Virus record (IMG/VR): IMGVR_UViG_3300017987_005500
DNA: 64,000 nt
Strand: one strand, 5' to 3'
Source: a virus
Lineage: Duplodnaviria; Heunggongvirae; Uroviricota; Caudoviricetes
Shown here: in pieces, positions 1 to 64,000 of the stretch
Numbering within the stretch: position 1 is the stretch's first letter
How the letters are laid out: every line of letters starts with the position of its first letter
Translations under genes and position numbers: made by a program
The notes under the pieces: generated by a model
What the model was told of the DNA's origin: nothing
The model's input: the letters and a program-made list of their open reading frames with translations, nothing else
Database searches by the model: none

Positions 1-240
1 TCTGGAGATAAATTTGAGCAAATTGAAGAATTGATAAATATGTCAGATATGATGGATAAAATTGAAGAATTTGAATCCAAGATTAAAAAGACAGTTAAAA
101 AGACTAAAACAAAACCTAAAAAAGTTGTTGAAGCTGCTGAAGAATTAAATCTTAAAAATATAGATATCCCAAGTATAGAAGAATTAGACTTGGGTAATAT
201 TGTTGACGATACTATAGAAATCTCTAAGGAGGGTACTTAA
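1..240 (+). CDS. 5'-truncated hypothetical protein (C-terminal part)
   Basis: Frame is open from base 1 to TAA at 240, and the stop overlaps the ATG of the next gene (TAATG). Confidence 0.6.
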   Translation, partial: SGDKFEQIEELINMSDMMDKIEEFESKIKKTVKKTKTKPKKVVEAAEELNLKNIDIPSIEELDLGNIVDDTIEISKEGT

Positions 241-1544
241 TGGCAATGGTTGGTGGGATAAAAAAAGGCGCAGAACTCGAAGATAGTAATGATCTTGGTG
301 ATGAATTAGTTGAAGATAATGGAGAACCAGATCAGCTTATACCGAATGAAGAAGAGGTTATGGCAAGTATTTCTTTGAAACCTGATAAAGAACCTGAAAA
401 AGAAAAACCAAAAGCTGCTCCGAAAAAAGCTGCCCCTAAGAAAGTTGAACAAAAAACTCAAGAAGATACGAAAATTGATGATGAAGCTAAAGAGTTATAT
501 GATGACTTTAGTAGCTTTTTAGAACAAAAAGCAGAAATAACAACCACCACAGATGAAAGAATTGTAATTCCAACTGGGATAAGAATTTTAGATGCTTATC
601 TTGGAGGAGGTTTTGCAGTTGGAGCTTTTAGTATTGTAGCAGGAACTCCTGGAAGTGGTAAATCAATGCTTATTGCTCAGACTCTTGGAAATGCTCAAAA
701 GATATATAGAGCACAAAAGTTTATTGCAGGATATATGGACTCTGAGGAATCAACTAGCAAATTAAGATTGTCACAGCTTGGAGTAAATAATCCAACGATG
801 AATCCAATTGGTAATTTAACAGTTGAGAAGGTTTTCAAATTTTTAGAAGGAATGTGTTTATATAAAGAGCAAAATAAAATTATAGAAGTTCCTTCAATGG
901 CAGTGTGGGATAGTATTGCAAACACACTATCTGAAAAAGAATTTGAAGCTAAAGATGTAAATTCAGTTATTGGTTTTAAAGCAAGAATGTTATCAATGCT
1001 TGTACCAAAATATGTAGCACGAGCTTCTCAATATAATATATGCTGGATAGCTATAAATCAACTCAGGGATAATCTTCAAATGGGACAATTTGCTCCACCA
1101 GCTGATTTAAAATTTATGTCAGCAACGAAAACAATGCCTGGTGGACAGGTCTTAAGATTTAATGCATTTCAATTACTTGAAATGGGAGTTAAGTCAGCAT
1201 TAAAATCCGATGACGGAGCAAACGCAAAATATGGAATTGATGGAATAATTGCAAAAGTTAAAATTGTTAAGAATAAACTTTTTATTCCAAATGTAACAGT
1301 TGAAGTATTAGGGTCTTTTGTACGAGGTTTCTCAGATTTTTGGACTTCATTTTATCATTTAGTAGAATCAGGAAGACTTAAATCTGGCGGATGGGCAAAT
1401 CTTATTAATTTACCTGAAAAGAAATTCAGAATAAAAGATGCTGAAAATACATATAACACTGATGAAAAATTCAGAGAAGCATTTGATGAAGCAGTTAGAG
1501 ATTTCATTCAAATAGACATAATTGATAAATATACAATTGAATAG
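240..1544 (+). CDS. uvsX: RecA/UvsX-like recombinase with acidic N-terminal extension
   Basis: IPTG..LD..LGGG, Walker A GTPGSGKS, YMDSEES, Walker B VWDSIA, INQLR, PGG and KNK motifs of the RecA family; divergent from cellular RecA. Confidence 0.9.
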   Translation: MAMVGGIKKGAELEDSNDLGDELVEDNGEPDQLIPNEEEVMASISLKPDKEPEKEKPKAAPKKAAPKKVEQKTQEDTKIDDEAKELYDDFSSFLEQKAEITTTTDERIVIPTGIRILDAYLGGGFAVGAFSIVAGTPGSGKSMLIAQTLGNAQKIYRAQKFIAGYMDSEESTSKLRLSQLGVNNPTMNPIGNLTVEKVFKFLEGMCLYKEQNKIIEVPSMAVWDSIANTLSEKEFEAKDVNSVIGFKARMLSMLVPKYVARASQYNICWIAINQLRDNLQMGQFAPPADLKFMSATKTMPGGQVLRFNAFQLLEMGVKSALKSDDGANAKYGIDGIIAKVKIVKNKLFIPNVTVEVLGSFVRGFSDFWTSFYHLVESGRLKSGGWANLINLPEKKFRIKDAENTYNTDEKFREAFDEAVRDFIQIDIIDKYTIE

Positions 1545-1568
1545 CAAACATCCAATTCTCTTAAAAAC

Positions 1569-1590
1569 TAAGAACAAAAAACAAATTAAT
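1569..1590 (+). promoter_or_regulatory. Putative phage late promoter, motif class B (TAAGAACAAAAA-NN-AAATTAAT), copy 1
   Basis: 20/22 identical to 14408-14429; both copies are intergenic and sit upstream of operon starts. Confidence 0.55.
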
Positions 1591-1646
1591 ATTCGAAGAT
1601 TAAATTAATGAGTCATGATTATGATTAGAGAAAAGGAGAATATGTT

Positions 1647-1967
1647 ATGTCAACGATTACTGAAGTTTTAGAGAATTATGTTAAAGAGACAATTAAACAA
1701 ATAGTAGACAATCCTGAAGAAGTAGATATTAAAATAGTTATATCAACTAAATCTGTAATTGTGCAAATTAAAGTTGCTAAATCAGATTGTGGCAAAGTTA
1801 TTGGAAAGAAGGGAAGAATTGTTGAAGCTCTTAAAACTATTGTATTAGCAATTAAGAGTTCTAAATTCCCAGATGATACAAGAAAAGTATTAATAGAAGT
1901 CCTTGAAGATGAATCTATAGGATTTAATTATACCAAGTCAACAGGAGGAGATGATAATGTTAACTAA
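1647..1967 (+). CDS. khpA: KH-domain RNA-binding protein, KhpA/YlqC-like
   Basis: IVDNPEEV and D.GKVIGKKGR..ALKTIV (GxxG KH loop) match the KhpA family. Confidence 0.85.
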   Translation: MSTITEVLENYVKETIKQIVDNPEEVDIKIVISTKSVIVQIKVAKSDCGKVIGKKGRIVEALKTIVLAIKSSKFPDDTRKVLIEVLEDESIGFNYTKSTGGDDNVN

Positions 1968-2523
1968 AGAGTCAAAAATGAGAGTACTTGAGAATTTTTA
2001 CGCAATTGATTACACTTTATTCGGTAAGTCAGCAACTAAAATAGATGTATGCTGCCCGGAAACAATCAAAGAATATGTTACGGTTAAAGGTGCTTTATTA
2101 TCAATTATGGTTGAAATGAATAAGCTCGTCGGACATACACCAGATGCGATAACTGAAAATATCTCAAGTAAAGATGTAAAAAGATTGGCTAAACAGTCTG
2201 CTAAAATTGCAAGAGAAAATGCTCAAAAGTTAGTGGAAACTGAGCAAGGCAAAGCAGATATCAAAAGAGAACTTAGAGAAGAATTATCCGAAATAAGTGA
2301 AGGCACATCCGTTGAAGATGTTGTTCAAGAAAAGATTCGAGCAAAAACATTTTCATTAGCATTGGATAATCTGCTAGTTGCAAGAACCGTAAGCGAGTCT
2401 GAATCTTATAAGAATCTTAATGAAGTTGAAGGGCAAATCCTTGAAGATGCTTATAAACTTTTAAGAGAAAGTCTCGTTGAATTATCAATTTTTATAGATG
2501 AGTATGCAAACATCACAAGGTAA
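1951..2523 (+). CDS. Hypothetical protein, probable head/virion protein
   Basis: Good RBS (aggaggag); rich in (I/L/V)-x-E sites; lies in the structural block. Confidence 0.45.
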   Translation: MIMLTKESKMRVLENFYAIDYTLFGKSATKIDVCCPETIKEYVTVKGALLSIMVEMNKLVGHTPDAITENISSKDVKRLAKQSAKIARENAQKLVETEQGKADIKRELREELSEISEGTSVEDVVQEKIRAKTFSLALDNLLVARTVSESESYKNLNEVEGQILEDAYKLLRESLVELSIFIDEYANITR

Positions 2524-3460
2524 TGAAATTGTATCTGAATACGATCAACTACTTTCATATTTAAAAAAGCACGAACCCAAGACTGGTACGCAAGAAAAGG
2601 AAATCAATGAGAAGCAACATAGAAAAAAGTTGCAGAAAGACACTAAAAAGTTATTAGATTCATGTATAGAGAGCCCAAAAAAATCCAAAAATAAAAAATT
2701 TAATTTTAGTAAAAAAGACGATACTGGTTTTGACGTAGAAAAATTTGAGTCATTGATGAGAAGTAAACTTATAGATGAATCAAAAAGACTTCAAAGTTAT
2801 GATAGACCTTATATTTCTGTCACTGAAGTTATATCTTGTATAAGGAAATCCTATTATCAGAGACAAAAATATACAATAGATATTAAGAGTCAATACAGAT
2901 TTGCATACGTATCTCTTATTACTCATGTAGGTGACGCTGTTCATAATTTTATTCAAGATCTCTATGATTTTGAAGAAGTTGAGAAAACTATTATAAGTGA
3001 GAAGTATAAAGTTAAAGGTAGGATTGATGGGCTAAGGGGTAAATATTTAATTGAAATTAAAACAATAGACGAAGATAAATTCAAAGGTACATACATTCCT
3101 CAACATTACCATCAAGGATTGGTATATACTGACATTTTAAATAATGAATATAATTACTCTATTAGCACAATTACAATTGTTTATGTATTAAGGAACCTCA
3201 AAAAAATCTATCCTTTCGACCTACCTTATAAACCCTCACTTTCATCGTCATTTCTCGACAATGCTGTTATTCTTAGACAAGCTTTAGCATCGAAGAAAAC
3301 ACCAGAACCTATGAACGCAAACAAAGAACAATGTAGGTTTTGTCCTTATATTAAATATTGTATGAAAGATGGTTCCTCAAAGATAGAGTTACCTTTCAAT
3401 AAAAAGTCGAATGACATATTAGAAAAAAATAACATGAACGACTCAATTTTCTTACTTTAG
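2498..3460 (+). CDS. Cas4-like PD-(D/E)XK exonuclease with 4Fe-4S cysteines
   Basis: ISVTEVISC.RKSYY, G..VH, GRIDG, IEIKT, Q..VY and C-terminal CRFCPYIKYC. Confidence 0.85.
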   Translation: MSMQTSQGNEIVSEYDQLLSYLKKHEPKTGTQEKEINEKQHRKKLQKDTKKLLDSCIESPKKSKNKKFNFSKKDDTGFDVEKFESLMRSKLIDESKRLQSYDRPYISVTEVISCIRKSYYQRQKYTIDIKSQYRFAYVSLITHVGDAVHNFIQDLYDFEEVEKTIISEKYKVKGRIDGLRGKYLIEIKTIDEDKFKGTYIPQHYHQGLVYTDILNNEYNYSISTITIVYVLRNLKKIYPFDLPYKPSLSSSFLDNAVILRQALASKKTPEPMNANKEQCRFCPYIKYCMKDGSSKIELPFNKKSNDILEKNNMNDSIFLL

Positions 3461-3472
3461 GGGGAATGAGCA

Positions 3473-5140
3473 ATGATAATTATATACCCAATGTTAACCT
3501 CAGAATCTGTATCACATAACGTATTGCCAGGGATCTCGAAAGTATTAGAGAGATTTGTTATTGTGTATAGACTCGAGAAAGATATGAAACGTCTTGGCAA
3601 AGTCAAAGATGTGAATCTTAAACTCATTGATATTAAATTGTTTAGAAAGCAAATGAAAACAATGGGTGAGTCCCTTGGAATGGACATGGATAAAATGATG
3701 GAAGAAGCTGATAAGTATTATAATATTAGCGAAGCTGATCCACCAGGTGGAAAAAAGGATGGACTTTTTCCATCAACAGTAAATGTAGGACTTCCAAAAC
3801 AAAAAAGTCAAGGCGGACCTGTTAAAGTAGAGATGCCAAATACAAAAGATATAATGTTAGAACCTACATATATAACTGCCACAACAAAATCAGGTCCTAC
3901 ATTAATAGGAATTAAAGTAATCCCTTACCCATTAAAAACAACCAAAAAAGGTGTTAAGGCAGCTGAATTATTACAAAGTGATAAAGATCTTAAGTTAGCA
4001 TATTCATTAGCAGTTGGAATGGGAAGAAAACTTGTAAGAATGTTATGGTCAAGTTGGGTCAATACAGTTGGGAAGGTTTTTCCTTTATTATCAAGAACTG
4101 TAAGTGGTGATCCAAAGAAAGATATATTATTTGCTTCAACAACATTCACTGATGATACATTTGTTTGCATGGACACAATAGATCTTCAAAACTCAATAAC
4201 ACAGTCTGCATCAAGTGTTCGTAAACTTCATTATATGGGTTGGCGTTCATTTATATTAGCAGATAATGTTAATAAAAGAGTCAATTTTTGTATGAAAGAG
4301 TTTAAGGGAGTGTGTAATTTAATTCCATATTCTTTCTTATTCTCAAGTCTTGGAACAGGACAAAAGCAAACATTTGATGATCTTGAAGATATTAAAAAAT
4401 CATCAGCTGCATTTTTCAGAAAGAAAGTTCCTAAGAGTAAAGTATTTGGAGAACAATTTGCTCAAGCTCAATTATCAAATATGAAAGTTATTGATGAGGG
4501 TCAAATTGTCCAAGAAGGAATTATTGAATTTGCTAAAAGTATGGGTAATAAGATAATTGGAGATTCTAAAAAATCTGTTAAATCAAACGACCCTGAAAAA
4601 TTAGGAAAAGTTTTAGATAAAGTTCCTGATGTAGATGTTAATAAATTGAAAGCATTTGGAAAAAAGCAAAGTCCTGACTTTCCTAAATCATATGCATTAG
4701 CTAAAAGAGTTATTGATAATTCTCTTCCAAAAGATGTTGATGATAGCGTAAAAGATCATTATGCAGTAGGAATTGCTTTAAGAGCTGTAACACAAGGCGG
4801 TGATGCAGTTGTAAATACAAAAGCAGAATTAAAAGCAAGTATGCCAGCAATAATGAGAGCAGTGGGTTCTGGAGCAGGAACTGCAGCTTGGGTATTATTA
4901 TGGTATTATATATCTCAGGTATTATTTACATTCTCATCACCTGTAACAGTTACAATTGCAATGATAATGGTTGCCAGAGGTATTTATAAACATGCTAAGA
5001 AAGAAAAGAAACTTGATGTTAAAGATGCTGATCATAAAAGAAAACTTCAAGTGTTAGCAAAGAAGGTTGAAAAAGAAAGAGCTAAAGCAGGAAGAGGACC
5101 TTATATTCAAACGACTAATATACAAACCTCGGGAGAATAA
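3473..5140 (+). CDS. Hypothetical virion protein with C-terminal hydrophobic helices
   Basis: 555-aa ORF in the structural block; hydrophobic stretch AAWVLLWYYISQVLFTF..VTIAMIMVARG; x-x-E rich linkers. Confidence 0.45.
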   Translation: MIIIYPMLTSESVSHNVLPGISKVLERFVIVYRLEKDMKRLGKVKDVNLKLIDIKLFRKQMKTMGESLGMDMDKMMEEADKYYNISEADPPGGKKDGLFPSTVNVGLPKQKSQGGPVKVEMPNTKDIMLEPTYITATTKSGPTLIGIKVIPYPLKTTKKGVKAAELLQSDKDLKLAYSLAVGMGRKLVRMLWSSWVNTVGKVFPLLSRTVSGDPKKDILFASTTFTDDTFVCMDTIDLQNSITQSASSVRKLHYMGWRSFILADNVNKRVNFCMKEFKGVCNLIPYSFLFSSLGTGQKQTFDDLEDIKKSSAAFFRKKVPKSKVFGEQFAQAQLSNMKVIDEGQIVQEGIIEFAKSMGNKIIGDSKKSVKSNDPEKLGKVLDKVPDVDVNKLKAFGKKQSPDFPKSYALAKRVIDNSLPKDVDDSVKDHYAVGIALRAVTQGGDAVVNTKAELKASMPAIMRAVGSGAGTAAWVLLWYYISQVLFTFSSPVTVTIAMIMVARGIYKHAKKEKKLDVKDADHKRKLQVLAKKVEKERAKAGRGPYIQTTNIQTSGE

Positions 5141-5142
5141 TT

Positions 5143-5778
5143 ATGCAAGAAGAATTAGATCTTAATAAAATTAAAACATCTGAGGCAGTTGTTAAAAGCA
5201 ATGTTGAGAATTTAGAATTATTTGCAGACAATCATCCATTTCGTCTTTCATTAAGAATCAACAATTTTGAATCTGAAGCTGAATATAATAAATTCATAAA
5301 AAATGTTGAAACAACTGTTAGGCGAAGTGTTGAATACAAACAATGGAAATCTTATATAATTGATGTACTTGGAATTAAAACTTGCATGATCACAAATGAA
5401 AGAATTGATGAATGTTCAATTGAAGTTCATCATCATCTTCCTACATTGTATGTTTTAGTTAAAGGTATTGTAAATAAAAAGATTGAAGCAAAAGAAAAGT
5501 TTTCAACATTCGATATTGCCCTTGAAGCTATCAAACTTCATTTTGAAAATAAAATAGGTTATATAACAATTGTAAAAACAATGCATGAGAAGTTTCATAA
5601 TGGTTTTCTACAAATCCCTAAAGAATATGTTAGGGGTGATTATATGACATTCATAAATGAATACTCTAAATATTTAGATGATGCTGACTTAGAGCTTATC
5701 AATGTAAGATTGGCAGCAAAAGAATCTAATTGTTCATGGACAAGAGATAGTTATCCAGGGCAAGATATAGCTAAATAA
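5143..5778 (+). CDS. Hypothetical protein with HNH-like/His-Cys metal motif
   Basis: C.IT..IEVHHH..HEKFHNG pattern. Confidence 0.45.
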   Translation: MQEELDLNKIKTSEAVVKSNVENLELFADNHPFRLSLRINNFESEAEYNKFIKNVETTVRRSVEYKQWKSYIIDVLGIKTCMITNERIDECSIEVHHHLPTLYVLVKGIVNKKIEAKEKFSTFDIALEAIKLHFENKIGYITIVKTMHEKFHNGFLQIPKEYVRGDYMTFINEYSKYLDDADLELINVRLAAKESNCSWTRDSYPGQDIAK

Positions 5779-5789
5779 GGAGTTACCTA

Positions 5790-6191
5790 ATGGCAAAATT
5801 TTTAGGAATTGAGACTGAAGCTCAACAAAATGAGAGACAACCCATTGACATTGAGCATATGCGTGATCGCTATAGAACCACAAGCGAATTATTCACATTT
5901 CCCAGTCCGACATTAGGTACCATTGAAAAGAATTTATTTTTTCTTTTAAAAAATTCCGAATATAAAAATTTTGAATTGAAATATACATATCGTCCAGACT
6001 ATCTTAGTTTTGATGAATATGGCACAGTCTTATTAGGTCAACTTATTATGTTTGTAAATGGAGTATTTACAGTCGAAGACTTTAGTTTAGATAAAGTCGT
6101 AATCCCTACATTTCAAGCAATTGTCAGCATATGTCAAGATAAATTTGATATTGATAGAGATGTTGATGAATTGACAGAGGTTGCATGGTAA
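5790..6191 (+). CDS. Baseplate wedge protein, T4 gp53-like (LysM-like)
   Basis: YRPDYLSFDEYG..L..IM.VN..IP matches the gp53/LysM wedge pattern; adjacent to a gp5-like gene. Confidence 0.7.
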   Translation: MAKFLGIETEAQQNERQPIDIEHMRDRYRTTSELFTFPSPTLGTIEKNLFFLLKNSEYKNFELKYTYRPDYLSFDEYGTVLLGQLIMFVNGVFTVEDFSLDKVVIPTFQAIVSICQDKFDIDRDVDELTEVAW

Positions 6192-7086
6192 TATGGAAAT
6201 AAAAGATAAATTTAGTCTTCTTAAAGACGTCCCTAATATATTTCGTCTTTCAGCAAGCAAAATAGCAAGCTCATCAATAGCTAAGGGTCCTGCGAAAGTT
6301 TATAGTACATTAAAACTAAGTGAGGACAGAATAAATCATTTTACTAAAAAGACAGTATTCTCCACAATGGATGAAATTAAACAAGGTAAAAAGATAGTTA
6401 ACTTAGTTAAAATAGAAAAGTATATTTTACCTGTCAGTTATAATTTCAATACAAAAACTATAATAATCAATCTTCAACCTTTTGGGACTGACGATATATC
6501 AAGAGTCGATCCTAGAAATATTTATGCTTGTATGGTTTATGGAATATGTTTTAGAGATTTGGTTACAAAGAAAATTAATGTAGCTGATAATACATTTTCT
6601 GTAATTGCATCTTTTTTAACTACAGTTCTTATGAGATTATTTGGAAAGGAATTTGGATTATTAGGAATTTATGCAACACAAATACCAGCTCTTAAATTTC
6701 TCACAAATTGTTATGTTTTAGCATCAATGTTCGGTGAAAAGAATAAACCTAAATTATATAAGAGAGCGGCAGCATCTGCTGGTGTTGACTTTAGACCTTA
6801 TATAGATAGACTTGGAGAATATGACTTTACAGATATAAATGATTACATAAAATCATTATCTGACTTTAAAGTTATGCCGGGTATTACAAGACATACATTT
6901 GCTGCAAGAATATTAAAAACATTGTCAGTAAATTTTTTACCTGGAATTGAAGATGCCTCAAGATTTATTTCAATAATCACAACGTCAGATTTGCCCGGCT
7001 CTTCAATTGCTCCAACATTTATTTCAAAATACAATAGAACTGAATTTGATAAAATATTATCCATTTCAAAAAAGATTTTTAAATAG
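6181..7086 (+). CDS. Hypothetical protein (likely start MEIK at 6193)
   Basis: Long ORF in the baseplate cluster; no motif recognised. Confidence 0.5.
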   Translation: MHGNMEIKDKFSLLKDVPNIFRLSASKIASSSIAKGPAKVYSTLKLSEDRINHFTKKTVFSTMDEIKQGKKIVNLVKIEKYILPVSYNFNTKTIIINLQPFGTDDISRVDPRNIYACMVYGICFRDLVTKKINVADNTFSVIASFLTTVLMRLFGKEFGLLGIYATQIPALKFLTNCYVLASMFGEKNKPKLYKRAAASAGVDFRPYIDRLGEYDFTDINDYIKSLSDFKVMPGITRHTFAARILKTLSVNFLPGIEDASRFISIITTSDLPGSSIAPTFISKYNRTEFDKILSISKKIFK

Positions 7087-7113
7087 AGAGTGATTTGAAA
7101 GGAAATATATAAC

Positions 7114-8088
7114 ATGACAATTAATATATCAAAAGATCCTGTAGAAAAAAGAGAGCAGGAAAAATATTATGGCTTTTATAGAGCAAAAGTTGTAAACAAT
7201 AAAGATCCGGATAAATTTGGAAGAGTTATTGTATGGATTCCTGATATAATGCCAATGATTTCAGATTTAGAAGGTATTGAAGCAAGACCAGGAAACACTC
7301 CTCTCGGTGGAAGAAATATGGAAGATCAAGACTCTAATTATTATGCAGGTTCTTCATATATTCCAAAGATAGGAAGTTGGGTATGGGTTTTCTTTGAAAA
7401 TGGAAATCCAAATAGACCTTATTATTGGGGAGCTCTTGATATTGAAAATACCCCAACAGTTCCTGAAGTTCAACAAGGCACTGAATATGAACATAAGTGG
7501 GTTGTTATAAGAACTCATTCAGGAAGAACTTTTGTTTCATCCGATGATCCTACTGATGAAAGAATGGAAATAACAGGGAAGAAAAGAAAACTCAATACTC
7601 CGCCTACTGGAGATTGGGACTCTGTTTATGAGATTGATAGCAATCAAACAACCATTCTTTTAGATGAAGTTGAAGGAAGAGAAAAAGTTCTTATAAGAAC
7701 CTATAAGGGAGATTATATTCATGTAGACATTGATGAACAAGAACTTCAATGCTATTTCAAAAACGATATTAAAATTCAAACTGATGCAAGTTTTCATTTA
7801 ACAGCTAAAGATCATATAAGAATACAATCTGGACAAAATACATATATTGAAGCTCAAGGTGATCTCCATAATCATTCTACAAATACATTTACTTACGCTG
7901 ATTCAGAAATTCATACTTTTGCAGGAGTAGGAGATTATACAACAACTGGAGCATATATTTCTCATAATACAGGAGGACCTTATTGTGTAGACTCGGGTAT
8001 GGAATTATTAGAAGTTGGAGCATCAATTCCAGCTATGAGCGCTGAGCAGGCAGATCCTGAAACACCAGTCGGAGATAGGGATACTTAA
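7114..8088 (+). CDS. Baseplate hub/central spike, gp5/VgrG-like (OB-fold plus beta-helix)
   Basis: YYGFYRAKVVNNKDPDKFGRV.VWIP, P.IGSWVWVFFENGNPNRPYY.G, followed by beta-helix repeats. Confidence 0.88.
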   Translation: MTINISKDPVEKREQEKYYGFYRAKVVNNKDPDKFGRVIVWIPDIMPMISDLEGIEARPGNTPLGGRNMEDQDSNYYAGSSYIPKIGSWVWVFFENGNPNRPYYWGALDIENTPTVPEVQQGTEYEHKWVVIRTHSGRTFVSSDDPTDERMEITGKKRKLNTPPTGDWDSVYEIDSNQTTILLDEVEGREKVLIRTYKGDYIHVDIDEQELQCYFKNDIKIQTDASFHLTAKDHIRIQSGQNTYIEAQGDLHNHSTNTFTYADSEIHTFAGVGDYTTTGAYISHNTGGPYCVDSGMELLEVGASIPAMSAEQADPETPVGDRDT

Positions 8089-8089
8089 T

Positions 8090-8878
8090 ATGGGATTATC
8101 TGAATATAGAGACCAAACGTGTGATCAGTATACTGCAACAACTCTTAAAGCGACTCGTCAACTTAATAATCTTCATAAATTGACAAGAGGTCCTAAAAAT
8201 GAAGTTCGTAAATCTTTAAATAAATTAAAGAGTCAAGCAACAACTCCAGTATCTGAATTAGTAAGAAAACTTGATGTTCTTAAATCAGGAATGAAATCCA
8301 AAGTTCCTGATTTTAAAAATAATAAAAAAGATCTTTTAGATATGGCAAAAGCATGTACACCTTTTGCTGATTTGATGAATGGAAAAGGAAGTTTAACTGA
8401 CGCAACTAAATCAGTTGTTGATGCTACAAATAATATGGTTGCAGATGTTATAACAGGCGCTGCAGATACGTTAATGAGTAATGTTGAAGAATATACATCA
8501 GGTGCTGCAATGGCAGGTATGGATTCATTATTTTCAGAATTAAAAATTCCTCAAGTTTTAGGAACTCTCGATCCTTTAATAAATTGTCTTGATAATATGT
8601 GTCCAGGAAGTAGGACTTCAGCAATTGTTGATGAATTAAACGATATTCAGGAGGAAATGGGTTTTGATGATGAAGGAGCTTTTGACTCTGCTAAAATGAT
8701 GCAAGATGTTGGAATGCCTGCTGATAAAACAGAAAATTTAAATAGTATTGATGATATGCTCATAAATACAGTCAAAGAAGTACAAGATGATGCAGCAAGC
8801 GAAGTTAGCGATTTATTTACTTCAATTAAAAAAGCTAAAAAAGCTCCATATGTAGGTAAAATAAGTAGTTACTTTTAG
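8090..8878 (+). CDS. Hypothetical helical baseplate-region protein
   Basis: Tightly coupled to the gp5-like gene. Confidence 0.5.
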   Translation: MGLSEYRDQTCDQYTATTLKATRQLNNLHKLTRGPKNEVRKSLNKLKSQATTPVSELVRKLDVLKSGMKSKVPDFKNNKKDLLDMAKACTPFADLMNGKGSLTDATKSVVDATNNMVADVITGAADTLMSNVEEYTSGAAMAGMDSLFSELKIPQVLGTLDPLINCLDNMCPGSRTSAIVDELNDIQEEMGFDDEGAFDSAKMMQDVGMPADKTENLNSIDDMLINTVKEVQDDAASEVSDLFTSIKKAKKAPYVGKISSYF

Positions 8879-8887
8879 GAGAATATA

Positions 8888-9097
8888 ATGGACATTATAC
8901 AAGAATATTTAAATTCATTACATAGAAGAGAAGAACAAAATCCAGAAGTTTATCCTCATCCAGTTGATGTTCCAAATCAGAATTATGGACATCCTGATGA
9001 TTTATGTCAACCAGGTCAAAAATGGAATCCCCAATTAAATAGATGTGTCCCATTAGGGGATGGTGAAAATGAAGACTTTAACGAATGTGGTGAATAG
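8888..9097 (+). CDS. Small Cys-containing hypothetical protein (CQPGQKWNPQLNRCVP)
   Basis: RBS aggag; short C-x2-G-x2-W-x6-C motif. Confidence 0.5.
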   Translation: MDIIQEYLNSLHRREEQNPEVYPHPVDVPNQNYGHPDDLCQPGQKWNPQLNRCVPLGDGENEDFNECGE

Positions 9098-9105
9098 GGG
9101 GTATT

Positions 9106-9555
9106 ATGTTTTCGCGAATAACGAATGCTTTAGCAAAATTGAAAACTCGAAAAAGTCCATTTGAAGTTGAAACAGTTGCAAATGAAATAATTTTAAGAGA
9201 TAAAAATAAAAAGCATTACATTGCTTTGATATATGATGAACATGATGGTTTTACAGTTGAAGTTGGTGGGAATGTGCAACTTAAAATCAAAGGTGGAATG
9301 AATGTATCAACTGATGGAGAAACTAATATTGTAAGCTTCAAAGATATGAATATTGATACATGGAAATCAAAGTTAAATTTAAATAGCAGAAAAGCTTCTC
9401 AGATTAAAGACGATCCTGAAGCAATAGAGTTTAGAGAGTATATGAAACAAAAATTGATTGACTTTGAAAAATTTCAAGAACAATCTAAATATAAACGAAT
9501 TGAACCGACGATACTTGAACATAGCGAAGATTGTCCTAATAAGGGAGGGAATTAA
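9106..9555 (+). CDS. Hypothetical protein with short beta-helix-like segment
   Basis: RBS ggggg; VEVGGNVQLKIKGGMNVSTDGETNIVS resembles gp5 C-terminal repeats. Confidence 0.45.
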   Translation: MFSRITNALAKLKTRKSPFEVETVANEIILRDKNKKHYIALIYDEHDGFTVEVGGNVQLKIKGGMNVSTDGETNIVSFKDMNIDTWKSKLNLNSRKASQIKDDPEAIEFREYMKQKLIDFEKFQEQSKYKRIEPTILEHSEDCPNKGGN

Positions 9556-9558
9556 AGA

Positions 9559-10545
9559 ATGGGTCTACAACATTGGAGTTGTCCTGCTAATGCCTTATTT
9601 ACATTAGGTATGTTTCAAATAGTTGGATTTTTAGACCAGAGAAAACTTCTTGTAGAAGATGTTTTTGGAGATTTCTTTATTGACCCTGATACTGAAGAAG
9701 GCTGGGCAAAGATTCAACAAATTATTGAACCTCATGGAATGTCCAAAATAATGCTTACTGGAGCAACTCCATCAAAACCAATTCGTCAAGGCGATGGTCA
9801 ATTCGGACCTTTTATGATTCAAAAACAACATGCTAATTTTTGCATGATGTATAATAAAGCAGAAGAGCTTGGAAATATTAAAAATCCTGATGATGAAGAT
9901 TTAAGAATGTGGTGGAACTTTGCAGATTTTCCATTTCAAAATCAAGAAGCTTCTATGAGATGGAATGCTATAGTTGCAGCATATGAAGTTATACATGAAA
10001 TTGAAGCAAATGTTGAGTTAATGGTTGAAGCAATCAAACCATTATATTATAGCAATCAAGTATTCTCAAAAACTCCAATGGAAGTTCAATTTTTTGCTGG
10101 AGAAATGATGAATGGTAATGTAATGGTTCCAGACGGACTTTGTAATATTCCTTGGGGAACTGTTGATCAATTTAAAACAGATAATCCATTAGATCCAGGA
10201 ATCATTGATATAATGTTTGGATTTCCTCTTTCAGCATTATGGTATATTCCAGTTCCTGTAATTACTTTCGGTTCAGGAGCAGGAAGTCAAGCAGGTGACC
10301 CAAGCACAACTTATGCTTTATCTTCAGATGATGATTGTTTTTGTAAAACAGGAAGCTTTGTCCCAGATCCACCTGATCCAGATCCACCTCCGCCAGCTCC
10401 TCCATATACTCCGGTGACGGGAACTGTAACACCTGATTTATTTACATCAAATTTATGGAAAGCTGAAATTGTGGCAGGGACAAATCCTGTAATAACTGGA
10501 ACTATTAATTATGCATATCGAAGATTAATTGTAACATTTCCATAG
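9559..10545 (+). CDS. Putative tail/baseplate protein, paralog of 10922-11983
   Basis: Shares sequence blocks with 10922 (see findings); proline-rich linker. Confidence 0.5.
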   Translation: MGLQHWSCPANALFTLGMFQIVGFLDQRKLLVEDVFGDFFIDPDTEEGWAKIQQIIEPHGMSKIMLTGATPSKPIRQGDGQFGPFMIQKQHANFCMMYNKAEELGNIKNPDDEDLRMWWNFADFPFQNQEASMRWNAIVAAYEVIHEIEANVELMVEAIKPLYYSNQVFSKTPMEVQFFAGEMMNGNVMVPDGLCNIPWGTVDQFKTDNPLDPGIIDIMFGFPLSALWYIPVPVITFGSGAGSQAGDPSTTYALSSDDDCFCKTGSFVPDPPDPDPPPPAPPYTPVTGTVTPDLFTSNLWKAEIVAGTNPVITGTINYAYRRLIVTFP

Positions 10546-10554
10546 GAGATTCTC

Positions 10555-10905
10555 ATGAGTCAACTTACAGTAAAAATAATTAACGAGACAACTGAATCAT
10601 GGTTAATTGAAGGACCTTTATCAAAAGGTAAAGCTAAGAAAAAGTTTATACAAATATATAATGATGCAGCTCAAAAAATTAATAGACATATGCAGGGTTG
10701 TTCTGGAGATGATGTATCATTAGATGATAATCATAGATGTTATTATAAAGCAGTGATAAAGTATTATACTACAGCATTACATGAGATGGAAAGAGCGGCA
10801 GAGAATTCAAATGATGAAACATATTCAAGATTTTTATATGATCATGCAAGATTATTTTCCGGTGGAATTCAAAATGCAACAAGTGCACTTAAAAAATTAG
10901 AATAA
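10555..10905 (+). CDS. Hypothetical protein, possible head-internal protein
   Basis: N-terminal IINE/LIEG motifs; RBS aggag. Confidence 0.45.
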   Translation: MSQLTVKIINETTESWLIEGPLSKGKAKKKFIQIYNDAAQKINRHMQGCSGDDVSLDDNHRCYYKAVIKYYTTALHEMERAAENSNDETYSRFLYDHARLFSGGIQNATSALKKLE

Positions 10906-10921
10906 TTAAAAGGGAATAATT

Positions 10922-11983
10922 ATGGCAGTACAAGAAATGCCCGCATTTGAAAATGGTCTGGGTTTTATGTCATGTATTAAATTAATGGAATATCCAGATA
11001 AAATTCGTACGTATTTAGAAGGTTCTTTTGCTGAAGTATTTACAGATCCTTGGGGAGATTGGGATAAAATATTAAGAGTATTTGGAACATTTGGAACATT
11101 TAAAAGTCAGGAAAATGCAAGTTTTGCAAAATATGAAGATCAAGGAGATAGTCAAAAAGGACCATATTTTTTATCATATGCAAGTGATGGGATTCTTGTC
11201 CAAATGTTTGAAATTGCAAAAAAGCTTGGAGTTTTAATTGATGCTGATGATATGGAGATAACTTACAAAGTACCTCCTACTCCAAAAGAAGTTGAAAATT
11301 TAACAAAATGGAAATCATTAGTGATGCAATTTGAAAAGATAAAAGATATTGAAACTACGATGATTGTTTCAGCATTTGCAATGGGACCACTTATTAACTC
11401 TCAAAGTAGTTTAGTAAGATCTCCAGCTCAATTGAAATTATATAATAGTTATTTATTAGGAACTACAATTTCAATGTCTGAAAAATTTGGTGGATCGACT
11501 TCTGAATCTTGTGTTCATAAAGTTCCTTGGGACACTACAAATACAATGTTCCCAGATATGGTTGGAACTTTAACTGGAGATTGGTGGTATAATTTAATTG
11601 CCGAACAAATTGTTGATCATGAATATGAGATGATTGATGCTCCTCTTTATTATATGACTCCAGCTGATGTAAGTAATAATTATTTTGATTTTGATAATGC
11701 TGGCGATAATGTCGTAAATGTAGAATATGCAATTGCTTTGCCTGAGGATTCAACTTCTGATGTAAGTCTTGAATTAAAGACATGTTATGGAGTTACATTT
11801 AGTCAGGATTTGCTTTATCCTTGTGATGGAACTCTTTGCGATTATTCAGCAAGTTGTGGAAATCCTGAATATATAAATCCTTCATCAATAGACTTTATTA
11901 TAGATAATAGATTGCATTGGGGAAGTTCTAGTTACGCAGGTCAACGAGTGAGAATAAAATATAAAAAGATTTCAATAGTTTAA
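10922..11983 (+). CDS. Putative tail/baseplate protein, paralog of 9559-10545
   Basis: Shares sequence blocks with 9559; directly upstream of PAAR. Confidence 0.5.
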   Translation: MAVQEMPAFENGLGFMSCIKLMEYPDKIRTYLEGSFAEVFTDPWGDWDKILRVFGTFGTFKSQENASFAKYEDQGDSQKGPYFLSYASDGILVQMFEIAKKLGVLIDADDMEITYKVPPTPKEVENLTKWKSLVMQFEKIKDIETTMIVSAFAMGPLINSQSSLVRSPAQLKLYNSYLLGTTISMSEKFGGSTSESCVHKVPWDTTNTMFPDMVGTLTGDWWYNLIAEQIVDHEYEMIDAPLYYMTPADVSNNYFDFDNAGDNVVNVEYAIALPEDSTSDVSLELKTCYGVTFSQDLLYPCDGTLCDYSASCGNPEYINPSSIDFIIDNRLHWGSSSYAGQRVRIKYKKISIV

Positions 11984-11993
11984 GGGGATTTAT

Positions 11994-12317
11994 ATGACTG
12001 TAGCGAGACTCACAGATATTTCACATAATCCAAGTGATTGTCATTCATGCCCAGGATGTTGCCATGATGTAAAAGGACCTGCTATAACTGGGAGTCCTGA
12101 CACAATTTTAAATGGTAAACCTGTTTTGAGAGCTGCCGGAGCTGATCAAGGAATACATTGTTGCTGCTGTGGAAGTAATTCATGGATGACTCTTGCAGGA
12201 AGTGGAGATATATATTTAAATGGTCTTCCTCTTGTTAGACTTATGGATCCGACACAGCATTGTGGAGGAATTGGTTTTATAGAAACTTCATCAGAAGATA
12301 CAAATTCAAATTACTAG
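11994..12317 (+). CDS. PAAR-domain spike tip protein
   Basis: VARLTD..H, GSPDTILNGKPVLR, GSGDIYLNGLPLVRLMD..HCGG.G.I..SS repeats. Confidence 0.9.
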   Translation: MTVARLTDISHNPSDCHSCPGCCHDVKGPAITGSPDTILNGKPVLRAAGADQGIHCCCCGSNSWMTLAGSGDIYLNGLPLVRLMDPTQHCGGIGFIETSSEDTNSNY

Positions 12318-12327
12318 GGAAACTAAA

Positions 12328-12843
12328 ATGAGACTTCCATTTAAACCTTCGTTATTAAAAGTAAGAAGAAAGAAAATTAAGTGGATTATTTTACATCATA
12401 CTGTAGAGTTATATCCTTCTCCCGAAGCTAAAATAGATAACGCAAAATTTCAATTACCTTTTTTATATAATAATGCTATTGAACAAAACACTGCTGATAT
12501 TAATTATCATTTTGTAATTGAGAAAATTAAAAATGATTATCATGCTATAACAACACGACCTTTTTCATATCTTTGTCAATGGGATGATATAAGTCCAGAC
12601 ATAAATGAAAGAGCTGCTCATGTTGCTTTATTGGGTTCATATGACTTTAAAATTCCTGAAGTTAGACTTTTAGAAGTATTGTCATATAAAATCCTTAACC
12701 CTCTCCTTAAGATGTTCGCAATACCACCTTCCCGAATAAAACTTCATAGAGATGTTTCTGATAATAAAGAACTTACATGTCCAGGTGATTTTATAGACCT
12801 TGCCAGAATACAATCATTAGTCCGACGTTATGTTATTAAATAG
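12328..12843 (+). CDS. N-acetylmuramoyl-L-alanine amidase (Amidase_2/T7 lysozyme fold)
   Basis: IILHHT, YHFVI, LHRDV and TCPG carry the His/His/Cys zinc ligands. Confidence 0.8.
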   Translation: MRLPFKPSLLKVRRKKIKWIILHHTVELYPSPEAKIDNAKFQLPFLYNNAIEQNTADINYHFVIEKIKNDYHAITTRPFSYLCQWDDISPDINERAAHVALLGSYDFKIPEVRLLEVLSYKILNPLLKMFAIPPSRIKLHRDVSDNKELTCPGDFIDLARIQSLVRRYVIK

Positions 12844-12868
12844 TAAATTTCCATTTAATTTTTTTTAT

Positions 12869-12888
12869 CTATATATATTTCTTTATAA
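12869..12888 (+). promoter_or_regulatory. Putative phage early/middle promoter, motif class A (YTATATATAT-WWNTWTWTRA), copy 1
   Basis: Same motif at 24024, 44401 and 52909, each at the start of a large intergenic gap. Confidence 0.55.
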
Positions 12889-12933
12889 ATAAGTATAATA
12901 TTTGTAAAGTAATTTGGATAAAAAAGGAGAGTC

Positions 12934-14391
12934 ATGGAACTTGAGAAAAAAGAAGTTAAAAAATGGACTATTATTTTTGGAGATGGTTGGCAATTCGAGC
13001 TGGATTTAATTTCTAATTCAATTACAAACAAATTTCATATCATTGCAGATTTTTTGACATCAATGTCGGAATCCTGCGATGGTTTTGAAGAATGGTTAAA
13101 GACTTTTTTGTTTGCATATTCTGAAAATGCTGACTTGAGATTTGACCTTTTAAAAGACGCTGTCCCAGTAATTAAGAAATATGTAAATGAATACATTGAT
13201 CTTATAGCAACTGACTATGATAAATTTGTTGATGAGACAAAAGCAAAGAAGTCAAGTATTTTATTTAGAGCTCCTGAAATTAAAAGTATTATAATACTTT
13301 CAGGTTATTTGAAAGTATATGCTTTAATTTCAAATAGTGCTAATTTGAAATTAGATCAAAGACTTCATAGACAAATTTATAACTTATTTGCAGCTGATAT
13401 ATTAAAAACTGATATTGTCAGAAAAATATTCGACGTAGTAAAAACAAAGACATTTCGTTATAGTATAACCGACAGATATATGTGGGATTATATTAGGACA
13501 ATACAATGCAAAGAAATCGACGATCACATAATCGAGATATTCAATTTTATAATGAATAATATCTTAGCGTTATGTGAAAATGATAAAAATCCAATCATCT
13601 TCTTTATTGGGGTGATTGATGAATCTGTAAAATGGTTCTTGAGATCAGTCTATAAAGGAACTATTATTTATGAAGATAGCATGTCAACTGAAGATATTCA
13701 ATCTGCAAATATTGATAACTTGAGTGCATATTGCTATAACGATACATTGGGTCGATTGAAGGGTATTGCATATGAATTGATATATGAATCCTTGGAAGGA
13801 AAGAAAGGGGGAGTATTAACCTTTACGGACGAAAATGGAGAGGTTGGGACTGATAGCTATATCACAACATTTCAATCAAGAGTTATGGGTGTTGAGCATA
13901 TATCACCCTTATGTGAATGTATTGTATTTCCAGTTCTTTCAAAAGTATTGGATATTCCATATAGCTATTTCAAGACAATATCTCCAGAACATGCAGCTGT
14001 ATTATCAGTATATACTCATAACCTTTTAAAGAAGGTATTTAAAAATAATTTTAAGACATTAATATCAATGCTCCCATTTTACCCAAATGAGCAACCATCA
14101 TTATCAACAACATATGTCCTTAAGAATGTGAACACATATTTAAATCTATTTAATGAGACACAGGATTTCTTTGGATTTAAAAATAAGATATTCTTTCATA
14201 ATGTTCTTTGTCATTTTGTAGGAAGAGTATCAAGGATTGATTTTGTCCATGTTGTTGATGGAACTAAATTAGGTGGAATCCCATTAAGTAAAATTGAGGA
14301 AGATATGATAGAGTTCTTTATATCATTCTTCTCTGGGAATTTAGATGGTGAGTTTGAAGAAATGTCTAAAATAGCAAACTCTGATTTTTAG
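12934..14391 (+). CDS. Hypothetical 485-aa helical protein (candidate RNAP specificity factor)
   Basis: Strong RBS and its own class A motif; no recognisable family motif. The function call is speculative. Confidence 0.5.
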   Translation: MELEKKEVKKWTIIFGDGWQFELDLISNSITNKFHIIADFLTSMSESCDGFEEWLKTFLFAYSENADLRFDLLKDAVPVIKKYVNEYIDLIATDYDKFVDETKAKKSSILFRAPEIKSIIILSGYLKVYALISNSANLKLDQRLHRQIYNLFAADILKTDIVRKIFDVVKTKTFRYSITDRYMWDYIRTIQCKEIDDHIIEIFNFIMNNILALCENDKNPIIFFIGVIDESVKWFLRSVYKGTIIYEDSMSTEDIQSANIDNLSAYCYNDTLGRLKGIAYELIYESLEGKKGGVLTFTDENGEVGTDSYITTFQSRVMGVEHISPLCECIVFPVLSKVLDIPYSYFKTISPEHAAVLSVYTHNLLKKVFKNNFKTLISMLPFYPNEQPSLSTTYVLKNVNTYLNLFNETQDFFGFKNKIFFHNVLCHFVGRVSRIDFVHVVDGTKLGGIPLSKIEEDMIEFFISFFSGNLDGEFEEMSKIANSDF

Positions 14392-14407
14392 TTACCTTTT
14401 CATAAAT

Positions 14408-14429
14408 TAAGAACAAAAACTAAATTAAT
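14408..14429 (+). promoter_or_regulatory. Putative phage late promoter, motif class B, copy 2
   Basis: TAAGAACAAAAACTAAATTAAT, 20/22 identical to 1569-1590. Confidence 0.55.
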
Positions 14430-14438
14430 GGAGCATAG

Positions 14439-15131
14439 ATGAGTTATCCTGAAAATCCAGAAACTATAGTATTGAAAAATAGATTTTACTCAAGAGGAAT
14501 GTCTGAGAAAAATTTATACGATTACTATCAAAAAATTCGAGGTCCTTTGATTGAACAAGTTAAGGGTCGCGATGTTATGTTTGCAATATTGGCAGGTTTA
14601 AATAAACCAATACTCAAACGAAAAGCTTCTGGAAAATTTATAATACTCACTCCATCAAATTATGATAAAATAATTACTGGAAGAACAATCTCTGTCTATT
14701 CCACAATGAAATATTATGAAGATATTGCCATTGTGGATATAGACGCAGATAATTTTGAACAAAGCAAACAACCAACTTTGGATGTTTATAACGCTCTTAA
14801 TGGAGCAAATTTTATAAGAGACCTTTCAATTCGTTACACGGGAAAAACTGGTTTTCATATTTTTTGCGAAATAGTAAGAAAAACGAAAATAGATAGTGCT
14901 AGACTTTTATTAGAGCAATATCTCTTAACTAAAAAAGAAGTAACATCGCAATATACAATAGCTGCTAAAAGAACAAAGGGAATTCCAAATATAGATTTAT
15001 GGGCATCAAATAAGAAAAATGGTGCTTTCATTAGTCTTCATTCTCTTTCTATAATAGGACTTAGATGTATGAAAGTTCAACCGACACAGTTACAATCTTT
15101 TAGACCAGAACAAGCGAGAATACGTTTTTGA
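14439..15131 (+). CDS. Archaeo-eukaryotic primase/LigD polymerase-domain protein
   Basis: AEP motif I IVDIDAD, motif II YTGKTGFHIF, motif III ID...N. Confidence 0.8.
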   Translation: MSYPENPETIVLKNRFYSRGMSEKNLYDYYQKIRGPLIEQVKGRDVMFAILAGLNKPILKRKASGKFIILTPSNYDKIITGRTISVYSTMKYYEDIAIVDIDADNFEQSKQPTLDVYNALNGANFIRDLSIRYTGKTGFHIFCEIVRKTKIDSARLLLEQYLLTKKEVTSQYTIAAKRTKGIPNIDLWASNKKNGAFISLHSLSIIGLRCMKVQPTQLQSFRPEQARIRF

Positions 15132-15592
15132 AAGGTAAGGTGAAAAAAATGAAAGAAATATTAATATTGACAGATGATATATCGAATTATGGCAAATACA
15201 GAAGTTTATTAGAAGATGCGAATGTTGAAATAAGTCATAGATCTTCAGAACTTGAAGCACTTAGACTTATTAGAGAAAAGGTTATTGATTTAGTTATTAT
15301 AGATTTAGATGTTCCTATATTTAAAATGAAAAATTTAAATGTAATAAAACATTTCAAATATAATACTGATGTTTTAAATATAGTAAATGACGTTAGCATT
15401 AAAGCAATTGAAGAATGTATTAAACTTGGTTTTGAACTTTTAAGAAAACCTTTTAAAAATGAATCACTTCTTTCTCATGTTAATAAAACAATATTTGGAG
15501 GAAGCGAGAATAATACAGATAACTTAATCACAATTGATGATTGTCTTGATGATAGTCCATTTTGTGATGGAGACAATTACGCGGAGGGTTGA
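15128..15592 (+). CDS. Stand-alone response-regulator receiver (CheY-like) protein; likely start at 15149
   Basis: ILILTDD, IDLVIIDLDVP (phosphoacceptor Asp), LRKPF. Confidence 0.75.
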   Translation: MKGKVKKMKEILILTDDISNYGKYRSLLEDANVEISHRSSELEALRLIREKVIDLVIIDLDVPIFKMKNLNVIKHFKYNTDVLNIVNDVSIKAIEECIKLGFELLRKPFKNESLLSHVNKTIFGGSENNTDNLITIDDCLDDSPFCDGDNYAEG

Positions 15593-16028
15593 TATGGAAG
15601 ATCCAAGAGTTGAGAAACTTCAAGAGTTAGTTAGGAAAATGAACTCATTGATTTCCCCAATGAGCTATCATGATACATTAAAAGATTTAAGAACAAAACC
15701 TGCCGGTGAAGTGTTTAAAGGAAATGCAACAAAATGTATCATTCCATGGAAAAAGGGAGCTCAATTAGTACAAATTCCTATTTGTAATAGGATGGGAATG
15801 ATAGATCCTCAAATGATAGAGTTTGGTAAAAAGATGGTAAATAAAATGAGATCAGTGAGTCCTCAAGATGATAGTGGTGGAGCTGATATAATCATTGCCA
15901 AATTAGATAAATTGCATAAAAAGTATAGCAAAGATATTCCAAAACCATCTGATAGAGCTGCCCAACATGGACAAGTTACAAAATTCACAAATAAAATACT
16001 AAAGAATATTAAAGGACATTTAACGTAA
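15534..16028 (+). CDS. Hypothetical basic protein coupled to RNAP beta' (likely start MEDP at 15594)
   Basis: RBS ggaggg before 15594; TAATG overlap with beta'. Confidence 0.55.
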   Translation: MMIVLMIVHFVMETITRRVDMEDPRVEKLQELVRKMNSLISPMSYHDTLKDLRTKPAGEVFKGNATKCIIPWKKGAQLVQIPICNRMGMIDPQMIEFGKKMVNKMRSVSPQDDSGGADIIIAKLDKLHKKYSKDIPKPSDRAAQHGQVTKFTNKILKNIKGHLT

Positions 16029-19000
16029 TGTTAGATCTTTTAAATGTTAATGATTTCACAAAAGGACTTGATTTAATATCATCTACAGAGATCGCAACTA
16101 AAGATGGCGGATTTCATGTAAATGGATTATTCTCAGAGTCCATTTTTGGAACAGTAGGTTCCAATGAAAGACGAACAACATATGCTTATATTGATTTAGG
16201 AGCAAATGTAATTCACCCAACAATGATACGTTTTCTTTATAGACTTGATGGAAAAATAAAATCTTTTATATCAACTGAACATACATATGAAGTTGATAAA
16301 GAAACGGGTGAACTTGTCCAATCTCCTGATGGAGTTTCTGGTATAGCTGCTTTTATTAAATTGTTTCCAAAGATTAAATTCAATCTTGGAACTCCAGCAA
16401 GAGAAAAAATTAATGCCTCTGTTCAAGCTGCCTATAAAGATAAGTCTATTTTTATTAATAAACTTCCAGTTATTCCACCTGGTTATAGAGATGCTTATCA
16501 AGATGAATCTGGAGATTGGGTAGTTGATAAACTTAATGATTATTATATTACTATAATGAGGCGAGCTGTTAATGTAACAACATCATCTGGATCAGGTATT
16601 CTTTTTGATCTGATGAATTATGGTTTACAGCAAGCAGTCATTGATCATGATAAATATATCCAAACTCGTATTGCTAAAAAGTCTGGAATTATAAGAAGTC
16701 AAATGTTGGGAAAACGAATTGATTTTTCAGCTAGATCTGTAATTACACCAGGTCCTGACTTAAAAATTAATGAGATTGGAATTCCTTTAAGAATTGCAGC
16801 AACAATATTTGAACCATTTTTAATTCATCGTCTTTTATATTCTGGAATTGTTGATCAAGACTCATTATCTAAGGAAGTTGAAGAGTTTGTTGGAATTCCT
16901 CTATCTGTAGATAGTGTAAGAAAAGTCATTAAATCAATAAGAGTTGGTGATAAAATTCCTGAAGCATTATATAATATTTTTGCAGAATCAACCGAAGCTG
17001 TTATGCACGGAAGAGCAGTTATTGCAAAACGAGATCCAGCACTTCACGCAGAATCAGTAAGAGCATTTACTCCAATTTTAACTCATGGAAATAATGTACA
17101 AATATGCACATTGCAAGTAACTGGATTTAATGCTGACTTTGATGGAGATACAATGTTAGTTTGTCATCCTTTGAGTAATGAAGCTCAAGAAGAGATTCAA
17201 GAAAAAATGATGAAAGCTAAATCTGGTGAGTCATCAACTGCAATAACATTTGAATTAAATAAGGAAATGTATGTAGGACTTTATACAATAACGAAAGATA
17301 TTAAGTCCACAAAAGCAGCAATCGCTGTAACTGATAAAGATTTAGAAGATGCATCAAATCCTTATATTCCAGTAGTTTATAGAAAACAAAATACCACAAT
17401 GGGAAAAGCAATATTCAATAGTTGTTTTCCTCCCACCTTTCCTTATGTAAATAAATTGATAACCAAAAAAGTAGTTAATAAAATAATTGATGAATTATTT
17501 AAAAAATACGACGATGATATTGTTAGAGAATCCGTATCTAAACTTGCTAAAGTTGGTTTTAAATTTGCTACAATCATTGCCCCATCTATAAGTATTCAAG
17601 ACTTTGAACTTCCTCCAGCTATATATGAAATTAAAAAGAAACTTGATAAAGTTCCTATTGATGAAGCTCAAAGATTGTTAGATGATGCTCAAAAAATTCT
17701 TGCAAAACATCTTGAAGATACTGGGTTTCATGATTTGATAGAGTCTGGTTCTGGAAAAGGTTGGAGTCAACCAATGCAAATTCTTGTAGCGAAAGGAATT
17801 ATTGCTGACCCAGATGGAAATGTTTTAGAACCTATTAAGGGATCTTTCGCAGATGGATTATCAAATGAGGAATTTTATAATGCAGCTCCAGGTGCTATGA
17901 AAGGAATAATTGATAGAGTCCATAATACTGCTGAAACAGGATATTTATCAAGAAGATTAGCTTTTGTGCTTAATACAGTTGAAGCTGATCCTTATCTTAG
18001 AGATTGCAAAACTAAAAGAACTTTAAATCTTAAAGCAGAACCTGATTTAGTAAGAAGGATGGTAGGAAGATTTGTATTAAAAAATGGAAAACCAGTTTTA
18101 TTTGATCCCAATGATTTTAAAACAGGGGATTTAATTCAATTAAGAAGTCCGATATATTGTGAAAGTCCTAAGATTTGTTATACTTGCTACGGCGAACTAA
18201 TAAAGAGAGTTGGTTCCCCTTACATAGGAATTGTATCAGCTCAGATAATTGGAGAAAGAGGAACTCAATTAATTATGAGAACCTTCCATACAGGTGGAGC
18301 TACTAAAATAGATAAAAAAGATATGATCTCCGATATTATTGATGGGGACGCATTTGTAACAAAGGATGTTGTTAAATCTAAACTTAGACAAGAAGGTAAT
18401 TCATTAGTATGTTTAGATGATTGCAAAATAACTATAGGACTTAATAATTATGAATCTGAAGATGTTGCAATTAAAGAAGATGAGAATGTAGTTTGGTTAA
18501 GAAGCTTAATTTGTAATATAAGCTTTGAAGATACAGAATTCTCTATAATTCTTGATTATATTATAAATGTAAATATTATAAATGGAAATATAGAAGGTAA
18601 TGCAAAAAGTGAAGTAATTCAACTAAATTATCCAAAAGGCAGTACAATTTTAGAATGTACATTAGAGTCAATTGAATTGAAAAAACAAATTCAATTTATT
18701 GATAGACTTCTCAGCGGAAGGGAAATATATAAAAATACAGAACATGTATTTAGACGAATATTTAAAATATACCAAGAACATTCAGGAATGGATTTAGTTC
18801 ATTTAGAAGTTTTATTATCTAATTGTTTTAGATGGAAAGATAATTTAGCTTATCCTGCAAGACTTGGAAAAACATGGGATCCTGTCATGATTAATGTGAA
18901 GAATTTAGTTTTCAATACAGGGTTTGTAAATGGTTTGGCATTTGAAAATATTACAAAAGCTATTGAAATGGGATTAATTGCACAAGAAGATGTACCACCA

Positions 19001-19054
19001 TCTGTATTAGAGAAGGTAATGACAGGAACACTAATTGAGGAAACTAAAAAATAA
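16028..19054 (+). CDS. rpoC: Multisubunit RNA polymerase beta'-like subunit, copy 1 (putative virion RNAP)
   Basis: GLFSESIFG, PVIPP..R, LGKRIDFSARSVI, RDPALH, catalytic NADFDGD, TAETGYLSRR, CYTCYG, TQLIMRTFHTGG; lacks the N-terminal zinc-ribbon cysteines. Confidence 0.95.
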   Translation: MLDLLNVNDFTKGLDLISSTEIATKDGGFHVNGLFSESIFGTVGSNERRTTYAYIDLGANVIHPTMIRFLYRLDGKIKSFISTEHTYEVDKETGELVQSPDGVSGIAAFIKLFPKIKFNLGTPAREKINASVQAAYKDKSIFINKLPVIPPGYRDAYQDESGDWVVDKLNDYYITIMRRAVNVTTSSGSGILFDLMNYGLQQAVIDHDKYIQTRIAKKSGIIRSQMLGKRIDFSARSVITPGPDLKINEIGIPLRIAATIFEPFLIHRLLYSGIVDQDSLSKEVEEFVGIPLSVDSVRKVIKSIRVGDKIPEALYNIFAESTEAVMHGRAVIAKRDPALHAESVRAFTPILTHGNNVQICTLQVTGFNADFDGDTMLVCHPLSNEAQEEIQEKMMKAKSGESSTAITFELNKEMYVGLYTITKDIKSTKAAIAVTDKDLEDASNPYIPVVYRKQNTTMGKAIFNSCFPPTFPYVNKLITKKVVNKIIDELFKKYDDDIVRESVSKLAKVGFKFATIIAPSISIQDFELPPAIYEIKKKLDKVPIDEAQRLLDDAQKILAKHLEDTGFHDLIESGSGKGWSQPMQILVAKGIIADPDGNVLEPIKGSFADGLSNEEFYNAAPGAMKGIIDRVHNTAETGYLSRRLAFVLNTVEADPYLRDCKTKRTLNLKAEPDLVRRMVGRFVLKNGKPVLFDPNDFKTGDLIQLRSPIYCESPKICYTCYGELIKRVGSPYIGIVSAQIIGERGTQLIMRTFHTGGATKIDKKDMISDIIDGDAFVTKDVVKSKLRQEGNSLVCLDDCKITIGLNNYESEDVAIKEDENVVWLRSLICNISFEDTEFSIILDYIINVNIINGNIEGNAKSEVIQLNYPKGSTILECTLESIELKKQIQFIDRLLSGREIYKNTEHVFRRIFKIYQEHSGMDLVHLEVLLSNCFRWKDNLAYPARLGKTWDPVMINVKNLVFNTGFVNGLAFENITKAIEMGLIAQEDVPPSVLEKVMTGTLIEETKK

Positions 19055-22000
19055 TGAAGCAATATAAAGTCCTAAAACCTTATTCTCAGGTTTCTAAAAA
19101 ATTAAGTTTTAAATTGGAACGAGACAATCCGTACATTCTCTTTTATTTTCCAGAAAATACAACATTACTTGAAACATATCCTGCATTGGACTTAAGAATA
19201 ATAGATTTTAGGAATGTAATTGTTCCACTTACAAAAATTCCAAGAACTCGCTTAACATCTACATTGAAGAAATTATATAGATCATTAAAGTTGTATGCTA
19301 ATGGAACCAATGAAAAATATCCTGAGAATAAAAATTTAATATTTGATTATTCAACTTATTTAAGATCTATAGATGTTACATATAAACCTATAAGTTATAG
19401 ACAGCGAACAGGATTTTTGATTAAGAATTTATTTTTTATGACAGCTAATCAATTTCCTGAAAATTATAAAAAGATTTTATTGTACAATATTGTACTTGAA
19501 AATAATTTTGATCCAACGTTTGTAAATAGGAAATCATTTCCTATTGTTCAACAATTAAAAGATGAATCATTTCCTTTTGACGATCTTCTTCTTTGCATTA
19601 CTCATAATAATACATCTACGTTTAGACTTTTGGTCAGAGATAAAGAATTTTCTTTACCAAGGACTTTACAATATTTGAAAACTATTAAACCTATAAATGT
19701 TGAAGAAGAGGAAGAAAAAGAATTAAATGATGCATCTACAGCAGTAGCTAAAAAGATAGATGTAAAACCAAAAGATAAAAAGACTGTTAATGTTGCAGTC
19801 AATAATTATTTATCAACTTCTCCAGCTGACTTAGAAAAGATTTCAACTGGAAAAGCAACTAAAGCTGATGAAGAAAGAATAGCTGTTGCATCATTATTAT
19901 ATAGGACATCAGGAGATTTATCTAAAGCTAAAAAAATAGCAAATTCAATTCCTCCTAAAAAGAGAGCAATTGCATTAAAGAGAATTGATAAACAACTCGT
20001 TGATGAATTGATTCCACCTAAAGATTCTATAAACTTATCATCCGAAGTTGTTGTGCAATCATCTAATGTTCAAAAAGTAGTCGATAAAAAAACACCTGAA
20101 CACATATTTGAAAAGAGAAAAGTTGATTATAAAGTTAATCTCACAAAGGATATGGCAAATGCATTTAAGATGCTTGAAAATAAAGAAGTTCCTTTGAAGA
20201 TTGAAAAAATAAAAATAGTTGAGCAACCTGATAAACCAGGAGAGATTGACCCAACTGATAAATCAACAATTGAAGTTATGCTTAAAGATAAATCTGGAAC
20301 ATCTCATAAAATTGAAATTGATGTTCCAAGGATTAATCCAGAGACAGGAATATTTAGAGTATATGGACAAAAGAAATGTTTGATAAATCAAATTATTCAA
20401 TGTCCAATAACATTTCCTAAACCACATGAGTCACGATTTGAAAGTTCATATTCAAAATTTAGAATATGGGTTGTGATGACAAAAAGAATGAATTATCTTC
20501 ATTCATATATGGGTGGTTGTAAGATACCTCTTTTAATAATGCTCTCGTATTCATATGGTTTTGAAAGGACATTAAAACAATATGGAATAGGATATAAAAT
20601 AAGCGACATTAAACCAAGTAAGGACGCGAAATTTGCGATTAAAATAGATGATAGGTATATATATTTCACAAAAGTTGACACCCCATTAAAGGAGCAATTG
20701 GTTAACTCATTCATCTATGCAAAACCATCGAAATATAAGATTGATTATGAATTTGGAAGCAAGATGTATTTCAATGAATTAATAATAGCTATAACAGGAA
20801 GAATCAATTCAACATATTTAATTCAATCAAATCTTGAAAATATAGTAACACCTGTTGCTCATCAAGTTCTTGTTAATCAACAACTTCCTACACAACTTGA
20901 GCAAATAATGAAATATATGGCAACTAATTGTGTAGCTGGTAAAGAGATTAAGAGAAATGATTTAAGCAACCAAAGAATAAGAAATTCAGAAGTTATTGTT
21001 GATTTAGCTCAAAGTAGAATATTAGCTGCTTATACTGAGTATAAAGAGCAAATATTATCAGGAAACAATGACGCTGTATTCAATATTCCTAAAGGAGTTG
21101 TTTTAGCAGACTTTAATAAAATTGAAAATGTTCAAACAATGGAGTATGCAAATCCTCTTGAAGAAATGGCAACATTGTCAAGAGTAACTCCTGTAGGAAA
21201 AACGGTTGGAGGAATTCCTGATAAAAGAGCTATAACTGCGGATGCTTTAAATGTTGATAAATCTTATTTTGGAAATATTGATTTATATGACACACCAGAA
21301 GGTGAGAATATTGGAGTTGTTCAACAATTGACAGTTGATGCTCATATTACATCAGCAAGAGGTCTTTTCAAAACAATCCCACTTTCTAATAAAGAGAATG
21401 CAGGGCTTTTATCAACAACAACTTCAATGATTCCTTTTGTATCTCATAATGATGGGAATAGGATTATGATGGCGGCAAGTCAAGCAAAACAAATGCTTCC
21501 ACTTAAAAATCCAGAACCTCCAGTTGTTCAATCGGGATATGAATCATTGCTTACAAATACATTATCTGATAGTTTTGTAAAGAAGTCCCCATGCACAGGA
21601 AAAGTTGCATCAATTTCAAGAGATGCAATTACATTGGTATGCTCAAATGGAAAAAAGCAAACAATTGACACAACTCCTGTTCATCTTAAATCAGGTTCTG
21701 GAAAAGATACTTTAAGTGTATTTAATCCAACTGTTATTAAAGGACAAACTATAAAAAGTGGTAATGTACTTGCTGAAGGAAGTTGTATTTCTCAAGGAAG
21801 TATTGCTTTAGGTAGGACATTGCTTGCTGCAGTTATGCCATATAAAGGATATAATTATGAAGATGGTGTAACGATAAGCGAGACATTAGTTCATCAAGAT
21901 AAGTTAACATCTTTACATGGAATAATTGTAGAGGTAACTGTATCTGAAAATGATCGTTTAGTTTATATTTCTGAAATGGGTGATAAAACTAAAAAGGGTG

Positions 22001-23139
22001 AAACAATTCTCAGAAAGACAGTAGGTGAAATTGAGGAATTAATTGGTATTGATGATGATGAAGATTCAACTGATATTTTAGCTGGACAACTTATCAAGAA
22101 AAGTCCAGGTGGAACAATTGTTGACATTGAAGTATTTTCAAATATGACAACTGATAAATTTCCTCAACTTAAATCATTAATTTCAAGAACAAGAAAGAGA
22201 TATAAAAACCCAACTAAGAAATTTTTGATTAAAGGAAGAAGCATTAATGGAATGTTGATAAGATTTAAAATAGAACAAGAACTTCCAATTGGTCTTGGCG
22301 ATAAACTTGCTAATAGACATGGTAATAAAGGTATTGTCTCATTAGTTGAAAAAGAAGAAAATATGCCAAGGACTCCGTGGGGAGATAGAGTTGAAATTGT
22401 ATTAAATCCTCTTGGAATTATTGGAAGAATGAATGTTGGTCAAATTTATGAATTGTATTGTGGATTAATCGGCAGAGAACTTGCTAAAAAATCAATCTCA
22501 TTAAATTCAAAATCAAATGTAGTTAATTTATTTAAAGCTATATTATCTCAATTAGATAATACAAAAGATAAACAATTTAGCTCAGATTTTATTAAAAATT
22601 TAAGAGGTCTTAACAGAGCAAATTACAATTTAATGTTAGAGCAAATGAAAAAGACAGGATTCGCCCCAATCGTAGTTCCTCCATTTCAAACTCCTACTTA
22701 TAAAAATATTCTTGCAGCAATGAAAATGTTAGATCTTAAACAAGGATATAAACTTTATTTGCCTGACTATAATACAAAAACGAATTATGAAGTTCCAGTT
22801 GGTTATCAATATATTACAAAACTTGAACATATGGGTGAAGCAAAACTACATGCTAGATCCACAGGACCCGTTACTTCAAAAACATTGCAACCGACTGCAG
22901 GAAAGAGAAGCGAAGGTGGTCAGAGATTAGGCGAAATGGACACATATTCATTTCTTTCATATAATGCGACAAAAACATTATCTGAACTTATGGGTCCTAT
23001 GAGCGATGATATCGTGACCAAAAATGAAATGTTATCTGAAATAATTCAAACAGGTCAAGTTGAATATAAACCAACTAAAACTTCACCGGTAAGGGATCTA
23101 TTAAATGCTTATATGGTTGCCCTTATGCTAGGAAAGTAA
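19054..23139 (+). CDS. rpoB: Multisubunit RNA polymerase beta-like subunit, copy 1, with about 360-aa N-terminal extension
   Basis: DTPEGENIG, IPFVSHNDGNRIMMAASQAKQ, GYNYEDG, GDKLANRHGNKG, LNPLG...RMNVGQ, KLEH, GGQRLGEMD. Confidence 0.95.
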   Translation: MKQYKVLKPYSQVSKKLSFKLERDNPYILFYFPENTTLLETYPALDLRIIDFRNVIVPLTKIPRTRLTSTLKKLYRSLKLYANGTNEKYPENKNLIFDYSTYLRSIDVTYKPISYRQRTGFLIKNLFFMTANQFPENYKKILLYNIVLENNFDPTFVNRKSFPIVQQLKDESFPFDDLLLCITHNNTSTFRLLVRDKEFSLPRTLQYLKTIKPINVEEEEEKELNDASTAVAKKIDVKPKDKKTVNVAVNNYLSTSPADLEKISTGKATKADEERIAVASLLYRTSGDLSKAKKIANSIPPKKRAIALKRIDKQLVDELIPPKDSINLSSEVVVQSSNVQKVVDKKTPEHIFEKRKVDYKVNLTKDMANAFKMLENKEVPLKIEKIKIVEQPDKPGEIDPTDKSTIEVMLKDKSGTSHKIEIDVPRINPETGIFRVYGQKKCLINQIIQCPITFPKPHESRFESSYSKFRIWVVMTKRMNYLHSYMGGCKIPLLIMLSYSYGFERTLKQYGIGYKISDIKPSKDAKFAIKIDDRYIYFTKVDTPLKEQLVNSFIYAKPSKYKIDYEFGSKMYFNELIIAITGRINSTYLIQSNLENIVTPVAHQVLVNQQLPTQLEQIMKYMATNCVAGKEIKRNDLSNQRIRNSEVIVDLAQSRILAAYTEYKEQILSGNNDAVFNIPKGVVLADFNKIENVQTMEYANPLEEMATLSRVTPVGKTVGGIPDKRAITADALNVDKSYFGNIDLYDTPEGENIGVVQQLTVDAHITSARGLFKTIPLSNKENAGLLSTTTSMIPFVSHNDGNRIMMAASQAKQMLPLKNPEPPVVQSGYESLLTNTLSDSFVKKSPCTGKVASISRDAITLVCSNGKKQTIDTTPVHLKSGSGKDTLSVFNPTVIKGQTIKSGNVLAEGSCISQGSIALGRTLLAAVMPYKGYNYEDGVTISETLVHQDKLTSLHGIIVEVTVSENDRLVYISEMGDKTKKGETILRKTVGEIEELIGIDDDEDSTDILAGQLIKKSPGGTIVDIEVFSNMTTDKFPQLKSLISRTRKRYKNPTKKFLIKGRSINGMLIRFKIEQELPIGLGDKLANRHGNKGIVSLVEKEENMPRTPWGDRVEIVLNPLGIIGRMNVGQIYELYCGLIGRELAKKSISLNSKSNVVNLFKAILSQLDNTKDKQFSSDFIKNLRGLNRANYNLMLEQMKKTGFAPIVVPPFQTPTYKNILAAMKMLDLKQGYKLYLPDYNTKTNYEVPVGYQYITKLEHMGEAKLHARSTGPVTSKTLQPTAGKRSEGGQRLGEMDTYSFLSYNATKTLSELMGPMSDDIVTKNEMLSEIIQTGQVEYKPTKTSPVRDLLNAYMVALMLGK

Positions 23140-23140
23140 A

Positions 23141-23752
23141 ATGCAAAATGAACAGCAAAATTTAAAGACTTTATGCGACATTATTGACCCAGAACCATCC
23201 GGAGACGATGATCGAGATACCCAATATGACGTTGGGGTTGTATTTTCTGACCAATATGATTTATTAGAAATTCATACTTATTTTGGATTAGATGAATTTA
23301 TGGAGATTTATACATCTACAATAAATGGAGTAAGACAGCAAGAATTACAAATTCAAGCAACTTTATGTAGTCTGTTATTAGAAAAAATTGAAAATGTATA
23401 TGATTTTTCATTTGACACTCATATCACTTTATTAAGGCAGAGGGATCTCGATAAAGTATATGATTTAGCGGAATTTCTTCAATATAATAATCTTAAATTT
23501 ATAACAGGAATTTGGAAATCCTTTGGGTTAAAGAATATTGTATCATTAGATGTAGAAGATTTCTTCACTTCAAATAAAGATAATTTCCAAAAGTTAATAG
23601 AACAAATAACAAATAGATCATTAATGTATAGTAAAGATTCACTTATCAACCATTTTCTAAACATTTGTAACAAAGAAATATCATTATTTATGATAACACA
23701 AATGACGAATAAGTGGAGAATTGAAATTTCTGCGAATTTAATGAAAGGATAA
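23141..23752 (+). CDS. Hypothetical protein
   Basis: Coupled directly downstream of beta copy 1. Confidence 0.55.
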   Translation: MQNEQQNLKTLCDIIDPEPSGDDDRDTQYDVGVVFSDQYDLLEIHTYFGLDEFMEIYTSTINGVRQQELQIQATLCSLLLEKIENVYDFSFDTHITLLRQRDLDKVYDLAEFLQYNNLKFITGIWKSFGLKNIVSLDVEDFFTSNKDNFQKLIEQITNRSLMYSKDSLINHFLNICNKEISLFMITQMTNKWRIEISANLMKG

Positions 23753-23756
23753 AATT

Positions 23757-24017
23757 ATGGCAGCTGAAGAAGATAGTGTAGTAATTAAAAAAGGACCAGT
23801 TACAATAAATTGTTTTCGGAGCGATTTAATTATGGTTGATCAAACACCTGACGGAGTTGTTATTAATTTGAAGGGTGGACTTGCTTTAAATTATACAGAT
23901 CAATATATGGAAATTGAAACCAAAGAAAGAATAAAACAAGCTGTAAATCATATGGCAGGGAACTTAGAAATCGATCTTGGCAATCGAAGAACCCCAGCAA
24001 GAATTTTGGGTAAGTAG
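23757..24017 (+). CDS. Hypothetical protein
   Basis: Last ORF of the RNAP-1 operon. Confidence 0.55.
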   Translation: MAAEEDSVVIKKGPVTINCFRSDLIMVDQTPDGVVINLKGGLALNYTDQYMEIETKERIKQAVNHMAGNLEIDLGNRRTPARILGK

Positions 24018-24023
24018 TCCTTG

Positions 24024-24043
24024 TTATATATATTTATATTTAA
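24024..24043 (+). promoter_or_regulatory. Putative promoter, motif class A, copy 2
   Basis: TTATATATATTTATATTTAA. Confidence 0.5.
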
Positions 24044-24127
24044 TAATAAGAACTAGTTGCTCGGTATTCCTTATGGAATGATGTGACAAGATCTTATTTT
24101 ACCGCCTCTATGCAGGTGGGTTTCTTA

Positions 24128-24156
24128 GGGAGAGTGGACATTATGTCTGCTCTCCC
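24128..24156 (+). terminator. GC-rich stem-loop (terminator, attenuator or processing site)
   Basis: GGGAGAGTGGACA-TTA-TGTCTGCTCTCCC forms a 13-bp stem with two G-U pairs, followed by AACTTTT. Confidence 0.6.
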
Positions 24157-24243
24157 AACTTTTAAAACAATTTAAAACTTTTTTGCGCTTAAATTTAAAA
24201 CAACTTTTAAAACAACTTTAGGAAAACTTTTAATGAACTTTTT
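24157..24243 (+). repeat. Six AACTTT(T) direct repeats, several within AACTTTTAAAACA units
   Basis: Copies at 24157, 24176, 24202, 24214, 24225 and 24236. Confidence 0.7.
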
Positions 24244-24316
24244 AATTTATTTGTACGTCTTTAGAAAAAATGTTATATCTATATCCTACGTAATTTTGAA
24301 TTTAACGAGGTGAATT

Positions 24317-24889
24317 ATGAACTTAGTTTCGATTGAAAGATTAGTAGAGTCGATGAATGTGGACGTTTATCCGATTACACTAATGAAATTTTTACTAAAC
24401 AGAGGAAAAATACTTTTCTATTTTTCAAAAGCGGCTGAAAAGGATTTTGAATTAAGAGGAGGGAATTCAACAATTAATTCTGACGAATGTGAAGCATGTA
24501 AATCTAAATCTGGAATTTTATGCAGAGAACATACTTCCATTGATAGAGTTATGACTGCTGACAGAGTATTATTTGACTTAGATACGAATACCTATTTTTA
24601 TAAAAATGAAATATTTAGGATGGTAGGGAATAGACTGGTTATAATATATTGTCCTCATACAAAACTTATAAAAGGAAGTATCGCAAACGACAAAGTTAAG
24701 AAGATAAAACCATTGACAATTGAAAATAAAGATTTGACTGCATTACCTGACTATGAAAACACACACCAATTTTTATCAACTGAAATGATGAATAAGAATA
24801 CTAAATGCTGGTTTAATAACCAATTTAGCATTATTTCAATACCCAAAGATAGAGAAAGTTCAGATTTCTGTTTAATTCCAAATAGATAA
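24317..24889 (+). CDS. Hypothetical protein with putative Zn site (CEAC..LCREH)
   Basis: RBS gaggtg; CxxC-x7-CxxH. Confidence 0.55.
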   Translation: MNLVSIERLVESMNVDVYPITLMKFLLNRGKILFYFSKAAEKDFELRGGNSTINSDECEACKSKSGILCREHTSIDRVMTADRVLFDLDTNTYFYKNEIFRMVGNRLVIIYCPHTKLIKGSIANDKVKKIKPLTIENKDLTALPDYENTHQFLSTEMMNKNTKCWFNNQFSIISIPKDRESSDFCLIPNR

Positions 24890-24922
24890 CTTTCATTATC
24901 TTTAACTTTTAAAATAACTTTT
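24888..24922 (+). repeat. Three AACTTT repeats in the SSB leader
   Basis: Copies at 24888, 24904 and 24916, immediately before the AAGGAGG RBS. Confidence 0.6.
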
Positions 24923-24937
24923 AAGGAGGAAAACACG

Positions 24938-25963
24938 ATGGCACTTAACATGAATGACTACAAAGATGAATTTTCAGGAACTGGCGTAGATAATAAAGAA
25001 CCAGTTAAACCAGAAGATGAGTTTTTTCACGCAGTTTATATTGGACATTCTTCAAGAAAGAATCACCTTGGAATAATTGAAGAAGCAGGGAAATTCCATA
25101 TTAGAGGAGTCCAATATAATATGGACAGTGTTAATATGATTGTAACTTTGACAAAAAAGATCTTGTCAAAATCAGTTGAAGTAAATAAGAAAGATAAAAT
25201 AGAATGCTTTTCATTCCAAGATGGTCCTTTGCCTCATAAAGGAAGCAGCGGAAATGTTTGTGGAATGAACGCAAATGAAAGAGCATTAAATCCTTATTGT
25301 GAACCATGCCGAGCACAACTCATTGTAGTTGGTATTTTATGTGATGAGTCCGGAAATCCATTTAAAACTGAAGAAGGAAAACCAGTATTTGGATTTATTC
25401 GTGGAAAGGGAATGAGATATGTGGGTGTTTCTGATCATTTAAATACCCTAACCAAATTGGAACTCAATCCAATTGTTCAACCGGTAACTGAAGAAAGTAA
25501 AGAATGGGAAAAGAAGCATATCAATCAATGTCGTGTTGTGACCAAAATCACAAGGGATATCGCAACTTCATCTTTCAATAGCACTGTAAATATATTCAAA
25601 TTTGAAGTTGGAACTCAAATTCCTGATGATGCAGTTGAAAAGATTATGCAAATTACCAAAAGTATAGTTGAAAAATTTAAAGAAAAATTTGATTGGTCAA
25701 AGACAAGAGCAGCTCAAACTGCCGCAGCAGCAAATTCATATGCAGGCGCAGGACCAACTCAAGCTCAACAATTCGGAGTTCCAGATCAAGCACCTAAAAC
25801 TCAAGAATCTCAATTAAATAAACCAGCAGATGATATTCCTTTTGGAGGAAATTCAGTACCGGAAGCTCAACCCCAAAATCAATCAGTTGAGCAATCACCT
25901 CCTGCTGAAAAACAAGCTCCACCAGCTCAAACTGGATTTGGGTTTGATGATTTAAACTTTTAA
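24938..25963 (+). CDS. Putative single-stranded DNA-binding protein
   Basis: Beta-rich core with Cys cluster, long Q/P/A linker, internal DDIPF and acidic-aromatic C-terminal tip FDDLNF. Confidence 0.6.
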   Translation: MALNMNDYKDEFSGTGVDNKEPVKPEDEFFHAVYIGHSSRKNHLGIIEEAGKFHIRGVQYNMDSVNMIVTLTKKILSKSVEVNKKDKIECFSFQDGPLPHKGSSGNVCGMNANERALNPYCEPCRAQLIVVGILCDESGNPFKTEEGKPVFGFIRGKGMRYVGVSDHLNTLTKLELNPIVQPVTEESKEWEKKHINQCRVVTKITRDIATSSFNSTVNIFKFEVGTQIPDDAVEKIMQITKSIVEKFKEKFDWSKTRAAQTAAAANSYAGAGPTQAQQFGVPDQAPKTQESQLNKPADDIPFGGNSVPEAQPQNQSVEQSPPAEKQAPPAQTGFGFDDLNF

Positions 25964-25989
25964 TTAAATTAAAAGTATAAGGTGACCTT

Positions 25990-26349
25990 ATGGTTCTCGA
26001 TATAGTTAAGAGACTTTTCTTTAAGAAAAATAAAGAGAGGCCACGAATGAAAGAGAAAAATACAACATTAAGAATGACTAAGAACGAAGTAATTAAATTA
26101 TATAGAAAAACGAATTTACCGAAACCAGAGAACCCCATTTCTTTTAAGACTGCAGAAGAAGAGTGTGAAACGTGTTTAGTGAGACCTGTATGTACTGATC
26201 CTTGTCCTAAGATATTGGAAATATACAGGTCTCACGTTGTAACTGACCCAGATTTTAATGAAATCGAACATAACAGAAAGTATCAAAAAGAATATAAAGA
26301 AATGTGGGAAAGAATAAATAACTCAATGGATAAAAGAGATATGTTTTAG
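25990..26349 (+). CDS. Small Cx2Cx5Cx3C-family protein
   Basis: CETCLVRPVCTDPC. Confidence 0.55.
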   Translation: MVLDIVKRLFFKKNKERPRMKEKNTTLRMTKNEVIKLYRKTNLPKPENPISFKTAEEECETCLVRPVCTDPCPKILEIYRSHVVTDPDFNEIEHNRKYQKEYKEMWERINNSMDKRDMF

Positions 26350-26363
26350 AAAGGAAATCAAAG

Positions 26364-27593
26364 ATGACAGATAAAAAACAGGATGAATTAAAACACTTCG
26401 AGAAACTAAATATTTCAACATTACCTATATCTAAAGTAAAAGAAATAATTAAATCAAATATTGTGAACACATTGACGTGTTGGGATAACGATATTGATAT
26501 TGAAAAACAAACCTTTCATATCATAGGTCCTGCCGGAGTAGGAAAGACACAGATTTGTTATCAAATATGTGAAGAATTGACACAGGAAATGTTTAAAGGG
26601 AATAAAGAATTTGAAATCATCAAAGTCAATGCTCCAGTATTATCAAGAGATGATTTTATTATTCCATTTCCAGTAATTGATAATGGTAATACATCATTTA
26701 AAATGCTGTATTCTGACTTTGTTCCAAAGAATAAAGATTCATTTGGATTATTTGTAATTGATGAGTTCTCTCGTGGAGATCATTCATTGCAACAATTAAT
26801 GTGGCAAGTCCAAAATGAATGTAAACTTCATTTAATGGATTTTCCAAAAGGTTGGTTTATAGTTTCAATTGATAATCCAGATGACTCTGAATATACAATG
26901 GATTATCTTGATGATGCTGCCGGACTCAGGAGAATGCTTCATGTTTACACTGAAGTAAGTCCTATGGACTTTTTGAATTATGCAATGAAGTCGAATTATC
27001 ATACAACTGTTATTGAATATATTCAAATGCATCCTGATTATTTATATGACTTTAAATCTCAAAAGGTTGGGTCTGTCTATGCAAATCCTGCTTCATGGGA
27101 AAGAGTTTCTAATATTCTCAAGGGGTTTGAGCAAACAGGTGGGATAAAACCTAACTTTAATGCAATAGAAGTTTTATGTTCAGGTCTTTTAAACACAAGT
27201 ATGACCAGGATGTTTATGGACTATTTAAGAGATATGAAAGATATATCTCCAAGGGATATCTTCTTTAGTTATCCTAAAGTAAGAAAAGATATTGTAGGAT
27301 TTGTTAGAGATCAAAATAATGCAAAGCTTGGGGAGATCATGCAAGCATTTCTGACATATCTCACAACTTCATTTCCTGATTATGGAAGAAAGGAAAAGAA
27401 GAATGTTGTTGAATTGTTAACCACAATTCCAATCGACACAGCAGCAATATTTATAACTCAAATTAATACATTTGGTAAAGCGACTAAAGAGTTTAAATAT
27501 ATGACCGATCTCCACAGAACATTATCAAAAGAATCAAAAGATTATAAGAGGGATTTTTATCAAAAGATTGTTGATGCAAGTAATGCCAAATAG
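26364..27593 (+). CDS. MoxR-like AAA+ ATPase
   Basis: Walker A GPAGVGKT, Walker B FVIDEFSR, N and RR motifs, NPASWERVS. Confidence 0.85.
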   Translation: MTDKKQDELKHFEKLNISTLPISKVKEIIKSNIVNTLTCWDNDIDIEKQTFHIIGPAGVGKTQICYQICEELTQEMFKGNKEFEIIKVNAPVLSRDDFIIPFPVIDNGNTSFKMLYSDFVPKNKDSFGLFVIDEFSRGDHSLQQLMWQVQNECKLHLMDFPKGWFIVSIDNPDDSEYTMDYLDDAAGLRRMLHVYTEVSPMDFLNYAMKSNYHTTVIEYIQMHPDYLYDFKSQKVGSVYANPASWERVSNILKGFEQTGGIKPNFNAIEVLCSGLLNTSMTRMFMDYLRDMKDISPRDIFFSYPKVRKDIVGFVRDQNNAKLGEIMQAFLTYLTTSFPDYGRKEKKNVVELLTTIPIDTAAIFITQINTFGKATKEFKYMTDLHRTLSKESKDYKRDFYQKIVDASNAK

Positions 27594-27601
27594 GGGGATT
27601 T

Positions 27602-28981
27602 ATGAATGATATAAGTAACATTGATGGTTCTGTAAGATTAAAGAACCTAGTTGCTAAATTAACATTACAAAATTCTTATTGGGGTTATCTGTTTTCAAGA
27701 ATCAGAAGAGTTCCTGTTCCTAATTTTAAAAGTATTATGGGAATAACTAGCACAGGTCATGGAACTTTAAATTTAAGTTACAATCCTGAGTTAGTTGCTA
27801 AGACTGAAGATAGTGTTTTATCTTTAGTCTTAGAGCATGAGGGAATGCATATATTAAATAAACATATACCTCGACTCATAAGAATTTTAGCTAATGAAAT
27901 GGATTTTAATAAACATAAAGCTAAGATGAACATTTGGAATACAGCATCCGATTGTTGTGTTAATTCACAAATAAAGGATTTTCCAAAGGAACTTCTTATA
28001 GCAGGGGATAAATGGAAACTTGAATTTCCTCAAAATTATAAACTTGAATTAGGTAAGGCAGCAGAGTTTTATTATCATAAACTTCTTGAGAAAACTAAAT
28101 TTACAGAAATCTCAATCAATATGCCAGGTAAAGGTAAATCTGGAGATGATAAAGATGGAGATGATAATAAAGGAGAAGGTGAAGAAAGTAGTAAAGGATT
28201 AACTGGAAAAGCATTAGTTTGTGATCACAGTGGTTGGACTAAAGGAGAAGATGAAGGTGGAGGAAAAAGTCTTGATCCAAATACTCTTGCAAGACAGGTT
28301 GAAAATTTCACTCAGGAAATTGCAAGACAAGCTCTAAATAATTTTAGTAAAAAGATGGGGCGAGGGACTTTACCTGCTGGAGTATATGAATTGATTAATG
28401 AATTACTTCAACCACCTAAAGCTCCGTATTACCAAATCATTCAAAAGTTAGTTAAGGCGACTAGGATTTCTAAATTCAAAAGTTGTTCTACAAGAATAAA
28501 CAGAAAAAGGACATATTCATTTATATTAAAGGAATTTGATTTACCTCAAATATCTCCTTTTCCTGGAAAGAAAAGAGATCTCACTTTTAATATTGGAGTT
28601 CTTATAGATACTTCAGGGAGTCAATCTAAAGAAGACATTATGGATGCACTCTCTGGAATTAAAAGTCTTGTAGAGAATGATAGAAATTGTCACGTGACTG
28701 TAATTGAAAATGACACAGTTGTTCAAAAAGAATATGAGATAAAAAGATTAGCTGATATTCAAATGAAAGTTAAAGGACGAGGCGGGACAGTGTTAATGCC
28801 AGGACTTGAGAGATTCAGAGAATTATCAGTTGACGTAGTTCTTGGTTTCACAGATGGTTATTGTGAAAATCTAAATGAGTTAAATAGGAAAAGACTTCCG
28901 AAGAAACTTATTTGGGCAGTTGATAAACAAAGAGGAACTGTTGAGACACTTAACAGGACAGGATTTATAGTTAGAATATAA
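27602..28981 (+). CDS. Metallopeptidase-like plus VWA domain protein (DUF2201 type), partner of the MoxR ATPase
   Basis: HEGMH, WN.A.D...N, MIDAS DTSGS, GRGGT and FTDG. Confidence 0.85.
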   Translation: MNDISNIDGSVRLKNLVAKLTLQNSYWGYLFSRIRRVPVPNFKSIMGITSTGHGTLNLSYNPELVAKTEDSVLSLVLEHEGMHILNKHIPRLIRILANEMDFNKHKAKMNIWNTASDCCVNSQIKDFPKELLIAGDKWKLEFPQNYKLELGKAAEFYYHKLLEKTKFTEISINMPGKGKSGDDKDGDDNKGEGEESSKGLTGKALVCDHSGWTKGEDEGGGKSLDPNTLARQVENFTQEIARQALNNFSKKMGRGTLPAGVYELINELLQPPKAPYYQIIQKLVKATRISKFKSCSTRINRKRTYSFILKEFDLPQISPFPGKKRDLTFNIGVLIDTSGSQSKEDIMDALSGIKSLVENDRNCHVTVIENDTVVQKEYEIKRLADIQMKVKGRGGTVLMPGLERFRELSVDVVLGFTDGYCENLNELNRKRLPKKLIWAVDKQRGTVETLNRTGFIVRI

Positions 28982-29015
28982 AATTATAGAGAACTATATA
29001 GAAAGGAAGTTAAAT

Positions 29016-29360
29016 ATGAAAATGTCATCTAGAGAAATTGTAGCTTATGCAGAAACCGCAGCACATGAATGCGCAAGAGAATCAGTTAGAGAATGGAAAG
29101 CAACTGGTTTGTGTATAGATAAAGTAATGTTAGAAAAAATTAATGCCTTGAAAGGAAAGGGTGTTTCTGACATGACAGGTGCATTAGCTGATGATATATT
29201 TAATGACAAAGGATTTCTTTCTGACATGATTGGTGATCAAGTATTTGACGCAGGTAAAGATAAAATTGAAAGACTATCTATTGTTTCTGAGTTAAAAGGT
29301 ATGAAAAACTTTGAAGCATGGAATGAGGCAATGAAGGAATTAGAAACCACAATGATCTAA
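29016..29360 (+). CDS. Hypothetical protein
   Basis: ORF with RBS. Confidence 0.5.
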   Translation: MKMSSREIVAYAETAAHECARESVREWKATGLCIDKVMLEKINALKGKGVSDMTGALADDIFNDKGFLSDMIGDQVFDAGKDKIERLSIVSELKGMKNFEAWNEAMKELETTMI

Positions 29361-29375
29361 AATAAGGAGAGGGTT

Positions 29376-29834
29376 ATGAGCGAAATTATAAATATATTTA
29401 ATAATGAATACAGTTTTTTATCGAACTTTTATAAATGTGAATTTGCTATGTTTTCTTCTCATAACCCTCTTGCCGTCCCATATAGATCAGTTGAACATTA
29501 TTATCAAGCAAGTAAAGCAATAAATGCTGAAGAACATTTAAAAATTGTAGCAGCAGAATCTCCAAGTAGAGCTAAAAAACTTGGAAGAAAAGTAAAAGTG
29601 AGAGAGGACTGGGATCAAGTCAAAATAGAAGTTATGATAAAAGGACTTAATGCTAAATTCTCAGATAAAAAATTGAGAACTAAGCTTTTAAATACAGGTG
29701 ATAAAATATTAATTGAAGGAAATTATTGGAGGGATACATATTGGGGAGTTGATTTAAAAACTGGAGAGGGACAAAATGTATTAGGAAATATTTTAATGAA
29801 TCTTAGGGAAACATACAGGAAAAACGATGTATAA
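29376..29834 (+). CDS. NADAR (YbiA-like) family protein
   Basis: FLSNFY, SVEHYYQASK, AKKLGR, W...K..VM, KF, LLNTG...LIE, D.YWG, GQNVLG..LM. Confidence 0.92.
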   Translation: MSEIINIFNNEYSFLSNFYKCEFAMFSSHNPLAVPYRSVEHYYQASKAINAEEHLKIVAAESPSRAKKLGRKVKVREDWDQVKIEVMIKGLNAKFSDKKLRTKLLNTGDKILIEGNYWRDTYWGVDLKTGEGQNVLGNILMNLRETYRKNDV

Positions 29835-30045
29835 TAAATGCCCAAATTGTGACAATGATAACTTCTTCACTACAAAGACTGTATTTCATGATATGACTGT
29901 AACGATCAAAGATGGTAATTTAATAGACGGAGATAATTGGGTTGAATCTAATTTTCAACCAGATGTAGCATATGGTATGTTAGTTTGTACAAAATGTAAA
30001 ACAACTGTTACATTAGATGATTTAATGAGGAAAAATACATTATGA
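29827..30045 (+). CDS. Small zinc-ribbon protein
   Basis: CPNC...CTKC. Confidence 0.55.
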   Translation: MYNKCPNCDNDNFFTTKTVFHDMTVTIKDGNLIDGDNWVESNFQPDVAYGMLVCTKCKTTVTLDDLMRKNTL

Positions 30046-31832
30046 CAAAAGATTATAGCTCAAAAGATATAAGAAGCTTGAGTGATATAGAGCAACTTAA
30101 AATTAATCCAGAAATGTATATAGGACATACTGAACATCCGACTCATCTTATTGAAGAATTATTTGATAATGCATGTGATGAAGCTCAAGGTGGTCATGTC
30201 AATGTGATTGCTATAAATATAAATACTAAACTTCAGACATGTTCTGTATTGGACAATGGAAGAGGAATTCCAATATCTGACAATGTACCAAAAATGATTT
30301 CTACAAAATTATTCTCTGGTGCTAAATTTAGAGATAATAAAACAGCATATGAGATTTCAAGTGGTTTACATGGAATTGGACTTGTTGCTGTAAATGCTCT
30401 AAGTGATAATATGACGATAGAGATATATAGGGGTGGAAGACATGGAATATTTAGATTTGAAAAATCTAGATTTAAAACTAAAAAGATTCATAACACAGAA
30501 CCTGGATTTGAAGCACCCTATTCAACAAAAATAGAATTTAAAGCTGATGCAAATATATTTGACAAAATATTACCTGATATTGATAGACTCAGACTTCGTT
30601 TAATTACCGCTTCAGTTCAAATGCCAAATATTATATTTGTGTTGAATATAGATAATGAGAGAGAATTATTCAAATTAAATTTGAAAGATTATTATGATAA
30701 ATACGTTTTAGATGGAACAAACGGTGAAATAATTCCTCGCTTATCCTTTAACTCCAGAAATGGAGTAGAGAAATTTAATATTTTAATGTCATATTCAGGT
30801 AAGGGTAATATATCCTCAGTTGTGGCATCATCTGTGAACTTGCTTCCATGTACATCGGGAGGAAGTCATGTCAATCTCTTTAATGAGATATTGAGAGATG
30901 TATTTGTAGCAAAAGGCAAAAAGCTAGGATATAACTTTCAACCAAATGATTGTTTAGTTGGATTAAGAGCTTATTTAATGTTGAGTCTTAGAGAAGTACA
31001 TTTTTCTGCTCAGATAAAAGATAAGCTTACAAATAAGAAAGCATATTTTGATAAATTGGCAATTCAATTGAGAACACAAATTGAAGCTTATTTTAATTCC
31101 AATCAAGATATATTAGAAACACTTCTTGAACATTTTCAATCTTATAGACAGAGGTTGGATTATAAGAAATTGAAAGTTTCAAATAATGGCAAAAGAGCAT
31201 TTACAAAATTCACAAAACTTAGAGATTGTACAACAAGTATGGGAGAATTATTTATATGTGAGGGTGACTCTGCTGGGGGCGGGTTAATTGCATGTAGGAA
31301 TCCTAAACGACATGCTATATTTCCTTTAAAGGGTAAAATCCCATGTGCTGCAACAACTGCTGACATATTGAAAAATAAAGAGATAAGTGAATTAATGAAA
31401 GCAATTGGGACAGGTGTTGGTAATGACTTTGATTTAAGTAGACTTCGTTATGAGAAAATAATAATATTTACGGATGCTGATGCTGATGGAGATCATATAG
31501 CTGCTTTATTGATTTTAGCATTTGCATTAATTGTGCCTGATATCATCAAACAAGGTCATTTATATTGGGGTAAATCTCCATTATATGCAATTAATGAAAA
31601 GAAGATATTTCAACCATTATGGACTGATGAAGAAATATCAAAAGCGAAAAGCGAAAACCGAAAAATTACTCGGTGTAAAGGTTTGGGTGAATTTAATCCA
31701 GATCAACTAGAAACCTTTTCAACGAATGAAAAGACGCGCAATTTAATTCAAGTTGACTTTTCTCAAGACTTGGATAAAATTGTAAAACTATTTACAGATG
31801 TTGAACACAAAAGAATGTTATTAGCGGGGTAA
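30042..31832 (+). CDS. gyrB: Type IIA topoisomerase subunit B (GyrB/ParE-like)
   Basis: EELFDNACDE, DNGRGIP, SGLHGIG..VNALS, EGDSA, PLKGK, DADADGDHI, KGLGE. Confidence 0.93.
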   Translation: MTKDYSSKDIRSLSDIEQLKINPEMYIGHTEHPTHLIEELFDNACDEAQGGHVNVIAININTKLQTCSVLDNGRGIPISDNVPKMISTKLFSGAKFRDNKTAYEISSGLHGIGLVAVNALSDNMTIEIYRGGRHGIFRFEKSRFKTKKIHNTEPGFEAPYSTKIEFKADANIFDKILPDIDRLRLRLITASVQMPNIIFVLNIDNERELFKLNLKDYYDKYVLDGTNGEIIPRLSFNSRNGVEKFNILMSYSGKGNISSVVASSVNLLPCTSGGSHVNLFNEILRDVFVAKGKKLGYNFQPNDCLVGLRAYLMLSLREVHFSAQIKDKLTNKKAYFDKLAIQLRTQIEAYFNSNQDILETLLEHFQSYRQRLDYKKLKVSNNGKRAFTKFTKLRDCTTSMGELFICEGDSAGGGLIACRNPKRHAIFPLKGKIPCAATTADILKNKEISELMKAIGTGVGNDFDLSRLRYEKIIIFTDADADGDHIAALLILAFALIVPDIIKQGHLYWGKSPLYAINEKKIFQPLWTDEEISKAKSENRKITRCKGLGEFNPDQLETFSTNEKTRNLIQVDFSQDLDKIVKLFTDVEHKRMLLAG

Positions 31833-31836
31833 AATT

Positions 31837-32067
31837 ATGCACATTATTCTATCTAATGGAGCAGAGGAGACTACAGTACACGATTTTGTTGAGAAATTGA
31901 AAGACGCTGAAAAAATCAACAAAGATATGACAGCTAATGCTTATATTGAAAGGATTAAACCATTTGAAATGGTTATGTTTATTGTTGATGCAATGGCAAA
32001 TGTGGTAATCTTCAGAAGGTTGTCAAGAGCAGAGGAATTTGATGAAGTTGTATTCATGGAGATTTAA
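31837..32067 (+). CDS. Hypothetical protein between the topoisomerase subunits
   Basis: 76-aa ORF that fills the gap. Confidence 0.5.
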   Translation: MHIILSNGAEETTVHDFVEKLKDAEKINKDMTANAYIERIKPFEMVMFIVDAMANVVIFRRLSRAEEFDEVVFMEI

Positions 32068-32072
32068 ATTTT

Positions 32073-33383
32073 ATGGATAAATTAATACCAGAGATGTACA
32101 GAACATATGGGAGATATGTAAATGAATTTAGATCTTTCCCATTAAAAGACGATGGTTGCAAACCTGTTGAAAGGAGAGTTCTTCTTTCAGCATTTGAGAT
32201 TGCAAGAGAAAAATATGTAAAGTCAGCAAGAATAGACGGACATTGTATTGGACATTATCATCCACATGGCACAAGTTATGGAACAATTACACAATTGGTT
32301 AAACAAGGTTTTCTTGATCCTCAAGGAAACTTTGGACATAACTTAGGAGTTGAACCATCTCCAGCAGCTGCAATGAGATATACTGAAGCAAAGTTATCAA
32401 AATTTGCAATGAGTAATTCTTTCAGATTGATAAATTATGTTGAAAGACAGGAATCTGAATTAGACGAAGAACCTATTTTTCTTCCATCAATGTTCCCAGT
32501 ATGTTTATTGGGAAGAGATTATACACAAGGAATTGGATTTGGATATCGTACTTATATTCCATGTTATAAATTGAAAGATTTACATCAACGACTATTATGG
32601 TTACTTAAAGCAATTGATACAGAACCTATAATCAAACCAGTATCTTCTTCAACGATTATATCCTCAGACGAAGACCTTAAACAATTACTGACTACAGGAA
32701 AAGCTGCAATTAAGACTCAGGGTATAATTGAAGAATTTAGAAATAGTTGTAAGGTTATTGTAAAGTCTTGGCCAGAAGGCAAAAGATTTAATTCAATATT
32801 ATCAAAATTTTCAAAGGAATTGGATAATGGTGATATTGGTTTTGCTGATTTATCAAATGCTGCTTCAGGAAATAATATTCAATTCCAAGTATTGAAGCAA
32901 AGAAATAGAGATAAAATATATCTCAATTTTGTAAAGAAATTGAAAGCTGCCCTTAAAGGAAGTATATCATTTGAGATAATGATATCTACTTTAAATGGGC
33001 AGGTTGAGTTATGTTCAGTTGATGAATTTTTGCTACATTGTTATAAGAATTTCTCAGAAGTTACTAAGGTAATGTTGAACTCTGAATATTCAAAAAATGA
33101 AGAGAAAATTCAAGAGAATTTAGATTTATCAAAATTAAGAGAACCATTAAGATCCTTTTTATCAAATAGAGATAAAGAACCACTTGATGAATCATATAAA
33201 CGATTGAGTGAAGAATCAACTTTATCTGTTGAAAGAGTTAAAGATTTGATGAGAAGGCATCGTCTTAATAAACTTATAACAATGGATTTCGACGTCACAA
33301 AACTCTATGAAACTAAAACAGAGATTGAAGAACATTTAAATAAATTAAATGAATTTGTTTTGGATCAATATGAGGGATTATAA
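32073..33383 (+). CDS. gyrA: Type IIA topoisomerase subunit A lacking the C-terminal pinwheel (T4 gp52-like size)
   Basis: DGCKPVERRVL, YHPHG, QGNFG, catalytic AAMRYTE, EP..LP; only 436 aa. Confidence 0.92.
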   Translation: MDKLIPEMYRTYGRYVNEFRSFPLKDDGCKPVERRVLLSAFEIAREKYVKSARIDGHCIGHYHPHGTSYGTITQLVKQGFLDPQGNFGHNLGVEPSPAAAMRYTEAKLSKFAMSNSFRLINYVERQESELDEEPIFLPSMFPVCLLGRDYTQGIGFGYRTYIPCYKLKDLHQRLLWLLKAIDTEPIIKPVSSSTIISSDEDLKQLLTTGKAAIKTQGIIEEFRNSCKVIVKSWPEGKRFNSILSKFSKELDNGDIGFADLSNAASGNNIQFQVLKQRNRDKIYLNFVKKLKAALKGSISFEIMISTLNGQVELCSVDEFLLHCYKNFSEVTKVMLNSEYSKNEEKIQENLDLSKLREPLRSFLSNRDKEPLDESYKRLSEESTLSVERVKDLMRRHRLNKLITMDFDVTKLYETKTEIEEHLNKLNEFVLDQYEGL

Positions 33384-33595
33384 TGGAAACTAAATTTGTA
33401 AAAGCAACTGAATTAAAAAATAATCTTGGATTGTATTTAGATGAAGTTGAGACAAAGGTTATTGTTATAAGAAAACATGAAAGAGATAAAGCTGTATTGA
33501 TGTCCCATTCAAAGTATTTAGAGCTTCGCAGATATGCAGATAAATATTTAGCTCAAGACTTTGAAGAAATGAAGAATATGGGTAAGAGATCATGA
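33383..33595 (+). CDS. Orphan Phd/YefM-family antitoxin-like protein
   Basis: V.ATELKNNLG.YLDEV...IVI.KH....AVLMS...Y.EL. Confidence 0.8.
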   Translation: METKFVKATELKNNLGLYLDEVETKVIVIRKHERDKAVLMSHSKYLELRRYADKYLAQDFEEMKNMGKRS

Positions 33596-33969
33596 AATAT
33601 TATGATGGAAAATGTGAAATATGTAAGGGAGAAAGAAATGTAAGAGAGACTATTACTATCAGTACAATATGTCCAAATTGTAAAGGACATGGTGAAACAT
33701 ATTGGATTGATGAAATCATTAAACCAACCATACATCAAGGCATGCTTCATGATATTTGTCATAGAAATATTGACTTTCTTATAGAACTTATAAAACAAGA
33801 AGGAAAAAAGGTAGGAGAAGCACTTGATGTTTCAGTTAGAGAAGTGAGTGCATATGAAACACAAGAAAGAGTATTTAAACAAAAAATGCTTATGGAGCAA
33901 ATGAAACTAAAATCAGATGGATTATCTAAAGAAATTAAAGAACTAGTAACTGAATTTAAGGAGAAATGA
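33592..33969 (+). CDS. Protein with DnaJ-type CxxCxG zinc finger
   Basis: CEICKG..CPNCKGHG. Confidence 0.6.
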   Translation: MKYYDGKCEICKGERNVRETITISTICPNCKGHGETYWIDEIIKPTIHQGMLHDICHRNIDFLIELIKQEGKKVGEALDVSVREVSAYETQERVFKQKMLMEQMKLKSDGLSKEIKELVTEFKEK

Positions 33970-33970
33970 T

Positions 33971-35023
33971 ATGGAAAAATGTCCAGTTTGTGGAAATTTA
34001 TTTAAACAATTACATTCACATTTATCCACATGTTCAGATGAAGAACATGTAAAATATATTAATATAGTATCAGAAAGAATAGACTGGTTTTTATTAAACT
34101 CTACATATTATATGAATGAAATTCCAAAAGTAATTATGGAAAATGATGGATTATATTGTTATTCTTCTTTGGTACATAAGAGAGAGTTAGAAATTTGTCC
34201 AGGAAGAGGTTATAAAGTAATGGGTTTGAGAAGAAGAGGAAATAACAATCCTGTGTTCAAAGATGGAGTCATTGAAAAAATATCAAACACTGTTGCTAAA
34301 AAATGGGAACATGGTGTTTATGAAAATAGACAAAATGGAATGTTAGATAAGAAAGGAGTTGATCACCCTGAATTTAATGTATATACATTTTTAAAATGGA
34401 AATATAAGGAAATATATAATTATTATCATAATGATAATAAATGTTTGATTCATGGTTGTGATAAAGAAGTTGAAAATGTTCATCACATTGATGAAAATCA
34501 TGACAACTTTATGTTGACTAATTTAGAAGGTTATTGTGTATTTCATCATATGGATAGACATTACGCAGCACGAAAGACCCCATATACAGAGATAACTAAA
34601 ATTATTACATTTGATTCATGCCATAATTTATTGAATTATAACGGAAAATGTAGAAACCTTCATGGTCACACATATAAATTGGAGATTACTGTTAGAAATA
34701 GAGTTGATTTACACTCTGGAATGGTAATGGATTTTGGAACTCTTAAAAATATCATCAATAAATATGTAATTGAACCATTGGATCATAAATACTTAAATGA
34801 TGAACTACCTGAATTTAATCCAACTGCTGAAGTAATGTGTGATTGGATTTGGAGACAATTGGAATTTGAAGGAAAACTCAAAGGATTATATGAAGTTAAA
34901 CTATGGGAAACTCCAAACTCTAATGCTTCAGTCAATCAAATGGGAATGTTTTTGTCTCCATTATATGCGATGGCATTATATGATGAATTGACTCAACATT
35001 ATAAATGGGATAATAATGCTTGA
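33971..35023 (+). CDS. queD: Fusion of an N-terminal Zn-finger/HNH endonuclease-like region to a C-terminal QueD (6-carboxytetrahydropterin synthase)
   Basis: N-terminal part: CPVC..H..H and VHHIDENHDNF..TNL...C..HH...H. From about aa 205: F.SCH, KCRNLHGHTY, GMVMDFG.LK, LDHKYLND, PTAE, LWET. Confidence 0.88.
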   Translation: MEKCPVCGNLFKQLHSHLSTCSDEEHVKYINIVSERIDWFLLNSTYYMNEIPKVIMENDGLYCYSSLVHKRELEICPGRGYKVMGLRRRGNNNPVFKDGVIEKISNTVAKKWEHGVYENRQNGMLDKKGVDHPEFNVYTFLKWKYKEIYNYYHNDNKCLIHGCDKEVENVHHIDENHDNFMLTNLEGYCVFHHMDRHYAARKTPYTEITKIITFDSCHNLLNYNGKCRNLHGHTYKLEITVRNRVDLHSGMVMDFGTLKNIINKYVIEPLDHKYLNDELPEFNPTAEVMCDWIWRQLEFEGKLKGLYEVKLWETPNSNASVNQMGMFLSPLYAMALYDELTQHYKWDNNA

Positions 35024-35291
35024 TTTTGAATTATTGCATGATCCCTGCGATGATTGTATCGTGGGGTTCTTATGTAACAAAATATGCGAATTGAAAACAG
35101 ATTATGAAACTACATTTAATTCATATGATTATCAATGCAATTTAAGAGTATATTATGCACATGAAAAAAAATGTAAAGAATTCATAAAAATGTATTTAGA
35201 AGAAGGAATGTCTCCACTACAACAAATGGCAAGGGCGATGAAATCTTATGATAACAGCGAACGAAGCAAGGGAATTGTATTTAAAGAATAA
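35016..35291 (+). CDS. Small Cx2Cx5Cx3C-family protein
   Basis: CDDCIVGFLCNKIC. Confidence 0.55.
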   Translation: MLDFELLHDPCDDCIVGFLCNKICELKTDYETTFNSYDYQCNLRVYYAHEKKCKEFIKMYLEEGMSPLQQMARAMKSYDNSERSKGIVFKE

Positions 35292-35538
35292 TCATTCTAA
35301 CTCAATAGATGATTTTATAACCGTTTTGGATAAAGAGATTAGACATAGATCTGAAAATGGGGAATCATGTTTATATGATGCAACTTATGTACTTGTAAAA
35401 CATGGAATACACATGCCAAATTCAAAGACTCTAAAAAAGGTATGGGCAAGATTGAGTGAGTTAGGTTATATCATTGAATTTATTAAAATTTCCTTAGACG
35501 ATGAACCACAAAGAACTACCACAAAGATAAGTTGGTGA
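35248..35538 (+). CDS. Hypothetical protein
   Basis: Phage-style small ORF (MITANEAR...LGY...ISW). Confidence 0.5.
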   Translation: MITANEARELYLKNNHSNSIDDFITVLDKEIRHRSENGESCLYDATYVLVKHGIHMPNSKTLKKVWARLSELGYIIEFIKISLDDEPQRTTTKISW

Positions 35539-35542
35539 AAAT

Positions 35543-35944
35543 ATGAGACTATTTATACCAGAATTAGGAACGAGGTTAAGACTTATACAACCTTGGTCTT
35601 TTAATCTTTATTGTGAATCAAGGAATGACAGTCTATTGTGGCATTATGAATATTTCAAAAGAAATGAACAAGGTCGTAAATTAGACACAAACTTTAAATA
35701 TAATGACATTGTAGACAAACTTAAATTAGACATTGGATGTATTTTAAAAGTTGACAGAATATATATAAGGAAGGGAGCTAATAAATATAGCTCTGTTACA
35801 TTTCATTTAACTCTTCCTGATGGACGAAAGTCAACAAAACCACTTCAACAATGGCATGCAGATCTTAAACCAAGAAGAATTCCATTGAGATTTTGGGCAA
35901 AGTTAAATGAAGTAAATACAATTGAATGTGAAATCGTGGAGTAA
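35543..35944 (+). CDS. Hypothetical phage protein
   Basis: LFIPELG, W.F.LY.E.RN, LKVDRIYIRKG, RFWAKL; function unknown. Confidence 0.55.
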   Translation: MRLFIPELGTRLRLIQPWSFNLYCESRNDSLLWHYEYFKRNEQGRKLDTNFKYNDIVDKLKLDIGCILKVDRIYIRKGANKYSSVTFHLTLPDGRKSTKPLQQWHADLKPRRIPLRFWAKLNEVNTIECEIVE

Positions 35945-35947
35945 ATT

Positions 35948-36148
35948 ATGAGAGATCTAACTGATGTTTTAGATGAAATTTATTATCAATACGATCTTGG
36001 TTATGAAGATTTTCATGGAGAAGCTCTAAGAAGAGCAATTGAAATTATTAAAGAACATAAAGCAGACGAACCATGGACAGAAGAAAAAGTTAAAAAACGA
36101 CAAGAGGAAACAGAGAAAGAATTACAGAAAGGAATAAATCATGGGTGA
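35948..36148 (+). CDS. Hypothetical protein
   Basis: Small coupled ORF. Confidence 0.45.
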   Translation: MRDLTDVLDEIYYQYDLGYEDFHGEALRRAIEIIKEHKADEPWTEEKVKKRQEETEKELQKGINHG

Positions 36149-36710
36149 AACATTTTTAACTGCAGATCCACATTTAGGCAATCATGGAATAATTGAACAT
36201 TGTAATAGACCTTATAATCAAGTTAGACATATGGACGCTTCATTGATAAGAAATATTAATGAAGTAGCAAAGGAAGACGATGACTTATATATTGCTGGAG
36301 ATTTTTCAATGCATACAAAATCTCATAGAGGAATGTTTGAAGAATGGGCAAGAAAAATTAAATGTAGAAAACATTTGATAATGGGGAATCATGATATTAA
36401 AGATCCTACTTTTTATACTGATATTGGCTTTTGGTCTGTTCATTATCCTTATTTCGAAATTGATGAATTTGTAATTGTACATGATCCAGCTCTCGCACTT
36501 GTTGATAAAAGTAGAATATTTTTATGTGGTCATCTTCATACTTTCTTTAAAACAAAAGCAAATTGTATTAATGTTGGAGTTGATGTTTGGGATTATAAAC
36601 CAATTAGTCTTACTCGAATTAGAAAAATAGTTAAGGATTTTTCTACAATTCATATGATTAATAATCAAAAACAAATCATGCTTCCTGATGATATTATTGA
36701 AAGGAATTGA
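36141..36710 (+). CDS. Calcineurin-like metallophosphoesterase
   Basis: ADPH, GDF, GNHD, GHLH, NVGVD. Confidence 0.88.
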   Translation: MGETFLTADPHLGNHGIIEHCNRPYNQVRHMDASLIRNINEVAKEDDDLYIAGDFSMHTKSHRGMFEEWARKIKCRKHLIMGNHDIKDPTFYTDIGFWSVHYPYFEIDEFVIVHDPALALVDKSRIFLCGHLHTFFKTKANCINVGVDVWDYKPISLTRIRKIVKDFSTIHMINNQKQIMLPDDIIERN

Positions 36711-38136
36711 TGATGATTGAAGGTTGGACACAAATAAATGATGAAGTATTTGAAAGAGTGAAAGCTCCATTAGGTGGGATTTTTAAAGCTCGGATTCATT
36801 GTCTTTATAATCAATTTCAAGAATCTCATAGATACACTGGAATTGTCTCAAATGGGCATTATAATCTATACACTACTCCGACAGTTGGAGATTTTGAAGA
36901 TTGCGCAAAAGATCTTGAAAAATGGTATTTGGATTTCATTGAAACTGAATATAAGGGACTCAAGATGAAAGAAGTAATAAATTTAGAAGTAGACTCTGAT
37001 GAATATAAGAATTTTATACGCAGAGAATATGGAAGGATTGAATATGGGACTTGATTCACCTAATTATATAGTTTATATTCCTAAAGACTTTAATATTTTA
37101 ACCGACGATAACTATGAAAAATTTAAAAGATGTTTTTTAGCATACTATGAGAAAGATGATAGTATGCTTATTAAGCATTTAAATGAAACTGTTAAGACTT
37201 TTGAAAAGTTTAAGGATAATACACCTAAACTTAGATTAACTGACTTTGATGGAAAAGAATATGAATTTTATGCAATTGTTGATTTTTGCTATGAAAATTT
37301 TAATCCAATAACAATAGGACTAACTTATTCATATGTAAGAGAAATGTATAATATTTCAGCATCTGACCCAATGATGGAAACAATTACAAAGGATATATTT
37401 CAAACATTATACGGGAGAATGAAAAGTGACGGAAATTGAAAGAGTAAATTTATCAGTTTATTTTGTAGGTATTGCGAAAGAAGATGTAAATGTTATATAT
37501 TCTAGTCTTCATAAATATTTATCTGAAATGACTCCAAAAGAACAAGAGTTGAAAGACGATGATTATTTTGGTGAACTGGAAGCTGAATTGTTAAAAGTAG
37601 TTGAAGAAGGATTTCTTAATAGTAAAAATAGCAAAGTTGATTTTAGAGATGTTTTGCGAGTACTGAAAGAGTTTGAAATCCATTCAATTATGTGTAGCAT
37701 TGAAGGAAAAGGAACTGCAGATTACGTAATAAATACATTGGTATAAAGGTGAATTATGAGTTCATGGAGAACTACAGTTGGGATTGAAACTCTTGATGTA
37801 TTAGACTTTGAGGAATTCTATAAATTTATAAATGACGTTAAATCTGGGTATGATACATTTGAAGAAATATATTATAATGACAACTATGGAACAATTGAAA
37901 AATTTAAAGAAGAAATAAAAGAAATATATAATTTAGCAATTGATGAAGAATGTTTTACGTCAGATGATTGCTTCATGAATAGAACATTTTGTGGTGAGTT
38001 AGCTAGATATATTAAATCTAAGGGAGGATTTGAAATTTCTGGTGATAGTATTTCCGGATGGGATCCTCAACTCATAATCTTAACTAAAGATAATAAGAAA
38101 TTTATGAAAAAATTCAAAGAGTTTAAAGGAGAATAA
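36707..38136 (+). CDS. Run of four hypothetical proteins (36707-37054, 36999-37439, 37426-37746, 37756-38136)
   Basis: Overlapping or coupled ORFs with no recognised motifs. Confidence 0.45.
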
Positions 38137-39548
38137 TGAATTTTATACAAAGGGGAGGAATTGCGATACCACGACAATATGAAAATGAAATGTGGTATCG
38201 TGAAATAAGGGCGGACTTATTAAGACGATCTCAAAAGTATCAAACAGCTGACTATGAAATTTTAAAATTTTACATTGAATCTCAAAACTTATTAACAATT
38301 CCAAGATTTTATCCTTTGCAAAAGTTCATGAAGCATGAAAAGTTTACCTTCGATGATAGGCGCCACGAAGGCAAACAAATACAGATAGAACATAATATAA
38401 AACCAAGGAACGAATTACAAAAGAGAGCTATGAATTATATGCTTGAAAATGATTCAGGTATATTGGAATTACAACCTGGGACAGGGAAAACTGTAATAAG
38501 TATTTCCATGATAGCTACTCGAAAAAGAAAGACTTTAATATTAGTTCATAGAGACTCTTTAGTTGAACAATGGATTAATAGAATTGAAGAATTTACCAAT
38601 CTCGATAAATCTTCTGTAGCACGATTGTCATCCTCGACATACGAAGAAGATCTTACCCACCCGATTATTATTACCACAAATCAGACTATGATCTCAATAT
38701 TAAAAAGACAGCGAGTTGAATTTTTAACTGCAATTCATAATGCTGAAATTGGGATATTTATTGCTGATGAAGTACATACCACAGTTGGAGCTCCTACTTT
38801 CTCTGAATGCTCAATTCATTTACCATGTAAAGTTGTATTTGGATTAAGTGCAACTCCTTATAGGTGGGATGGTAATGGAGATATTATGGAGTATCATCTT
38901 GGACAAATATTTGCTGAAGAAGATGATGAAGGGACTTTACCTGCTGAAGTTACAGTTATCGGATTGGATTATGAAATTGATCAACCCTCTCGACATGGGT
39001 ATTTATATTGGGGAGGGGATTTCCAAAGGGCAAGATATTTAAATTTAACGAGAAAATCTGAAAATCTTCTTAAAACTTGCGAAAGACTTATTACTAAATT
39101 AAGGAAGACAGATAGACATAGTGTTGTGATGTGTGAAAGGATAAAACTTATTGATGAACTTTATAATAAGTTAGATGATGGAGATTCCTCAATATTCACA
39201 GCAGGACATAAATTAGAAGTATTAAAAAAGAGAACCACATTTACAACTCCAGGAAAAATGAGAGATGGAGTTGATGCTCCTTGGAAAGACTCTTTATTAA
39301 TGACATCTCCCATATCCAATGTTGCTCAAGTATGTGGTCGTGTGACTCGAAGTAAAGATGGAAAACAAAATCCAGTTGTTATTGATTTAGTTGACATTTC
39401 ATGTAAACCAATAAGAAATACAATTCATACAAGACTTAAATATTATGAAAAGAAAGGTTGGAATGTAAGATTTTTCATCTATTCAAAAATCAGAGGATTA
39501 CAAGAAACGATTGAAGAACAATTTGTAGATCTATTGAAGGAATTATAA
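38136..39548 (+). CDS. Superfamily 2 helicase, UvsW/XPB-like
   Basis: Q-motif, PGTGKT, DEVH, SAT, G.D.P, Q..GR..R. Confidence 0.88.
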   Translation: MNFIQRGGIAIPRQYENEMWYREIRADLLRRSQKYQTADYEILKFYIESQNLLTIPRFYPLQKFMKHEKFTFDDRRHEGKQIQIEHNIKPRNELQKRAMNYMLENDSGILELQPGTGKTVISISMIATRKRKTLILVHRDSLVEQWINRIEEFTNLDKSSVARLSSSTYEEDLTHPIIITTNQTMISILKRQRVEFLTAIHNAEIGIFIADEVHTTVGAPTFSECSIHLPCKVVFGLSATPYRWDGNGDIMEYHLGQIFAEEDDEGTLPAEVTVIGLDYEIDQPSRHGYLYWGGDFQRARYLNLTRKSENLLKTCERLITKLRKTDRHSVVMCERIKLIDELYNKLDDGDSSIFTAGHKLEVLKKRTTFTTPGKMRDGVDAPWKDSLLMTSPISNVAQVCGRVTRSKDGKQNPVVIDLVDISCKPIRNTIHTRLKYYEKKGWNVRFFIYSKIRGLQETIEEQFVDLLKEL

Positions 39549-39736
39549 TGACAACCTTTAAATTTTCAGATGAAGAAGATGATCGTAAAATAAATGAAGT
39601 TGATGATCTTGAAAAATTTTATAAAATCGAATTTAAGGTATGTAAGGATTGTATAGTTAGAATGTTATGCAATAAGATATGCGAGTTATGTGAAACTGAA
39701 ATTCAAAATAGGTTTAGGATTAAACAACATGAATGA
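39548..39736 (+). CDS. Small Cx2Cx5Cx3C-family protein
   Basis: CKDCIVRMLCNKICELC. Confidence 0.55.
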   Translation: MTTFKFSDEEDDRKINEVDDLEKFYKIEFKVCKDCIVRMLCNKICELCETEIQNRFRIKQHE

Positions 39737-39908
39737 CATTTTAGATAGATTCAGTCCAAATAAATTAGGAAGAGAGTTTATCAAAACAATTGAAGAATTA
39801 TATATGTTTGAAGTTGAAGTATGCAAAGAATGTATAGTTGGTCCAATATGTGATAATATATGTCAACCTTGTAGAACTGAAATTCTTAAAAAGATGAGCT
39901 ATGAATAA
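39690..39908 (+). CDS. Small Cx2Cx5Cx3C-family protein (likely start near 39729)
   Basis: CKECIVGPICDNICQPC; tandem paralog of the preceding ORF. Confidence 0.55.
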   Translation: MKLKFKIGLGLNNMNDILDRFSPNKLGREFIKTIEELYMFEVEVCKECIVGPICDNICQPCRTEILKKMSYE

Positions 39909-40038
39909 TATTATAAATACAATAAAGAGAACTATAGAACACGCGTGGTATGTGGCAAATCCTCTTGAAAGAGCGATTTTAATATTTGGAATTATAGTAA
40001 TAATATTAGGACTTATAACACTTGCAATTAAAGGATAA
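39901..40038 (+). CDS. 45-aa single-pass membrane protein (not in the ORF track)
   Basis: MNNIINTIKRTIEHAWYVANPLERAILIFGIIVIILGLITLAIKG; fills the gap exactly. Confidence 0.55.
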   Translation: MNNIINTIKRTIEHAWYVANPLERAILIFGIIVIILGLITLAIKG

Positions 40039-40041
40039 AAA

Positions 40042-41058
40042 ATGAAATTTGCATTTACCGCTGACATTCATTTATCAGGTTATTCACAAGACAAGATTGT
40101 GAATCAATTACCCGAGAGATTAAATTCTCTTAAGAATGTGCTTTATAGTATTGCGGCACATTGCATTCAAAATGATATTCCAACAATTGTAATAGGCGGT
40201 GATACATTACATGGGAAATCTTTGATACATGCTTTAGCTCAAAGTATTATGTTAGAGTTCTTCAGAGATTTCATTGAAAAACTGGAATTTATAATTATTG
40301 ATGGAAATCATGACTTATCAGGAAAAGGCAAAGACGCTGTTTCTGCATTAAAGTCTATTGATAATGAACCAAACGTGACAAGATTTTCAAAACCTACAAT
40401 GATTCAAGATGAGATTTTCTTTGTTCCATGGTCTTATGATATGGTTGATATTATTAAGAATAATAAAGCTAAATTTCTTATTTCACATTTTGGATTAAAC
40501 GAAGGTATTTTAAATAGTGGGATGAGTATTATAGCTGACATTGGACTTCCTCAATTAGTAGGAAAATATCAACACGTTCTTTTAGGACATTATCATAAAC
40601 CTCAATCAATTATTAATAAGGATATCTCTTTACATTATGTGGGGTCTCCAATTCAAATTGACTGGGGAGAGAAGAACGAGGAAAAAAGGTTCTTAATAGT
40701 TGACACCGATAAACCGTCAATAGAGAGCATTGCAACTGAGGGTTATACAAAATATATAGAATTTTATTTAACCCCAGACAACGCGTCTGCATTAGCAGAG
40801 GAAGCTAAACAATTAAAAGACAATGGACATTTTGTAAAATTAGTAAAGACAGAAGCTATTGACACATCTTCACTTGAAACTGACTTTATTGTAGTTGATA
40901 AAACTGAAAAAGATATTACGAATCGTGGTGTTGACTCAACAATGTCAATGACTGATAAACTCGAAGCATTTCTTGCTATCAAAGAAATTCCAGAACAAGA
41001 AAGAGAAATGTATATGAAATTAGGAATGGAAATTATAGATGATTCTGTAGGAGAATAA
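40042..41058 (+). CDS. sbcD: SbcD/Mre11/gp47-like nuclease
   Basis: ADIH, GGD, GNHD, SH, LGHYH, YVGSP.Q..WGE. Confidence 0.9.
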   Translation: MKFAFTADIHLSGYSQDKIVNQLPERLNSLKNVLYSIAAHCIQNDIPTIVIGGDTLHGKSLIHALAQSIMLEFFRDFIEKLEFIIIDGNHDLSGKGKDAVSALKSIDNEPNVTRFSKPTMIQDEIFFVPWSYDMVDIIKNNKAKFLISHFGLNEGILNSGMSIIADIGLPQLVGKYQHVLLGHYHKPQSIINKDISLHYVGSPIQIDWGEKNEEKRFLIVDTDKPSIESIATEGYTKYIEFYLTPDNASALAEEAKQLKDNGHFVKLVKTEAIDTSSLETDFIVVDKTEKDITNRGVDSTMSMTDKLEAFLAIKEIPEQEREMYMKLGMEIIDDSVGE

Positions 41059-41059
41059 A

Positions 41060-42191
41060 ATGACTCAAGAATTAATAAAAGACGAACTCATAAAAAAGTT
41101 TTGTAAAGAAATTGATATGGAAAGTGAGAATGCAGAGATAAAAGAAATAACAAATGAAAAACATGAAGTTGAATTTATATTTCCTCATGATGCTATAAAA
41201 GTAGAAGAAGTACAAGAAGCAATAATTAAAACTACATATACAGTAACGGAGAGATTTAAATTTCTGATGGAACCTTAAAGGAGAATAAAATAAATGGCAG
41301 GATATTTGCAAGAAGGAACTTTAAGGAGTGCTTCATGGCAAAAGATTGTTAATTTAATATACAAACGAGAGATTAAACAAAAAATACTTAATCCTGTAGA
41401 TGAGCAATTTTATAGAGCATTATTGGAAGATAAGGATCATAAGAAATATATTGCGGTAGGGTGTTATGATAAAAATTTAAATAGACCAATTATTGAATTG
41501 AAACAATGGAGAGATTTATGAAAAAAGAAAGCAATCCAAAACCACCAACAATTAAAAAACCTTCTCCCCCACCTCCGCCTCCTAACAGATCATTTAAAGA
41601 AAGTGAGCTTCCACTAAGATCTACAGATGGAGATATATTCAGTCCAATATATCCTCCACCTAAAAGAATAATATCTGAAGATGTTAGAATATCGAATGTT
41701 ATTAAAGGAATCAAGAAAATGACAAAAAGATTATCAAGAGGTTCAACTACAAAATTTAAAGTTAAAAATATTGATCATCCATTCTTAATGCAAGCATTAT
41801 CTCATTATGAAAAGTATATAAATACATTTAAGGATGCCGAAAATCTAATAATTCCATATGAGGAAGTAAAAAGAAGATCTGATAGTTTATATTATACTTT
41901 TAATGTAGAGGAAGAATAATGAAAATAAAAGTTAAAATTGATCTTGAAGAATGTACAAATGGGTTTTTAAATAAACTAAGTTTTACTTTTAATGTTAAAT
42001 TGTATATTGACGATAAACTTATTTTTGATGTATATAACTATGATTTAAATCATGAGACTGCATTTAGTAAACTTGAGGCATTTGGAGATAAAAAAGATAA
42101 AATAGGTCAGTATGTTTCAGATTGTATACATAAAACTATAAAAAAAATATACTTTCTTGATGATTATGAAACTGAAATAAAGGAAGAATAA
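41060..42191 (+). CDS. Four hypothetical proteins between sbcD and sbcC (41060-41278, 41294-41521, 41506-41919 proline-rich, 41919-42191)
   Basis: Coupled ORFs with RBSs. Confidence 0.5.
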
Positions 42192-44398
42192 TGAAAGATA
42201 TTCAATTTTTAGCAGTTGGTCTTAAAAACTTTGGGTGTTATAGAGAAGAAGTCGTTCTTAAGTTTGAGAGCGGGAAACTATTCTTAATAACAGGACCAAA
42301 TGGTGTTGGAAAGACTACATTCTTTGATGCAATGTCATACGCTTTATATGGGAGAACCACAAAAGGTGGTACTGGAGAAGACGTAATAAACAATGAATCA
42401 AAGAATAATTGTAGATGTTGGGTGGATTTTACAGTTGATGGAGAGTTATTTAGATGTGATAGATTTGTAAAATATACAAAGATGGGTACGACTGTTCATT
42501 TGAAAAAGGGTACTGAGACTATTAAGAAAGGAAGTAAAGAGGTAATCCCTTATATTGATCAAATCTTTATGCCATACAAACTCTTTTTGAATACTCTTAT
42601 GTTTACTCAAAAGGTCAAGGATTTCTTTACTGATTTAGGGGATTCTGCTCAAAAAGAAATCTTTCGTAAAATACTTTTATTAGACAATTATATTGATTTT
42701 CAGAAAATGGCATCAAATAAGTTAAGTGATGTTCAACAATTGATTGATAAAATTGTTAGTCAAATAAAAATAGACGAAGGTGTTTTGCAAAATATATTGA
42801 CTCAAATAAAAACAGTTGAATTTCAAGAGGTAGAGTTTAACAAAACAAAAACAGAAGAATTAAATAAGATAGCTACCGAAATAAATTCTACAGATACTGA
42901 GATTGAAAAAGTTAAAACCGATTTAGATGTCTATAAAGCTTTTAATCACGATGCTCAAAAAGTGGATATTCAAAATCATTTATCAACTATTCATAGTGAG
43001 GCAGATTCTATTAAAGCTGAGATAGAGTCTAAATTAAATCTTATTGTATCTCAAAAGACAAATAAAGAGCAAGAGTTTAAACATATTGCAACACAAAAAG
43101 AATCGGATCAAAATTTAATTCTTTCAGAAAAAACAGCTGAGTGTACTAATCATAAACATGAAATTCAATTGATTTATGATAAAGTTATTAATGAAGCAGA
43201 TACTGAATACAATGCAAAATTATCGGAATGCACAGTTATCTCCAGTAAACAAGAAAGACTTGATCAAGATTTAGCAGAATATAAAGAATCATCATTTTTA
43301 GAAGAAGGATCAACCTGTCCGACTTGTAGACAGATTCTTGGTAAAGAAGCAAAAGGATATTTGGACGAAAAAATTGAAACACTGACAAATGAATTAAATA
43401 CTCTAGCACTTGAAAAAACAAGAATTCAAAAAGAAGCAACTATAGAAAGAGATGATAAAAAGAAGAAAGCTCTTGAAATTTATAATGCAGAAATTATAGA
43501 AAAAGATAATATTTTAGCTGAAGTTTCATCCAAACATGCAACTGAAATGCAAGATATTAAAACCAGATTGGATAATGTTTTAGTTAAAGTGAGTAATCGA
43601 GCAACTACTGAAATAGAAGCAATAACCAATGATGGAAATACAAGAGCTGAGAAAATTAAAGTTGAGGAATATACGGCAAATGAAAGATTAAAAGAAATAG
43701 ATGCCGAAATTGAAAAAAGAGAAAAATTAAAAATTGAACTCTCTCGACTTGAAAACGAAAGAGTTGTGTTACTTGATAGACATTCTGAAAAAGATTTAAC
43801 TGAATTTGATAAGAGCATTAAATTAAATTTAGTTGCTAATAAAAAGGAACTTGAAACTAAAATAATTAATGAAAGAAAAGAGTTACCAGCTCTTGAAAAG
43901 AAAGCAAAAATATATGAATTTTGGAAAAAGGTTGGGTTTTCATCTTCAGGTATTCCAAGTATGTTAATTGATGAGTCTATACCATTTATGAATAAAAAGG
44001 TTGCTGAATATTCTGAAAAAATTGCTGGAGGAAGATATGTAATAAGCTTTGATACACTCCAAGCAAGTAAAGATGGAAAACAATATAAAGACAAAATAAA
44101 TGTTGAAGTATATGATACACAAACTAAATCAGATAAGAGAGTTAAGTTCTCTGGTGGACAGACAAGGATTGTTGATATTGCCACAATACTAACTCTTAGA
44201 GATCTTCAAAGCAATTTTCAAAATATGAAAATTAATTTGATTTTATTTGATGAGATATTTGATTCATTGGATGATCAAAATATCAGCTATGTATCTAAAC
44301 TTCTCACTGGGTTAGTCAAAGAAGCATGTGTTGTAATCATTTCCCATAGGCATTTTGATTCAATCGAAGCTGATGAAATTTTAAGGATAGGATCTTAA
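42191..44398 (+). CDS. sbcC: SbcC/Rad50/gp46-like SMC ATPase
   Basis: GPNGVGKT, coiled coils with CPTC zinc hook, FSGGQ, LILFDEIFDSLD, ISH. Confidence 0.92.
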   Translation: MKDIQFLAVGLKNFGCYREEVVLKFESGKLFLITGPNGVGKTTFFDAMSYALYGRTTKGGTGEDVINNESKNNCRCWVDFTVDGELFRCDRFVKYTKMGTTVHLKKGTETIKKGSKEVIPYIDQIFMPYKLFLNTLMFTQKVKDFFTDLGDSAQKEIFRKILLLDNYIDFQKMASNKLSDVQQLIDKIVSQIKIDEGVLQNILTQIKTVEFQEVEFNKTKTEELNKIATEINSTDTEIEKVKTDLDVYKAFNHDAQKVDIQNHLSTIHSEADSIKAEIESKLNLIVSQKTNKEQEFKHIATQKESDQNLILSEKTAECTNHKHEIQLIYDKVINEADTEYNAKLSECTVISSKQERLDQDLAEYKESSFLEEGSTCPTCRQILGKEAKGYLDEKIETLTNELNTLALEKTRIQKEATIERDDKKKKALEIYNAEIIEKDNILAEVSSKHATEMQDIKTRLDNVLVKVSNRATTEIEAITNDGNTRAEKIKVEEYTANERLKEIDAEIEKREKLKIELSRLENERVVLLDRHSEKDLTEFDKSIKLNLVANKKELETKIINERKELPALEKKAKIYEFWKKVGFSSSGIPSMLIDESIPFMNKKVAEYSEKIAGGRYVISFDTLQASKDGKQYKDKINVEVYDTQTKSDKRVKFSGGQTRIVDIATILTLRDLQSNFQNMKINLILFDEIFDSLDDQNISYVSKLLTGLVKEACVVIISHRHFDSIEADEILRIGS

Positions 44399-44400
44399 TA

Positions 44401-44420
44401 CTATATATATTATTTTATAA
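44401..44420 (+). promoter_or_regulatory. Putative promoter, motif class A, copy 3
   Basis: CTATATATATTATTTTATAA. Confidence 0.55.
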
Positions 44421-44464
44421 TATTCATATGAGGTTATTGGTACTCTCATAGTGAAAATTCCTTC

Positions 44465-44496
44465 GGGGAAGACAATTAGAAATAATTGTCTTCCCC
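44465..44496 (+). other. Perfect 14-bp hairpin with GAAA tetraloop
   Basis: GGGGAAGACAATTA-GAAA-TAATTGTCTTCCCC. Confidence 0.75.
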
Positions 44497-44540
44497 AACA
44501 TCTTAATCTATAAACCTTTTTTGTTCCAAAAGGAGGGCAA

Positions 44541-45233
44541 TTGAAATTATGTGAATGTGGTTGTGGGAATGAAGTTTCTAATGATAAAAATAGATTTTTG
44601 AAAGGTCATAATGGTAAAAATAATAAAGGAAGAAAATGGTCTGAAGAATCTAAAAAACAATTTAATGATATAGATAATATTATATCTAGATTTGAAAGTA
44701 AAATTGAAATTGATAAAAATACAGGTTGTTGGGAATGGATAGGTGGAAAATGTCAAGGATATGGTGGGTTTAGTTGTTGCATAAAAGGAAAATATAAAAC
44801 ATATCCTGCTCACAGATTTAGTTATATGATGTATATAGGAGAAATTCCAGATGGACTTCAAATTCTTCATGAATGTAATAATAAAAGTTGTGTGAATCCA
44901 GATCATATATATGCAGGTACACATCAAGATAACATGAGAGATTTAAGAAATGCTGGAACACTTTCAGGAAAAAATAATCCAAATTATGGAAAAATTTCAT
45001 CTAAAGAAAAAAAAGAAAAAATTAAAAATGGAGTTAAAAAATGGATTTCAAATAATCCTGATTTCAAACCAGAAGAATGGACAAGTAAAGAATGGATAAT
45101 CACTAAACCAAATGGTGATGAATTAATTATTAAAAATTTAACTAAATATTGTAGAGATAATGATATCAATCTAACTAGTTGTTCTAAGGGATATTATATT
45201 AAAGATAATGGATGGAAGGTAGAAAGATTATGA
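44541..45233 (+). CDS. Free-standing HNH homing endonuclease
   Basis: LCECGCG...RFLKGHN, GCWEW.G, AHRFSY, ILHECNNKSCVNPDH..AGT..DN; TTG start with AGGAGGG RBS. Confidence 0.88.
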   Translation: MKLCECGCGNEVSNDKNRFLKGHNGKNNKGRKWSEESKKQFNDIDNIISRFESKIEIDKNTGCWEWIGGKCQGYGGFSCCIKGKYKTYPAHRFSYMMYIGEIPDGLQILHECNNKSCVNPDHIYAGTHQDNMRDLRNAGTLSGKNNPNYGKISSKEKKEKIKNGVKKWISNNPDFKPEEWTSKEWIITKPNGDELIIKNLTKYCRDNDINLTSCSKGYYIKDNGWKVERL

Positions 45234-46255
45234 ATAAAATTCATATAGTTAACTTATTAGTAACAAGAAAATGCAATCTTAGGTGCTCATATTGTGGTAT
45301 AGTAAGAAATATGAAGACATTACCAAAAACATATCCAAAGATGAAACATTATTATGATAACGAAATGAGCACTAAATTAATTTTAAATTTTCTTGAAAAA
45401 CTTAAAAACCATAATCCCGACGCATTTGTAATTATTTACGGAGGTGAGCCAATATTGCGCTCAGATTTATTTGAAATTGTGCAATATTGCAATGATCTTA
45501 AATTAGGTTATACAATTATAAGCAATAATACAATTGAACTTCAGGATAAACTTGACGACTTATTAAATACTGTACATGTTGCGGGTTATACTGCCTCAAT
45601 AGATCCACTTATTATATCTGATTCAACTGACGTTGATCGTAGAGTTAAAAGCGAACAAGGTCTTGAAAGATTACTTCAATATAAGTATATAATTAAAGAT
45701 CTTGTTGCTGAGATTACAGTTGATAAAAATAATGTTCCATATTTATATGACCTTGTTAAAAAGTTATCAGATTTGGGAATTAATAGTGATATTACATTCA
45801 TAGATACAGCTAAGAGTCCTTATTATGATTTTTCAAATATAAATGATCCAAATCTTTTGATTAAAGACACAATTGAAGTAAAGAAAATATTTGACCGAAT
45901 TATTAAAGATAATCTAGATGTACATATGGCGAAGAGTTTATTACCCAAAATAGTTGAAGCTCTTCCATCTAAATTAGACTGTAAAATGGAAAAAGATATT
46001 AATACAATATGTGTTGATGCTGATGGGACAATGAGACTTTGTCTTCGGATAAAAGGAACGTCAACACCAAGAGTAGAAATTGACAAATTATTTGCACAGA
46101 ATGGAAAATTGGATCCATTCTTTATAGACTCAATTAAAACTGACAAACAAAACTATTGTCGCTTATGTAATCATACATGTTATATTATGGGAGACCTTAT
46201 ATCCAAAGGGGTGAGTTCTTCAGAATTAGTACATGAGGACAAGAGAGGAGACTAA
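45212..46255 (+). CDS. Radical SAM protein with Twitch/SPASM-like C-terminus
   Basis: CNLRCSYC, GGEP, SID; C-terminal C..ICVDADG..LC...CRLCNHTC. Confidence 0.85.
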   Translation: MEGRKIMNKIHIVNLLVTRKCNLRCSYCGIVRNMKTLPKTYPKMKHYYDNEMSTKLILNFLEKLKNHNPDAFVIIYGGEPILRSDLFEIVQYCNDLKLGYTIISNNTIELQDKLDDLLNTVHVAGYTASIDPLIISDSTDVDRRVKSEQGLERLLQYKYIIKDLVAEITVDKNNVPYLYDLVKKLSDLGINSDITFIDTAKSPYYDFSNINDPNLLIKDTIEVKKIFDRIIKDNLDVHMAKSLLPKIVEALPSKLDCKMEKDINTICVDADGTMRLCLRIKGTSTPRVEIDKLFAQNGKLDPFFIDSIKTDKQNYCRLCNHTCYIMGDLISKGVSSSELVHEDKRGD

Positions 46256-46580
46256 AATGGAAGATGCTGGTATAATTGACAATGCTATGACATTTTTAGA
46301 AAAATTGAGAGATCCTGACGTTGAATTTGTACAAGTTAAGTTTACTAAGAAAGATGGTTCTGAAAGACTTATGAAATGTACATTAAACTTTGACAAAATA
46401 CCAAGGACAGATCAGCCCAAAAGTGTTAATTTACCAAGAATATTAAAACTTTTAAAGGATAATGGAATCATTCATGTTTATGATTTAGAGAAACAAGGAT
46501 GGAGAAGTGTCCCTTTTCGGAAAACGGAGTGGTTAATGACAGATGATAATAAACGATATAGGATAAGACCAAGGGGTTAA
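46233..46580 (+). CDS. WYL-like/SH3-fold phage protein (likely start 46257)
   Basis: V.FTKKDGSER.M.CTL..V.DLEK.GWRS. Confidence 0.7.
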   Translation: MRTREETKMEDAGIIDNAMTFLEKLRDPDVEFVQVKFTKKDGSERLMKCTLNFDKIPRTDQPKSVNLPRILKLLKDNGIIHVYDLEKQGWRSVPFRKTEWLMTDDNKRYRIRPRG

Positions 46581-46582
46581 AT

Positions 46583-46930
46583 ATGCTTTCATCAAAAATT
46601 ATCCCTTTAAGTAAAGTTATAATAGACACAACATCAGGAGAGATCTTAATAAAGTCAGACGACACTACTATTACAATTAAAGGAGTCGATTTTGAAAATG
46701 AAGTATCTAAATTTTCAAGAATTGATATTGATAGTGGTAAAGCTATTATTACTGAAACAGAGACTCGTAAATCTCCAGACTTATCTTTATTTATGGTAAA
46801 TATGTATAACATGATTTACGATGAAACACAACAAAATCCGAAATTATCAAAACATTCGGATTTATTATTCAATAATTTACTTAACCGAATGAGACAGGAA
46901 GTTAAAAAATATGGGAAAACTCTTAGATGA
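46583..46930 (+). CDS. Hypothetical protein
   Basis: Coupled ORF. Confidence 0.45.
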   Translation: MLSSKIIPLSKVIIDTTSGEILIKSDDTTITIKGVDFENEVSKFSRIDIDSGKAIITETETRKSPDLSLFMVNMYNMIYDETQQNPKLSKHSDLLFNNLLNRMRQEVKKYGKTLR

Positions 46931-47276
46931 AATTATTGGCGAACTTAAAGGAAAAGATATTGATCAACAAGTTAAAGAAATTTGTGACGAAATAACTGAA
47001 CAAGAAAAGGATTCAATTGAAAATGAAGAATTTCTTCCTGTAGGACCTAATATATTCTTAGCTCTTAGTTGCCCAGGAAGAATTAAAGGTGAAGTTGGAT
47101 TTCTGACTTTAGAAAGAGAACTTGTTGATGAGTATTTAGTTGGGTTTTGGGCAATAACACCTAAAATTCCAAATGATAAATTAAAACGATATAGAACATG
47201 GAGTGTAAAGGAAGTCAATTGTAAGCGAATTATTAGAGCATTCGCTGAGAGACTAAAGTACGTTAGAGGAGAGTAA
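46911..47276 (+). CDS. Hypothetical protein
   Basis: Coupled ORF directly upstream of the E2 gene. Confidence 0.5.
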   Translation: MGKLLDEIIGELKGKDIDQQVKEICDEITEQEKDSIENEEFLPVGPNIFLALSCPGRIKGEVGFLTLERELVDEYLVGFWAITPKIPNDKLKRYRTWSVKEVNCKRIIRAFAERLKYVRGE

Positions 47277-47281
47277 AGGTT

Positions 47282-50200
47282 ATGTCTAGTGAACATATAC
47301 GAGTTGGATTGAAAAATCCAACTGACAAAAATGAAATTGTTATTAATAGACATCATATAAGTGTTGTTAAATCTTCGACTTATTTTAACAATCGTTATAG
47401 AGACGATAAAAAATTAGATAAATGTGCAGTTGAGAGAATTGCGACTTACAATTCACGCACAAAAATTAATAATCTCCTAAGTGTAAATGACTCTGCATCT
47501 GGAGAGATCTTGCCAGCAAATTGTAGATATTTTCATAAAACAGCTAATGGCAGCACCATTCTTGTTATGGAAGAAGCTCCAAGTATAAGAACAATTAAAG
47601 TAAAATTGGATTTACTTTCTGAAGCTGTTGAACTTCAGAAAGTAGGTAAGTTAGAAAAATATGGTTATGTTGAATTCTTAGAGCAAAGTCCACCAGGACC
47701 ATATGAAATAGCTCTATCTTTTCCTTATCTGGTTTATGTAATTGATATTAATAAAGATAAAGGAGTTGAAAAATTCAATGTATATTTTAGAGTTCATCCA
47801 TTAACATCATTAGATGATTATTTGATCAGACCGTTTCTGACGAATATGGATAACTCTGAAGTATGTACAGGTAATATAAAGCTACCAAAGACAAAAGGGC
47901 GACGAACTCTCATTGATATTACTGAGACTTATATTACTGCATGGTGGGAATATGAATTTAATACAGATTTATCTGAAAATTATAATAAGTATGCAGAGAA
48001 GGGACCACCTGAATTACAGGGATATTTAAGTTGGGCATATTTCACACAATACGATCCAATGTTTATATTTTCAATTGACTGGTTAATGTATGATTATAAA
48101 TTAAGCAGTGTAATTGAAAATAAATTAGTGAATCGTGGTCAATCTTCAGGAGAATATACATTTGAGGATCTAATGAAAATGTTGACCACAACATCAAGTG
48201 GACTTCCAACACATGACCGATATACTGATAATATTATAGTTAAAGATAAAATCTTATCAGTTGGTGATGATGTAATTATAGATGATGAGTTGTTATATGT
48301 ATTAGCAATTGATTTGAATAATGCATCTGGTGAAGTAAGTGCTATATTATTTGAGGATGAAAAAGATAATGAGATTGTTAAGAAATATAACGATGAATTG
48401 AGCGAAAAGATATATGCTCATATTAATAATATCTCAGATACTTTTAATCATGGAGGTCATGAATTTAAAGTTAATGATGTTGTCGAAGTTGATATACATA
48501 ACCATGACAGCTCAATGGTTCCTCAATATAGAATATTTAAAGGGTTTCGTAAAACAAGAGATGGGATTGTTGAAGTTAGACTTGGCAAAGCTTATCATAT
48601 TGAGGAATCAATAAATATAAGACCTATTGATATGGATAAACTTACAATTGATGGGGTTAAACCTCAAAAAGATGTTAAGTATTTACTTAAACGATGCGGT
48701 TCATCTGGTTTTCAATTTACCAAGACATTTGTTGCTGAGTTTACTGAGATTAAAGTTTTGAGTTCTGGAAAAATAGCATCTATATTTAGATATACAGATG
48801 AATATGGAGATCGTCAGAAAATTAGTCTTGATATGGTTGGAACTCCATCTTACAATGTATTAGACTTGCCCAATTATTCAACTCCTGAAGTATTTATTGT
48901 TGGACGAAGATTATATACACAAAACTTAAGAGAACCATGGGCATTCTTTACAAACGATAAAAGAGATCCTATTTATTACAATAGGAAAATTCAATCCCAT
49001 AACACAAAGGAACTTATTGAATATATAACCACACAGAAAGATAGACTCTACATCCCAGGTATTCATGAGAATATAGACTTTAAAGTTGGGGATGACATTA
49101 TTGTAGCTAACTGGGAAAACCCATATGAAATGACTATTATTCAAACTATCATTAGATTTGAATATAAAAATGACAGATTTACTGGAGATTTTCATGCAAA
49201 TGTAGTATGTAAAGATCATCAAGGTATTGAAAGATGGTATACAATTGTAGAGATATCCTTAACTGGACCAAAAGTAAATGTAGGACTTATAAGGAAAGCT
49301 TATAGGACATATGATGGAATTGTTGCCGGATCTAAGATCAGAGCGAAAGTTCCAAGACTTGGAATGTTCCCAAAGAAAGATGTAAATAAGATTGTTGCTT
49401 TTATCGAAACTGGAGCAACTCCATTAATGATTTGTAGCAATTTATGTACCTTATGGGCAAATCAAGAAACATATGAAAAGTTTGACATTTTCCCACCGAC
49501 TCATCCAAAGTATTATGGAATGAAAATAGCTCCATATGACACGAAGAAGATTAAACGACAATTTGGAGATTATATCTATCACAAAGAAGATGATAGATTG
49601 TATTACAATGTCATGGAAAATAATCAATATTTGAGAGCTGTTCGAGTAGATCCTTCTTTTAGTGCAAATGATGAACTTTATAAAGGATCTGAGTTGGAAA
49701 ACAAATTAGTATATTATGGTTTTCAACTTCCAAGAATCACTCCGACTGTAAGACAGACTCTTAATTACGAAGCACAATTTCAAACTATTTATGGACCACA
49801 TATTGAAACAACGACAAGTATTGTTCCAACTTCAAGAATGATTCCAATGCCTTATGTAAATACGGAAAGGAATTTTGAATTAGAACTTGAAAGAACTGAA
49901 AATGAGATCATTCAAGTAACTCAACCAACTCCACCAACTCAAGATATTGATGAGGTTGAGGATGAGGATTTTCCTGAAGAAGAATCTGAAAAGACTATGA
50001 ATGATATTGAACAGGTTGCTAGTGGAGCTTCTTCTCCGCCAGCTCCTGCAGGAAGATTTGATAGACTTAGAGAAAGACCTCAAATGACATGGACTAATAC
50101 AGCAACATCTTCAGATTATTATAGAGAATATAATCAAGAGATTATGTTCAGACGATTACATGAACCTCAGGCATTTAGATCTTTTGACAATCCAGAGCAA

Positions 50201-50566
50201 ACCGATGAGGAAATAGAGCAAGCTCAAGCATTACAAGAAGAAGCTCCAGAACAATCTGCTGAAGAAGCTGCTGATGAGATCTGGGAAGAAATGGAGGAAA
50301 GAGGGGAAGTTCAAGCAATACCTGCTCCAGACCGAGAAAATGCAGAAGACATAAATGAAAATCCTGACCGAGAGGAAATGGAAGAAAATGCTGCTGAAGA
50401 AACGACTAATGAAATGGCACAAGATGTATTTGAAGAAACAATAGTTAATGAAGATCCAGACATTGACCATGTTCAACAAGTTGTTGAAAATGACATTCAA
50501 ATATCTATTGAGGATGCCCAACAAGCAATGCATGATGAAATGAGAATGAGAAATTTAGAATCATAA
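47282..50566 (+). CDS. Giant protein with N-terminal prokaryotic E2 (Prok-E2_D/PRTRC protein B-like) domain and acidic disordered tail
   Basis: LP..CR, EEAP..RT, LSFPYLVY, PL.SLDD.L..P.LTN....VCTG (Cys195), WW..FN.DL; sits next to JAB, E1 and Ubl genes. Confidence 0.72.
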   Translation: MSSEHIRVGLKNPTDKNEIVINRHHISVVKSSTYFNNRYRDDKKLDKCAVERIATYNSRTKINNLLSVNDSASGEILPANCRYFHKTANGSTILVMEEAPSIRTIKVKLDLLSEAVELQKVGKLEKYGYVEFLEQSPPGPYEIALSFPYLVYVIDINKDKGVEKFNVYFRVHPLTSLDDYLIRPFLTNMDNSEVCTGNIKLPKTKGRRTLIDITETYITAWWEYEFNTDLSENYNKYAEKGPPELQGYLSWAYFTQYDPMFIFSIDWLMYDYKLSSVIENKLVNRGQSSGEYTFEDLMKMLTTTSSGLPTHDRYTDNIIVKDKILSVGDDVIIDDELLYVLAIDLNNASGEVSAILFEDEKDNEIVKKYNDELSEKIYAHINNISDTFNHGGHEFKVNDVVEVDIHNHDSSMVPQYRIFKGFRKTRDGIVEVRLGKAYHIEESINIRPIDMDKLTIDGVKPQKDVKYLLKRCGSSGFQFTKTFVAEFTEIKVLSSGKIASIFRYTDEYGDRQKISLDMVGTPSYNVLDLPNYSTPEVFIVGRRLYTQNLREPWAFFTNDKRDPIYYNRKIQSHNTKELIEYITTQKDRLYIPGIHENIDFKVGDDIIVANWENPYEMTIIQTIIRFEYKNDRFTGDFHANVVCKDHQGIERWYTIVEISLTGPKVNVGLIRKAYRTYDGIVAGSKIRAKVPRLGMFPKKDVNKIVAFIETGATPLMICSNLCTLWANQETYEKFDIFPPTHPKYYGMKIAPYDTKKIKRQFGDYIYHKEDDRLYYNVMENNQYLRAVRVDPSFSANDELYKGSELENKLVYYGFQLPRITPTVRQTLNYEAQFQTIYGPHIETTTSIVPTSRMIPMPYVNTERNFELELERTENEIIQVTQPTPPTQDIDEVEDEDFPEEESEKTMNDIEQVASGASSPPAPAGRFDRLRERPQMTWTNTATSSDYYREYNQEIMFRRLHEPQAFRSFDNPEQTDEEIEQAQALQEEAPEQSAEEAADEIWEEMEERGEVQAIPAPDRENAEDINENPDREEMEENAAEETTNEMAQDVFEETIVNEDPDIDHVQQVVENDIQISIEDAQQAMHDEMRMRNLES

Positions 50567-50578
50567 GGAGAAAATTAA

Positions 50579-51646
50579 ATGTTTCCAGTATATGTTAATG
50601 ACGGAACCCAAGAAGTACCTGATGCAGATATATTTTACATAATTGGTAAAGATGGAATTTACTTAAGGAAAAAACTTGGAAGACTTGATGCAATTGTCCC
50701 GGTTGATAAAATCTCAACACTTGGAGATGTTGAGACAATGGCGACATATGACTTACCTCCAATTCCTGCATTGCATTTTGCTAAAGTTGTCTCATTCTTT
50801 AAAGTAATATATGAGATGCATAAGAGTGAGGCAATTGTATTGGTACATTTTGATGAGGAAAATGAAAAGTTTAAACTTCAATGTCCACATCAAAAAGTTA
50901 CAAGAGCGGGACTTGATTATATAAGAACTGTAACATTTCCTGGATATACAAAAGTATGTACTATTCATAGTCATTCGGATATGAGTGCTTTTCATTCAGG
51001 AACCGACGATAAAGATGAAGAAGACACAGATGGACTTCATATCACGGTAGGTCATTTAGACTGGGATGATGGAATGTTTGATTTATCAGTTTCTGTAGTC
51101 ATCAATGGAAAAAGATTTATGGTTGAAGCGAGTGATTATATTGAGGGTCTTACACAAGTTGAAGTTGAAGAAACGAAACCTCATTATATAAGCACCTGGT
51201 TTAATTCATATTTAAATGATGATTCAGATCCTGACGTTAAATCGGGTTATAAAATGGGTCTTCCTGATTCAAAAATGACATTCAATAAAAAATGGTTAGA
51301 CTATGTGACCGTTGAGTCTGTAAGACGTGGTTATTATATGGGCAGTGTTCATTATGGAGGTGGTGGACATAGAGTCCATAGTGTTGGAAGTCCTCATTAC
51401 AAAAATAACCAAAAGATAATCGAACATCATTTTGGTGCTGACAACAACGATGAAGATACACATGATTTCAATCCCTGTTTGAATTGTGTATTTTCTGAAC
51501 ATAAACTTCTTCAAGAAGTTGAAGATGAAGATATTGACCCTAATGATGTTGAGGGTTATGACATTGTTGGTGGAGATGAACACAATCACAGACCAATCAC
51601 ACATGAAAATCAATTATTAGACGGAGGTGATGAGCATGGAAATTAA
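50579..51646 (+). CDS. JAB/JAMM metalloprotease (deubiquitinase-like, PRTRC protein A-like)
   Basis: Catalytic E (HKSEA) plus exact HxH-x7-S-x2-D (HSHSDMSAFHSGTD), then DE..G.H...G. Confidence 0.9.
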   Translation: MFPVYVNDGTQEVPDADIFYIIGKDGIYLRKKLGRLDAIVPVDKISTLGDVETMATYDLPPIPALHFAKVVSFFKVIYEMHKSEAIVLVHFDEENEKFKLQCPHQKVTRAGLDYIRTVTFPGYTKVCTIHSHSDMSAFHSGTDDKDEEDTDGLHITVGHLDWDDGMFDLSVSVVINGKRFMVEASDYIEGLTQVEVEETKPHYISTWFNSYLNDDSDPDVKSGYKMGLPDSKMTFNKKWLDYVTVESVRRGYYMGSVHYGGGGHRVHSVGSPHYKNNQKIIEHHFGADNNDEDTHDFNPCLNCVFSEHKLLQEVEDEDIDPNDVEGYDIVGGDEHNHRPITHENQLLDGGDEHGN

Positions 51647-52328
51647 GAATATTAAGATAATTGGTCTTGGTGGAATTGGTTCAATTCTTACTGACAAAAT
51701 TTGCAGATTTATGTCATTTGGTAAATTTGCAAATGATGACTGGACAATCACTTTAATTGATGGTGATGACTACGAACCCAAAAACAGGGAAAGACAAGAT
51801 TTTATATACTTAAAGAACAAAGCATTATCCAAACAAGAAGAGCTTAATGCCAAGTATGGTGTCAATACAGTTCAATATGTTGTTGAGTCTTATATTGATC
51901 AAGACAATGTAAAACAATATATTGGATCAGGCGATTTAGTCTTTATGTGTGTGGATAATCACCAATCCCGTAAATTGATATCCGACCATGCGGGAACGTT
52001 AGACGACGTTATAATTGTTTCTGGAGGAAATGACTACATTGATGGAAATGTGCAAGTATACGGAAGAGAAAATGGAAAAGACATTTCCCCATCATTAACA
52101 TCTTTTCATCCTGAAATAGACAGTCCTGATGATAAACACCCAAGCGATATGTCATGTGAAGAATTGGCAGACTCAGTTCCTCAATTATACTTTGCCAATT
52201 TGACTGCGGCAACAGTTATGTGCTGGGTTTTATATGCTTTGATTCAGGAAAAATTTAACTTTGGAAAACCTGAAGTTTATTTTGACATCGAGATGATGTC
52301 AATTGTAGGCAAGATGAGAGCTGTTTAA
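51627..52328 (+). CDS. ThiF/E1-like activating enzyme
   Basis: IIGLGGIGS, DGD.YE.KN.ERQ, K, CVDN..SR, SGGN; candidate catalytic Cys177 (MSCEE) followed by PQL..AN. Confidence 0.9.
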   Translation: MMSMEIKNIKIIGLGGIGSILTDKICRFMSFGKFANDDWTITLIDGDDYEPKNRERQDFIYLKNKALSKQEELNAKYGVNTVQYVVESYIDQDNVKQYIGSGDLVFMCVDNHQSRKLISDHAGTLDDVIIVSGGNDYIDGNVQVYGRENGKDISPSLTSFHPEIDSPDDKHPSDMSCEELADSVPQLYFANLTAATVMCWVLYALIQEKFNFGKPEVYFDIEMMSIVGKMRAV

Positions 52329-52349
52329 CGAAAAACTATTTAACGAAAA
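52324..52349 (+). repeat. TTTAACGAAAA direct repeat (2 copies) in the Ubl leader
   Basis: Copies at 52324-52334 and 52339-52349. Confidence 0.55.
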
Positions 52350-52360
52350 GGATTAAGAAA

Positions 52361-52888
52361 ATGGCATCAAAGTACACAAAAGAGAAACTGTCCAAACTTA
52401 ACAATGTTGAACTCCGAGAAATTTGCAAGAAAAAGAAAATTCCTGGAATGTCAAAGAAACGTAAAGATGTTATGGTTGACGCAATACTTCTTGCTCATGG
52501 CGGAACGAAAGCAAATGCCAAATCTTCCAAGAAAGCTAAGACTCTCGGAATTGGAAAAGATGGCGAACCAACTAAAAATGCTTCCGAAGCAAAGAAAGAT
52601 GACAAACTTCAAGCTGCAACATTTACTCTTAGCAGTGTTTTGACAAAACCATCTGCAAAATATGGTGATCGAACAACCACGACAATTCGCGTATCATCCG
52701 GCGCAGCTGCAGGCGACTTCCCTGTAACAGGAAGAACAGTATCTTCTGTTAAATCATTCCTCTCTGAAGTTCTCAATATTTCCAAAATGTCTTCTCCAAT
52801 CGTCAATGGAAAACAGGTTGAAGATAATTATGTAATCAAACAAGGTGATGAACTTGAGTTCTTGAAACCAGCAGGTCAGAAAGGGTAA
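52361..52888 (+). CDS. Ubiquitin-like (beta-grasp) protein with N-terminal HeH/Rho-N/SAP-like domain and C-terminal Gly
   Basis: aa 5-45 L.KL...ELREICKK..IPG.SK.RK..MVDAIL; aa 105-175 G.TV..V..L...LNI..VNG..V...Y.IKQGDELEF.K.AGQKG. Confidence 0.82.
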   Translation: MASKYTKEKLSKLNNVELREICKKKKIPGMSKKRKDVMVDAILLAHGGTKANAKSSKKAKTLGIGKDGEPTKNASEAKKDDKLQAATFTLSSVLTKPSAKYGDRTTTTIRVSSGAAAGDFPVTGRTVSSVKSFLSEVLNISKMSSPIVNGKQVEDNYVIKQGDELEFLKPAGQKG

Positions 52889-52908
52889 TTAATTTAATCA
52901 ATAGACTT

Positions 52909-52928
52909 CTATATATATAATTATATGA
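52909..52928 (+). promoter_or_regulatory. Putative promoter, motif class A, copy 4
   Basis: CTATATATATAATTATATGA (last two bases run into the hairpin). Confidence 0.5.
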
Positions 52929-52969
52929 GAAGGGGAATTTTTGTAATATAAAATTTCCCTCTCATATAA
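52921..52969 (+). terminator. Long imperfect inverted repeat after the Ubl gene
   Basis: TTATATGAGAAGGGGAATTTT...AAAATTTCCCTCTCATATAA, about 20-bp stem with one bulge and one G-U pair. Confidence 0.6.
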
Positions 52970-52992
52970 ATTATTTAGGAGACTTTTTTATT

Positions 52993-53397
52993 ATGACCGT
53001 TAAAATCACAAAAGATTGTGGAGATGGAAAATTTATAGCAGAGAATGAAAAAGGACAATCATTTAAAATCTTTACAGTTGATAGAGCTAAAATTCAAAAA
53101 AGTCATGACGACAGAGTTGCACAAGTTGCACAAGCAATAAATAAAGACGACATAGAAAGATTATTTTTAACAACTTTAGAATATTCAACTAAACCAATTG
53201 ATATAGATCATTGGAGAAAACTTGCTGAGGATTTAACTGTTTTCTTGAAAAGGTTATATACTCAAATTGGAAATCCTAATATTTTTCATCATTACATTAA
53301 AAATATTGATCCAGATTATTATGGTAAAGCTGATACATTTAGGAAGGAATGCAAATCTTTACATAAGATATGTATAGAGATTAAAAATAAACCTTGA
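52993..53397 (+). CDS. Hypothetical protein
   Basis: ORF with aggag RBS. Confidence 0.5.
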   Translation: MTVKITKDCGDGKFIAENEKGQSFKIFTVDRAKIQKSHDDRVAQVAQAINKDDIERLFLTTLEYSTKPIDIDHWRKLAEDLTVFLKRLYTQIGNPNIFHHYIKNIDPDYYGKADTFRKECKSLHKICIEIKNKP

Positions 53398-53457
53398 CAA
53401 TTTAAAGTACTAATACAATTATTATATGTAATTTAAAACGAAAGGTGGTGATAAACG

Positions 53458-53703
53458 TTGGCATATTCTGAGAAGGATGACAAACTTATAAAGTTATTTG
53501 AATTTGGAGATGAGGATGCAGCACTACATTTTTCTATATTCTCATATGATGGAGGACCCAGGAAAATCCAAATGACAAGAATGTTTAAGAAGAAAGACAA
53601 CACACAAGGTTATGGTAAAGCAGGAAGAATGACTATCGAGGAAATGAAATATTTAAGAGATAATTTAGATGAAATCATTTCCGTAATGGAAGGAGAAAAT
53701 TGA
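53458..53703 (+). CDS. PC4/YdbC-like ssDNA-binding transcriptional coactivator-like protein
   Basis: SYDGGPRKIQM.R...GK.GRMT.EEM..L; TTG start with aggtggtg RBS. Confidence 0.7.
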   Translation: MAYSEKDDKLIKLFEFGDEDAALHFSIFSYDGGPRKIQMTRMFKKKDNTQGYGKAGRMTIEEMKYLRDNLDEIISVMEGEN

Positions 53704-53734
53704 ACAAATTAAATTGTTAGGATAGGGGAGTAAC

Positions 53735-54607
53735 ATGCGTATTTGCGTTATTGGGTTGGGCACAATAGGTGGATTCTTTTCACAATTTATTTCTGACTTT
53801 AGAGATGTGACTCATTTGACTATTATAGATTATGATAAAGTTGAAAAGAAAAATCTAAAAAATACTGTTTTCAAGAGAAAACATATTGGGATGTTAAAGA
53901 TTGACGCAGTTGAAGAAATTATCAAAGAAACAAATGAAAAAATTACCCTATCGAAGTATGACATAGAGTTTAATGAAGACAAATTTGATTTAACGCCATA
54001 TGATTATGTGGTTGATTGTAGGGACTTCACTTACAATCGAAGAAAAGTTAACATAAGACTTTATTTTTCAGGAAGACAATTAATTGTAGATTGCAGAAAG
54101 AAAGCGACCTACGAAACTCCAATGGAAGGTTATTATACAACAAAGCTTACAAAAACAGATGTTATTGGAGCTGTTAATGCTGTTGCATTATTATTTAACA
54201 AAAAGATTGTGAATAAATTTATAGACGAAGAGATAGTATATCGTTATGAACTTGATGGATCGAATATCGAAGCATGTGAATATATTGATCAAAGATCAAA
54301 AACTCCTGATATATTATATGAGTCCTGTGATGCGGAGACAAATAAAGGAGAAGACTCTCTAATTAATTTACATGAGAATCTCCAACCAATTTTGGATATG
54401 AATACAAAATCTGCTACGACATTATTCGTTGGACCAAAAGACTTTCCAACTATGGAAAAAGAATTTCCGGCTGGAACATTAACATCGTTTTCAGATGTTA
54501 TAAAATCCCTTGTGAATGCTATTAATTTACCATTTGCATATAATTACTATGTAGTATCTTCAGGGAAAAATGTTATTGAGTTGATTCCTGATACAGGAGC
54601 TGCTTAG
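53735..54607 (+). CDS. Second ThiF/E1-like enzyme with probable C-terminal beta-grasp (Ubl-like) domain
   Basis: VIGLGTIG, IDYDKVE.KNL, G..K, VVDC.D; C-terminus ends VIELIPDTGAA. Confidence 0.78.
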   Translation: MRICVIGLGTIGGFFSQFISDFRDVTHLTIIDYDKVEKKNLKNTVFKRKHIGMLKIDAVEEIIKETNEKITLSKYDIEFNEDKFDLTPYDYVVDCRDFTYNRRKVNIRLYFSGRQLIVDCRKKATYETPMEGYYTTKLTKTDVIGAVNAVALLFNKKIVNKFIDEEIVYRYELDGSNIEACEYIDQRSKTPDILYESCDAETNKGEDSLINLHENLQPILDMNTKSATTLFVGPKDFPTMEKEFPAGTLTSFSDVIKSLVNAINLPFAYNYYVVSSGKNVIELIPDTGAA

Positions 54608-54609
54608 AA

Positions 54610-54951
54610 ATGTTAAAAGAAAATTATTTGGTTAAGAGAAAGATAGTACCCAAAAGGGTATTTTACAGAGGTAGAGAGACAGAAATAGAGGAAATTGATG
54701 ACCATTTAATTATAGAGAAATATAGAGTTGTATTAATAGACGACAAAATTATGAAAATACTTTTAGTTGATTGTCGTCATCCGAATGCTGACCCGTATAC
54801 CGGAGAATATTGCCTACCATACACTCTAAAAGGACTTAAGTTTACAAAAGAGAATCTTAAAAAGATAGACAAATCTCTTGAATTATATAACCTCTTAAAT
54901 TGTTACGAAATTCCATATGGACATTTCAAAGTTGTTGGAGGAAGATTATGA
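54610..54951 (+). CDS. Minimal E2/UBC-like protein
   Basis: HPNADPYTGEYCLP matches the UBC HPN-x7/8-C-L active-site signature (Cys68); starts 2 nt after the E1-like gene. Confidence 0.68.
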   Translation: MLKENYLVKRKIVPKRVFYRGRETEIEEIDDHLIIEKYRVVLIDDKIMKILLVDCRHPNADPYTGEYCLPYTLKGLKFTKENLKKIDKSLELYNLLNCYEIPYGHFKVVGGRL

Positions 54952-55151
54952 GTGATGAAAAACCTTCTGCAGAAGAGCTAACTAAACAAGAAATGCTCGG
55001 AGCAGTTGATGACATTGATAGCGCATTTAAAAAAATAGGTAAACGTTTTATAACAATTGCCACTGGCGGACTTGAAGAAATTACTTCAAAGCTATGGAAA
55101 CGTAATGTGTCAAAAGTAAAATCTTCAATTCAAGGAACTAAGGAGAGCTAA
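54900..55151 (+). CDS. Hypothetical protein (likely start MSDE at 54948)
   Basis: RBS ggagg; ATGA overlap with the E2-like gene. Confidence 0.5.
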   Translation: MLRNSIWTFQSCWRKIMSDEKPSAEELTKQEMLGAVDDIDSAFKKIGKRFITIATGGLEEITSKLWKRNVSKVKSSIQGTKES

Positions 55152-55152
55152 A

Positions 55153-55371
55153 ATGGAAGGAATCTTAGGAGAGCAAGTACGTAAAGAAATTGAAGCGATT
55201 ATAGATGAAAAGATAAATGATAAAGAAAATAAACTGACAAAAGACGAACTCAATGAGATTGTCTCTTCTTTGATTCCTTCATTAGATGAACTTGTTGCTA
55301 AACAAGTAAAACACCATATGGTTCTTATAGCACAGTATGTGATTGAACAACATGGAGGGAAATCAAATTAA
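55153..55371 (+). CDS. Small helical protein coupled to beta' copy 2
   Basis: RBS aggag; TAATG overlap. Confidence 0.55.
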   Translation: MEGILGEQVRKEIEAIIDEKINDKENKLTKDELNEIVSSLIPSLDELVAKQVKHHMVLIAQYVIEQHGGKSN

Positions 55372-58067
55372 TGCCAAAACTACTGGATCAGAAAAAATTC
55401 TGTGAAGATCTTAAGGAAGTGACATCTCCTAAACCAATAATTAAGAGAAGATTTCATCCTGATGGACTCTTCTCTGAGCAAATCTTTGGTCCTATTAAGA
55501 ATTACACATGTCAATGTGGTACGTATTATGGTGTTTCAAAATCTGGAGGAACTTGTCCAATATGCGAAGTTGACATTTTAAGTTCTGTGGAAAGAAGAAG
55601 AAGGTTTGCAAAAATCACTTTGCCAATTCCAGTTGTAAATCCTTTATTTTATGATTTACTTGTGAATTTAGGTGGAAGTGATTTAAAGAAAGTCATTGAT
55701 GTTCTCATGAAAGATGAGAAAAGTATTTTGTATATGCATGAAGATGAATATGTTGCAACAACCGAAGCTTCTGTAATTCCAGAAGGAGCAGCAAGAATTG
55801 ATCGAATTGAAGCTATTGAAGAATTAATTAAAACATTAGCTACTGGACTTTCAGCTGATGGAATTCCTGAATGGAAAATGGTACTTGATAATATTGATAA
55901 ATTGCTTTTACATGAAATTGTAGTATTACCAGCTGATTTAAGACCTGCTTCAAGAGGAATTGATAGCGCACATCAAAAGGCAGATACCATTAATAGATAT
56001 TATACGCAAATTCTCACAAAACGAGAGATAATGCTTTCAACTATAATTGACATTAAGCAGGATAAATCAATATATTATCAATATTATACTCCTCTACAAA
56101 AAGATGTGAATGAATTATATAATCACATCTTAGAAAAATTATCAAAGAAGGAAGGACTTATACGGGGAAATATATTAGGAAAGAGAATTGATTTCTCTGG
56201 CAGAGCAGTTATAATTCCCGACCCGTTACTTAAACTTGATCATTGCTGTTTACCATATCTTATGGTACTTGAATTATTCAAAATTCAAATAGCAAAGAAG
56301 CTTATTGAAAAGAATAAATTCAAGATGATTAATCAAGCAGTTGACTTTATTGAAAAATGTATGGAACTCGACAGTCCCGTATTATTTGAAATTGCTAAGG
56401 AAGTGATTGAAGGTGAAGTATGTATGTTGAATAGACAACCTTCTTTACACAGACTTAGCATGACTGGATTTTATATTACAATATCTTTAGATAAAGTAAT
56501 TAAAATTCACCCATTATCTTGCTCAGGATTTAATGCAGATTTTGATGGTGATCAAATGGCAGTTTATATTCCAATAACTGAAAAAGCAAAACAAGAAATC
56601 ATTGAAAAATGTTTGATCACAAGAAATTTCATAAATCCATCAAATGGAAGTTTGGCACCAACACCCTCGCAAGATATAATATTAGGAATATATGCTTTAA
56701 CCTCAAATGTTTTCCCCGACTTAAGAAATGAGGTTGAGTTTAAGGGCAAAATGATCACGGAAGGGAGGAAAATATTTAATGCCTGCCTTCCTGATGATTA
56801 TCCGATTATTGACGATGTAGTTATAAGCAAGAGACTTATTAGAATATTAAATGACGTAGAGTCAAAATATATATTCTCAGTTACTACAAAAGTTCTTGAT
56901 CATATTAAAAGAGTTGGATTTAAATATTCAACTCTATTTGGAGCAACTATTTCCTTAGGTCAATGTAAGATTGATGGAGTTAGGAGTTTCAGAGATACGT
57001 TATACGAAAGTGATGAAGTTTCAACACAATTAGAGCAAGTTAATGGTTCTTTAGCTACAAATATGCTTAAAGAAAATTTTGCATATTCATATATGATAGA
57101 GTCAGGATCACGAGGTTCTTGGGATCAAGCACGACAAATACTCCTTACGAGAGGGTTTATTTCAAATTTTAATTTGGAAATATTACCTGAACCAATTAAA
57201 CATTCATTGATTGAAGGGTTGACAAGAAGAGAATTCTTTCTTTCAACTTATGGATGTCGTAAAGGATTATTAGACGTTGCCTTGAATACCGGGACCTCAG
57301 GATACCTTTCTCGAAAACTGATTTTTGCATGTGTAAATGTAGAAATTGATCTTGAATTAGAAGATTGTGGTACTGAAGATTGTTTAGAAGTTTATGTTGA
57401 TGATGCACCAAAAGCAATTCTTCTAATAGATAGATATTATGTAAAAGATGGTGAGTATATTAAGATAACAATGGATAATTTCAAAGATATAGTTGGAGAA
57501 GTTATCAAAATAAGAAGTCCAATATTTTGTAAATCTCCTCAGATATGTCATAAGTGTTATGGGGATTTATGGAAAAAACTTCACAGCAGATATGTTGGAG
57601 TAATTGCTGCTCAATCATTAGGAGAATGTAATACTCAATTAGTTCTTAGGACATTTCATACGTCGGGTGTTGCAACTTCCAAAGGAGATATGCATCAAGA
57701 TGATATTGTTGGGGATTTATCAAATGCCTCAAAGAGTCTTCATGATGTAAAGAATAGCAATTATAAAGATATTGTTGATAAGTTATTTAAGATTTACAAT
57801 ACAAATCGAAAAATTTACCATGTTCATTTTGAATGTGTAGTTTCACAGTTAATGTGGGCAGGGTATCGAAAATGGAGACTCCTTGAAAATAGAGATTCTG
57901 TGCCACCTGAGTATATCTCAGTTCAAACGGTACCGAGTAATGAGAGTTGGTTATTAGGACTCGCATTTTCAAGACCAAGGCAGCATATTGTAAGAGGATT
58001 ATTCAAAGCTGGTAATTATCAAGGTGTTATGGATAAACTATTAACAGGAGAGGATATACATAGATGA
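55371..58067 (+). CDS. rpoC: Multisubunit RNA polymerase beta'-like subunit, copy 2 (putative non-virion RNAP)
   Basis: DGLFSEQIFGP, zinc ribbon CQCG..CPIC, LGKRIDFSGRAVI, LNRQPSLHR, NADFDGDQM, TSGYLSRK, CHKCYG, TQLVLRTFH. Confidence 0.96.
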   Translation: MPKLLDQKKFCEDLKEVTSPKPIIKRRFHPDGLFSEQIFGPIKNYTCQCGTYYGVSKSGGTCPICEVDILSSVERRRRFAKITLPIPVVNPLFYDLLVNLGGSDLKKVIDVLMKDEKSILYMHEDEYVATTEASVIPEGAARIDRIEAIEELIKTLATGLSADGIPEWKMVLDNIDKLLLHEIVVLPADLRPASRGIDSAHQKADTINRYYTQILTKREIMLSTIIDIKQDKSIYYQYYTPLQKDVNELYNHILEKLSKKEGLIRGNILGKRIDFSGRAVIIPDPLLKLDHCCLPYLMVLELFKIQIAKKLIEKNKFKMINQAVDFIEKCMELDSPVLFEIAKEVIEGEVCMLNRQPSLHRLSMTGFYITISLDKVIKIHPLSCSGFNADFDGDQMAVYIPITEKAKQEIIEKCLITRNFINPSNGSLAPTPSQDIILGIYALTSNVFPDLRNEVEFKGKMITEGRKIFNACLPDDYPIIDDVVISKRLIRILNDVESKYIFSVTTKVLDHIKRVGFKYSTLFGATISLGQCKIDGVRSFRDTLYESDEVSTQLEQVNGSLATNMLKENFAYSYMIESGSRGSWDQARQILLTRGFISNFNLEILPEPIKHSLIEGLTRREFFLSTYGCRKGLLDVALNTGTSGYLSRKLIFACVNVEIDLELEDCGTEDCLEVYVDDAPKAILLIDRYYVKDGEYIKITMDNFKDIVGEVIKIRSPIFCKSPQICHKCYGDLWKKLHSRYVGVIAAQSLGECNTQLVLRTFHTSGVATSKGDMHQDDIVGDLSNASKSLHDVKNSNYKDIVDKLFKIYNTNRKIYHVHFECVVSQLMWAGYRKWRLLENRDSVPPEYISVQTVPSNESWLLGLAFSRPRQHIVRGLFKAGNYQGVMDKLLTGEDIHR

Positions 58068-61000
58068 AAGTGATTAACCCAAACTTTGTGCTTGATGAAG
58101 AAAATAATATTTTCAGGATTCGAGAAAATGAATTTGGGTCACTTGAGTCCACAATTCGGGAGATGCTAAAACCGGCCGAAGCGCTTGGATTTAGTGTCCC
58201 CGAGTTCGGGATTCGTGATTCAAGGTTTTCGTCACGAGATCTTGCAAGAACAGTAAAACAGAAATTAGTTATTAAATTAGCTAAGGGAGAACATGTTTTA
58301 GATCTCTCAATGGATATTCCAAAATTGATTGATGGAAATTATATCATCATAAATGGAAAACAGAAGATCCCTCAATTTCAATTATTTGATGTTCCAATTG
58401 TAACTCGTGGTAAAAATATAAAAATAAGAACAAATGTAGCAACTGTCGTAGTTGTCCCTAAGAAAGAAGAACCATATATTCATATTACTTTCTTAGGAAA
58501 AATGGTTCCTTTATCATTAATGTTATTTGCATATTTTGGAATTGAAGAAGTAAATAGAAAATTTAACTTAAGTTCTCAAACACCAGCTGACACAATTCCA
58601 ACAAATATGTATGATAAATTGATATCTGATTTAACAATGTTCTATGCTGAATCAGATGGTTATACTCAAGATGACTTTATCAAAGAAGTGGGAAGAATTT
58701 ATTCTCAGTATAACTCAAAATCAAAAGGTGAAGATGTTATGTACGCCTTAGATTTGATAATGGAAACTGATACAATATCAAAGAAACTCTTTATCACAGA
58801 TACTATATTGGATGAAGTTGTTTATGCAATTGAGCACCCTGACGATTTTGATGACACAGACTTTATCAATAAGAGAATAAGATGTTATGAATATATTCTT
58901 TTATCAAAAATATCCAAATATATATTTGACTTATGTATGTCAAATAGGACTGCGAGACAACCGAAATTTAATGTAAATTCAACAAAGATATTATCAGAGT
59001 GTAATGTATCTGACATTGTCCAATTTGATTTTTCAATAAATCCAGTTGAAGAACTTACAAGACTTTCAAGAACAAGTCTCATAGGTCCGGGTGGTTTTAA
59101 AAGAGAAAATGTTCCAGAGCATCTTAGAGATATTTCAAATAGTATGTTTGGCAGAGTTTGCTCAGTTGATACTCCTGATAGAGATAACTGTGGAATATTA
59201 CAAAACTTAGTACCAAATGTTAAACTTGATGAAAATTTGAAATTCACAGATGAAATATTAGAGAAGCAACCCATTTCAATTCCAGTTGCAATGGTACCTT
59301 TCTCAGAGCATGATGATCAAACCAGACTTCAAATGGCATCATCTCAAATGAGACAATCTGTATTAACAAAAAGTTTTGATTCACCTGATGTATATTCTGG
59401 GAGTGAATGGTTATATTCAAAAGAAACCCAGTTTTTGAAAGCAGCAAAGAAAGATGGTGAAGTTGTTTATACAGATGATAATTATATAATTGTTGTCTAT
59501 GATGATAATGAAGTTGATATAATCAATGTTTCTTATAGAAAGATATATGTAGGAAATATGGATTGGATGAAAATATATGTGAAGCAAGGAGATAAAGTTA
59601 AGAAAAATGATATTCTTGCTGAGAGTATGTTTATGAATGATGGTAAAATCAACTTTGGTCGAAAGTTGTTAACTGCTGTAATTCCTTATTTTGGATATAA
59701 CTATGAGGACGGAATTGTTATATCTGATAGAATAGTTGAGGATGATGTTTTCACTTCAATGCATTATGTTGATTTATCATTTACAATTCCACCAAATAAA
59801 GTTTTATTAAGTTTATCTAATGATGGTGAATATAAACCATTACCTGAAGTTAAAGATCCTGGAGGAGGAAAACCTATAATTCATGATAGGATAGGAGTTG
59901 GAAAACCTTATGCTATAATGAAAGATATTAATTCAGGTATACATTGTTATAGTGTATTTGATGAAGAAATTAAACTGACCGCTAAAAAACAAGTGTTAAT
60001 CTCAGAGGTTAATATTTACCCGAACACTTGGAACACTGAAATGCCTCAATATGACAAATGGGTTAAAGATAAAATTGAAAGTCAAAAGAAAAAGCAAAAA
60101 GACTTTCTTAAAATGTTAAAAGATTATATACCAAAATCTCAAATGAGTAAAATTATAAGAGAGGAAGGACTTAATAAATTCTCTCAAGTTGGAAAATATA
60201 GATATAAGAGAGAAGAGATAAATGGTATTCATATTGAGATGTATGGGATTTTTGAAAGAAAAATAAATCCTGGTGATAAGATTGCAAATCGACATGGTAA
60301 TAAAGGTGTTATTTCAAAGATAATGCCAAGAGAAAAAATGCCAAAACTTCCTGATGGGAGACACGTGGATATTTGTATCAACCCACTTGGTATTATAAGC
60401 AGGATGAATATAGGACAAATATTTGAGTTGCATCTCTCAATGTCCGTAAATGATTTAAGACAAAAGATGTTAGAGTCATTGAAAAATGGCGGAAAAAGAG
60501 AAGACCTTATCAATTATTTCCTTGGTTATATCAAATGCATTGACAATACTGAGAATAATTGGTATACTACACAAATGGTGGAGAAGCTAAAAGATATTGA
60601 AATTGACGAAGATTTCATCAATAACATATTTGTAATTCAACCTCCATTTGAATCAGTGACATTAGAGATGCTTGATCAGGCAATGCAATATACAAATACG
60701 GACTACGATTATAAATTACTTGATCCAATGTCAAAAAGTGAAATATTCAATGATATCGCAGTCGGGTATATATATTTCTTTAAAATGGTCCATATTGCTG
60801 AAAACAGATTAGCAGCAAGAGGAATTGGATCTTACTCAAGAAAGACTTTGCAACCTCTTGGGGGAAGAAGGAATAAAGGTGGGCAGAGATCTGGAGAAAT
60901 GGAAATGGCATGTTTAATAGGTCATGACGCTGCCACAAACTTAAATGAATTTACGACTACGAAGTCAGACTGCATTGATAGGAAAAATAGATATATCAGA

Positions 61001-61120
61001 GCAGAGATTGAGTCTACAGAGTTTGACCCAGATAAAGATGATGATGGATGCAATATTGCTGAGTCAGTTCTCTTATTTGAATCATCTCTAATATGTGTAG
61101 GACTTGATCCAAAGGATTAA
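58064..61120 (+). CDS. rpoB: Multisubunit RNA polymerase beta-like subunit, copy 2
   Basis: GPGG, DTPDRDNCG, PFSEHDDQTRLQMASSQMRQ, GYNYEDG, GDKIANRHGNKG, INPLG...RMNIGQ, GGQRSGEME. Confidence 0.96.
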   Translation: MKVINPNFVLDEENNIFRIRENEFGSLESTIREMLKPAEALGFSVPEFGIRDSRFSSRDLARTVKQKLVIKLAKGEHVLDLSMDIPKLIDGNYIIINGKQKIPQFQLFDVPIVTRGKNIKIRTNVATVVVVPKKEEPYIHITFLGKMVPLSLMLFAYFGIEEVNRKFNLSSQTPADTIPTNMYDKLISDLTMFYAESDGYTQDDFIKEVGRIYSQYNSKSKGEDVMYALDLIMETDTISKKLFITDTILDEVVYAIEHPDDFDDTDFINKRIRCYEYILLSKISKYIFDLCMSNRTARQPKFNVNSTKILSECNVSDIVQFDFSINPVEELTRLSRTSLIGPGGFKRENVPEHLRDISNSMFGRVCSVDTPDRDNCGILQNLVPNVKLDENLKFTDEILEKQPISIPVAMVPFSEHDDQTRLQMASSQMRQSVLTKSFDSPDVYSGSEWLYSKETQFLKAAKKDGEVVYTDDNYIIVVYDDNEVDIINVSYRKIYVGNMDWMKIYVKQGDKVKKNDILAESMFMNDGKINFGRKLLTAVIPYFGYNYEDGIVISDRIVEDDVFTSMHYVDLSFTIPPNKVLLSLSNDGEYKPLPEVKDPGGGKPIIHDRIGVGKPYAIMKDINSGIHCYSVFDEEIKLTAKKQVLISEVNIYPNTWNTEMPQYDKWVKDKIESQKKKQKDFLKMLKDYIPKSQMSKIIREEGLNKFSQVGKYRYKREEINGIHIEMYGIFERKINPGDKIANRHGNKGVISKIMPREKMPKLPDGRHVDICINPLGIISRMNIGQIFELHLSMSVNDLRQKMLESLKNGGKREDLINYFLGYIKCIDNTENNWYTTQMVEKLKDIEIDEDFINNIFVIQPPFESVTLEMLDQAMQYTNTDYDYKLLDPMSKSEIFNDIAVGYIYFFKMVHIAENRLAARGIGSYSRKTLQPLGGRRNKGGQRSGEMEMACLIGHDAATNLNEFTTTKSDCIDRKNRYIRAEIESTEFDPDKDDDGCNIAESVLLFESSLICVGLDPKD

Positions 61121-61122
61121 AT

Positions 61123-61473
61123 ATGAAAAATGACGAGCTAATTATACAAGCCGAGAAAGATATACGATACATATATGAGCAGATGTTAAACATACTTAAG
61201 CGATATGAGCAAAAAGATGTTATTAATGAAATGACATTCTTTATAAATGATGATAATATTGCTTCAGGGTTTGTACGAAAAGGAAATATGACAGATACTT
61301 TATATCAACAAAATATTCAAGCAGTAGGTAAAGACTTAAAACCAAAAATAACAGTGATGGTGAGTAACGGACATATGTCTGTTGCTCACCATCCATCTAA
61401 ATTAACTTCCGTTTTTGTTCAGAAAAATCCAGAAACTGATAAATCGTCGGAAGGGTGGGAGGAAATATGGTAG
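61123..61473 (+). CDS. Hypothetical protein
   Basis: Coupled ORF. Confidence 0.45.
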   Translation: MKNDELIIQAEKDIRYIYEQMLNILKRYEQKDVINEMTFFINDDNIASGFVRKGNMTDTLYQQNIQAVGKDLKPKITVMVSNGHMSVAHHPSKLTSVFVQKNPETDKSSEGWEEIW

Positions 61474-62342
61474 ATGAACTTCCTGATATTCAGGAAAGTA
61501 GACCAATGATCGAAATTCCAATACAACAAGTTGGAGTTGAAAATGTTGAAGTTCCATTTACTCTTCAATCCAGAGATGGATTGGCAGGACTTCATACTCT
61601 CAATGCAAATGTTTCAATGAGGACAGATATTGCTGAAGATGTCAAAGGTGTTTCAATGTCAAGATTTATTGGAACTCTTAGAGATTATTTAGGAAAACCT
61701 CTAAAACATAAAATGATTTATGACATATTAAAAGACATGAAAAAGAATATGGGAACTTCATCTGCATATATGAAATTTGATTTTAAATTTCCTAAGATAA
61801 GACAATCTCCAGCTTCTTTAAATTCATTTCCTTTATTTTATAAATGTAGTTTTGAAGGACAGGTGAGTGAAGTATATCTAGGTCCTGAATTTGTAGACAA
61901 ATTTAAATTTTATCAAGGGGTTACAGTTCAATATGCATCATATTGTCCATGTTCATCTGAATTATGTAATCATTTAAGAGACCAAGCTAAAACTGGGTTT
62001 CCTCATGCACAAAGATCATTTGCTCATGTATTGGTTGAAACTAAAGAACCTAATTATGTCTGGTTGGAAGATGTAATTGATACAGTTGAAAATTCAATTG
62101 CAACATTACCTTATCCAATTATTAAAAGACCTGATGAACAAAAGATTGCTGAAATCGCGGCAAATAATCCAATCTTTGTTGAAGATGCAATAAGACAGAT
62201 AAGTCAAGCATTAAATGACAATGATAAATATTATGATTGGATAGTGAAATGTGTTCATGAGGAAAGTATTCATACAAGTGAGGCAATTGCTATGAACTGG
62301 AAAGGAATTCTCAATGGATTCAACGGAAGCTTTTATCTCTAA
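61455..62342 (+). CDS. folE2: GTP cyclohydrolase FolE2 (type IB); likely start MVDE at 61467
   Basis: LPDIQ, I.QVGV, KGVSMSR, CPCS, HAQRS, KRPDE, NPIFVED.IR, ESIH. Confidence 0.92.
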   Translation: MGGNMVDELPDIQESRPMIEIPIQQVGVENVEVPFTLQSRDGLAGLHTLNANVSMRTDIAEDVKGVSMSRFIGTLRDYLGKPLKHKMIYDILKDMKKNMGTSSAYMKFDFKFPKIRQSPASLNSFPLFYKCSFEGQVSEVYLGPEFVDKFKFYQGVTVQYASYCPCSSELCNHLRDQAKTGFPHAQRSFAHVLVETKEPNYVWLEDVIDTVENSIATLPYPIIKRPDEQKIAEIAANNPIFVEDAIRQISQALNDNDKYYDWIVKCVHEESIHTSEAIAMNWKGILNGFNGSFYL

Positions 62343-63803
62343 TTATAATACTAAAAAAGGATTTAGAAAGAAATTGTCAGAAGTTTTAGGGATGCCAAAA
62401 GTAAAACCATCGTCACCAATTCCTTTTAATAATATGCTTGAATGGGTTGAAAAGCAAAATATAATAATTGGTTTTAGTAACGATGGTATTACAATTTCTA
62501 AAAATAGAGTTACTCATACATCGGGACAGTTTACATTAACTGAATTATTATACTTTATAGCTCATTATTTATATACTGAGATGGAGACTGTTTCAGATAT
62601 GTTTAATGAAGTTGTAATAGAAGACATTATTGAAAAGATTCAAGAATTATCAGATGAACATCTTTCTGGGAGAACCTTATGAAAAGACCAACATGGGGAA
62701 TTCCTTTAGGAAAAAAGATTAAAGGTATGTGGAATCCATATAATAGGATGAAAACCAAAAGTGATGGAATTGAATATACTAAGACTTATGAAATTGTTGA
62801 CAGTGAAAAAATGACATTGAGAAAAGGAGATGTATTTCAATTCAGAACTTCGATTCCTAATAAGTTTCCAAATTATGCAGTTGGAGAATTTGCAGTCATT
62901 CTTGAAAGATATAAAATAACAAAATTTAAAAATCATACTTATAATGATTATGGTTCTGTGGTAATGATGTTAACAGGAAAAAAGAAAGGACATATATTCA
63001 AAGTCCAATCTGCAAAGATAAGTGTAAGTGAACGATTAACATTTTAAGGAGAAAGAATGGAATCTGATAAGGTGATAGAGCTATATTTAAAAGAAAGAGA
63101 ATATCAAAAGCGAGTATTTGGAGATTATAAAAATATCTCAGTTTTAAATCTCGCTAGCTTTCTTTTATTACATAGAGAGTATGTTCAAAAAGCAGAAAAT
63201 ATGTATGCTCAACAATGGGACAATGATTTACCACCATGGTTGGGAAACTGTAGAGAGCATGAAATACAAGGAACTGCTCCAGTTAAAACATATGAAGCAA
63301 TTATTAAAAACTTTGCTTTACATGGAGCTGCGATTGAAACATTTACTTCAATTAATCCAAGTATGTGGAGATTTGGAGAAGACATTAAACCAAAATGGAA
63401 GATTTAAGGAGGATTTACATTGACTGAGGAAAAATCTGATAATGAAATTACAATTGCAGAAAAGACTGACAAAGAGACAATTTCTGGAAAATTTCAAACG
63501 ACTGAAGAAGTTACTGCAAATAAACCATATGAAGATGATAAAGAACCTATTAAGGTTGCTGTGGTTGGAGACAACTCAAATGCAAGTATAATTAAAGAGG
63601 CAATGAAAGACAAAAATATAAAGACTGTCGAAATGCCTTATGAAACCAACCTGGCAAACGAAGAACAAATAGCAAAGAATAAAGAAGATGTTTTACCTCC
63701 TATGGGTGCTAAGTTTATGATAGCAGGCAAAGAATATAAAGTCTGTTATATAAATGCTGGAAAGAAAAGATTTTCAGCAGAACCTTGTAAAGGTGGGTAT
63801 TAA
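62314..63803 (+). CDS. Four hypothetical proteins (62314-62682, 62679-63047, 63057-63407, 63420-63803)
   Basis: Coupled ORFs; 63057 has an ER.YQ..FG start and helical pattern weakly reminiscent of MazG-like phage proteins. Confidence 0.45.
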
Positions 63804-63836
63804 ACAAAACGCGAATCAATTAAAGGAGAAAAAAGA

Positions 63837-64000
63837 ATGAATGACAATTTGGCAGCAATGGTAACTGAGGATCCTGAAGCAAATGAAGCAGCAGCAATTC
63901 CTGAGGAAACAACTGAGGAAACAGCTACTGAAGCTGGGGAAGAAACTCAACAACCAGACGAACAAGAAGCATCTTTTGACGTGACTGTAACTGCCTTATT
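63837..64000 (+). CDS. 3'-truncated acidic protein (MNDNLAAMVTEDPEANE...)
   Basis: RBS aaggag; frame is open to the window end. Confidence 0.55.
   Translation, partial: MNDNLAAMVTEDPEANEAAAIPEETTEETATEAGEETQQPDEQEASFDVTVTAL

Follow-up and report, generated by a model that had tools for sequence, protein, structure and literature searches.

Two undivided RNA polymerase cores in an uncultured phage lineage, one of them resembling the virion polymerases of phiKZ and AR9

The DNA analysed here (the window, 64,000 nucleotides) is a one-strand phage contig of 31% GC on which two pairs of RNA polymerase (RNAP) genes lie in beta'-then-beta order, at 16028–23139 (pair 1) and 55371–61120 (pair 2). The initial annotation had reported two such unsplit pairs, and the open reading frames lie exactly where it placed them, with intact catalytic motifs. 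Pair 1 consists of a beta' (16028–19054, plus strand, 1008 aa) that lacks an N-terminal zinc-binding domain (ZBD) and has an N-terminus resembling that of virion RNAPs (vRNAPs), and a beta (19054–23139, plus strand, 1361 aa) with a long N-terminal region; each is a single unsplit ORF. Pair 2 comprises a beta' (55371–58067, plus strand, 898 aa) that keeps the ZBD and a beta (58064–61120, plus strand, 1018 aa), both unsplit and compact. Compactness had been ascribed to both copies; it applies to pair 2 but not to pair 1, whose beta is as long as bacterial beta. Pfam Rpb1 domains 2/3/5 and Rpb2 domains 3/6/7 were detected across the four proteins above the cut-off (E 1e-19 to 1e-52), with Rpb1 domains 1–5 in pair 2 beta' and Rpb2 domains 3/6/7 in pair 2 beta. 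NADFDGD lies at beta' residue 368 in pair 1 and 388 in pair 2, and GDK..RHGNKG, canonical in pair 1, lies at beta residues 1082/1088 and 737/743, respectively. By their domain sets and catalytic motifs, both pairs are multisubunit (double-psi beta-barrel) RNAP beta'/beta subunits. They share only 29% identity in beta' and about 25% in beta. The distinguishing features annotated earlier were also recovered: RDPALH in the first copy (found as KRDPALH) against NRQPSLHR in the second, and a zinc ribbon (CxC..CxxC) in pair 2 only, where the ZBD CQCG..CPIC lies at beta' residue 47.

Phage genes flank both pairs. Within the window we found no capsid or terminase gene and recognised neither chimallin nor PhuZ tubulin, the marks of the nucleus-forming Chimalliviridae, and a tRNA scan returned zero. 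Upstream of pair 1 is a gene for a 485-aa protein (12934–14391, plus strand), separated from beta' by three small genes (14439–16028, plus strand) of 230, 154 and 164 aa. The 154-aa product (15128–15592) has a receiver domain (PF00072 Response_reg, E 4.8e-9, above cut-off); the 230-aa and 164-aa products had no family match.

Searched by sequence, the 485-aa protein returned nothing in phiKZ or AR9 and nothing significant in PHROGs, Pfam or a PDB profile search. With its AF2 model, which is of low confidence (pLDDT 56.6), the top three Foldseek matches among 350,542 PDB chains were AR9 gp226 twice (7s01_A, E 2.5e-4, prob 1.0; 7um0_A) and phiKZ gp68 (8que_B), chain identities being checked, and the next match had an E-value of 0.23. 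In hhalign, residues 160–241 aligned weakly (E 0.004) with gp226 residues 183–263, the sigma2-like domain (PMC9209446). We therefore treat the protein as a candidate promoter-specificity subunit whose predicted fold resembles the sigma-like subunit that AR9 (gp226) and phiKZ (gp68) have in their non-virion RNAPs (nvRNAPs). The earlier statement that no sigma gene is recognisable stands for Pfam and PHROGs, neither of which detected a sigma factor in the window, but not for fold, by which this gene is gp226/gp68-like. In each of the five genomes examined (G001, G002, G003, L195 and L197) it stands directly upstream of pair 1, and in L195 it overlaps the pair 1 beta' gene. In phiKZ, the gp68 gene is near the nvRNAP genes. 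The position of a gp226/gp68-like gene beside pair 1 complicates a simple virion/non-virion assignment of the two pairs.

Two classes of promoter-like motif accompany these genes. The first, CTATATATAT, lies upstream of the sigma-like gene (12869–12878, plus strand), where it may act as a promoter, and again at 52909–52918 (plus strand), ahead of the block of genes leading to pair 2 and 5' of a terminator-like hairpin, so that its role for pair 2 is uncertain. The core TATATAT[AT] occurs at four intergenic sites (12870, 24025, 44402 and 52910), with 8 overlapping noncoding matches against 0.5 expected, and CTATATAT is found upstream of the homologous sigma-like gene in G001 and L195. The second, TAAGAACAAAAACTAAATTAAT (14408–14429, plus strand), is a putative promoter ahead of the pair 1 operon. 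Its extended form, TAAGAACAAAAA..AAATTAAT, has two copies in the window, at 1569 and 14408, both intergenic; the near-identical copy at 1569 precedes a block with a baseplate-hub gene. AGAAC[AT]A has 5 noncoding matches against 0.8 expected, and a terminator-like hairpin followed by AGAACAAA stands at the same place in G001 and L197. By contrast, TAAGAACAAA with one mismatch is not enriched across the whole window (18 matches against 20.5 expected) and is notable only for its intergenic placement. GAACAAA also occurs at 53702, 33 nt upstream of the block leading into pair 2, so the motif classes do not cleanly separate the two pairs. Neither of the pair 2 sites, TATATAT (52910) and GAACAAA (53702), is conserved over the 6 kb ahead of pair 2 in L194 and L196.

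PHROG profiles labelled with phiKZ/AR9 proteins gave a reciprocal pattern across the two pairs. Pair 1 beta' scored 159 bits (3e-46) against phrog_2986, the family labelled with phiKZ gp180 (vRNAP beta'N), versus 84 bits against phrog_2987, and pair 1 beta matched phrog_3148/14872 (phiKZ gp178, vRNAP beta) at 5e-43. Pair 2 beta scored 138 bits against phrog_3295 (nvRNAP beta C) versus 73 against phrog_3148. In blastp, every vRNAP beta'N ORF matched pair 1 only, and hhalign of the pair 1 N-terminus scored 272 against vRNAP (E 5e-40) versus 194 against pair 2 and 83 against Bacteria. The ZBD is absent from 8/8 pair 1 proteins, 6/6 vRNAP beta'N proteins and the unsplit beta' of Fusobacterium phage JD-Fnp1; pair 2, isolates of the mReC group (multi-subunit-RNAP-encoding Caudovirales), Bacteria and most nvRNAPs have it. 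In the beta' tree (43-row set), pair 1 and vRNAP are sisters (94/90). Because pair 1 shares the loss of the ZBD, has its best profile match there and occupies this sister position, these comparisons support its being an undivided, slowly evolving relative of the phiKZ/AR9-type virion RNAP.

Pair 2, in our preferred reading, is a compact canonical core of mReC type. It groups with mReC isolates and Bacteria, and a 97/94 split of the beta' tree separates it from pair 1 and vRNAP. When a clade of pair 2 with nvRNAP was put to the AU test, p was 0.046. The nvRNAP profiles score higher on pair 2 than on pair 1, and the same profiles also match nearly all control cells. AR9 g105 (the N part of nvRNAP beta) matches only pair 2 beta, and a profile search of pair 2 for the C-terminal domain unique to nvRNAP beta' gave no match.

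Taken together, the explanation we favour, by a little more than an even chance, is that the phage carries two complete RNAP cores and a sigma-like subunit of the gp226/gp68 family. Their mode of action could follow the logic of AR9 and phiKZ: pair 1 would be made late, from an AGAACA-type promoter shared with the structural-gene block, and packed into the particle, to begin transcribing once injected; the middle and late genes would then fall to pair 2, probably acting together with the sigma-like subunit. Packaging of pair 1, the partner core of the sigma-like protein, promoter function and the order of this cascade are what we infer from gene content and resemblance. We count several observations against this explanation: the low pLDDT of the 485-aa model, the star-like beta tree, pair 2 not grouping with nvRNAP, and the sigma-like gene adjoining pair 1 and never pair 2 in the genomes examined. 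Two indirect signs bear on packaging. One is the promoter-like motif shared with a structural-gene block; the other, counted against packaging, is that none of the four RNAP subunits, pair 1 N-termini included, has the capsid-targeting-like leader xxI[DEQ]xYLxxL, whose single occurrence in the window is on a 69-aa gene at 8888.

In a less likely alternative, neither enzyme is packaged. Pair 1 and the sigma-like protein would then form a phage-specific holoenzyme, equivalent in function to that of nvRNAP with gp68 or gp226. Pair 2, which keeps the ZBD and other canonical sigma-contact elements, would work with a different factor, a sigma of the host or of the phage, and would serve another stage or other templates. 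The constant linkage of the sigma-like gene to pair 1, with overlap of beta' in one genome, and the lack of the leader on the pair 1 N-termini speak for this arrangement, and Cobetia phage Carin-5 has a canonical sigma gene directly before its single beta'-beta set, the kind of single-set enzyme with which pair 2 groups. Yet the catalytic subunits of pair 1 are related to virion RNAPs and not to nvRNAPs, three of four relatives have a terminator-like hairpin and/or another promoter-like motif between the sigma-like gene and the pair 1 operon, and no sigma factor was found in the window.

Less probable still, the two pairs could be paralogues that arose by duplication within mReC, the likeness of pair 1 to vRNAP reflecting parallel ZBD loss and rate artefacts. 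The N-termini of pairs 1 and 2 align better with one another (hhalign 194) than that of pair 2 does with Bacteria (155), and an AU test does not quite reject a clade of pair 1 with pair 2 (dlnL 15.2, p = 0.051). All mReC RNAPs were recovered as one clade by Weinheimer and Aylward (2020, Nat Commun 11:4506), with phiKZ-like enzymes omitted (PMC7481178), and our beta tree is a star that gives no resolution among pair 1, pair 2, vRNAP, Carin-5 and Bacteria. Against duplication within mReC, the best beta' tree unites pair 1 with vRNAP and puts pair 2 across the split, and the vRNAP profile covers about 240 N-terminal residues of pair 1 at twice the score of pair 2. The vRNAP beta proteins also match pair 1 beta better than pair 2 beta, N-terminal region included (BpSp v-beta 310–538 aligns with pair 1 beta residues 215–471), and JD-Fnp1 represents an intermediate, its v-type beta' and beta being whole and its nv-type beta' split.

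That one pair is a recent capture of host rpoBC, or the contig an assembly chimera, has next to no probability: the nearest cellular beta' in a scan of 185,579 species genomes has 29–33% identity (the range found for pair 2 beta' against bacterial beta'), Bacteria are monophyletic with both pairs outside (support of 100/100 for beta' and SH-aLRT of 100 for beta), the window is homogeneous in composition and strand use, and contigs assembled independently from other samples, among them Ga0315281_10000024 (185.6 kb) and SOLA22 scaffold_12 (309.6 kb), carry both pairs among the same neighbours. On two of the refuting conditions named in the initial annotation, recent cellular capture and a chimeric contig, the result went in its favour. 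The order and spacing of both pairs are the same on G001, G002 and these two contigs, many independent contigs from metagenomes, up to 310 kb long, have this layout, and pair 1 is two adjacent whole genes in all relatives examined. The two beta' families run to more than 120 clusters each, with lengths that stay constant, and eight longest-contig sizes are common to both families. Two unsplit RNAP cores are a conserved trait of this lineage, neither a chimera nor a recent capture. Some family members lie in MAGs labelled Asgard archaea, from which we conclude no more than that these contigs are binned unreliably.

The window most likely derives from an uncultured jumbo phage of about 300 kb of the mReC group. 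That group is also characterised by a major capsid protein of T4 gp23 type and a common TerL family; a search of the IMG/VR fragments G001–G003 for PF07068 (gp23 capsid) gave no match, but gave none in the controls either. G003 (IMG/VR UViG_3300002242_000614, 57,485 bp), a relative at 41% identity, is the mReC contig KVWGV2_10145934, which is listed with a beta of 1373 aa and a beta' of 1004 aa (PMC7481178). In Supplementary Dataset 2 of that study (PMC7481178), single contigs are listed with an 'a' set, whose beta is about 1362 aa and beta' about 1005 aa long, and a 'b' set, with lengths of about 1007 and about 904 aa, respectively; these sizes match pairs 1 and 2 of the window. The suggestion that the two-polymerase strategy was previously unseen was therefore overstated, since the lineage and both RNAP sets were published in 2020 (PMC7481178); that the lineage has two unsplit cores holds. 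The text of that paper uses RNAP as a single marker, says nothing of a second set in a genome, and omits the phiKZ-like enzymes from its trees (PMC7481178). The link to vRNAP, the ZBD loss and the gp226/gp68-like gene are for this reason absent from it, and the functional roles of the published genes are our proposal.

An undivided relative of the virion enzymes bears on how the fragmented phiKZ/AR9 polymerases arose. We tentatively suggest, at somewhat less than an even chance, that the lineage keeps an ancestral unsplit two-polymerase programme (a virion enzyme without the zinc ribbon, another enzyme of canonical form, and a sigma of gp226/gp68 type), in which case the v/nv duplication would be older than the gene splits and the splits derived, perhaps by way of the homing endonucleases and inteins seen invading these RNAP genes in relatives. 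If true, this speaks against split phage subunits as pre-LUCA relics; Iyer et al. (2021) made the case that the split state is the primitive one (PMC7824862). A large, widespread lineage with intact vRNAP-type genes and a second intact core, together with the half-split JD-Fnp1, offers concrete material for testing the question. Virion RNAPs of this class, being made up of five or more pieces, have so far not been purified (PMC7598289); a two-gene vRNAP-type version should be much easier to express and solve and, if the assignment is true, would give two-protein recombinant cores for this still unpurified enzyme.

With the phiKZ/AR9 vRNAP (phiKZ gp180/gp80/gp178/gp149; AR9 g145/g264/g189), pair 1 has in common the type of beta' N-terminus, the lack of a ZBD and N-terminal similarity in beta. 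The known enzyme, however, is encoded in at least five dispersed pieces, whereas pair 1 is two adjoining whole genes, and the NADFDGD and GDK..RHGNKG motifs that are degraded in phiKZ-like enzymes are canonical in pair 1. An AACA-containing, promoter-like motif is reminiscent of the late promoter of AR9 (PMC9209446). Like the nvRNAPs of AR9 (gp270/gp154/gp105/gp089 with gp226; PDB 7S01) and phiKZ (gp55/gp74/gp123/gp71-73 with gp68; PDB 7OGP, 8QUE), pair 2 is a zinc-ribbon-bearing second core, but it is unsplit and falls outside nvRNAP in the tree; a protein of gp226/gp68 size and predicted fold, as in those holoenzymes, is found here too, but adjoining pair 1. The cultured JD-Fnp1 (ON464759), whose isolation paper does not contain the term 'RNA polymerase' (PMC9670143), has, like pair 1, a beta' of vRNAP type in one piece (935 aa, lacking a ZBD) and a v-type beta of 1488 aa, whereas the N part of its nv-type beta' (490 aa) and the C part of its nv-type beta (635 aa) are separate pieces; its genes are dispersed, unlike those of the window, and it is a half-split state between this lineage and phiKZ. 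Carin-5, Rhizobium phage RHph_Y65 and Vibrio phage 1.031.O have an unsplit beta' with a zinc ribbon, like pair 2, but only one RNAP set each, at 22–28% identity to either pair; Carin-5 shares the beta'-then-beta order of the window, with its annotated sigma gene in front of beta'. The mReC phages (Weinheimer and Aylward 2020) are the same lineage as the window, with unsplit beta and beta' on a tailed-phage contig and an RNAP that branches outside the cellular clades.

The coordinates that the initial annotation gave for the two beta'-then-beta gene pairs are exact, and all four genes are on the plus strand: pair 1 consists of beta' (16028–19054, 1008 aa) and beta (19054–23139, 1361 aa), and pair 2 of beta' (55371–58067, 898 aa) and beta (58064–61120, 1018 aa). 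Each of the four proteins matches the Pfam domain set of Rpb1 or of Rpb2, the claimed NADFDGD and GDK..RHGNKG motifs are intact in both pairs, and identity between the pairs is 29% for beta' and about 25% for beta. The details by which the pairs had been told apart are correct, with KRDPALH and no CxC..CxxC zinc ribbon in pair 1, and NRQPSLHR together with the ribbon in pair 2. The description of both pairs as compact holds for pair 2 but not for pair 1, the beta subunit of which is as long as bacterial beta. Alpha, omega and canonical sigma genes were not found in the window, in agreement with the earlier reading for alpha and canonical sigma; that reading had, however, missed a gene resembling gp226 of phage AR9 and gp68 of phiKZ. 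The pair 1 operon also includes, two genes upstream of beta', the gene for a 154-aa protein with a response-regulator receiver domain (15128–15592; PF00072, E = 4.8e-9, above the cut-off); to our knowledge, a phosphorylation-type switch adjoining a phage RNAP is unusual.

We compared both pairs with the virion (vRNAP) and non-virion (nvRNAP) enzymes of phiKZ/AR9-type phages, both of which are split into pieces. PHROG families were labelled using the phiKZ and AR9 proteins themselves: for beta', phrog_2986 (vRNAP N part; phiKZ gp180), phrog_2962 (vRNAP C part; phiKZ gp80, AR9 g264), phrog_2987 (nvRNAP N part; phiKZ gp55) and phrog_3015 (nvRNAP C part; phiKZ gp74, AR9 g154); for beta, phrog_3148 and phrog_14872 (vRNAP; phiKZ gp178) and phrog_3295 (nvRNAP C part; phiKZ gp71-73, AR9 g089). 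The N part of pair 1 beta' scored 159 bits against the virion-type phrog_2986 versus 84 bits against the non-virion-type phrog_2987, and pair 1 beta scored 148 bits against both phrog_3148 and phrog_3295. The opposite preference of pair 2 (76 versus 128 bits for the beta' N part and 73 versus 138 bits for beta, with the same profiles) may reflect only its more canonical sequence, because the non-virion profiles match in nearly all control cells and the virion profile in few. In blastp searches, the vRNAP beta' N-part ORFs of six phages all matched pair 1 only, and the nvRNAP beta' N-part ORFs had a better match to pair 2; vRNAP beta proteins preferred pair 1 beta, with a match that extends into its N-terminal region.

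The N-terminal zinc-binding domain is absent from pair 1 (8/8), from vRNAP beta' N parts (6/6) and from the unsplit beta' of the cultured Fusobacterium phage JD-Fnp1 (ON464759), and is present in pair 2, in isolates of the Caudovirales that encode a multi-subunit RNAP (mReC), in Bacteria and in the majority of nvRNAP N parts. This loss is a clean character that supports a link between pair 1 and vRNAP. An hhalign profile–profile comparison of the region ahead of the barrel domain, with pair 1 as the query, scored vRNAP highest (272, E = 5e-40), followed by pair 2 (194), mReC isolates (141), Bacteria (83) and nvRNAP (64). A maximum-likelihood tree of the beta' N half (43 rows, 499 columns, LG+C20+F+G4; ultrafast bootstrap/SH-aLRT) grouped pair 1 with a clade of vRNAP and the unsplit JD-Fnp1 beta' (94/90), and pair 2 with mReC isolates and Bacteria (97/94); nvRNAP grouped with the split N part of JD-Fnp1 (97/91), on branches so long that their placement is not trustworthy. 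Approximately unbiased (AU) tests were borderline for a pair 1 plus pair 2 clade (p = 0.051) and for a pair 2 plus nvRNAP clade (p = 0.046), and the beta tree was a star without resolution. Taken together, there is good but not decisive support for pair 1 as an undivided, slowly evolving sister of the virion RNAPs.

JD-Fnp1 carries an unsplit vRNAP-type beta', annotated as 'subunit alpha', and a virion-type beta of 1488 aa; its non-virion type is in separate pieces, a beta' N part of 490 aa and a beta C part of 635 aa (RNAP genes at 6004–8796 of locus L031 and at 94921–98739, 100985–101995 and 73643–75337 of W05, ON464759). Judged from these genes, it is in a half-split intermediate state; the term 'RNA polymerase' occurs nowhere in its isolation paper (PMC9670143). 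In relatives, RNAP genes are invaded by mobile elements, which bears on how the split genes of phiKZ and AR9 could have arisen: in contig Ga0315281_10000024, a GIY-YIG homing endonuclease gene separates pair 1 beta' from beta and a second one lies right behind beta (9045–9650 and 13802–14476 of locus L195), and a pair 1 beta' homologue of 1389 aa (P0029) contains an intein domain (PF14890).

Directly upstream of pair 1, in five of the five genomes examined, lies a sigma-like gene of 485 aa (12934–14391, plus strand in the window), the product of which gave no sequence match in PHROGs, Pfam or the PDB. When its AlphaFold2 model, built from five sequences and of low confidence (pLDDT 56.6), was compared with 350,542 PDB chains using Foldseek, the top three matches were 7s01_A, 7um0_A and 8que_B (E = 2.5e-4 to 2.4e-2; next match, E = 0.23), verified as AR9 gp226 and phiKZ gp68. 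In the non-virion enzymes, these two proteins are the subunits for promoter specificity. Profile similarity is detectable over one stretch only, in which residues 160–241 align with gp226 residues 183–263 (E = 0.004), the sigma2-like domain (Fraser et al. 2022, PMC9209446). The 485-aa protein is probably a member of the gp226/gp68 family.

Two types of motif are enriched in the noncoding DNA of the window: TATATAT[AT], with 8 overlapping matches at 4 sites versus 0.5 expected, and AGAAC[AT]A, with 5 matches (1571, 14410, 24049, 28990 and 39928) versus 0.8 expected. Four intergenic sites (12870, 24025, 44402 and 52910) carry the sequence (C/T)TATATATAT, which is hardly present in coding DNA and is a candidate promoter class apart from the AGAAC[AT]A class. 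The AACA core of the window motif resembles the AR9 late promoter, which is read by nvRNAP–gp226 (PMC9209446). G+C-rich hairpins with T runs at 52925–52975 (GAGAAGGGGAATTTT..AAAATTTCCCTCTC) and 44440–44500 (TTCGGGGAAGACAATT..AATTGTCTTCCCCAA) look like intrinsic terminators, which suggests that classical hairpin terminators halt at least one phage polymerase, or else the host polymerase.

For the functions of the two cores, we infer, by a small margin over even odds, an AR9-like cascade in which pair 1 is packaged. Early sites would be read by the packaged enzyme, pair 1, and AACA sites by pair 2 together with the sigma-like subunit; transcription from the latter would lead to late production of pair 1 and the structural proteins. 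The data fit this scheme but go no further: both motif types lie upstream of pair 2, where neither is kept in relatives, and pair 1 proteins have no capsid-targeting-like leader. Alternatively, pair 1 might not be packaged and might form a holoenzyme with the sigma-like protein, which seems less likely. The position of the sigma-like gene next to pair 1, with an overlap in one genome, argues that its product works with pair 1. The sigma-like gene and pair 1 have separate promoter-like sites, which argue for separate expression: CTATATATAT (12869) precedes the sigma-like gene, whereas a different 22-nt site, TAAGAACAAAAACTAAATTAAT (TAAGAACAAAAA at 14408), precedes the pair 1 operon, and in relatives G001 and L197 a terminator-like hairpin and then AGAACAAA occupy the same place between them. 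The single near-identical copy of the 22-nt site, at 1569, lies ahead of the block that contains the baseplate-hub gene; this is the motif that the initial annotation had described as shared with structural genes.

The two-RNAP layout is real and is kept across the lineage. Both pairs are present on IMG/VR contigs G001 (99 kb) and G002 (73 kb), with beta' identities of 49% and 58% and an inter-pair distance of about 37.7 kb, versus 39.3 kb in the window. Relatives collected from a 5.8-billion-protein collection formed more than 120 clusters for each beta', of near-constant size (about 1005 aa at 50–65% identity for pair 1; about 900 aa at 58–82% for pair 2), and eight longest-contig sizes, from 101 to 310 kb, were common to both cluster lists. 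Ga0315281_10000024 (185.6 kb) and SOLA22 scaffold_12 (309.6 kb) each carry both pairs in beta'-then-beta order with the neighbouring genes unchanged: before pair 1, one of about 480 aa, and before pair 2, two ThiF/E1 genes. The latter lie a few kilobases upstream of pair 2 (window 50579–54607; L194, 2536–4760; L196, 2393–5204) and, being kept in two distant relatives, are a stable neighbour of the second RNAP. The initial annotation had named a pair nested within cellular RNAPs, or a chimeric contig, as grounds against its reading. Recent capture of cellular rpoBC is ruled out, because a pattern scan of 185,579 prokaryote species (one genome per species) found ordinary rpoC genes only, at 29–33% identity to pair 2, and Bacteria form a single clade without either pair in the beta' (100/100) and beta (100 SH-aLRT) trees. 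An assembly chimera is ruled out by the recurrence of both pairs, with the same order and neighbours, on independent contigs. NCBI MAGs with the names Heimdallarchaeaceae and Thorarchaeota contain members of both beta' families (P0111 and P0172), most probably because of erroneous binning in sediment metagenomes.

The window has a GC content of 31% throughout, nearly all genes on the plus strand with very short gaps, and no tRNA genes in a tRNA scan. With PHROGs and Pfam, genes for T4-like replication and recombination were identified (UvsX-like recombinase, split topoisomerase II, SbcCD, helicase and HNH endonucleases), along with a baseplate-hub-like gene, which indicates the context of a large tailed phage. 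FolE2 GTP cyclohydrolase (61455–62342, E = 2.7e-62) directly follows pair 2, as it does in SOLA22 scaffold_12 (L196); together with a QueD-like 6-pyruvoyl-tetrahydropterin synthase domain (33971–35023) and a QueE-like radical SAM protein (45212–46255), it suggests a 7-deazaguanine (preQ0-type) DNA modification pathway.

Reviews from 2020 to 2026 describe two-RNAP systems only in split form and regard the origin of vRNAP and nvRNAP as unknown. Our full-text literature searches found no paper connecting mReC-type enzymes with vRNAP or nvRNAP, and neither the specific link between pair 1 and virion RNAP, the zinc ribbon loss common to both, JD-Fnp1 as a half-split cultured intermediate nor the gp226/gp68-like gene was found in the literature. 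The mReC were described as tailed phages in which beta and beta' are unsplit (Weinheimer and Aylward 2020, PMC7481178), in an analysis that left out phiKZ-like enzymes owing to long-branch problems and the text of which never mentions two sets per genome. Supplementary Dataset 2 of that study nevertheless lists 'a' and 'b' RNAP sets on single contigs, such as SMTZ23_10000109 (beta 1362/beta' 1005 and beta 1007/beta' 904), and relative G003 is the mReC contig KVWGV2_10145934 (57,485 bp). In size, the 'a' and 'b' sets correspond to pairs 1 and 2; the genes are those of the published lineage, and the two-set layout is present, unremarked, in its published supplementary data.

Follow-up and report, generated by a model that had tools for sequence, protein, structure and literature searches.

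A predicted PRTRC-type ubiquitin-like tagging operon in an uncultured jumbo phage

Four adjacent genes in a roughly 300-kb uncultured phage encode what looks like a complete ubiquitin-style protein-tagging kit: a carrier enzyme (E2-like), a trimming protease (JAB), an activating enzyme (E1) and a small tag (Ubl). The set is a divergent PRTRC/Prok-E2_D core that lacks ParB and PRTRC proteins D-F among the neighboring ORFs scanned, it also occurs in a few culturable phages, and no description of the system was found in the papers that could be searched. The analyzed window is a 64,000-nucleotide stretch of IMG/VR record IMGVR_UViG_3300017987_005500.

Gene organization and conservation of the operon

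The four genes are co-directional on the plus strand and tightly spaced. P0001 (47282..50566, 1094 aa) is followed after 12 nt by P0002 (50579..51646, 355 aa), P0003 (51627..52328, 233 aa) has a GTG start and overlaps the JAB gene by 20 nt, and P0004 (52361..52888, 175 aa) begins after a gap of 32 nt. A strong stem-loop at 52921..52969 (+), just after the Ubl stop codon, is probably the transcript end or a processing site of the four-gene unit. RNA folding gave a dG of -28.3 kcal/mol and z of -5.3, with 0 of 200 shuffles folding as well, although a simple terminator scan did not call it. The accompanying sigma-70 scan was uninformative; promoter-like sites occur at the chance level. A second E1-like gene and a small protein with an HPN...C motif lie just downstream; an Atlas model of the small protein had low confidence and left its fold undecided.

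The order E2-JAB-E1-Ubl is kept in 7 of 7 related IMG/VR phage contigs at only 26-53% protein identity and in one ENA contig (L008). This conserved synteny and the invariant catalytic residues described below led to rejection of the chance-ORF reading. In three of these related contigs (L006-L008) the four-gene core stands without the flanking genes seen here. The E2-like family is very large in metagenomes, with 2713 clusters at 50% identity. A megablast search with 20 kb of the window and a tblastn search with P0001 gave no match in cultured phages, but related cassettes were found there. Salmonella phage Arash has E2-JAB-E1; its gp249c was rejected as a Ubl because it has no Gly tail. RefSeq annotates a full PRTRC set in Ralstonia phage Dina (NC_055026). 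Bacillus phage vB_BceM_WH1 has a five-repeat polyubiquitin-like precursor and Vibrio phage D69 a three-repeat one, and the order E2-JAB-E1 is kept from this phage through the related contigs L001-L008, D69, WH1, Arash and Dina, where the order is B-A-ThiF. This mirrors eukaryotic polyubiquitin and the JAB-processed BubAB precursor (PMC11601596). Alignment of the Ubl profile with the WH1 poly-Ubl by hhalign matched only the last strand and the tail.

The preliminary description had assigned the four genes as an E2-JAB-E1-Ubl conjugation operon of the PRTRC type, without sulfur-transfer context, and these assignments are supported, with PRTRC as the nearest kin and no sulfur-transfer genes among the 33 window ORFs scanned against Pfam; conjugation itself remains inferred. 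Two refinements concern the proteins themselves: the E2-like portion is only the N-terminal ~290 aa of a multidomain protein, and the Ubl has an N-terminal HeH domain. The preliminary description regarded such gene sets as mostly described in bacteria and on plasmids or ICEs, but the Dina annotation shows that phage carriage is not unprecedented in databases. It also proposed that the JAB probably acts as a deconjugase because the Ubl already ends in Gly. This holds for this phage's Ubl, but 11 of 98 family members carry C-terminal extensions and relatives encode poly-Ubl precursors, so processing belongs to the family's repertoire.

Predicted components

P0001 has an N-terminal E2/UBC-like domain (aa ~58-290, nt ~47453-48151), a conserved non-catalytic region (aa ~320-845, nt ~48239-49816) and a lineage-specific acidic, probably disordered tail (aa ~860-1094). 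An AF2 model of the E2-like domain (pLDDT 85.5) has almost only E2/UBC/UEV chains among its top ~35 structural matches, but sequence identity to E2s is only 7-12%, and Foldseek against the PDB returned nothing at E<=0.001. A profile of the domain searched against PDB sequences gave only chance-level hits. P0001 scores 13.9-15.8 bits against the Prok-E2_D (PF14460) cut-off of 25, whereas 33 of 62 family members match at E<=0.01 (best 1e-8). The motif N188-x5-V-C195 is present, and Asn188 and Cys195 are invariant in 62 diverse E2-like sequences. In the model the strand ends at residue 182 and the next helix starts at 210, placing the invariant pair in the loop expected for an E2 catalytic Cys and its preceding 'HPN' Asn. 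The His of HPN is absent. For the middle region, an ESM Atlas search gave no usable hit and no stand-alone homologues were found among proteins of 600 aa or less. A search for internal repeats by hhalign found one weak pair, residues ~325-370 against ~600-655, at 75% probability, which is suggestive only.

P0002 is a JAMM/JAB metallopeptidase with an N-terminal extension and a C-terminal CxxC-containing tail. The E...HxH-x7-S-x2-D site is intact, and E84, H130, H132, S140 and D143 are invariant in 8 homologues. The Prok-JAB (PF14464) match has an E value of 5.3e-5 and 23.5 bits, just under the cut-off of 25, and there is a weak profile match to Rpn11 across the active site. P0003 is a minimal ThiF-type E1 that scores above the Pfam cut-off for ThiF (PF00899; 9.7e-14, 51.5 bits against 28.1). 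It contains GLGGIG, D45, R56-Q57, VDNHxxR (D110-N111...R115) and S176-C177, and G13/G15/G16, D45, R56, D110-N111, R115 and C177 are invariant in 8 E1s. It has no zinc-binding CxxC pairs and no UFD or rhodanese domain. PDB profile hits include a ThiF-type protein (9egc), Uba4, MoeB and UBA5.

P0004, the Ubl, has an HeH (Rho-N/SAP-like) head (aa 5-48), a disordered Lys/Ala-rich linker (aa ~49-92) and a beta-grasp domain (aa ~93-175) ending A-G-Q-K-G175. The modeled C-domain matches ubiquitin, Fubi, MoaD and ThiS-like folds, and the conserved C-terminal Gly is exposed, as in ubiquitin-like beta-grasp modifiers. G172, K174 and G175 are invariant in 65 Ubls. The end of the protein is fixed: 87 of 98 clusters stop exactly at the Gly and 11 carry 1-16 extra residues, which is the signature of a C-terminally activated modifier with a processing protease.

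Comparison with known systems

The closest curated families are those of the PRTRC (ParB-related, ThiF-related) cassette (NCBIfam TIGR03734-03742) of plasmids, ICEs and genomic islands, whose own function is unknown. PRTRC_A is the best NCBIfam hit of the JAB (1.7e-11; 44 bits against a cut-off of 101.8) and PRTRC_ThiF that of the E1 (1.2e-10; 41.1 bits against 144.75). P0001 gives no hit, but 12 of 62 family members hit PRTRC_B (best E 4.9e-6). The proteins are homologous but outside the curated families. The gene order B-A-ThiF equals E2-JAB-E1, the active-site strings are alike ('VCTGNIKLP' here and 'ICTGNVSLP' in Dina PRTRC_B), and Dina PRTRC_C has a Ubl-like head ending VGRKG, so that the tail is G-x-K-G in both. 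Alignments of the E2 and Ubl profiles to the single Dina PRTRC_B and PRTRC_C sequences by hhalign are in register at Cys195 and Gly175, but at probabilities of only 18% and 5%. Dina has E, C, F, B, A and ThiF, whereas NCBIfam scans of the four proteins and 10 neighboring ORFs between 45.2 and 55.4 kb detected no ParB, D, E or F protein. The Ubl here lies downstream rather than upstream, ends at the Gly where Dina PRTRC_C continues into an extension, and carries an HeH head. The E2-like domain is fused to a ~520-aa conserved region plus an acidic tail, and the carrier is a ~300-kb lytic-type phage.

The Bil systems (BilABCD, types I/II) share the four-part logic of Ubl, E2 with a catalytic Cys, JAB and E1; both have a conserved Gly followed by 0-9 extra residues that the JAB removes, and both lack an E3 (PMC10557695). 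Bil is host-encoded and works against phages. Its E2 has a conserved His after the Cys and none is conserved here, and the type II Bil E1 is multidomain (inactive and active adenylation domains) while this E1 is a single 233-aa domain. PADLOC 2.0.0, for which the presence of Bil models was not verified, gave no hits for the E2, JAB or Ubl and only generic CBASS 'E1-E2' hits for the E1. Bub operons (type 6e of Iyer et al. 2006), with a poly-Ubl and a JAB-E1 fusion, work through Tyr and Ser oxyesters without a catalytic Cys, while Cys177 and Cys195 are invariant here, and the BubE serine protease is absent here. The eukaryotic system resembles the phage set in its E1-E2 thioester relay (inferred here), JAMM deubiquitinase with an Rpn11-like site, beta-grasp modifier with a C-terminal Gly and, in the cultured relatives, head-to-tail poly-Ubl precursors with a short C-terminal cap. 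It differs in its G-G rather than K-G tail, the HPN His and the E3, none of which is seen here, and the phage E1 is a minimal, probably homodimeric type. The ThiS/ThiF, MoaD/MoeB and TtuB/TtuC sulfur-carrier systems share the E1 adenylation fold and motifs and a beta-grasp carrier with a C-terminal Gly, but the phage tail is not G-G and a conserved E2-like partner is present.

Proposed conjugation cascade and alternatives

The best explanation, with a probability of about 0.6, is a phage-owned ubiquitin-like conjugation cascade of the PRTRC/Prok-E2_D lineage, the steps of which are inferred from the families. The E1, probably a homodimer like MoeB and ThiF, would adenylate Gly175 of the Ubl and take it as a thioester on Cys177. 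The Ubl would then move to Cys195 of P0001, with Asn188 playing the role of the Asn in the E2 'HPN' motif, and finally be passed to lysines of target proteins. A complex prediction with two E1 copies, the Ubl beta-grasp and the E2 domain, scored on the E2 domain, returned no answer (score 0.00) and counts neither for nor against binding. No E3 is encoded, so the conserved region behind the E2-like domain is the best candidate for substrate recognition, making P0001 an E2/adaptor hybrid. The JAB would remove the tag and, in relatives whose Ubl carries a C-terminal extension or is made as a tandem poly-Ubl, would also release mature Ubl by cutting after the invariant K-G. Each tag carries an HeH nucleic acid-binding head, so tagging would tether targets to DNA or RNA. 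The operon sits among RNA polymerase, SbcC, topoisomerase and homing-endonuclease genes, and next to sigma-factor and CsrA genes in another phage clade. For this reason, we suggest with low confidence that it acts in the infected cell on DNA- or RNA-associated proteins, for host takeover or counter-defense, rather than in virion assembly. The E1 and E2-like proteins of phage Arash were detected by MS, so they are at least expressed (PMC10585845).

Ubiquitin-like conjugation in prokaryotes has so far been demonstrated only in the host-encoded Bil, type II CBASS, Bub and archaeal SAMP systems. It is about an even chance that large phages run their own ubiquitin system, in which an E1-E2 relay attaches a phage-made Ubl to host or phage proteins during infection, with an HeH-bearing tag in this lineage, polyubiquitin-like tandem genes in the cultured relatives and an E2 fused to its own substrate-recognition module. 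This would be the first self-contained writer, eraser and tag system shown to work for a bacterial virus and would give the orphan PRTRC cassette a function. It would also show that polyubiquitin-style precursor genes and E2-adaptor fusions arose outside eukaryotes. The occurrence of the family in culturable phages of Bacillus, Vibrio, Salmonella and Ralstonia makes the question directly testable.

Three other readings are each unlikely. In a sulfur-carrier or adenylation-only pathway, the Ubl would become a thiocarboxylate that donates sulfur for a cofactor or for a tRNA or DNA modification, the JAB would mature the carrier as in CysO/Mec+, PdtH/PdtG or TtuB, and the Cys of P0001 would be a persulfide relay. 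The E1 does score similarly against ThiF, MoeB, Uba4 and TcdA, the beta-grasp matches MoaD, ThiS and TtuB as well as ubiquitin, and JGI auto-names two homologues 'molybdopterin converting factor small subunit'. A radical-SAM/SPASM gene is syntenic upstream, and 7-deazaguanine pathway genes (FolE2, PTPS/QueD) are in the window, so the phage does modify nucleic acid. However, no rhodanese, cysteine desulfurase, ThiG, MoaE or TtuA-type partner appears among the 33 window ORFs scanned against Pfam, which include every ORF of 150 aa or more from 12.9 to 62.3 kb but not ORFs before 12.9 kb or most shorter ones. The E1 has no rhodanese domain, the tail is K-G, a predicted UBC-fold partner with an invariant Asn...Cys pair is conserved in every locus, and tandem poly-Ubl precursors and an HeH-fused Ubl make little sense for a sulfur shuttle.

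A virion-assembly device is similarly doubtful. The Ubl and JAB could act as in lambda tail assembly (TAPI/TAPK), a link between Ubl plus JAB and phage tails made by Iyer et al. 2006 (PMC1779556), or the Ubl could be a virion component or decoration, with E1 and E2 attaching it to capsid or tail proteins or being packaged themselves. The WH1 poly-Ubl gene is annotated 'virion structural protein', although the basis of this annotation could not be traced, and the Arash E1 and E2-like proteins came from MS of particle preparations. That 'structural proteome' lists 116 proteins, including ribonucleotide reductases and kinases, and thus shows expression rather than virion location (PMC10585845). 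The operon here lies among transcription and DNA-metabolism genes, not structural genes, and there are no PHROG structural hits. The remaining possibility is that the main job is to undo or jam host Ubl-type immunity (Bil, type II CBASS Cap2/Cap3, Bub), with the JAB stripping host tags from phage proteins and the phage Ubl/E1/E2 acting as decoys or modifying the host enzymes. Host Bil systems conjugate a Ubl to phage tail fibers and their JAB reverses this (bioRxiv 10.1101/2023.09.04.556158; PMC10557695), and Borg elements multiply JAMM deSAMPylases, presumably for this purpose (PMC12660748). Beyond the generic E1 fold there is no detectable similarity to the PADLOC defense-system models, and a deconjugase alone would be enough, yet E1, E2 and Ubl are co-conserved with intact active sites in every locus.

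Organization of the phage window

The window looks like part of a jumbo phage. All large ORFs are on one strand and the GC content is about 31%. The gene for the ubiquitin-like protein (Ubl) is recorded on a contig of 308 kb. Pfam and PHROG searches supported two sets of multisubunit RNA polymerase beta'/beta genes, an SbcC-like gene, topoisomerase II genes and an HNH homing endonuclease. The polymerase genes at 16028-23139 and 55371-61120 form two divergent pairs of unsplit beta'/beta genes, as in phages with both virion and non-virion polymerases, and the Ubl operon lies just upstream of the second pair. PTPS/QueD-like (5e-37) and FolE2 GTP cyclohydrolase (3e-62) genes at 33971-35023 and 61455-62342 suggest a 7-deazaguanine (preQ0-type) nucleobase pathway, presumably for DNA modification.

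The four ORFs of the preliminary description are real and tightly packed. The E2-like protein P0001 is encoded at 47282-50566, the JAB peptidase P0002 at 50579-51646, the E1 P0003 at 51627-52328 and the Ubl at 52361-52888. The gaps between genes are 12 and 32 nt, the JAB and E1 genes overlap by 20 nt, and a strong hairpin follows the last stop codon (dG -28.3 kcal/mol, z -5.3). Directly upstream, at 45212-47276, are a radical-SAM/SPASM gene whose best hit is the PapB-type peptide maturase (1e-16), a WYL_2 small beta-barrel protein and a 121-aa ORF. An HNH_3 / NUMOD3 homing endonuclease at 44541-45233 is wedged between the SbcC-like gene and the radical-SAM gene.

Sequence and model analysis of the four components

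P0001 itself only brushes the Pfam Prok-E2_D family (E 0.012-0.045), and a profile of its N-terminal 340 residues was used to search 1.84 billion proteins. The search found 2713 clusters at 50% identity, 572 of them at E<=1e-30. P78, R103, P148, N188, C195, W222 and F261 are invariant in a 62-sequence alignment, and 33 of the 62 members hit Prok-E2_D (best 1e-8) and 12 of 62 hit PRTRC_B (best 4.9e-6). The AF2 model is confident (pLDDT 85.5, pTM 0.72), and the nearest ESM Atlas cluster is a viral 'Prok-E2 family D' cluster (TM 0.56/0.71). In the predicted structure, Asn188 and Cys195 sit in the loop between the last core strand and the next helix, as the HPN Asn and catalytic Cys do in E2s. The ~850-aa E2 class shares a conserved region corresponding to residues ~320-845 that has no invariant Cys or His, and the acidic tail (860-1094) is specific to this phage.

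P0002 hits Prok-JAB and PRTRC_A, and residues E84, H130, H132, S140 and D143 are invariant. A conserved F-x-P-C-x-x-C pair lies behind the JAB domain in the C-terminal third of the protein, and L001, one of the related IMG/VR contigs, has several extra CxxC pairs there, suggesting a zinc-ribbon module of unknown role. P0003 scores above the Pfam cut-off for ThiF and its best NCBIfam hit is PRTRC_ThiF. The nucleotide-binding and Mg/ATP motifs and Cys177 are invariant. All 98 clusters of the Ubl family carry A-G-x-K-G, of which 87 end exactly at the Gly and 11 have 1-16 extra residues.

Conservation of the cassette and its cultured relatives

Seven IMG/VR phage contigs (38-527 kb) keep E2-JAB-E1-Ubl in that order at 26-53% identity. 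Five of these (L001-L005) also share the flanking genes seen here, which are the radical-SAM/SPASM gene, WYL_2, the 121-aa ORF, a second E1-like gene, a small HPN...C protein and then RNA polymerase beta'. WYL_2 also sits next to an E2-like gene in locus L010, and the three upstream genes may be co-transcribed with and functionally linked to the cassette, for example through modification of a small protein. The other two IMG/VR contigs (L006 and L007) and an ENA contig (L008) have only the core. They carry two tandem E2-like genes, both with Asn and Cys, and a short Ubl without the HeH head, and in L008 the core sits between a sigma factor and CsrA. The four genes are therefore the functional unit.

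HMMs built from the alignments were used to find relatives in cultured phages. Vibrio phage D69 (OZ195729) has a three-unit tandem Ubl at 3331-4122 with each unit ending TGTKG, an E2-like gene, a JAB (7e-27) and an E1 (1e-16). Bacillus phage vB_BceM_WH1 (LC597490) also has a polyubiquitin-like gene, at 664-1563, and two genes further on lie E2-like (1e-9), JAB (1e-16) and ThiF (6e-29). The D69 gene, and the WH1-type gene in phages Edson and KLEB27-3, are annotated only as hypothetical proteins. Salmonella phage Arash has E2-like, JAB and E1 genes, and the E1 and E2-like proteins were detected by MS. The 'structural proteome' in which they appear lists 116 proteins, many of them enzymes, so it shows expression and not virion location. 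Ralstonia phage Dina carries a RefSeq-annotated PRTRC set (E, C, F, B, A, ThiF). Protein B of Dina contains 'ICTGNVSLP' compared to 'VCTGNIKLP' here, and protein C of Dina has a Ubl-like head ending VGRKG before an extension.

Proposed function and relation to known systems

The gene set equals operon type 6d of Iyer et al. 2006 (PMC1779556), and the nearest curated families are those of PRTRC. The components fall below the curated PRTRC thresholds, and ParB and proteins D, E and F are lacking among the ORFs scanned. The cassette was therefore classified as a divergent PRTRC/Prok-E2_D core and not as a PRTRC member. No searchable paper links PRTRC to ubiquitin or assigns it a function, no paper on a phage E1/E2/JAB/Ubl system turned up, and the 2021 jumbo-phage survey does not mention JAB, ThiF or Ubl (PMC7824862). 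The cassette would work like Bil (PMC10557695), but it shows no sequence match to it in PADLOC and lacks the conserved His that follows the Cys in Bil. It differs from Bub (PMC11601596) in keeping catalytic cysteines.

The most economical reading is an E1-E2 thioester relay that conjugates the Ubl through Gly175. This reading is inferred without biochemical data, and a prediction of the protein complex gave no answer. In this scheme the JAB would act as eraser and, in relatives, as precursor-processing enzyme, and the region fused to the E2 domain would act as a built-in substrate adaptor. A sulfur-carrier function is an alternative that is weakened by the conserved UBC-like partner, the K-G tail, the poly-Ubl and HeH-Ubl architectures, and the absence of sulfur-transfer genes among the 33 window ORFs scanned against Pfam. 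A role in virions or in counter-defence cannot be excluded, although the genomic setting among transcription and DNA-metabolism genes makes an intracellular, nucleic-acid-linked role the preferred, still tentative, guess.

A second module lies 0.85 kb downstream at 53735-54951. It begins with a 290-aa ThiF-like protein (Pfam ThiF 5e-15 on its N-half only) with a near-invariant C-terminus (...IPETGAA), followed two nt later by a 113-aa protein with invariant H57-P58-N59...C68, an E2-style HPN...C signature. The Atlas model of the HPN...C protein was of low confidence, and the module could be a second Ubl-type pathway or an alternative E2 for the Ubl. Both genes are conserved in L001-L005 and absent from L006-L008.

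What the first reader, a model, noticed from the sequence alone, without database searches (positions are those of the whole stretch)
52361..52888. The Ubl carries its own nucleic-acid-binding domain: a conjugatable DNA/RNA tether
Seen: a basic N-terminal helix-extension-helix pattern (L.KL...EL+EI.KK..I.G.SK..K...+D.IL, Rho-N/HeH/SAP-like), a Lys/Ala-rich linker, then the beta-grasp with a free C-terminal Gly. Inference: conjugation would graft a nucleic-acid-binding module onto the target and relocalise it to phage DNA or RNA. That would be a modifier with a built-in effector function rather than a plain tag. A TTTAACGAAAA direct repeat in its leader and a long hairpin after it suggest separately tuned expression.
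Basis: partly seen in the sequence, partly recalled or inferred. Interest (0 to 1): 0.85.

Follow-up and report, generated by a model that had tools for sequence, protein, structure and literature searches.

The report
Phage ubiquitin-like protein with Rho-N domain
A clade of uncultured huge phages encodes a small ubiquitin-like modifier whose N-terminus is a Rho-N/SAP-type helix-extension-helix module; the fusion is real and conserved, so the modifier may carry a nucleic-acid-binding function of its own, but no binding or conjugation has been tested.

Summary
ORF 52361-52888 (+, 175 aa) has three parts: a basic three-helix HeH domain (aa 5-47), a disordered linker (aa 48-83), and a ThiS/MoaD-type beta-grasp ending in a free ...AGQKG.

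The HeH domain's best structural match among 48,161 PDB chains is the Rho N-terminal bundle (Z 6.7). Rho_N is hit by 38 of 48 relatives.

The fusion is conserved. In a family of 1,603 representative clusters, 156 of the 162 closest sampled members carry one or two HeH domains. More distant relatives are stand-alone or poly-Ubl forms.

The gene is the last in a tight cassette: giant Cys-protein, JAMM/JAB, ThiF-type E1, then the Ubl. The cassette is syntenic in four other phage contigs and always lies just upstream of a second ThiF, a small UBC-like ORF and the RNAP beta'/beta genes.

The C-terminal xKG is free in 72% of members. Most others carry a 1-2 residue cap, usually Cys, which fits JAB processing and C-terminal activation.

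The post-stop hairpin is real and positionally conserved. The leader repeat is real but not conserved, and the basic linker is not a family trait.

Nucleic-acid binding, protein conjugation and target relocalisation remain inferences. I found no description of this architecture in the searched literature. I rate it a new variant of a known kind, interest 0.6.

The parts
52361..52888 (+). HeH-Ubl gene (175 aa plus stop)
   Evidence: ORF. There are 98 near-full-length homologues and 1,603 representative clusters at E<=1e-3.
52373..52501 (+). HeH / Rho_N-type three-helix domain (aa 5-47), net charge +8 over aa 1-47
   Evidence: Pfam Rho_N E 2.9e-4 and 38 of 48 relatives. AF2 helices. VIA top hit is Rho 1a62_A, Z 6.7. 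PDB profile hit to Rho 3l0o, E 8.8e-4. Charge.
52502..52609 (+). Disordered low-complexity linker (aa 48-83); Lys/Ala-rich here but variable in the family
   Evidence: pLDDT below 50 for aa 48-77. Composition. Family statistics.
52610..52885 (+). ThiS/MoaD-type beta-grasp (aa 84-175, core 104-175) ending ...EFLKPAGQKG
   Evidence: AF2 topology. ThiS and TGS hits. ESM Atlas ThiS cluster TM 0.80 by the hit. MoaD Z 4.3. Invariant A171, G172, K174 and G175.
52324..52349 (+). Two exact copies of TTTAACGAAAA, 15 nt apart; the first overlaps the E1 stop codon
   Evidence: Not conserved in orthologous leaders. One of 8 such repeat loci in the window, against 1.6 expected.
52921..52969 (+). Long hairpin after the stop codon; terminator-like or mRNA-stabilising
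   Evidence: MFE -28.3 kcal/mol, z -4.98. Hairpins at the same position in L001, L004, L005 and L008, with a T-run in L008.
51627..52328 (+). E1a: compact ThiF-family adenylyltransferase (233 aa), immediately upstream
   Evidence: Pfam ThiF E 9.4e-14. PRTRC_ThiF E 1.1e-10, below its cut-off.
50579..51646 (+). JAMM/JAB metallopeptidase (355 aa) with HSHSDMSAFHSGTDD; overlaps the E1a start
   Evidence: Prok-JAB E 5.3e-5. PRTRC_A E 1.7e-11, below its cut-off. Motif read.
47282..50566 (+). 1094-aa protein; its N-terminal region is a candidate E2 (family D-like) with invariant Cys195, and its tail is acidic
   Evidence: Prok-E2_D E 0.045 here and 0.034 / 0.01 in two orthologues. Cys195 is invariant in 9 sequences. 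The fold could not be confirmed.
53735..54951 (+). Second module: ThiF-family E1b (290 aa) and a 113-aa ORF with HPNADPYTGEYC; co-conserved downstream
   Evidence: ThiF E 5.3e-15. Synteny. The motif was read and has no Pfam support.

Best explanation
The gene encodes the modifier of a phage-borne ubiquitin-like system. The system resembles the PRTRC / 'type 6d' bacterial cassettes (E2-like, JAB, ThiF-E1, small Ubl).

Shown:
- The protein is a flexible two-domain molecule: a Rho_N-type HeH domain, a disordered linker, and a ThiS-like beta-grasp with a free, invariant ...AGxKG end.
- Both domains are conserved across a large family from phage-like contigs.
- The gene closes a tightly packed giant-Cys-protein / JAB / E1 operon. 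That operon is embedded among DNA-transaction genes and lies directly upstream of the RNAP beta'/beta genes.

Inferred mechanism:
1. E1a adenylates Gly175.
2. The JAB peptidase trims capped or poly-Ubl precursors and may reverse conjugates.
3. The activated Ubl passes to a Cys on the giant protein and/or the small UBC-like protein, and then to lysines of target proteins.
4. The basic HeH domain, like the Rho N-terminal helix bundle and SAP domains, gives the modifier weak, sequence-nonspecific affinity for nucleic acid. Conjugation would then happen preferentially on DNA-bound or RNA-bound proteins, the conjugates would gain a nucleic-acid anchor, or both.
For: Architecture and fold.

Conservation of the fusion:
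- N-U in 188 and N-N-U in 21 of 243 sampled proteins.
- 156 of the 162 closest members carry HeH.
- Tandem HeH duplication in 21 members suggests selection for avidity.

Start codon and SD are conserved.

C-terminus: 167 of 232 members end exactly at KG. 29 have a one-residue cap, mostly Cys, and others have short tails or are poly-Ubl. This pattern is typical of peptidase-matured, C-terminally activated Ubls.

Operon partners: ThiF, JAB/PRTRC_A with an intact HxHx7Sx2D motif, and weak but recurrent Prok-E2_D hits with an invariant Cys.

Synteny is conserved in four loci at 47-51% Ubl identity.

A cultured Bacillus jumbo phage has a 4x poly-Prok_Ub ending KAGVKG beside a PRTRC_A JAB and a ThiF. 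So xAGxKG-tailed Ubls travel with this enzyme set in phages.

Genomic context: topoisomerase II, SbcCD-like, helicase, QueD and RNAP genes, with no sulfur-transfer genes seen among the ORFs scanned across 30-61 kb.

HeH precedent:
- The Rho NHB is positively charged and assists RNA binding (PMC11347177).
- The SAP domain of SDE2 binds DNA (PMC9399289).
- In BFVD, viral HeH modules sit on RuvC-like, histone-like and core proteins.

The HeH domain is net +8 here and positive in 37 of 48 relatives.
Against: There is no experimental or direct computational test of nucleic-acid binding.

HeH net charge ranges from -4 to +8 among 48 close relatives (mean +2.8), and from -7 to +9 (mean +2.0) across 188 sampled N-U proteins. 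The linker is not consistently basic.

HeH folds can be protein-binding (LEM). In Rho itself the main RNA site is the adjacent OB fold, not the helix bundle.

The window protein's own Pfam scores are all below the gathering thresholds.

The E2 assignment is weak. The AF2 model of the candidate domain is poor (pLDDT 47) and gave no E2 match.

The Ubl does not match Prok_Ub or PRTRC_C models. hhalign to the Bacillus phage Prok_Ub repeat gives only 15.7% probability.

The tail is KG, not the GG of most characterised Ubls. No targets are known and no cultured host or phage is available.
Confidence: 0.45

Rival explanations
1. Same conjugation system, but the HeH domain is a protein-docking module, as LEM is for BAF. 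It would recruit the modifier to a specific partner: the phage RNAP encoded next door, the giant E2-like protein, the JAB, or a host protein. It would not bind nucleic acid.
For: - The HeH fold matches include the protein-binding LEM domain (7ndy_G Z 4.6, 2odc_I Z 4.1).
- HeH net charge is not uniformly positive in the family.
- The cassette is always adjacent to RNAP beta'/beta.
- The giant protein and the JAB have acidic tails that could engage a basic domain.
Against: - Sequence and structure place the domain closest to Rho_N and SAP, not LEM.
- No partner is identified.
- Tandem HeH duplication (21 members) and proteins with 4-6 HeH repeats hit by the same profile fit avidity for a polymer better than one-to-one docking.
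Confidence: 0.25
2. The beta-grasp is a ThiS/MoaD/TtuB-like sulfur carrier, not a protein modifier. E1a makes a C-terminal thiocarboxylate. The HeH domain delivers it to DNA or RNA for a thio-modification, and the JAB only trims precursors.
For: - The sequence signature is of ThiS/MoaD type.
- The E1 is a compact ThiF-like enzyme.
- ThiS-JAB-E1 triads occur in sulfur pathways (PMC1779556, section 12).
- The phage encodes nucleoside-modification genes nearby: QueD and a radical SAM enzyme.
Against: - No rhodanese, cysteine desulfurase, PP-loop ATPase or synthase partner was seen among the ORFs scanned across 30-61 kb.
- A Cys-bearing E2-like protein and a UBC-like ORF are co-conserved.
- Relatives occur as poly-Ubl precursors, an arrangement typical of conjugated Ubls. 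I am not aware of sulfur carriers arranged this way.
- The tail is KG rather than GG.
Confidence: 0.12
3. The fusion has no special role. The HeH domain is a neutral or solubility-type appendage, or the resemblance to Rho_N is incidental, and the protein behaves as a plain Ubl tag.
For: - This protein's own Pfam scores are sub-threshold.
- Distant relatives work without HeH: stand-alone and poly-Ubl forms.
Against: - The HeH domain is retained in 156 of the 162 closest members and is duplicated in some.
- Mean column identity is 48% with invariant L10, L18, G29 and K35.
- The Rho N-terminus is the top structural hit.
Confidence: 0.08

Closest known systems
PRTRC / 'type 6d' prokaryotic Ubl cassettes (Prok_Ub PF14454, Prok-E2_D, JAB with PRTRC_A, PRTRC_ThiF; Iyer, Burroughs & Aravind 2006, PMC1779556 section 14)
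   Same: The gene set is the same: a small beta-grasp with a conserved C-terminal Gly, a ThiF-type E1 without rhodanese, a separate JAB, and an E2-like Cys protein lacking the classical HPN His. It also sits on a mobile or viral replicon. Its JAB and E1 give their best NCBIfam hits to PRTRC_A and PRTRC_ThiF. A cultured Bacillus jumbo phage carries a poly-Prok_Ub with the same KAGxKG tail next to such enzymes.
   Different: All scores are far below the family cut-offs: 44 against 101.8 bits, and 41 against 144.75 bits. The Ubl does not match Prok_Ub or PRTRC_C. It also carries an N-terminal HeH domain and linker. The E2 candidate is a protein of about 830-1094 aa. A second E1 plus a UBC-like pair and the RNAP genes are co-conserved. 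No ParB was seen.
Bil and Bub bacterial ubiquitination-like systems, whose Ubls have variable N-terminal domains (bioRxiv 10.1101/2024.11.21.623966; PMC11601596)
   Same: Both have E1, E2, a peptidase and a Ubl. The Ubls have one to several beta-grasp domains preceded by extra N-terminal domains of unknown role.
   Different: The reported N-terminal domains are disordered, coiled-coil or DUF1508; the passages read mention no HeH or Rho_N domain. Those systems are bacterial defence or stress operons, whereas this one is encoded by a phage. PADLOC models give no hit for the Ubl or the JAB.
Rho N-terminal helix bundle and SAP/LEM HeH domains
   Same: They share the helix-extended loop-helix fold and the signature ...EL+.IA+.L.I.G.S+M+K..LI.AIL. 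The Rho bundle is positively charged and assists RNA loading (PMC11347177). SAP domains bind DNA (PMC9399289).
   Different: Here the domain is not attached to an OB fold or an ATPase. It is attached to a conjugatable beta-grasp. Its ligand is untested.
Eukaryotic SDE2 (UBL, SDE2 domain, SAP)
   Same: It is a polypeptide that combines a ubiquitin-like domain with an HeH (SAP) DNA-binding domain (PMC9399289).
   Different: The order is reversed. In SDE2 the UBL is N-terminal and is cleaved off at GG, so the SAP domain never travels with a conjugatable C-terminus. SDE2 is not a modifier.
ThiS/MoaD/SAMP/TtuB/Urm1 sulfur carriers and dual-function modifiers
   Same: They share the beta-grasp sequence signature (VNG...GD.LEF..P..G) and activation by a ThiF/MoeB-type E1. 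PDB profile hits to PF1061 and SAMP2 are weak.
   Different: The tail is KG rather than GG. There is an extra N-terminal strand and the HeH domain. No sulfur-transfer partners were seen. Relatives occur as poly-Ubl.

Membership tests
Rho_N / HeH (PF07498) | Profile match at or above the Pfam gathering score | tested here: inconclusive
   The window protein scores 21.2 bits against a 24.9-bit cut-off (E 2.9e-4). At family level 38 of 48 relatives hit at E<=0.01, best 5.8e-10. Precomputed PF07498 hits appear on many homologues.
Rho_N / HeH (PF07498) | Helix-extended loop-helix three-helix fold | tested here: met
   AF2 helices 7-11, 15-24 and 35-45, pLDDT about 85. The best of 48,161 chains is Rho 1a62_A residues 1-48: Z 6.7, rmsd 2.9, 47 aligned. 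SAP and LEM domains follow. This rests on a predicted model only.
Rho_N / HeH (PF07498) | Nucleic-acid binding | not testable with these tools
   Only indirect evidence: net charge +8 here and positive in 37 of 48 relatives.
ThiS/MoaD-type beta-grasp Ubl (PF02597) | Profile match at or above the gathering score | tested here: inconclusive
   15.7 bits against a 22.5-bit cut-off (E 0.023). 16 of 48 relatives hit ThiS (best 3.6e-5) and 17 of 48 hit TGS. PDB profile hits to PF1061 at E 0.12 and SAMP2 at E 0.27.
ThiS/MoaD-type beta-grasp Ubl (PF02597) | Beta-beta-alpha-beta-beta grasp fold | tested here: met
   AF2 topology. ESM Atlas ThiS cluster TM 0.80 by the hit over aa 104-175. MoaD 2q5w_D Z 4.3, 63 aligned, rmsd 4.0. 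The scores are middling and the model is predicted.
ThiS/MoaD-type beta-grasp Ubl (PF02597) | Exposed C-terminal Gly (canonically Gly-Gly) next to an E1-like adenylase gene | tested here: met
   The protein ends ...AGQKG then stop. G175 is invariant and 167 of 232 members end at KG. The ThiF gene is immediately upstream. The penultimate residue is Lys, not Gly.
PRTRC / type 6d Ubl system | Ubl belongs to Prok_Ub (PF14454) / PRTRC_C | tested here: not met
   No Prok_Ub or PRTRC_C hit at E<=1. hhalign to the Bacillus phage Prok_Ub repeat gives probability 15.7%. Only the AGxKG tail is shared.
PRTRC / type 6d Ubl system | JAB = PRTRC_A and E1 = PRTRC_ThiF at equivalog score | tested here: not met
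   These are the best NCBIfam hits but fall far below the cut-offs: 44.0 against 101.8 bits, and 41.3 against 144.75 bits.
PRTRC / type 6d Ubl system | E2 family D protein with a catalytic Cys | tested here: inconclusive
   Prok-E2_D E 0.045, 0.034 and 0.01 in 3 of 5 orthologues. Cys195 is invariant. The AF2 model is poor (pLDDT 47) and no E2 appears among the matches.
Bil / Bub / CBASS-Cap2 defence ubiquitination systems | Match to the PADLOC defence-system models for the Ubl, peptidase and E1/E2 | tested here: not met
   No PADLOC hit for the Ubl, the JAB or the giant protein. Only weak E1-domain hits to CBASS E1-E2 models.

The most novel reading that the evidence does not exclude
A virus-encoded ubiquitin-like modifier that carries its own nucleic-acid-binding HeH domain. 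Conjugation would covalently graft a DNA or RNA anchor onto targets such as the phage's own RNA polymerase or replication factors, or host DNA-bound defence proteins. It would relocalise or immobilise them. This would make it an 'effector-bearing' Ubl rather than a passive tag.
Probability: 0.25. Interest if true: 0.85.

Novelty: new variant of a known kind. Interest (0 to 1): 0.6.

Why it matters
Ubiquitin-like conjugation in bacteria has so far been characterised as host defence (Bil, CBASS Cap2) or as orphan cassettes such as PRTRC and Bub.

Here a whole clade of huge phages keeps such a cassette as a core module beside its RNA polymerase, and its modifier has acquired a Rho-N/SAP-type domain. 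If the HeH domain binds nucleic acid, the modifier would impose a function on its targets, namely a DNA or RNA anchor. That is a mode not described for Ubls in the literature I could search.

It would also give a handle on what phage-encoded Ubl systems do.

One practical point follows from the sequence. The invariant Lys before the terminal Gly means tryptic digests would leave only a +57 Da mono-Gly remnant on target lysines. That mass is isobaric with carbamidomethylation, so standard di-Gly proteomics would miss these conjugates.

Tried and rejected
- tblastn of the Ubl against 50,697 phage records found no match, so no cultured representative is known.
- Foldseek of the whole two-domain model against the PDB gave only weak TrkA_C-type hits with E above 0.02. 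VIA-align and the ESM Atlas were more informative.
- BFVD gave only local HeH matches with E above 0.02 and no full-length viral analogue.
- The AF2 model of the giant protein's N-terminal 340 aa, built from 9 sequences, was poor (pLDDT 47). Its VIA search showed no E2 and nothing above Z 5.6. The E2 question stays open.
- A word-based homologue search for that region found only 5 proteins.
- hhalign of the Ubl domain against the Bacillus phage Prok_Ub repeat was weak (probability 15.7%).
- A six-frame search of the window with the family's HeH HMM found no other HeH protein there.
- The contexts of multi-HeH proteins P0174 and P0239 were uninformative.
- A tree of the beta-grasp core (234 rows, FastTree) gave 20 state changes for 30 HeH-less tips. 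It is too poorly resolved, and too contaminated by truncated or divergent N-termini, to date the fusion.
No whole genome is held for this window.
- Complex prediction was not used. The E1-Ubl pair is a textbook pair, and no specific HeH partner could be nominated.
- The leader repeat was rejected as a regulatory element for lack of conservation.
Full report
**The observation**

Window 52361-52888 (+) is an open 175-aa frame. It lies 32 nt after the stop of a ThiF-family gene. Before its ATG is an AAGGA Shine-Dalgarno-like motif. In four orthologous loci the aligned ATG follows AGGAG, so translation begins at the N-terminal domain and not downstream.

The AF2 model built on 48 homologues shows three parts:
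- three helices (7-11, 15-24, 35-45) at pLDDT about 85;
- a disordered stretch (48-77, pLDDT below 50);
- a beta-beta-alpha-beta-beta domain (strands 88-94 and 105-112, helix 127-138, strands 146-148 and 164-170).

**N-terminal domain**

For the window protein alone, Pfam gives Rho_N at E 2.9e-4 and 21.2 bits, below the 24.9-bit threshold, and SAP at E 0.044. The family-level evidence is solid:
- 38 of 48 relatives hit Rho_N at E<=0.01, best 5.8e-10.
- A profile of the domain retrieves Rho chains from the PDB (3l0o, E 8.8e-4). The alignment covers the whole ...EL+EI.K.L.I.G.SK.RK..II.AIL signature.
- An exhaustive structural comparison with 48,161 PDB representatives ranks the Rho N-terminal bundle first (1a62_A, Z 6.7, rmsd 2.9, 47 residues).
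- That hit is followed by the FAN1, Ku70, Hcc-1 and MKL1 SAP domains and the emerin LEM domain.

The Z values are middling in absolute terms, but the match covers the whole domain and agrees with the sequence evidence. The domain is net +8 here.

**C-terminal domain**

- ThiS scores E 0.023 here. 16 of 48 relatives hit ThiS and 17 of 48 hit TGS.
- The ESM Atlas places aa 104-175 on a ThiS cluster at TM 0.80 by the hit.
- MoaD 2q5w_D gives Z 4.3.
- The PDB profile gives weak hits to PF1061 and SAMP2.

The tail ...EFLKPAGQKG-stop is the most conserved part of the protein. E166, F167, A171, G172, K174 and G175 are invariant in 48 sequences.

**Family and architecture**

A word-indexed search found 98 near-full-length homologues of 97-199 aa. 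An exhaustive HMMER search with the family profile found 1,603 representative clusters at E<=1e-3, of which 77 score at E<=1e-30.

I split the profile into HeH and Ubl HMMs and typed the 243 sequences in hand:
- HeH-Ubl: 188
- HeH-HeH-Ubl: 21
- Ubl only: 20
- poly-Ubl (2-4 copies): 10

Among the 162 members with the best-scoring Ubl domains, 156 carry HeH. The exceptions are mostly truncated calls or proteins with divergent N-termini. True stand-alone and poly-Ubl forms appear only at lower similarity.

The linker behaves differently. Its length runs from 0 to 80 aa, its composition is Ala/Lys/Ser/Pro/Thr-rich, and its mean net charge is 0.0. The Lys/Ala-rich character seen here (net +5) is not a family trait.

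HeH charge also varies, from -4 to +8 in the 48 close relatives, and is positive in 37 of them.

**C-terminal processing**

Of 232 members whose Ubl reaches the end of the model:
- 167 end exactly at KG;
- 29 have one extra residue, nearly always Cys;
- 10 have two extra residues;
- a few have longer tails or are head-to-tail poly-Ubls.

This is the pattern of a modifier whose Gly must be exposed by a peptidase, and it fits the JAB gene in the operon.

**Genomic context**

The gene is the last of four tightly packed, co-directional genes:
- a 1094-aa protein (47282-50566);
- a JAMM/JAB protein with an intact HSHSDMSAFHSGTDD motif (50579-51646), with Prok-JAB at E 5.3e-5 and PRTRC_A at E 1.7e-11;
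- a 233-aa ThiF-type E1 (51627-52328), with ThiF at E 9.4e-14 and PRTRC_ThiF at E 1.1e-10;
- the Ubl.

The giant protein's N-terminal region gives sub-threshold Prok-E2_D hits here and in two of four orthologues (E 0.045, 0.034, 0.01). It has an invariant Cys195. Its AF2 model was poor (pLDDT 47), and the structure search showed no E2. The E2 assignment stays open.

Downstream come two small ORFs, a second ThiF (E1b), a 113-aa ORF with an HPN...C motif, and then RNAP beta' and beta.

This whole arrangement, from a radical-SAM gene and a WYL_2 protein through to beta'/beta, is conserved in contigs of 25-277 kb whose Ubls are 47-51% identical to this one. One of these (L008) has the tandem-HeH form.

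Upstream genes in the window are topoisomerase II subunits, an HNH-QueD fusion, a helicase and SbcCD-like proteins. The cassette therefore sits in the nucleic-acid-transaction part of the genome. No rhodanese, desulfurase or PP-loop gene was seen among the ORFs scanned.

**Relation to known systems**

The enzyme set matches the 'fourth operon type' of Iyer, Burroughs and Aravind: a small Ubl with a C-terminal Gly, a separate JAB, an E1 without rhodanese, and an E2-like protein with Cys but no classical His (PMC1779556, section 14). That type is the PRTRC cassette.

Membership is not met, however. NCBIfam scores are far below the cut-offs, and the Ubl does not match Prok_Ub or PRTRC_C.

There is a useful bridge. 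The cultured Bacillus jumbo phage vB_BauM_KLEB27-3 encodes, three genes upstream of a PRTRC_A-like JAB and a ThiF, a protein annotated as hypothetical:
- It consists of four 57-aa Prok_Ub repeats (PF14454, E 5e-27).
- Each repeat ends KAGVKG.
- It has no HeH domain.

Bil and Bub Ubls are already known to have diverse N-terminal domains: disordered, coiled-coil or DUF1508 (bioRxiv 10.1101/2024.11.21.623966). The passages I read mention no HeH domain.

SDE2 combines a UBL and a SAP domain, but in the opposite order, and its UBL is cleaved off (PMC9399289).

Literature searches for this architecture returned nothing relevant.

**Mechanism**

The steps below are inferences, ordered from better to less well supported:
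1. E1-dependent activation of Gly175, with JAB maturation and reversal.
2. Transfer to protein lysines through a Cys enzyme.
3. Nucleic-acid affinity conferred by the HeH domain.

Support for step 3:
- The Rho helix bundle is positively charged and assists RNA loading (PMC11347177).
- SAP domains bind DNA.
- Viral HeH modules are found on RuvC-like, histone-like and core proteins.
- The domain is duplicated in some members.

Against step 3:
- LEM-type HeH domains bind proteins.
- Charge is not uniformly positive.
- Nothing has been measured.

Whether the HeH domain targets the modifier to DNA-bound substrates or tethers conjugates to DNA cannot be told apart in silico.

The sulfur-carrier reading is less likely. 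The reasons are the co-conserved Cys and UBC-like proteins, the poly-Ubl relatives, and the absence of sulfur-transfer genes among the ORFs scanned.

**Regulatory features**

The TTTAACGAAAA repeat is real: exact copies lie at 52324 and 52339. It is absent from the orthologous leaders. It is one of eight short-range exact repeats in the window, against about 1.6 expected. I assign it no function.

The hairpin after the stop codon is strong (-28.3 kcal/mol, z -4.98). A hairpin of different sequence sits at the same place in all four orthologous loci, with a T-run in one. It is probably a terminator or a 3'-stabiliser that closes the E2-JAB-E1-Ubl transcript. Expression could not be checked.

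**Verdict**

This is a new variant of a known kind of system: a conserved, phage-encoded HeH-Ubl modifier. Its proposed effector role is plausible and testable, but unproven.

Noticed in passing
L003:736-1443 (Bacillus phage vB_BauM_KLEB27-3 gp199, OM634661.1): This protein is annotated as hypothetical. It is a polyubiquitin-like protein of four 57-aa Prok_Ub (PF14454, E 5e-27) repeats, each ending KAGVKG. It lies three genes upstream of a PRTRC_A-like JAB (gp195) and a ThiF (gp194). It is a cultured phage with a related, HeH-less Ubl cassette.
   Followed up: partly
family members listed (for example P0030, P0053, P0061): 29 of 232 family members carry exactly one residue after the terminal KG, nearly always Cys. 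This is a conserved one-residue cap that would need removal before activation.
   Followed up: partly
P0139 and P0181: In these two proteins the Ubl domain is followed by a 67-75 aa Lys/Ala-rich C-terminal extension. They look like Ubl-cargo fusions, analogous to ubiquitin-ribosomal protein fusions.
   Followed up: no
window 53735-54951: This is a second ThiF-family E1 (290 aa) followed by a 113-aa ORF with HPNADPYTGEYC, a near-canonical UBC active-site motif. The pair is co-conserved with the HeH-Ubl in all four orthologous loci. Only one free-Gly Ubl is evident for the two E1-like proteins. The small ORF has no Pfam hit.
   Followed up: partly
window 47282-50566: The 1094-aa protein has 25 invariant N-terminal positions across nine sequences, among them N188, Cys195 and G197. 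It has a roughly 200-aa acidic tail. Its orthologues are 832-962 aa. The fold of the conserved region could not be predicted (pLDDT 47).
   Followed up: partly
L007:2690-3523: A 4x poly-Ubl of the same family sits near a ThiF gene and an RVT_1 reverse transcriptase on a 9-kb metagenomic contig.
   Followed up: no
L009:1-1209: A 73-aa HeH-less Ubl ending PAGQKG sits with a ThiF at the end of a MAG contig. The rest of the contig carries mraZ, rsmH and PBP genes. It could be a cellular copy, a prophage edge or a chimeric contig.
   Followed up: no
window 52993-53397 and 53458-53703: Two small ORFs (134 and 81 aa) lie between the Ubl and E1b. ORFs of 132-161 aa hold the first position in all four orthologous loci. 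An ORF of 82-84 aa holds the second position in two of them (L004, L008). Neither window ORF matched any Pfam, PHROG or NCBIfam family significantly. They are candidate adaptors or targets.
   Followed up: no
window, 8 loci (for example 10363, 24194, 28141, 52324): Exact direct repeats of at least 11 nt, no more than 30 nt apart, occur at 8 loci (13 k-mer hits). A first-order Markov model expects about 1.6 k-mer hits.
   Followed up: no
L001:5423-5785 and L005:4446-4820: A 120-124 aa protein just upstream of the giant gene shows a partial match (first helix) to the family's HeH profile, at E 6.8e-6 and 2.2e-3. The window's counterpart (46911-47276) does not match.
   Followed up: no

Follow-up and report, generated by a model that had tools for sequence, protein, structure and literature searches.

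To our knowledge, the bacterial ubiquitin-like conjugation systems characterised so far belong to host anti-phage defence (CBASS Cap2, Bil and Bub). A phage locus that carries two ThiF-type adenylating enzymes (E1s) raises the question of what such enzymes do for a phage, and of whether the second one forms a conjugation pair of its own with the small protein encoded just downstream. The locus lies in a stretch of 64,000 nt (the whole of the DNA analysed, hereafter the window), which is AT-rich (GC ~31%), has all its large ORFs on the + strand and encodes phage DNA-metabolism proteins (a UvsX-like recombinase, topoisomerase II subunits, an SbcC-like nuclease, helicases and a radical-SAM protein). 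A sequence-only reading had described the second E1 as fused to a C-terminal ubiquitin-like (Ubl) domain and followed by a canonical E2; its observation is confirmed by our analysis and its interpretation is partly supported. In its architecture, the locus looks like a new form of ubiquitin-like conjugation in prokaryotes, specific to phages and kept by them as a core gene pair. No description of an E1 with a C-terminal Ubl-like domain together with an E2 of ~110 aa was found in the literature searched.

Two modules beside the phage RNA polymerase genes

We refer to the upstream genes as module 1, with the first E1 (E1-1), and to the second E1 (E1-2) and its small partner (mini-E2) as module 2 (Table 1). 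Two small ORFs on the same strand separate the ThiS-like Ubl gene from E1-2, and two more lie between mini-E2 and the unsplit RNA polymerase (RNAP) β' and β genes (55371-61120); a Pfam search with these small flanking ORFs gave nothing useful. The 113-aa ORF with a UBC-type HPN...C signature is present as previously described, its ATG following the E1-2 stop codon after a gap of 2 nt.

Table 1. Coordinates of module 1 and module 2 features in the window, with the evidence for each.
Feature	Position	Strand	Evidence
1094-aa protein with N-terminal Prok-E2_D-like domain	47282..50566	+	PF14460 matches among homologues
JAB/JAMM peptidase, 355 aa (HSHSDMSAFHSGTD)	50579..51646	+	Prok-JAB 5e-5; NCBIfam PRTRC_A 1.7e-11 (below curated cut-off)
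E1-1, PRTRC-type ThiF	51627..52328	+	PRTRC_ThiF 1.1e-10 (below curated cut-off)
Module-1 ThiS-like Ubl, here ending GQKG	52361..52888	+	Alignment; weak ThiS match
E1-2, ThiF-type adenylating enzyme with fused, probably ubiquitin-like C-terminal domain, 290 aa	53735..54607	+	Pfam ThiF, homologues, AF2 model
E1-2 adenylation (Rossmann) domain, aa 1-180	53735..54274	+	Invariant residues
E1-2 crossover-loop region, aa 120-139	54092..54151	+	Column counts; between β115-119 and helix 140-155
E1-2 variable linker, aa 181-211, then conserved helix, aa 212-225	54275..54409	+	pLDDT, gapped alignment columns
E1-2 β-grasp-like domain, aa 226-290 (β-β-α-β-β)	54410..54604	+	DSSP on AF2 model; ESM-Atlas neighbours
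E1-2 conserved C-terminal tail, P-D/E-T-G-A-A-COOH	54587..54604	+	61-sequence counts; codon variation, 31 loci
mini-E2, putative minimal UBC-fold protein, 113 aa	54610..54951	+	AF2 model, homologue conservation
mini-E2 active-site signature, H57-P58-N59 ... C68-L-P70	54778..54819	+	Invariant in 27 homologues

Across the 39 loci that extend past E1-2 (window included), a mini-E2 HMM found one copy, directly downstream of E1-2, in every case, and in all 39 the E1-2 stop and mini-E2 start codons overlap or abut. One of these loci (L013) encodes a 228-aa form of mini-E2 with a loop insertion, in which HPN...C-L-P is intact. The pair lies downstream of the PRTRC-like JAB/E1/ThiS-like Ubl module and upstream of RNAP β'β in the 39 loci examined. 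The full order reads radical SAM, WYL_2-like protein, ~120-aa protein, ~860-aa protein, JAB, E1-1, ThiS-like Ubl, one or two uncharacterised proteins, E1-2, mini-E2, two small ORFs, RNAP β'/β and GCHY-1, and it is kept down to 33-36% E1-2 identity in contigs as long as 312 kb from IMG/VR and from metagenomes. A collection of prokaryote genomes (185,579 species) contained no full-length relative and only generic ThiF matches (aa 1 to ~124), and tblastn against GenBank phages returned no match to E1-2 or mini-E2. The best matches of RNAP β' among GenBank phages reach only 28-32% identity, which points to the absence of a cultured relative. We count the pair among the conserved core genes of these very large (jumbo) phages, an uncultured clade.

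The PRTRC matches of the JAB and E1-1 fall below the curated cut-offs, and E1-2 and mini-E2 match no PRTRC model at all. A JAMM motif scan of the window found a single copy, in the JAB. The module-1 Ubl family typically ends in ...VNG...GDxLEFLKPAGxKG, some members carrying an additional Cys or the extension VILTK, and the N-terminus of the large protein upstream of the JAB matches Prok-E2_D (PF14460) in 10 of 15 homologues (best E 1.4e-5), with C195 invariant. By these sequence matches, module 1 has its own E1, ThiS-like Ubl and E2-like domain. The pairwise similarity of E1-1 and E1-2 is not significant (BLASTP); the two do not look like recent paralogues. Across the phage clade, both E1 modules, which are not paralogues of each other, persist as conserved core genes in syntenic positions by the RNA polymerase.

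The second E1 and its C-terminal tail

The proposed second ThiF-fold protein was borne out: aa 2-117 of E1-2 match Pfam ThiF (PF00899; 55.7 bits, cut-off 28.1; 5.3e-15), and its AF2 model (mean pLDDT 88) has a Rossmann-type fold that superposes on solved E1 adenylation domains. In this structure comparison, residues 1-180 superpose on MoeB, ThiF, UBA3, SAE2, UBA5, MccB and Atg7, and the nearest structures are Cap2, MoeB and ThiF. We found 62 homologous proteins of 269-306 aa (most 282-295) with 33-70% identity, nearly all covering 98-100% of the query; the alignment, the column counts and the AF2 model are based on 61 full-length homologues. Among these 61 sequences, G7xG9xxG12, D32, D34, N40, K55, D94-C95-R96, T99, Y100 and R102 are invariant, and D97 is kept in 57. 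The NxxRQ motif, which the sequence-only reading had reported as lacking, is missing its Arg and retains its Asn: in an HMM alignment with ThiF/MoeB, KNLKNS replaces SNLQRQ, N40 is kept and the Arg position is taken by Asn43 (57/61). In the same alignment, DCRDF replaces DCTDN; its invariant Arg96 could, judged by conservation, substitute for the absent NxxRQ Arg in contacting phosphate. E1-2 is a ThiF-type E1 with an adenylation residue set that is otherwise intact.

A conserved crossover-loop Cys is absent from the 61 sequences, as had been suspected, and the sole invariant Cys is C95, within the Mg-site motif DCRD. C120 is a Cys in 34 of the 61 (56%), no other Cys is conserved in the alignment, and no structural zinc site (CxxC pairs) was found in E1-2. 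Neither C181 nor C198, which had been named as catalytic candidates, is conserved: position 181 is a gap in 48 of 61 sequences, and position 198 is variable across them. What the loop has instead is an invariant Tyr134, next to an invariant G132 and a Y126 present in at least 90% of sequences.

The adenylation domain is followed by a variable linker (pLDDT 59-71 over aa 181-210) and a helix with conserved positions N211, L212, I219 and N223. Beyond it, the β-β-α-β-β order that had been read from the C-terminus was recovered in the AF2 model (DSSP: β228-232, β240-244, α252-262, β272-277, β280-285; block pLDDT 81-95). Among ten ESM Atlas rows for the Atlas's own model of aa 226-290, a 'ubiquitin-like domain-containing protein' aligned with TM 0.64 over 62 aa, a short stretch, and further neighbours were Ufm1 (TM 0.54) and three DUF348/G5-linked ubiquitin-like rows. 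On the strength of these models, the domain appears β-grasp-like; Atlas matches to so short a stretch are supportive, not conclusive. At the sequence level, Pfam gave no match in E1-2 past aa 117 and no membership of the ThiS, MoaD or ubiquitin families, a profile of the C-terminal domain found nothing among PDB sequences, and hhalign detected no similarity to the module-1 ThiS-like Ubl (probability 0.2%). A search of shorter proteins for a stand-alone counterpart of aa 209-290, by a method of limited sensitivity, returned none.

E1-2 ends in ...VIELIPDTGAA in the window, and the final six residues are the best-conserved part of the C-terminal domain. Among the 61 homologues they read PETGAA in 45, PDTGAA in 10, PETGSA in three and PEIGSA in one, with two aberrant tails; P, T, G and the terminal A are each present in 60-61 of 61 (G288 in 60), which upholds the expected conservation of TG(AA), and the two terminal Ala residues are conserved to the same degree as G288. 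In one outlier locus (L014), the tail is ...ELIAEQAVA, with the terminal Ala kept and the Gly replaced by Ala, and the HPN/Cys partner is intact. At the codon level, 31 distinct loci use all four synonymous codons at Thr, Gly and each Ala, and three at Pro. These codons vary synonymously, so that what is conserved is the peptide, rather than an RNA signal serving the overlapping E2 start. Such strong protein-level selection on a tail is typical of E1 and JAB substrates. In both the E1-2 tail (PETGAA) and that of the module-1 Ubl (PAGxKG), five residues follow a conserved Pro. On a target lysine, the E1-2 tail would be expected to leave the C-terminal tryptic remnant NVIELIPDTGAA (or ...DTG).

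The small E2-like partner

The 113-aa mini-E2 contains HPNADPYTGEYCLP. Its AF2 model (pLDDT 95, pTM 0.86) consists of five β-strands, followed by the HPN loop with Cys68 and then by one helix (80-90). Homologues were collected as the ORF downstream of E1-2 in the loci recovered via E1-2, and by an exhaustive profile search. The 27 distinct homologues (22-38% identity) share invariant P14, I26, H57, P58, N59, C68 and P70, and thus bear out the anticipated conservation of HPN and Cys68. The profile search yielded 328 cluster representatives at E ≤ 0.001, of which 184 at E ≤ 1e-10, most of them ~110 aa long. H[PA]N...C is present in 136 of 150 representatives among the matches listed (328 in all), 117 of them with eight intervening residues; in most of the remaining representatives listed, the loop carries an insertion or the HPN triplet varies.

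The designation of this protein as a canonical E2 has to be revised. The model lacks helices α1, α3 and α4, and the family alignment has no Trp shortly after the Cys and no Pro-rich motif between β3 and β4; conserved instead are C-[IL]-P and a distal FNLDxCYFxPW motif. From the model, mini-E2 reads as a minimal or truncated UBC core in which the canonical active-site signature is retained. No curated E2 family includes it, and it has no match to Pfam, NCBIfam, PADLOC or PHROG models. Foldseek of the model against the PDB gave no match at E ≤ 0.001; in the weak matches below this threshold, which UBC E2s head, the family seen most often is that of UBC E2s and UEVs, and the informative part of this result is the enrichment of E2s. 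Against PDB sequences, the family profile aligns HPN...C to the Pex4 E2 (HPNVNFKTGEICL) at E = 0.63, which is not significant alone. Searches with the single sequence gave less: the sole match of a word-index search was the query, an IMG/VR pattern scan with the single E2 found nothing, and the ESM-Atlas rows were uninformative, the Atlas model being poor (pLDDT 0.53).

Proposed mechanism, alternatives and known systems

We read module 2 as a self-contained conjugation pair, made up of an E1-Ubl fusion and its mini-E2, and put the probability of this reading slightly above even (about 0.55). Since module 1 is already complete, parsimony would require module 2 to have its own modifier, and by its sequence the E1-2 tail would be the only module-2 candidate with a conserved Gly-containing C-terminus. 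Starting from the observed folds, motifs, conservation and gene pairing, we infer the chemical steps and the target as follows. E1-2 would combine a minimal adenylating domain of ~180 aa, a flexible linker and its own ~65-aa β-grasp modifier ending P-E/D-T-G-A-A-COOH. It would dimerise, as other minimal ThiF-type E1s do, and the tail of one fused β-grasp would enter an adenylation site in cis or in trans, where its C-terminal carboxylate (Ala290, or Gly288 after JAB trimming) would be adenylated. With no conserved Cys in the crossover loop to take it up, the acyl-adenylate might reach Cys68 of mini-E2, which is translationally coupled, either by way of the invariant Tyr134 (as an oxyester, cf. 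BubCD Y370) or directly. There, Asn59 of the HPN would presumably assist its transfer to an amine of the target. What is transferred could be the entire E1 (33 kDa) or, after cleavage of the linker, the β-grasp of ~9 kDa; the enzyme would serve as its own 'ubiquitin', comparable to the cGAS-like enzyme that CBASS conjugates, and JAB-mediated trimming or deconjugation might follow. Because the pair is constantly linked to the RNAP β'β operon, the phage transcription or replication machinery would be the first candidate target area, which we offer as a lead only.

Several of these steps have precedents. Cap2 directly adenylates a C-terminus ending in Ala (...TGRFA), the active site of an engineered Cap2-E1-linker-tail fusion takes up that tail, and in vitro the Cys of the E2 in that system can stand in for that of the E1 (10.1101/2022.03.31.486616). 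BubCD likewise has no crossover-loop E1 Cys, and Tyr370, the only invariant residue of its loop, is required for conjugation (PMC11601596). In BilA, one Ala after the Gly must be trimmed by BilC (PMC10557695), and fusion proteins of ThiS and ThiF exist (PMC1779556), also among ESM Atlas rows. By analogy, trimming of -AA from E1-2 and direct activation of its terminal Ala would be equally possible, there being precedents for both.

In its most specific form, the proposal would have the E1 itself as the modifier, adenylated at its unprocessed terminal Ala and passed through a Tyr134 oxyester or directly to Cys68 of mini-E2 and so attached to a phage or host target, with RNAP as the first candidate; we hold this to be possible rather than probable. 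If true, it would amount to a phage 'enzyme-as-ubiquitin' system that joins a Bub-like E1 to eukaryote-like E2 chemistry, in parallel to a PRTRC-type Ubl system. If the pair is active, it would show phages employing Ubl conjugation in the service of their own life cycle. Mechanistic work would gain from it the smallest known HPN/Cys E2, and it would supply a naturally occurring E1 that carries its own substrate and a data point on the HPN-type E2 active site, typical of eukaryotes, outside eukaryotes.

The fused domain might instead be a UFD-like dock that recruits mini-E2 (cf. Uba1, UBA3 and SAE2), the real modifier being a separate protein, for example the ThiS-like Ubl of module 1, which ends in KG, or the ~120-aa protein upstream, with its (R/K)GE end, and the conserved tail a binding or autoinhibitory pseudo-substrate element. 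Canonical E1s share the order adenylation domain, linker and β-grasp (10.1101/2022.03.31.486616; PMC10557695). Two further conserved proteins with Gly-containing C-termini are present in the same cluster, and the E1-2 C-terminal domain has no sequence similarity to known Ubls. A docking role, however, leaves the Gly tail unexplained at the very residues where the domain is best conserved, and we know of no UFD with a conserved C-terminal Gly tail. Moreover, helix α1, through which canonical E2s mainly contact the UFD in established E1-E2 structures, is absent from mini-E2; with its own E1 and E2-like domain, module 1 would have no need of a second E1 for its Ubl; and module 2 would be left without a modifier of its own. 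Rigid structural alignments of E1-2 to UFD-bearing E1s end at ~aa 180, which speaks neither for nor against a dock. We consider this explanation, the main rival, unlikely. Still less probable is a role in sulfur transfer or other adenylation chemistry, in which the β-grasp would be thiocarboxylated like ThiS, MoaD, TtuB or Urm1 and the Cys of the small protein would form a persulfide relay for nucleoside or cofactor modification. Such a role would fit the existence of ThiF-ThiS and MoeB-ThiS-rhodanese fusions in sulfur pathways, the likeness of E1-2 to MoeB and ThiF without a crossover-loop Cys, and the radical-SAM and GTP cyclohydrolase (GCHY-1) modification genes that flank the cluster. It sits poorly, however, with a partner whose UBC-like fold and invariant HPN...Cys make up a transfer (E2) active site, and with the adjoining JAB peptidase and second conjugation-type module. 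Furthermore, the loci examined contain no linked gene for a rhodanese, a cysteine desulfurase or a sulfur-acceptor enzyme, and the tail ends in GAA and not in the GG usual for sulfur carriers (ThiS, MoaD).

We regard as barely plausible that the tail is conserved for another cause, next to an ordinary ThiF protein and an unrelated small protein. A Shine-Dalgarno or other nucleotide signal is suggested by the GGA-GCN codons, which often make GGAG just upstream of the E2 start, and is ruled out by the free use of synonymous codons in the 31 loci. IPETG recalls the sortase motif LPXTG ((L/I)PxTG-like), and the terminal -AA the end of the ClpX-recognised ssrA tag. A sortase substrate is implausible, as neither a hydrophobic segment nor a charged anchor follows the motif and no signal peptide is present; an ssrA-like degron would leave the invariant P..TG and the strict pairing with HPN/Cys unexplained.

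Among known systems, a conjugation pair of this kind would come closest to the following. Type II CBASS (Cap2/Cap3 with its CD-NTase; cGASylation) fuses the E2 to the E1 (Cap2) and keeps the substrate separate, whereas the phage E1 carries the substrate-like domain and its E2 is a protein of its own. Cap2 differs further in its crossover-loop Cys (C548), an E2 without HPN and a substrate with a disordered tail, the phage pair having no E1 Cys, an E2 with HPN and a β-grasp-like domain; Cap2 is host defence, and E1-2/mini-E2 is a phage core gene pair. The Bub systems (6E/DUF6527; BubAB/BubCD), of which BubCD and BubB both occur among the structural matches, resemble the proposed phage pair in having a homodimeric ThiF-like E1 without a catalytic Cys and with an invariant crossover-loop Tyr, a Ubl fused to another pathway component, and a linked JAB. 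Their Ubl, however, is on the E2 N-terminus and must be cut free, and their E2 has a Ser/His pair (oxyester) in place of the Cys and HPN that the phage E2 retains; the phage cluster showed no DUF6527 protease. Bil (BilABCD) likewise comprises an E1, an E2, a Ubl and a JAB, and Type II BilA has one Ala after the reactive Gly, but BilB has a CEHH motif and not HPN, the Ubl is separate and the system is host defence.

With eukaryotic UBC E2s (UQ_con), mini-E2 shares the HPN...Cys spacing, as in Pex4 (HPNVNFKTGEICL), and, in its model, the succession of β-meander, active-site loop and helix α2. The PRTRC systems (ParB-related, ThiF-related cassette) of plasmids and integrative elements resemble the adjacent module 1, in which the JAB corresponds to PRTRC_A and E1-1 to PRTRC_ThiF, whereas the matched models hold no counterpart of the E1-β-grasp fusion or of the HPN E2. 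ThiS-ThiF and MoeB-ThiS fusions also carry a β-grasp carrier and an adenylating enzyme on one polypeptide; they differ in serving thiamine or molybdopterin sulfur transfer, without a cluster of E2 and JAB. In the ThiF fusion of Iyer et al., the β-grasp is N-terminal, whereas in E1-2 it is C-terminal.

C-terminal tails of the Ubl cluster

The ThiS-like Ubl of module 1, the PRTRC-like gene set upstream of the second E1, ends in ...KG at many of the homologous loci. In other loci its tail carries one additional Cys (...KGC), and in L018 it reads VILTK; tail variation was recorded for L003, L006, L007, L008, L013, L015, L029, L037, and L018. At least the KGC and VILTK variants would have to be processed at the C-terminus, with the neighbouring JAB as the presumed protease. 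A further tail is found in the ~120-aa protein, which is without a Pfam match and has homologues in L001, L003, L008, L020, L024, L025, L029, and others. At most loci its last residues follow the conserved pattern ...Y(A/V)K.(Y/F)K(F/Y)(L/V)(R/K)GE. This C-terminus is of the Gly-plus-one type and could represent a third processed or conjugatable tail.

The tail of the ThiF-type E1#2 diverges in L014, where the terminal Ala is retained and Pro and Gly are gone; an intact HPN...C mini-E2 nevertheless follows this altered E1.

Coordinates of features in the window and in L014
Feature	Coordinates	Strand	Details
ORF pair 1	16028-23139		1008 + 1361 aa
Radical-SAM gene	45212-46255		flanks Ubl/RNAP block
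~120-aa protein gene	46911-47276	+	immediately 5' of large E2_D-like protein gene
N-terminal Prok-E2_D-like region	47282-48241		aa 1-320 of 1094-aa protein; Prok-E2_D matches in homologues
ORF pair 2	55371-61120		898 + 1018 aa; unsplit RNAP β' and β
Divergent E1#2 homologue	L014:9920-10861		tail ...ELIAEQAVA

E2-like proteins

Prok-E2_D matched the N-terminal region of the large module-1 protein in 10 of 15 homologues (best E-value 1.4e-5), and the invariant residues of this region include C195, N188, G197, and R170. The remainder of the protein (~860-1094 aa in total) yielded no family match. Searching with the mini-E2 profile also recovered metagenomic relatives (P0072, P0145, and P0205) that carry two copies in tandem, the first retaining HPN with the Cys lost and the second intact, an arrangement that recalls UEV/E2 pairs.

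RNA polymerase and flanking modification genes

The window holds two separate pairs of large ORFs. Pfam matches on homologues of the second pair confirm that it encodes RNAP β' and β, both unsplit. The Ubl/RNAP block is bracketed by the radical-SAM gene and a gene for GCHY-1 (type 2 GTP cyclohydrolase I), the latter lying downstream of RNAP β in L001, L003, and L005. These flanking genes are suggestive of a pathway for 7-deazaguanine-type modification of DNA or nucleotides.
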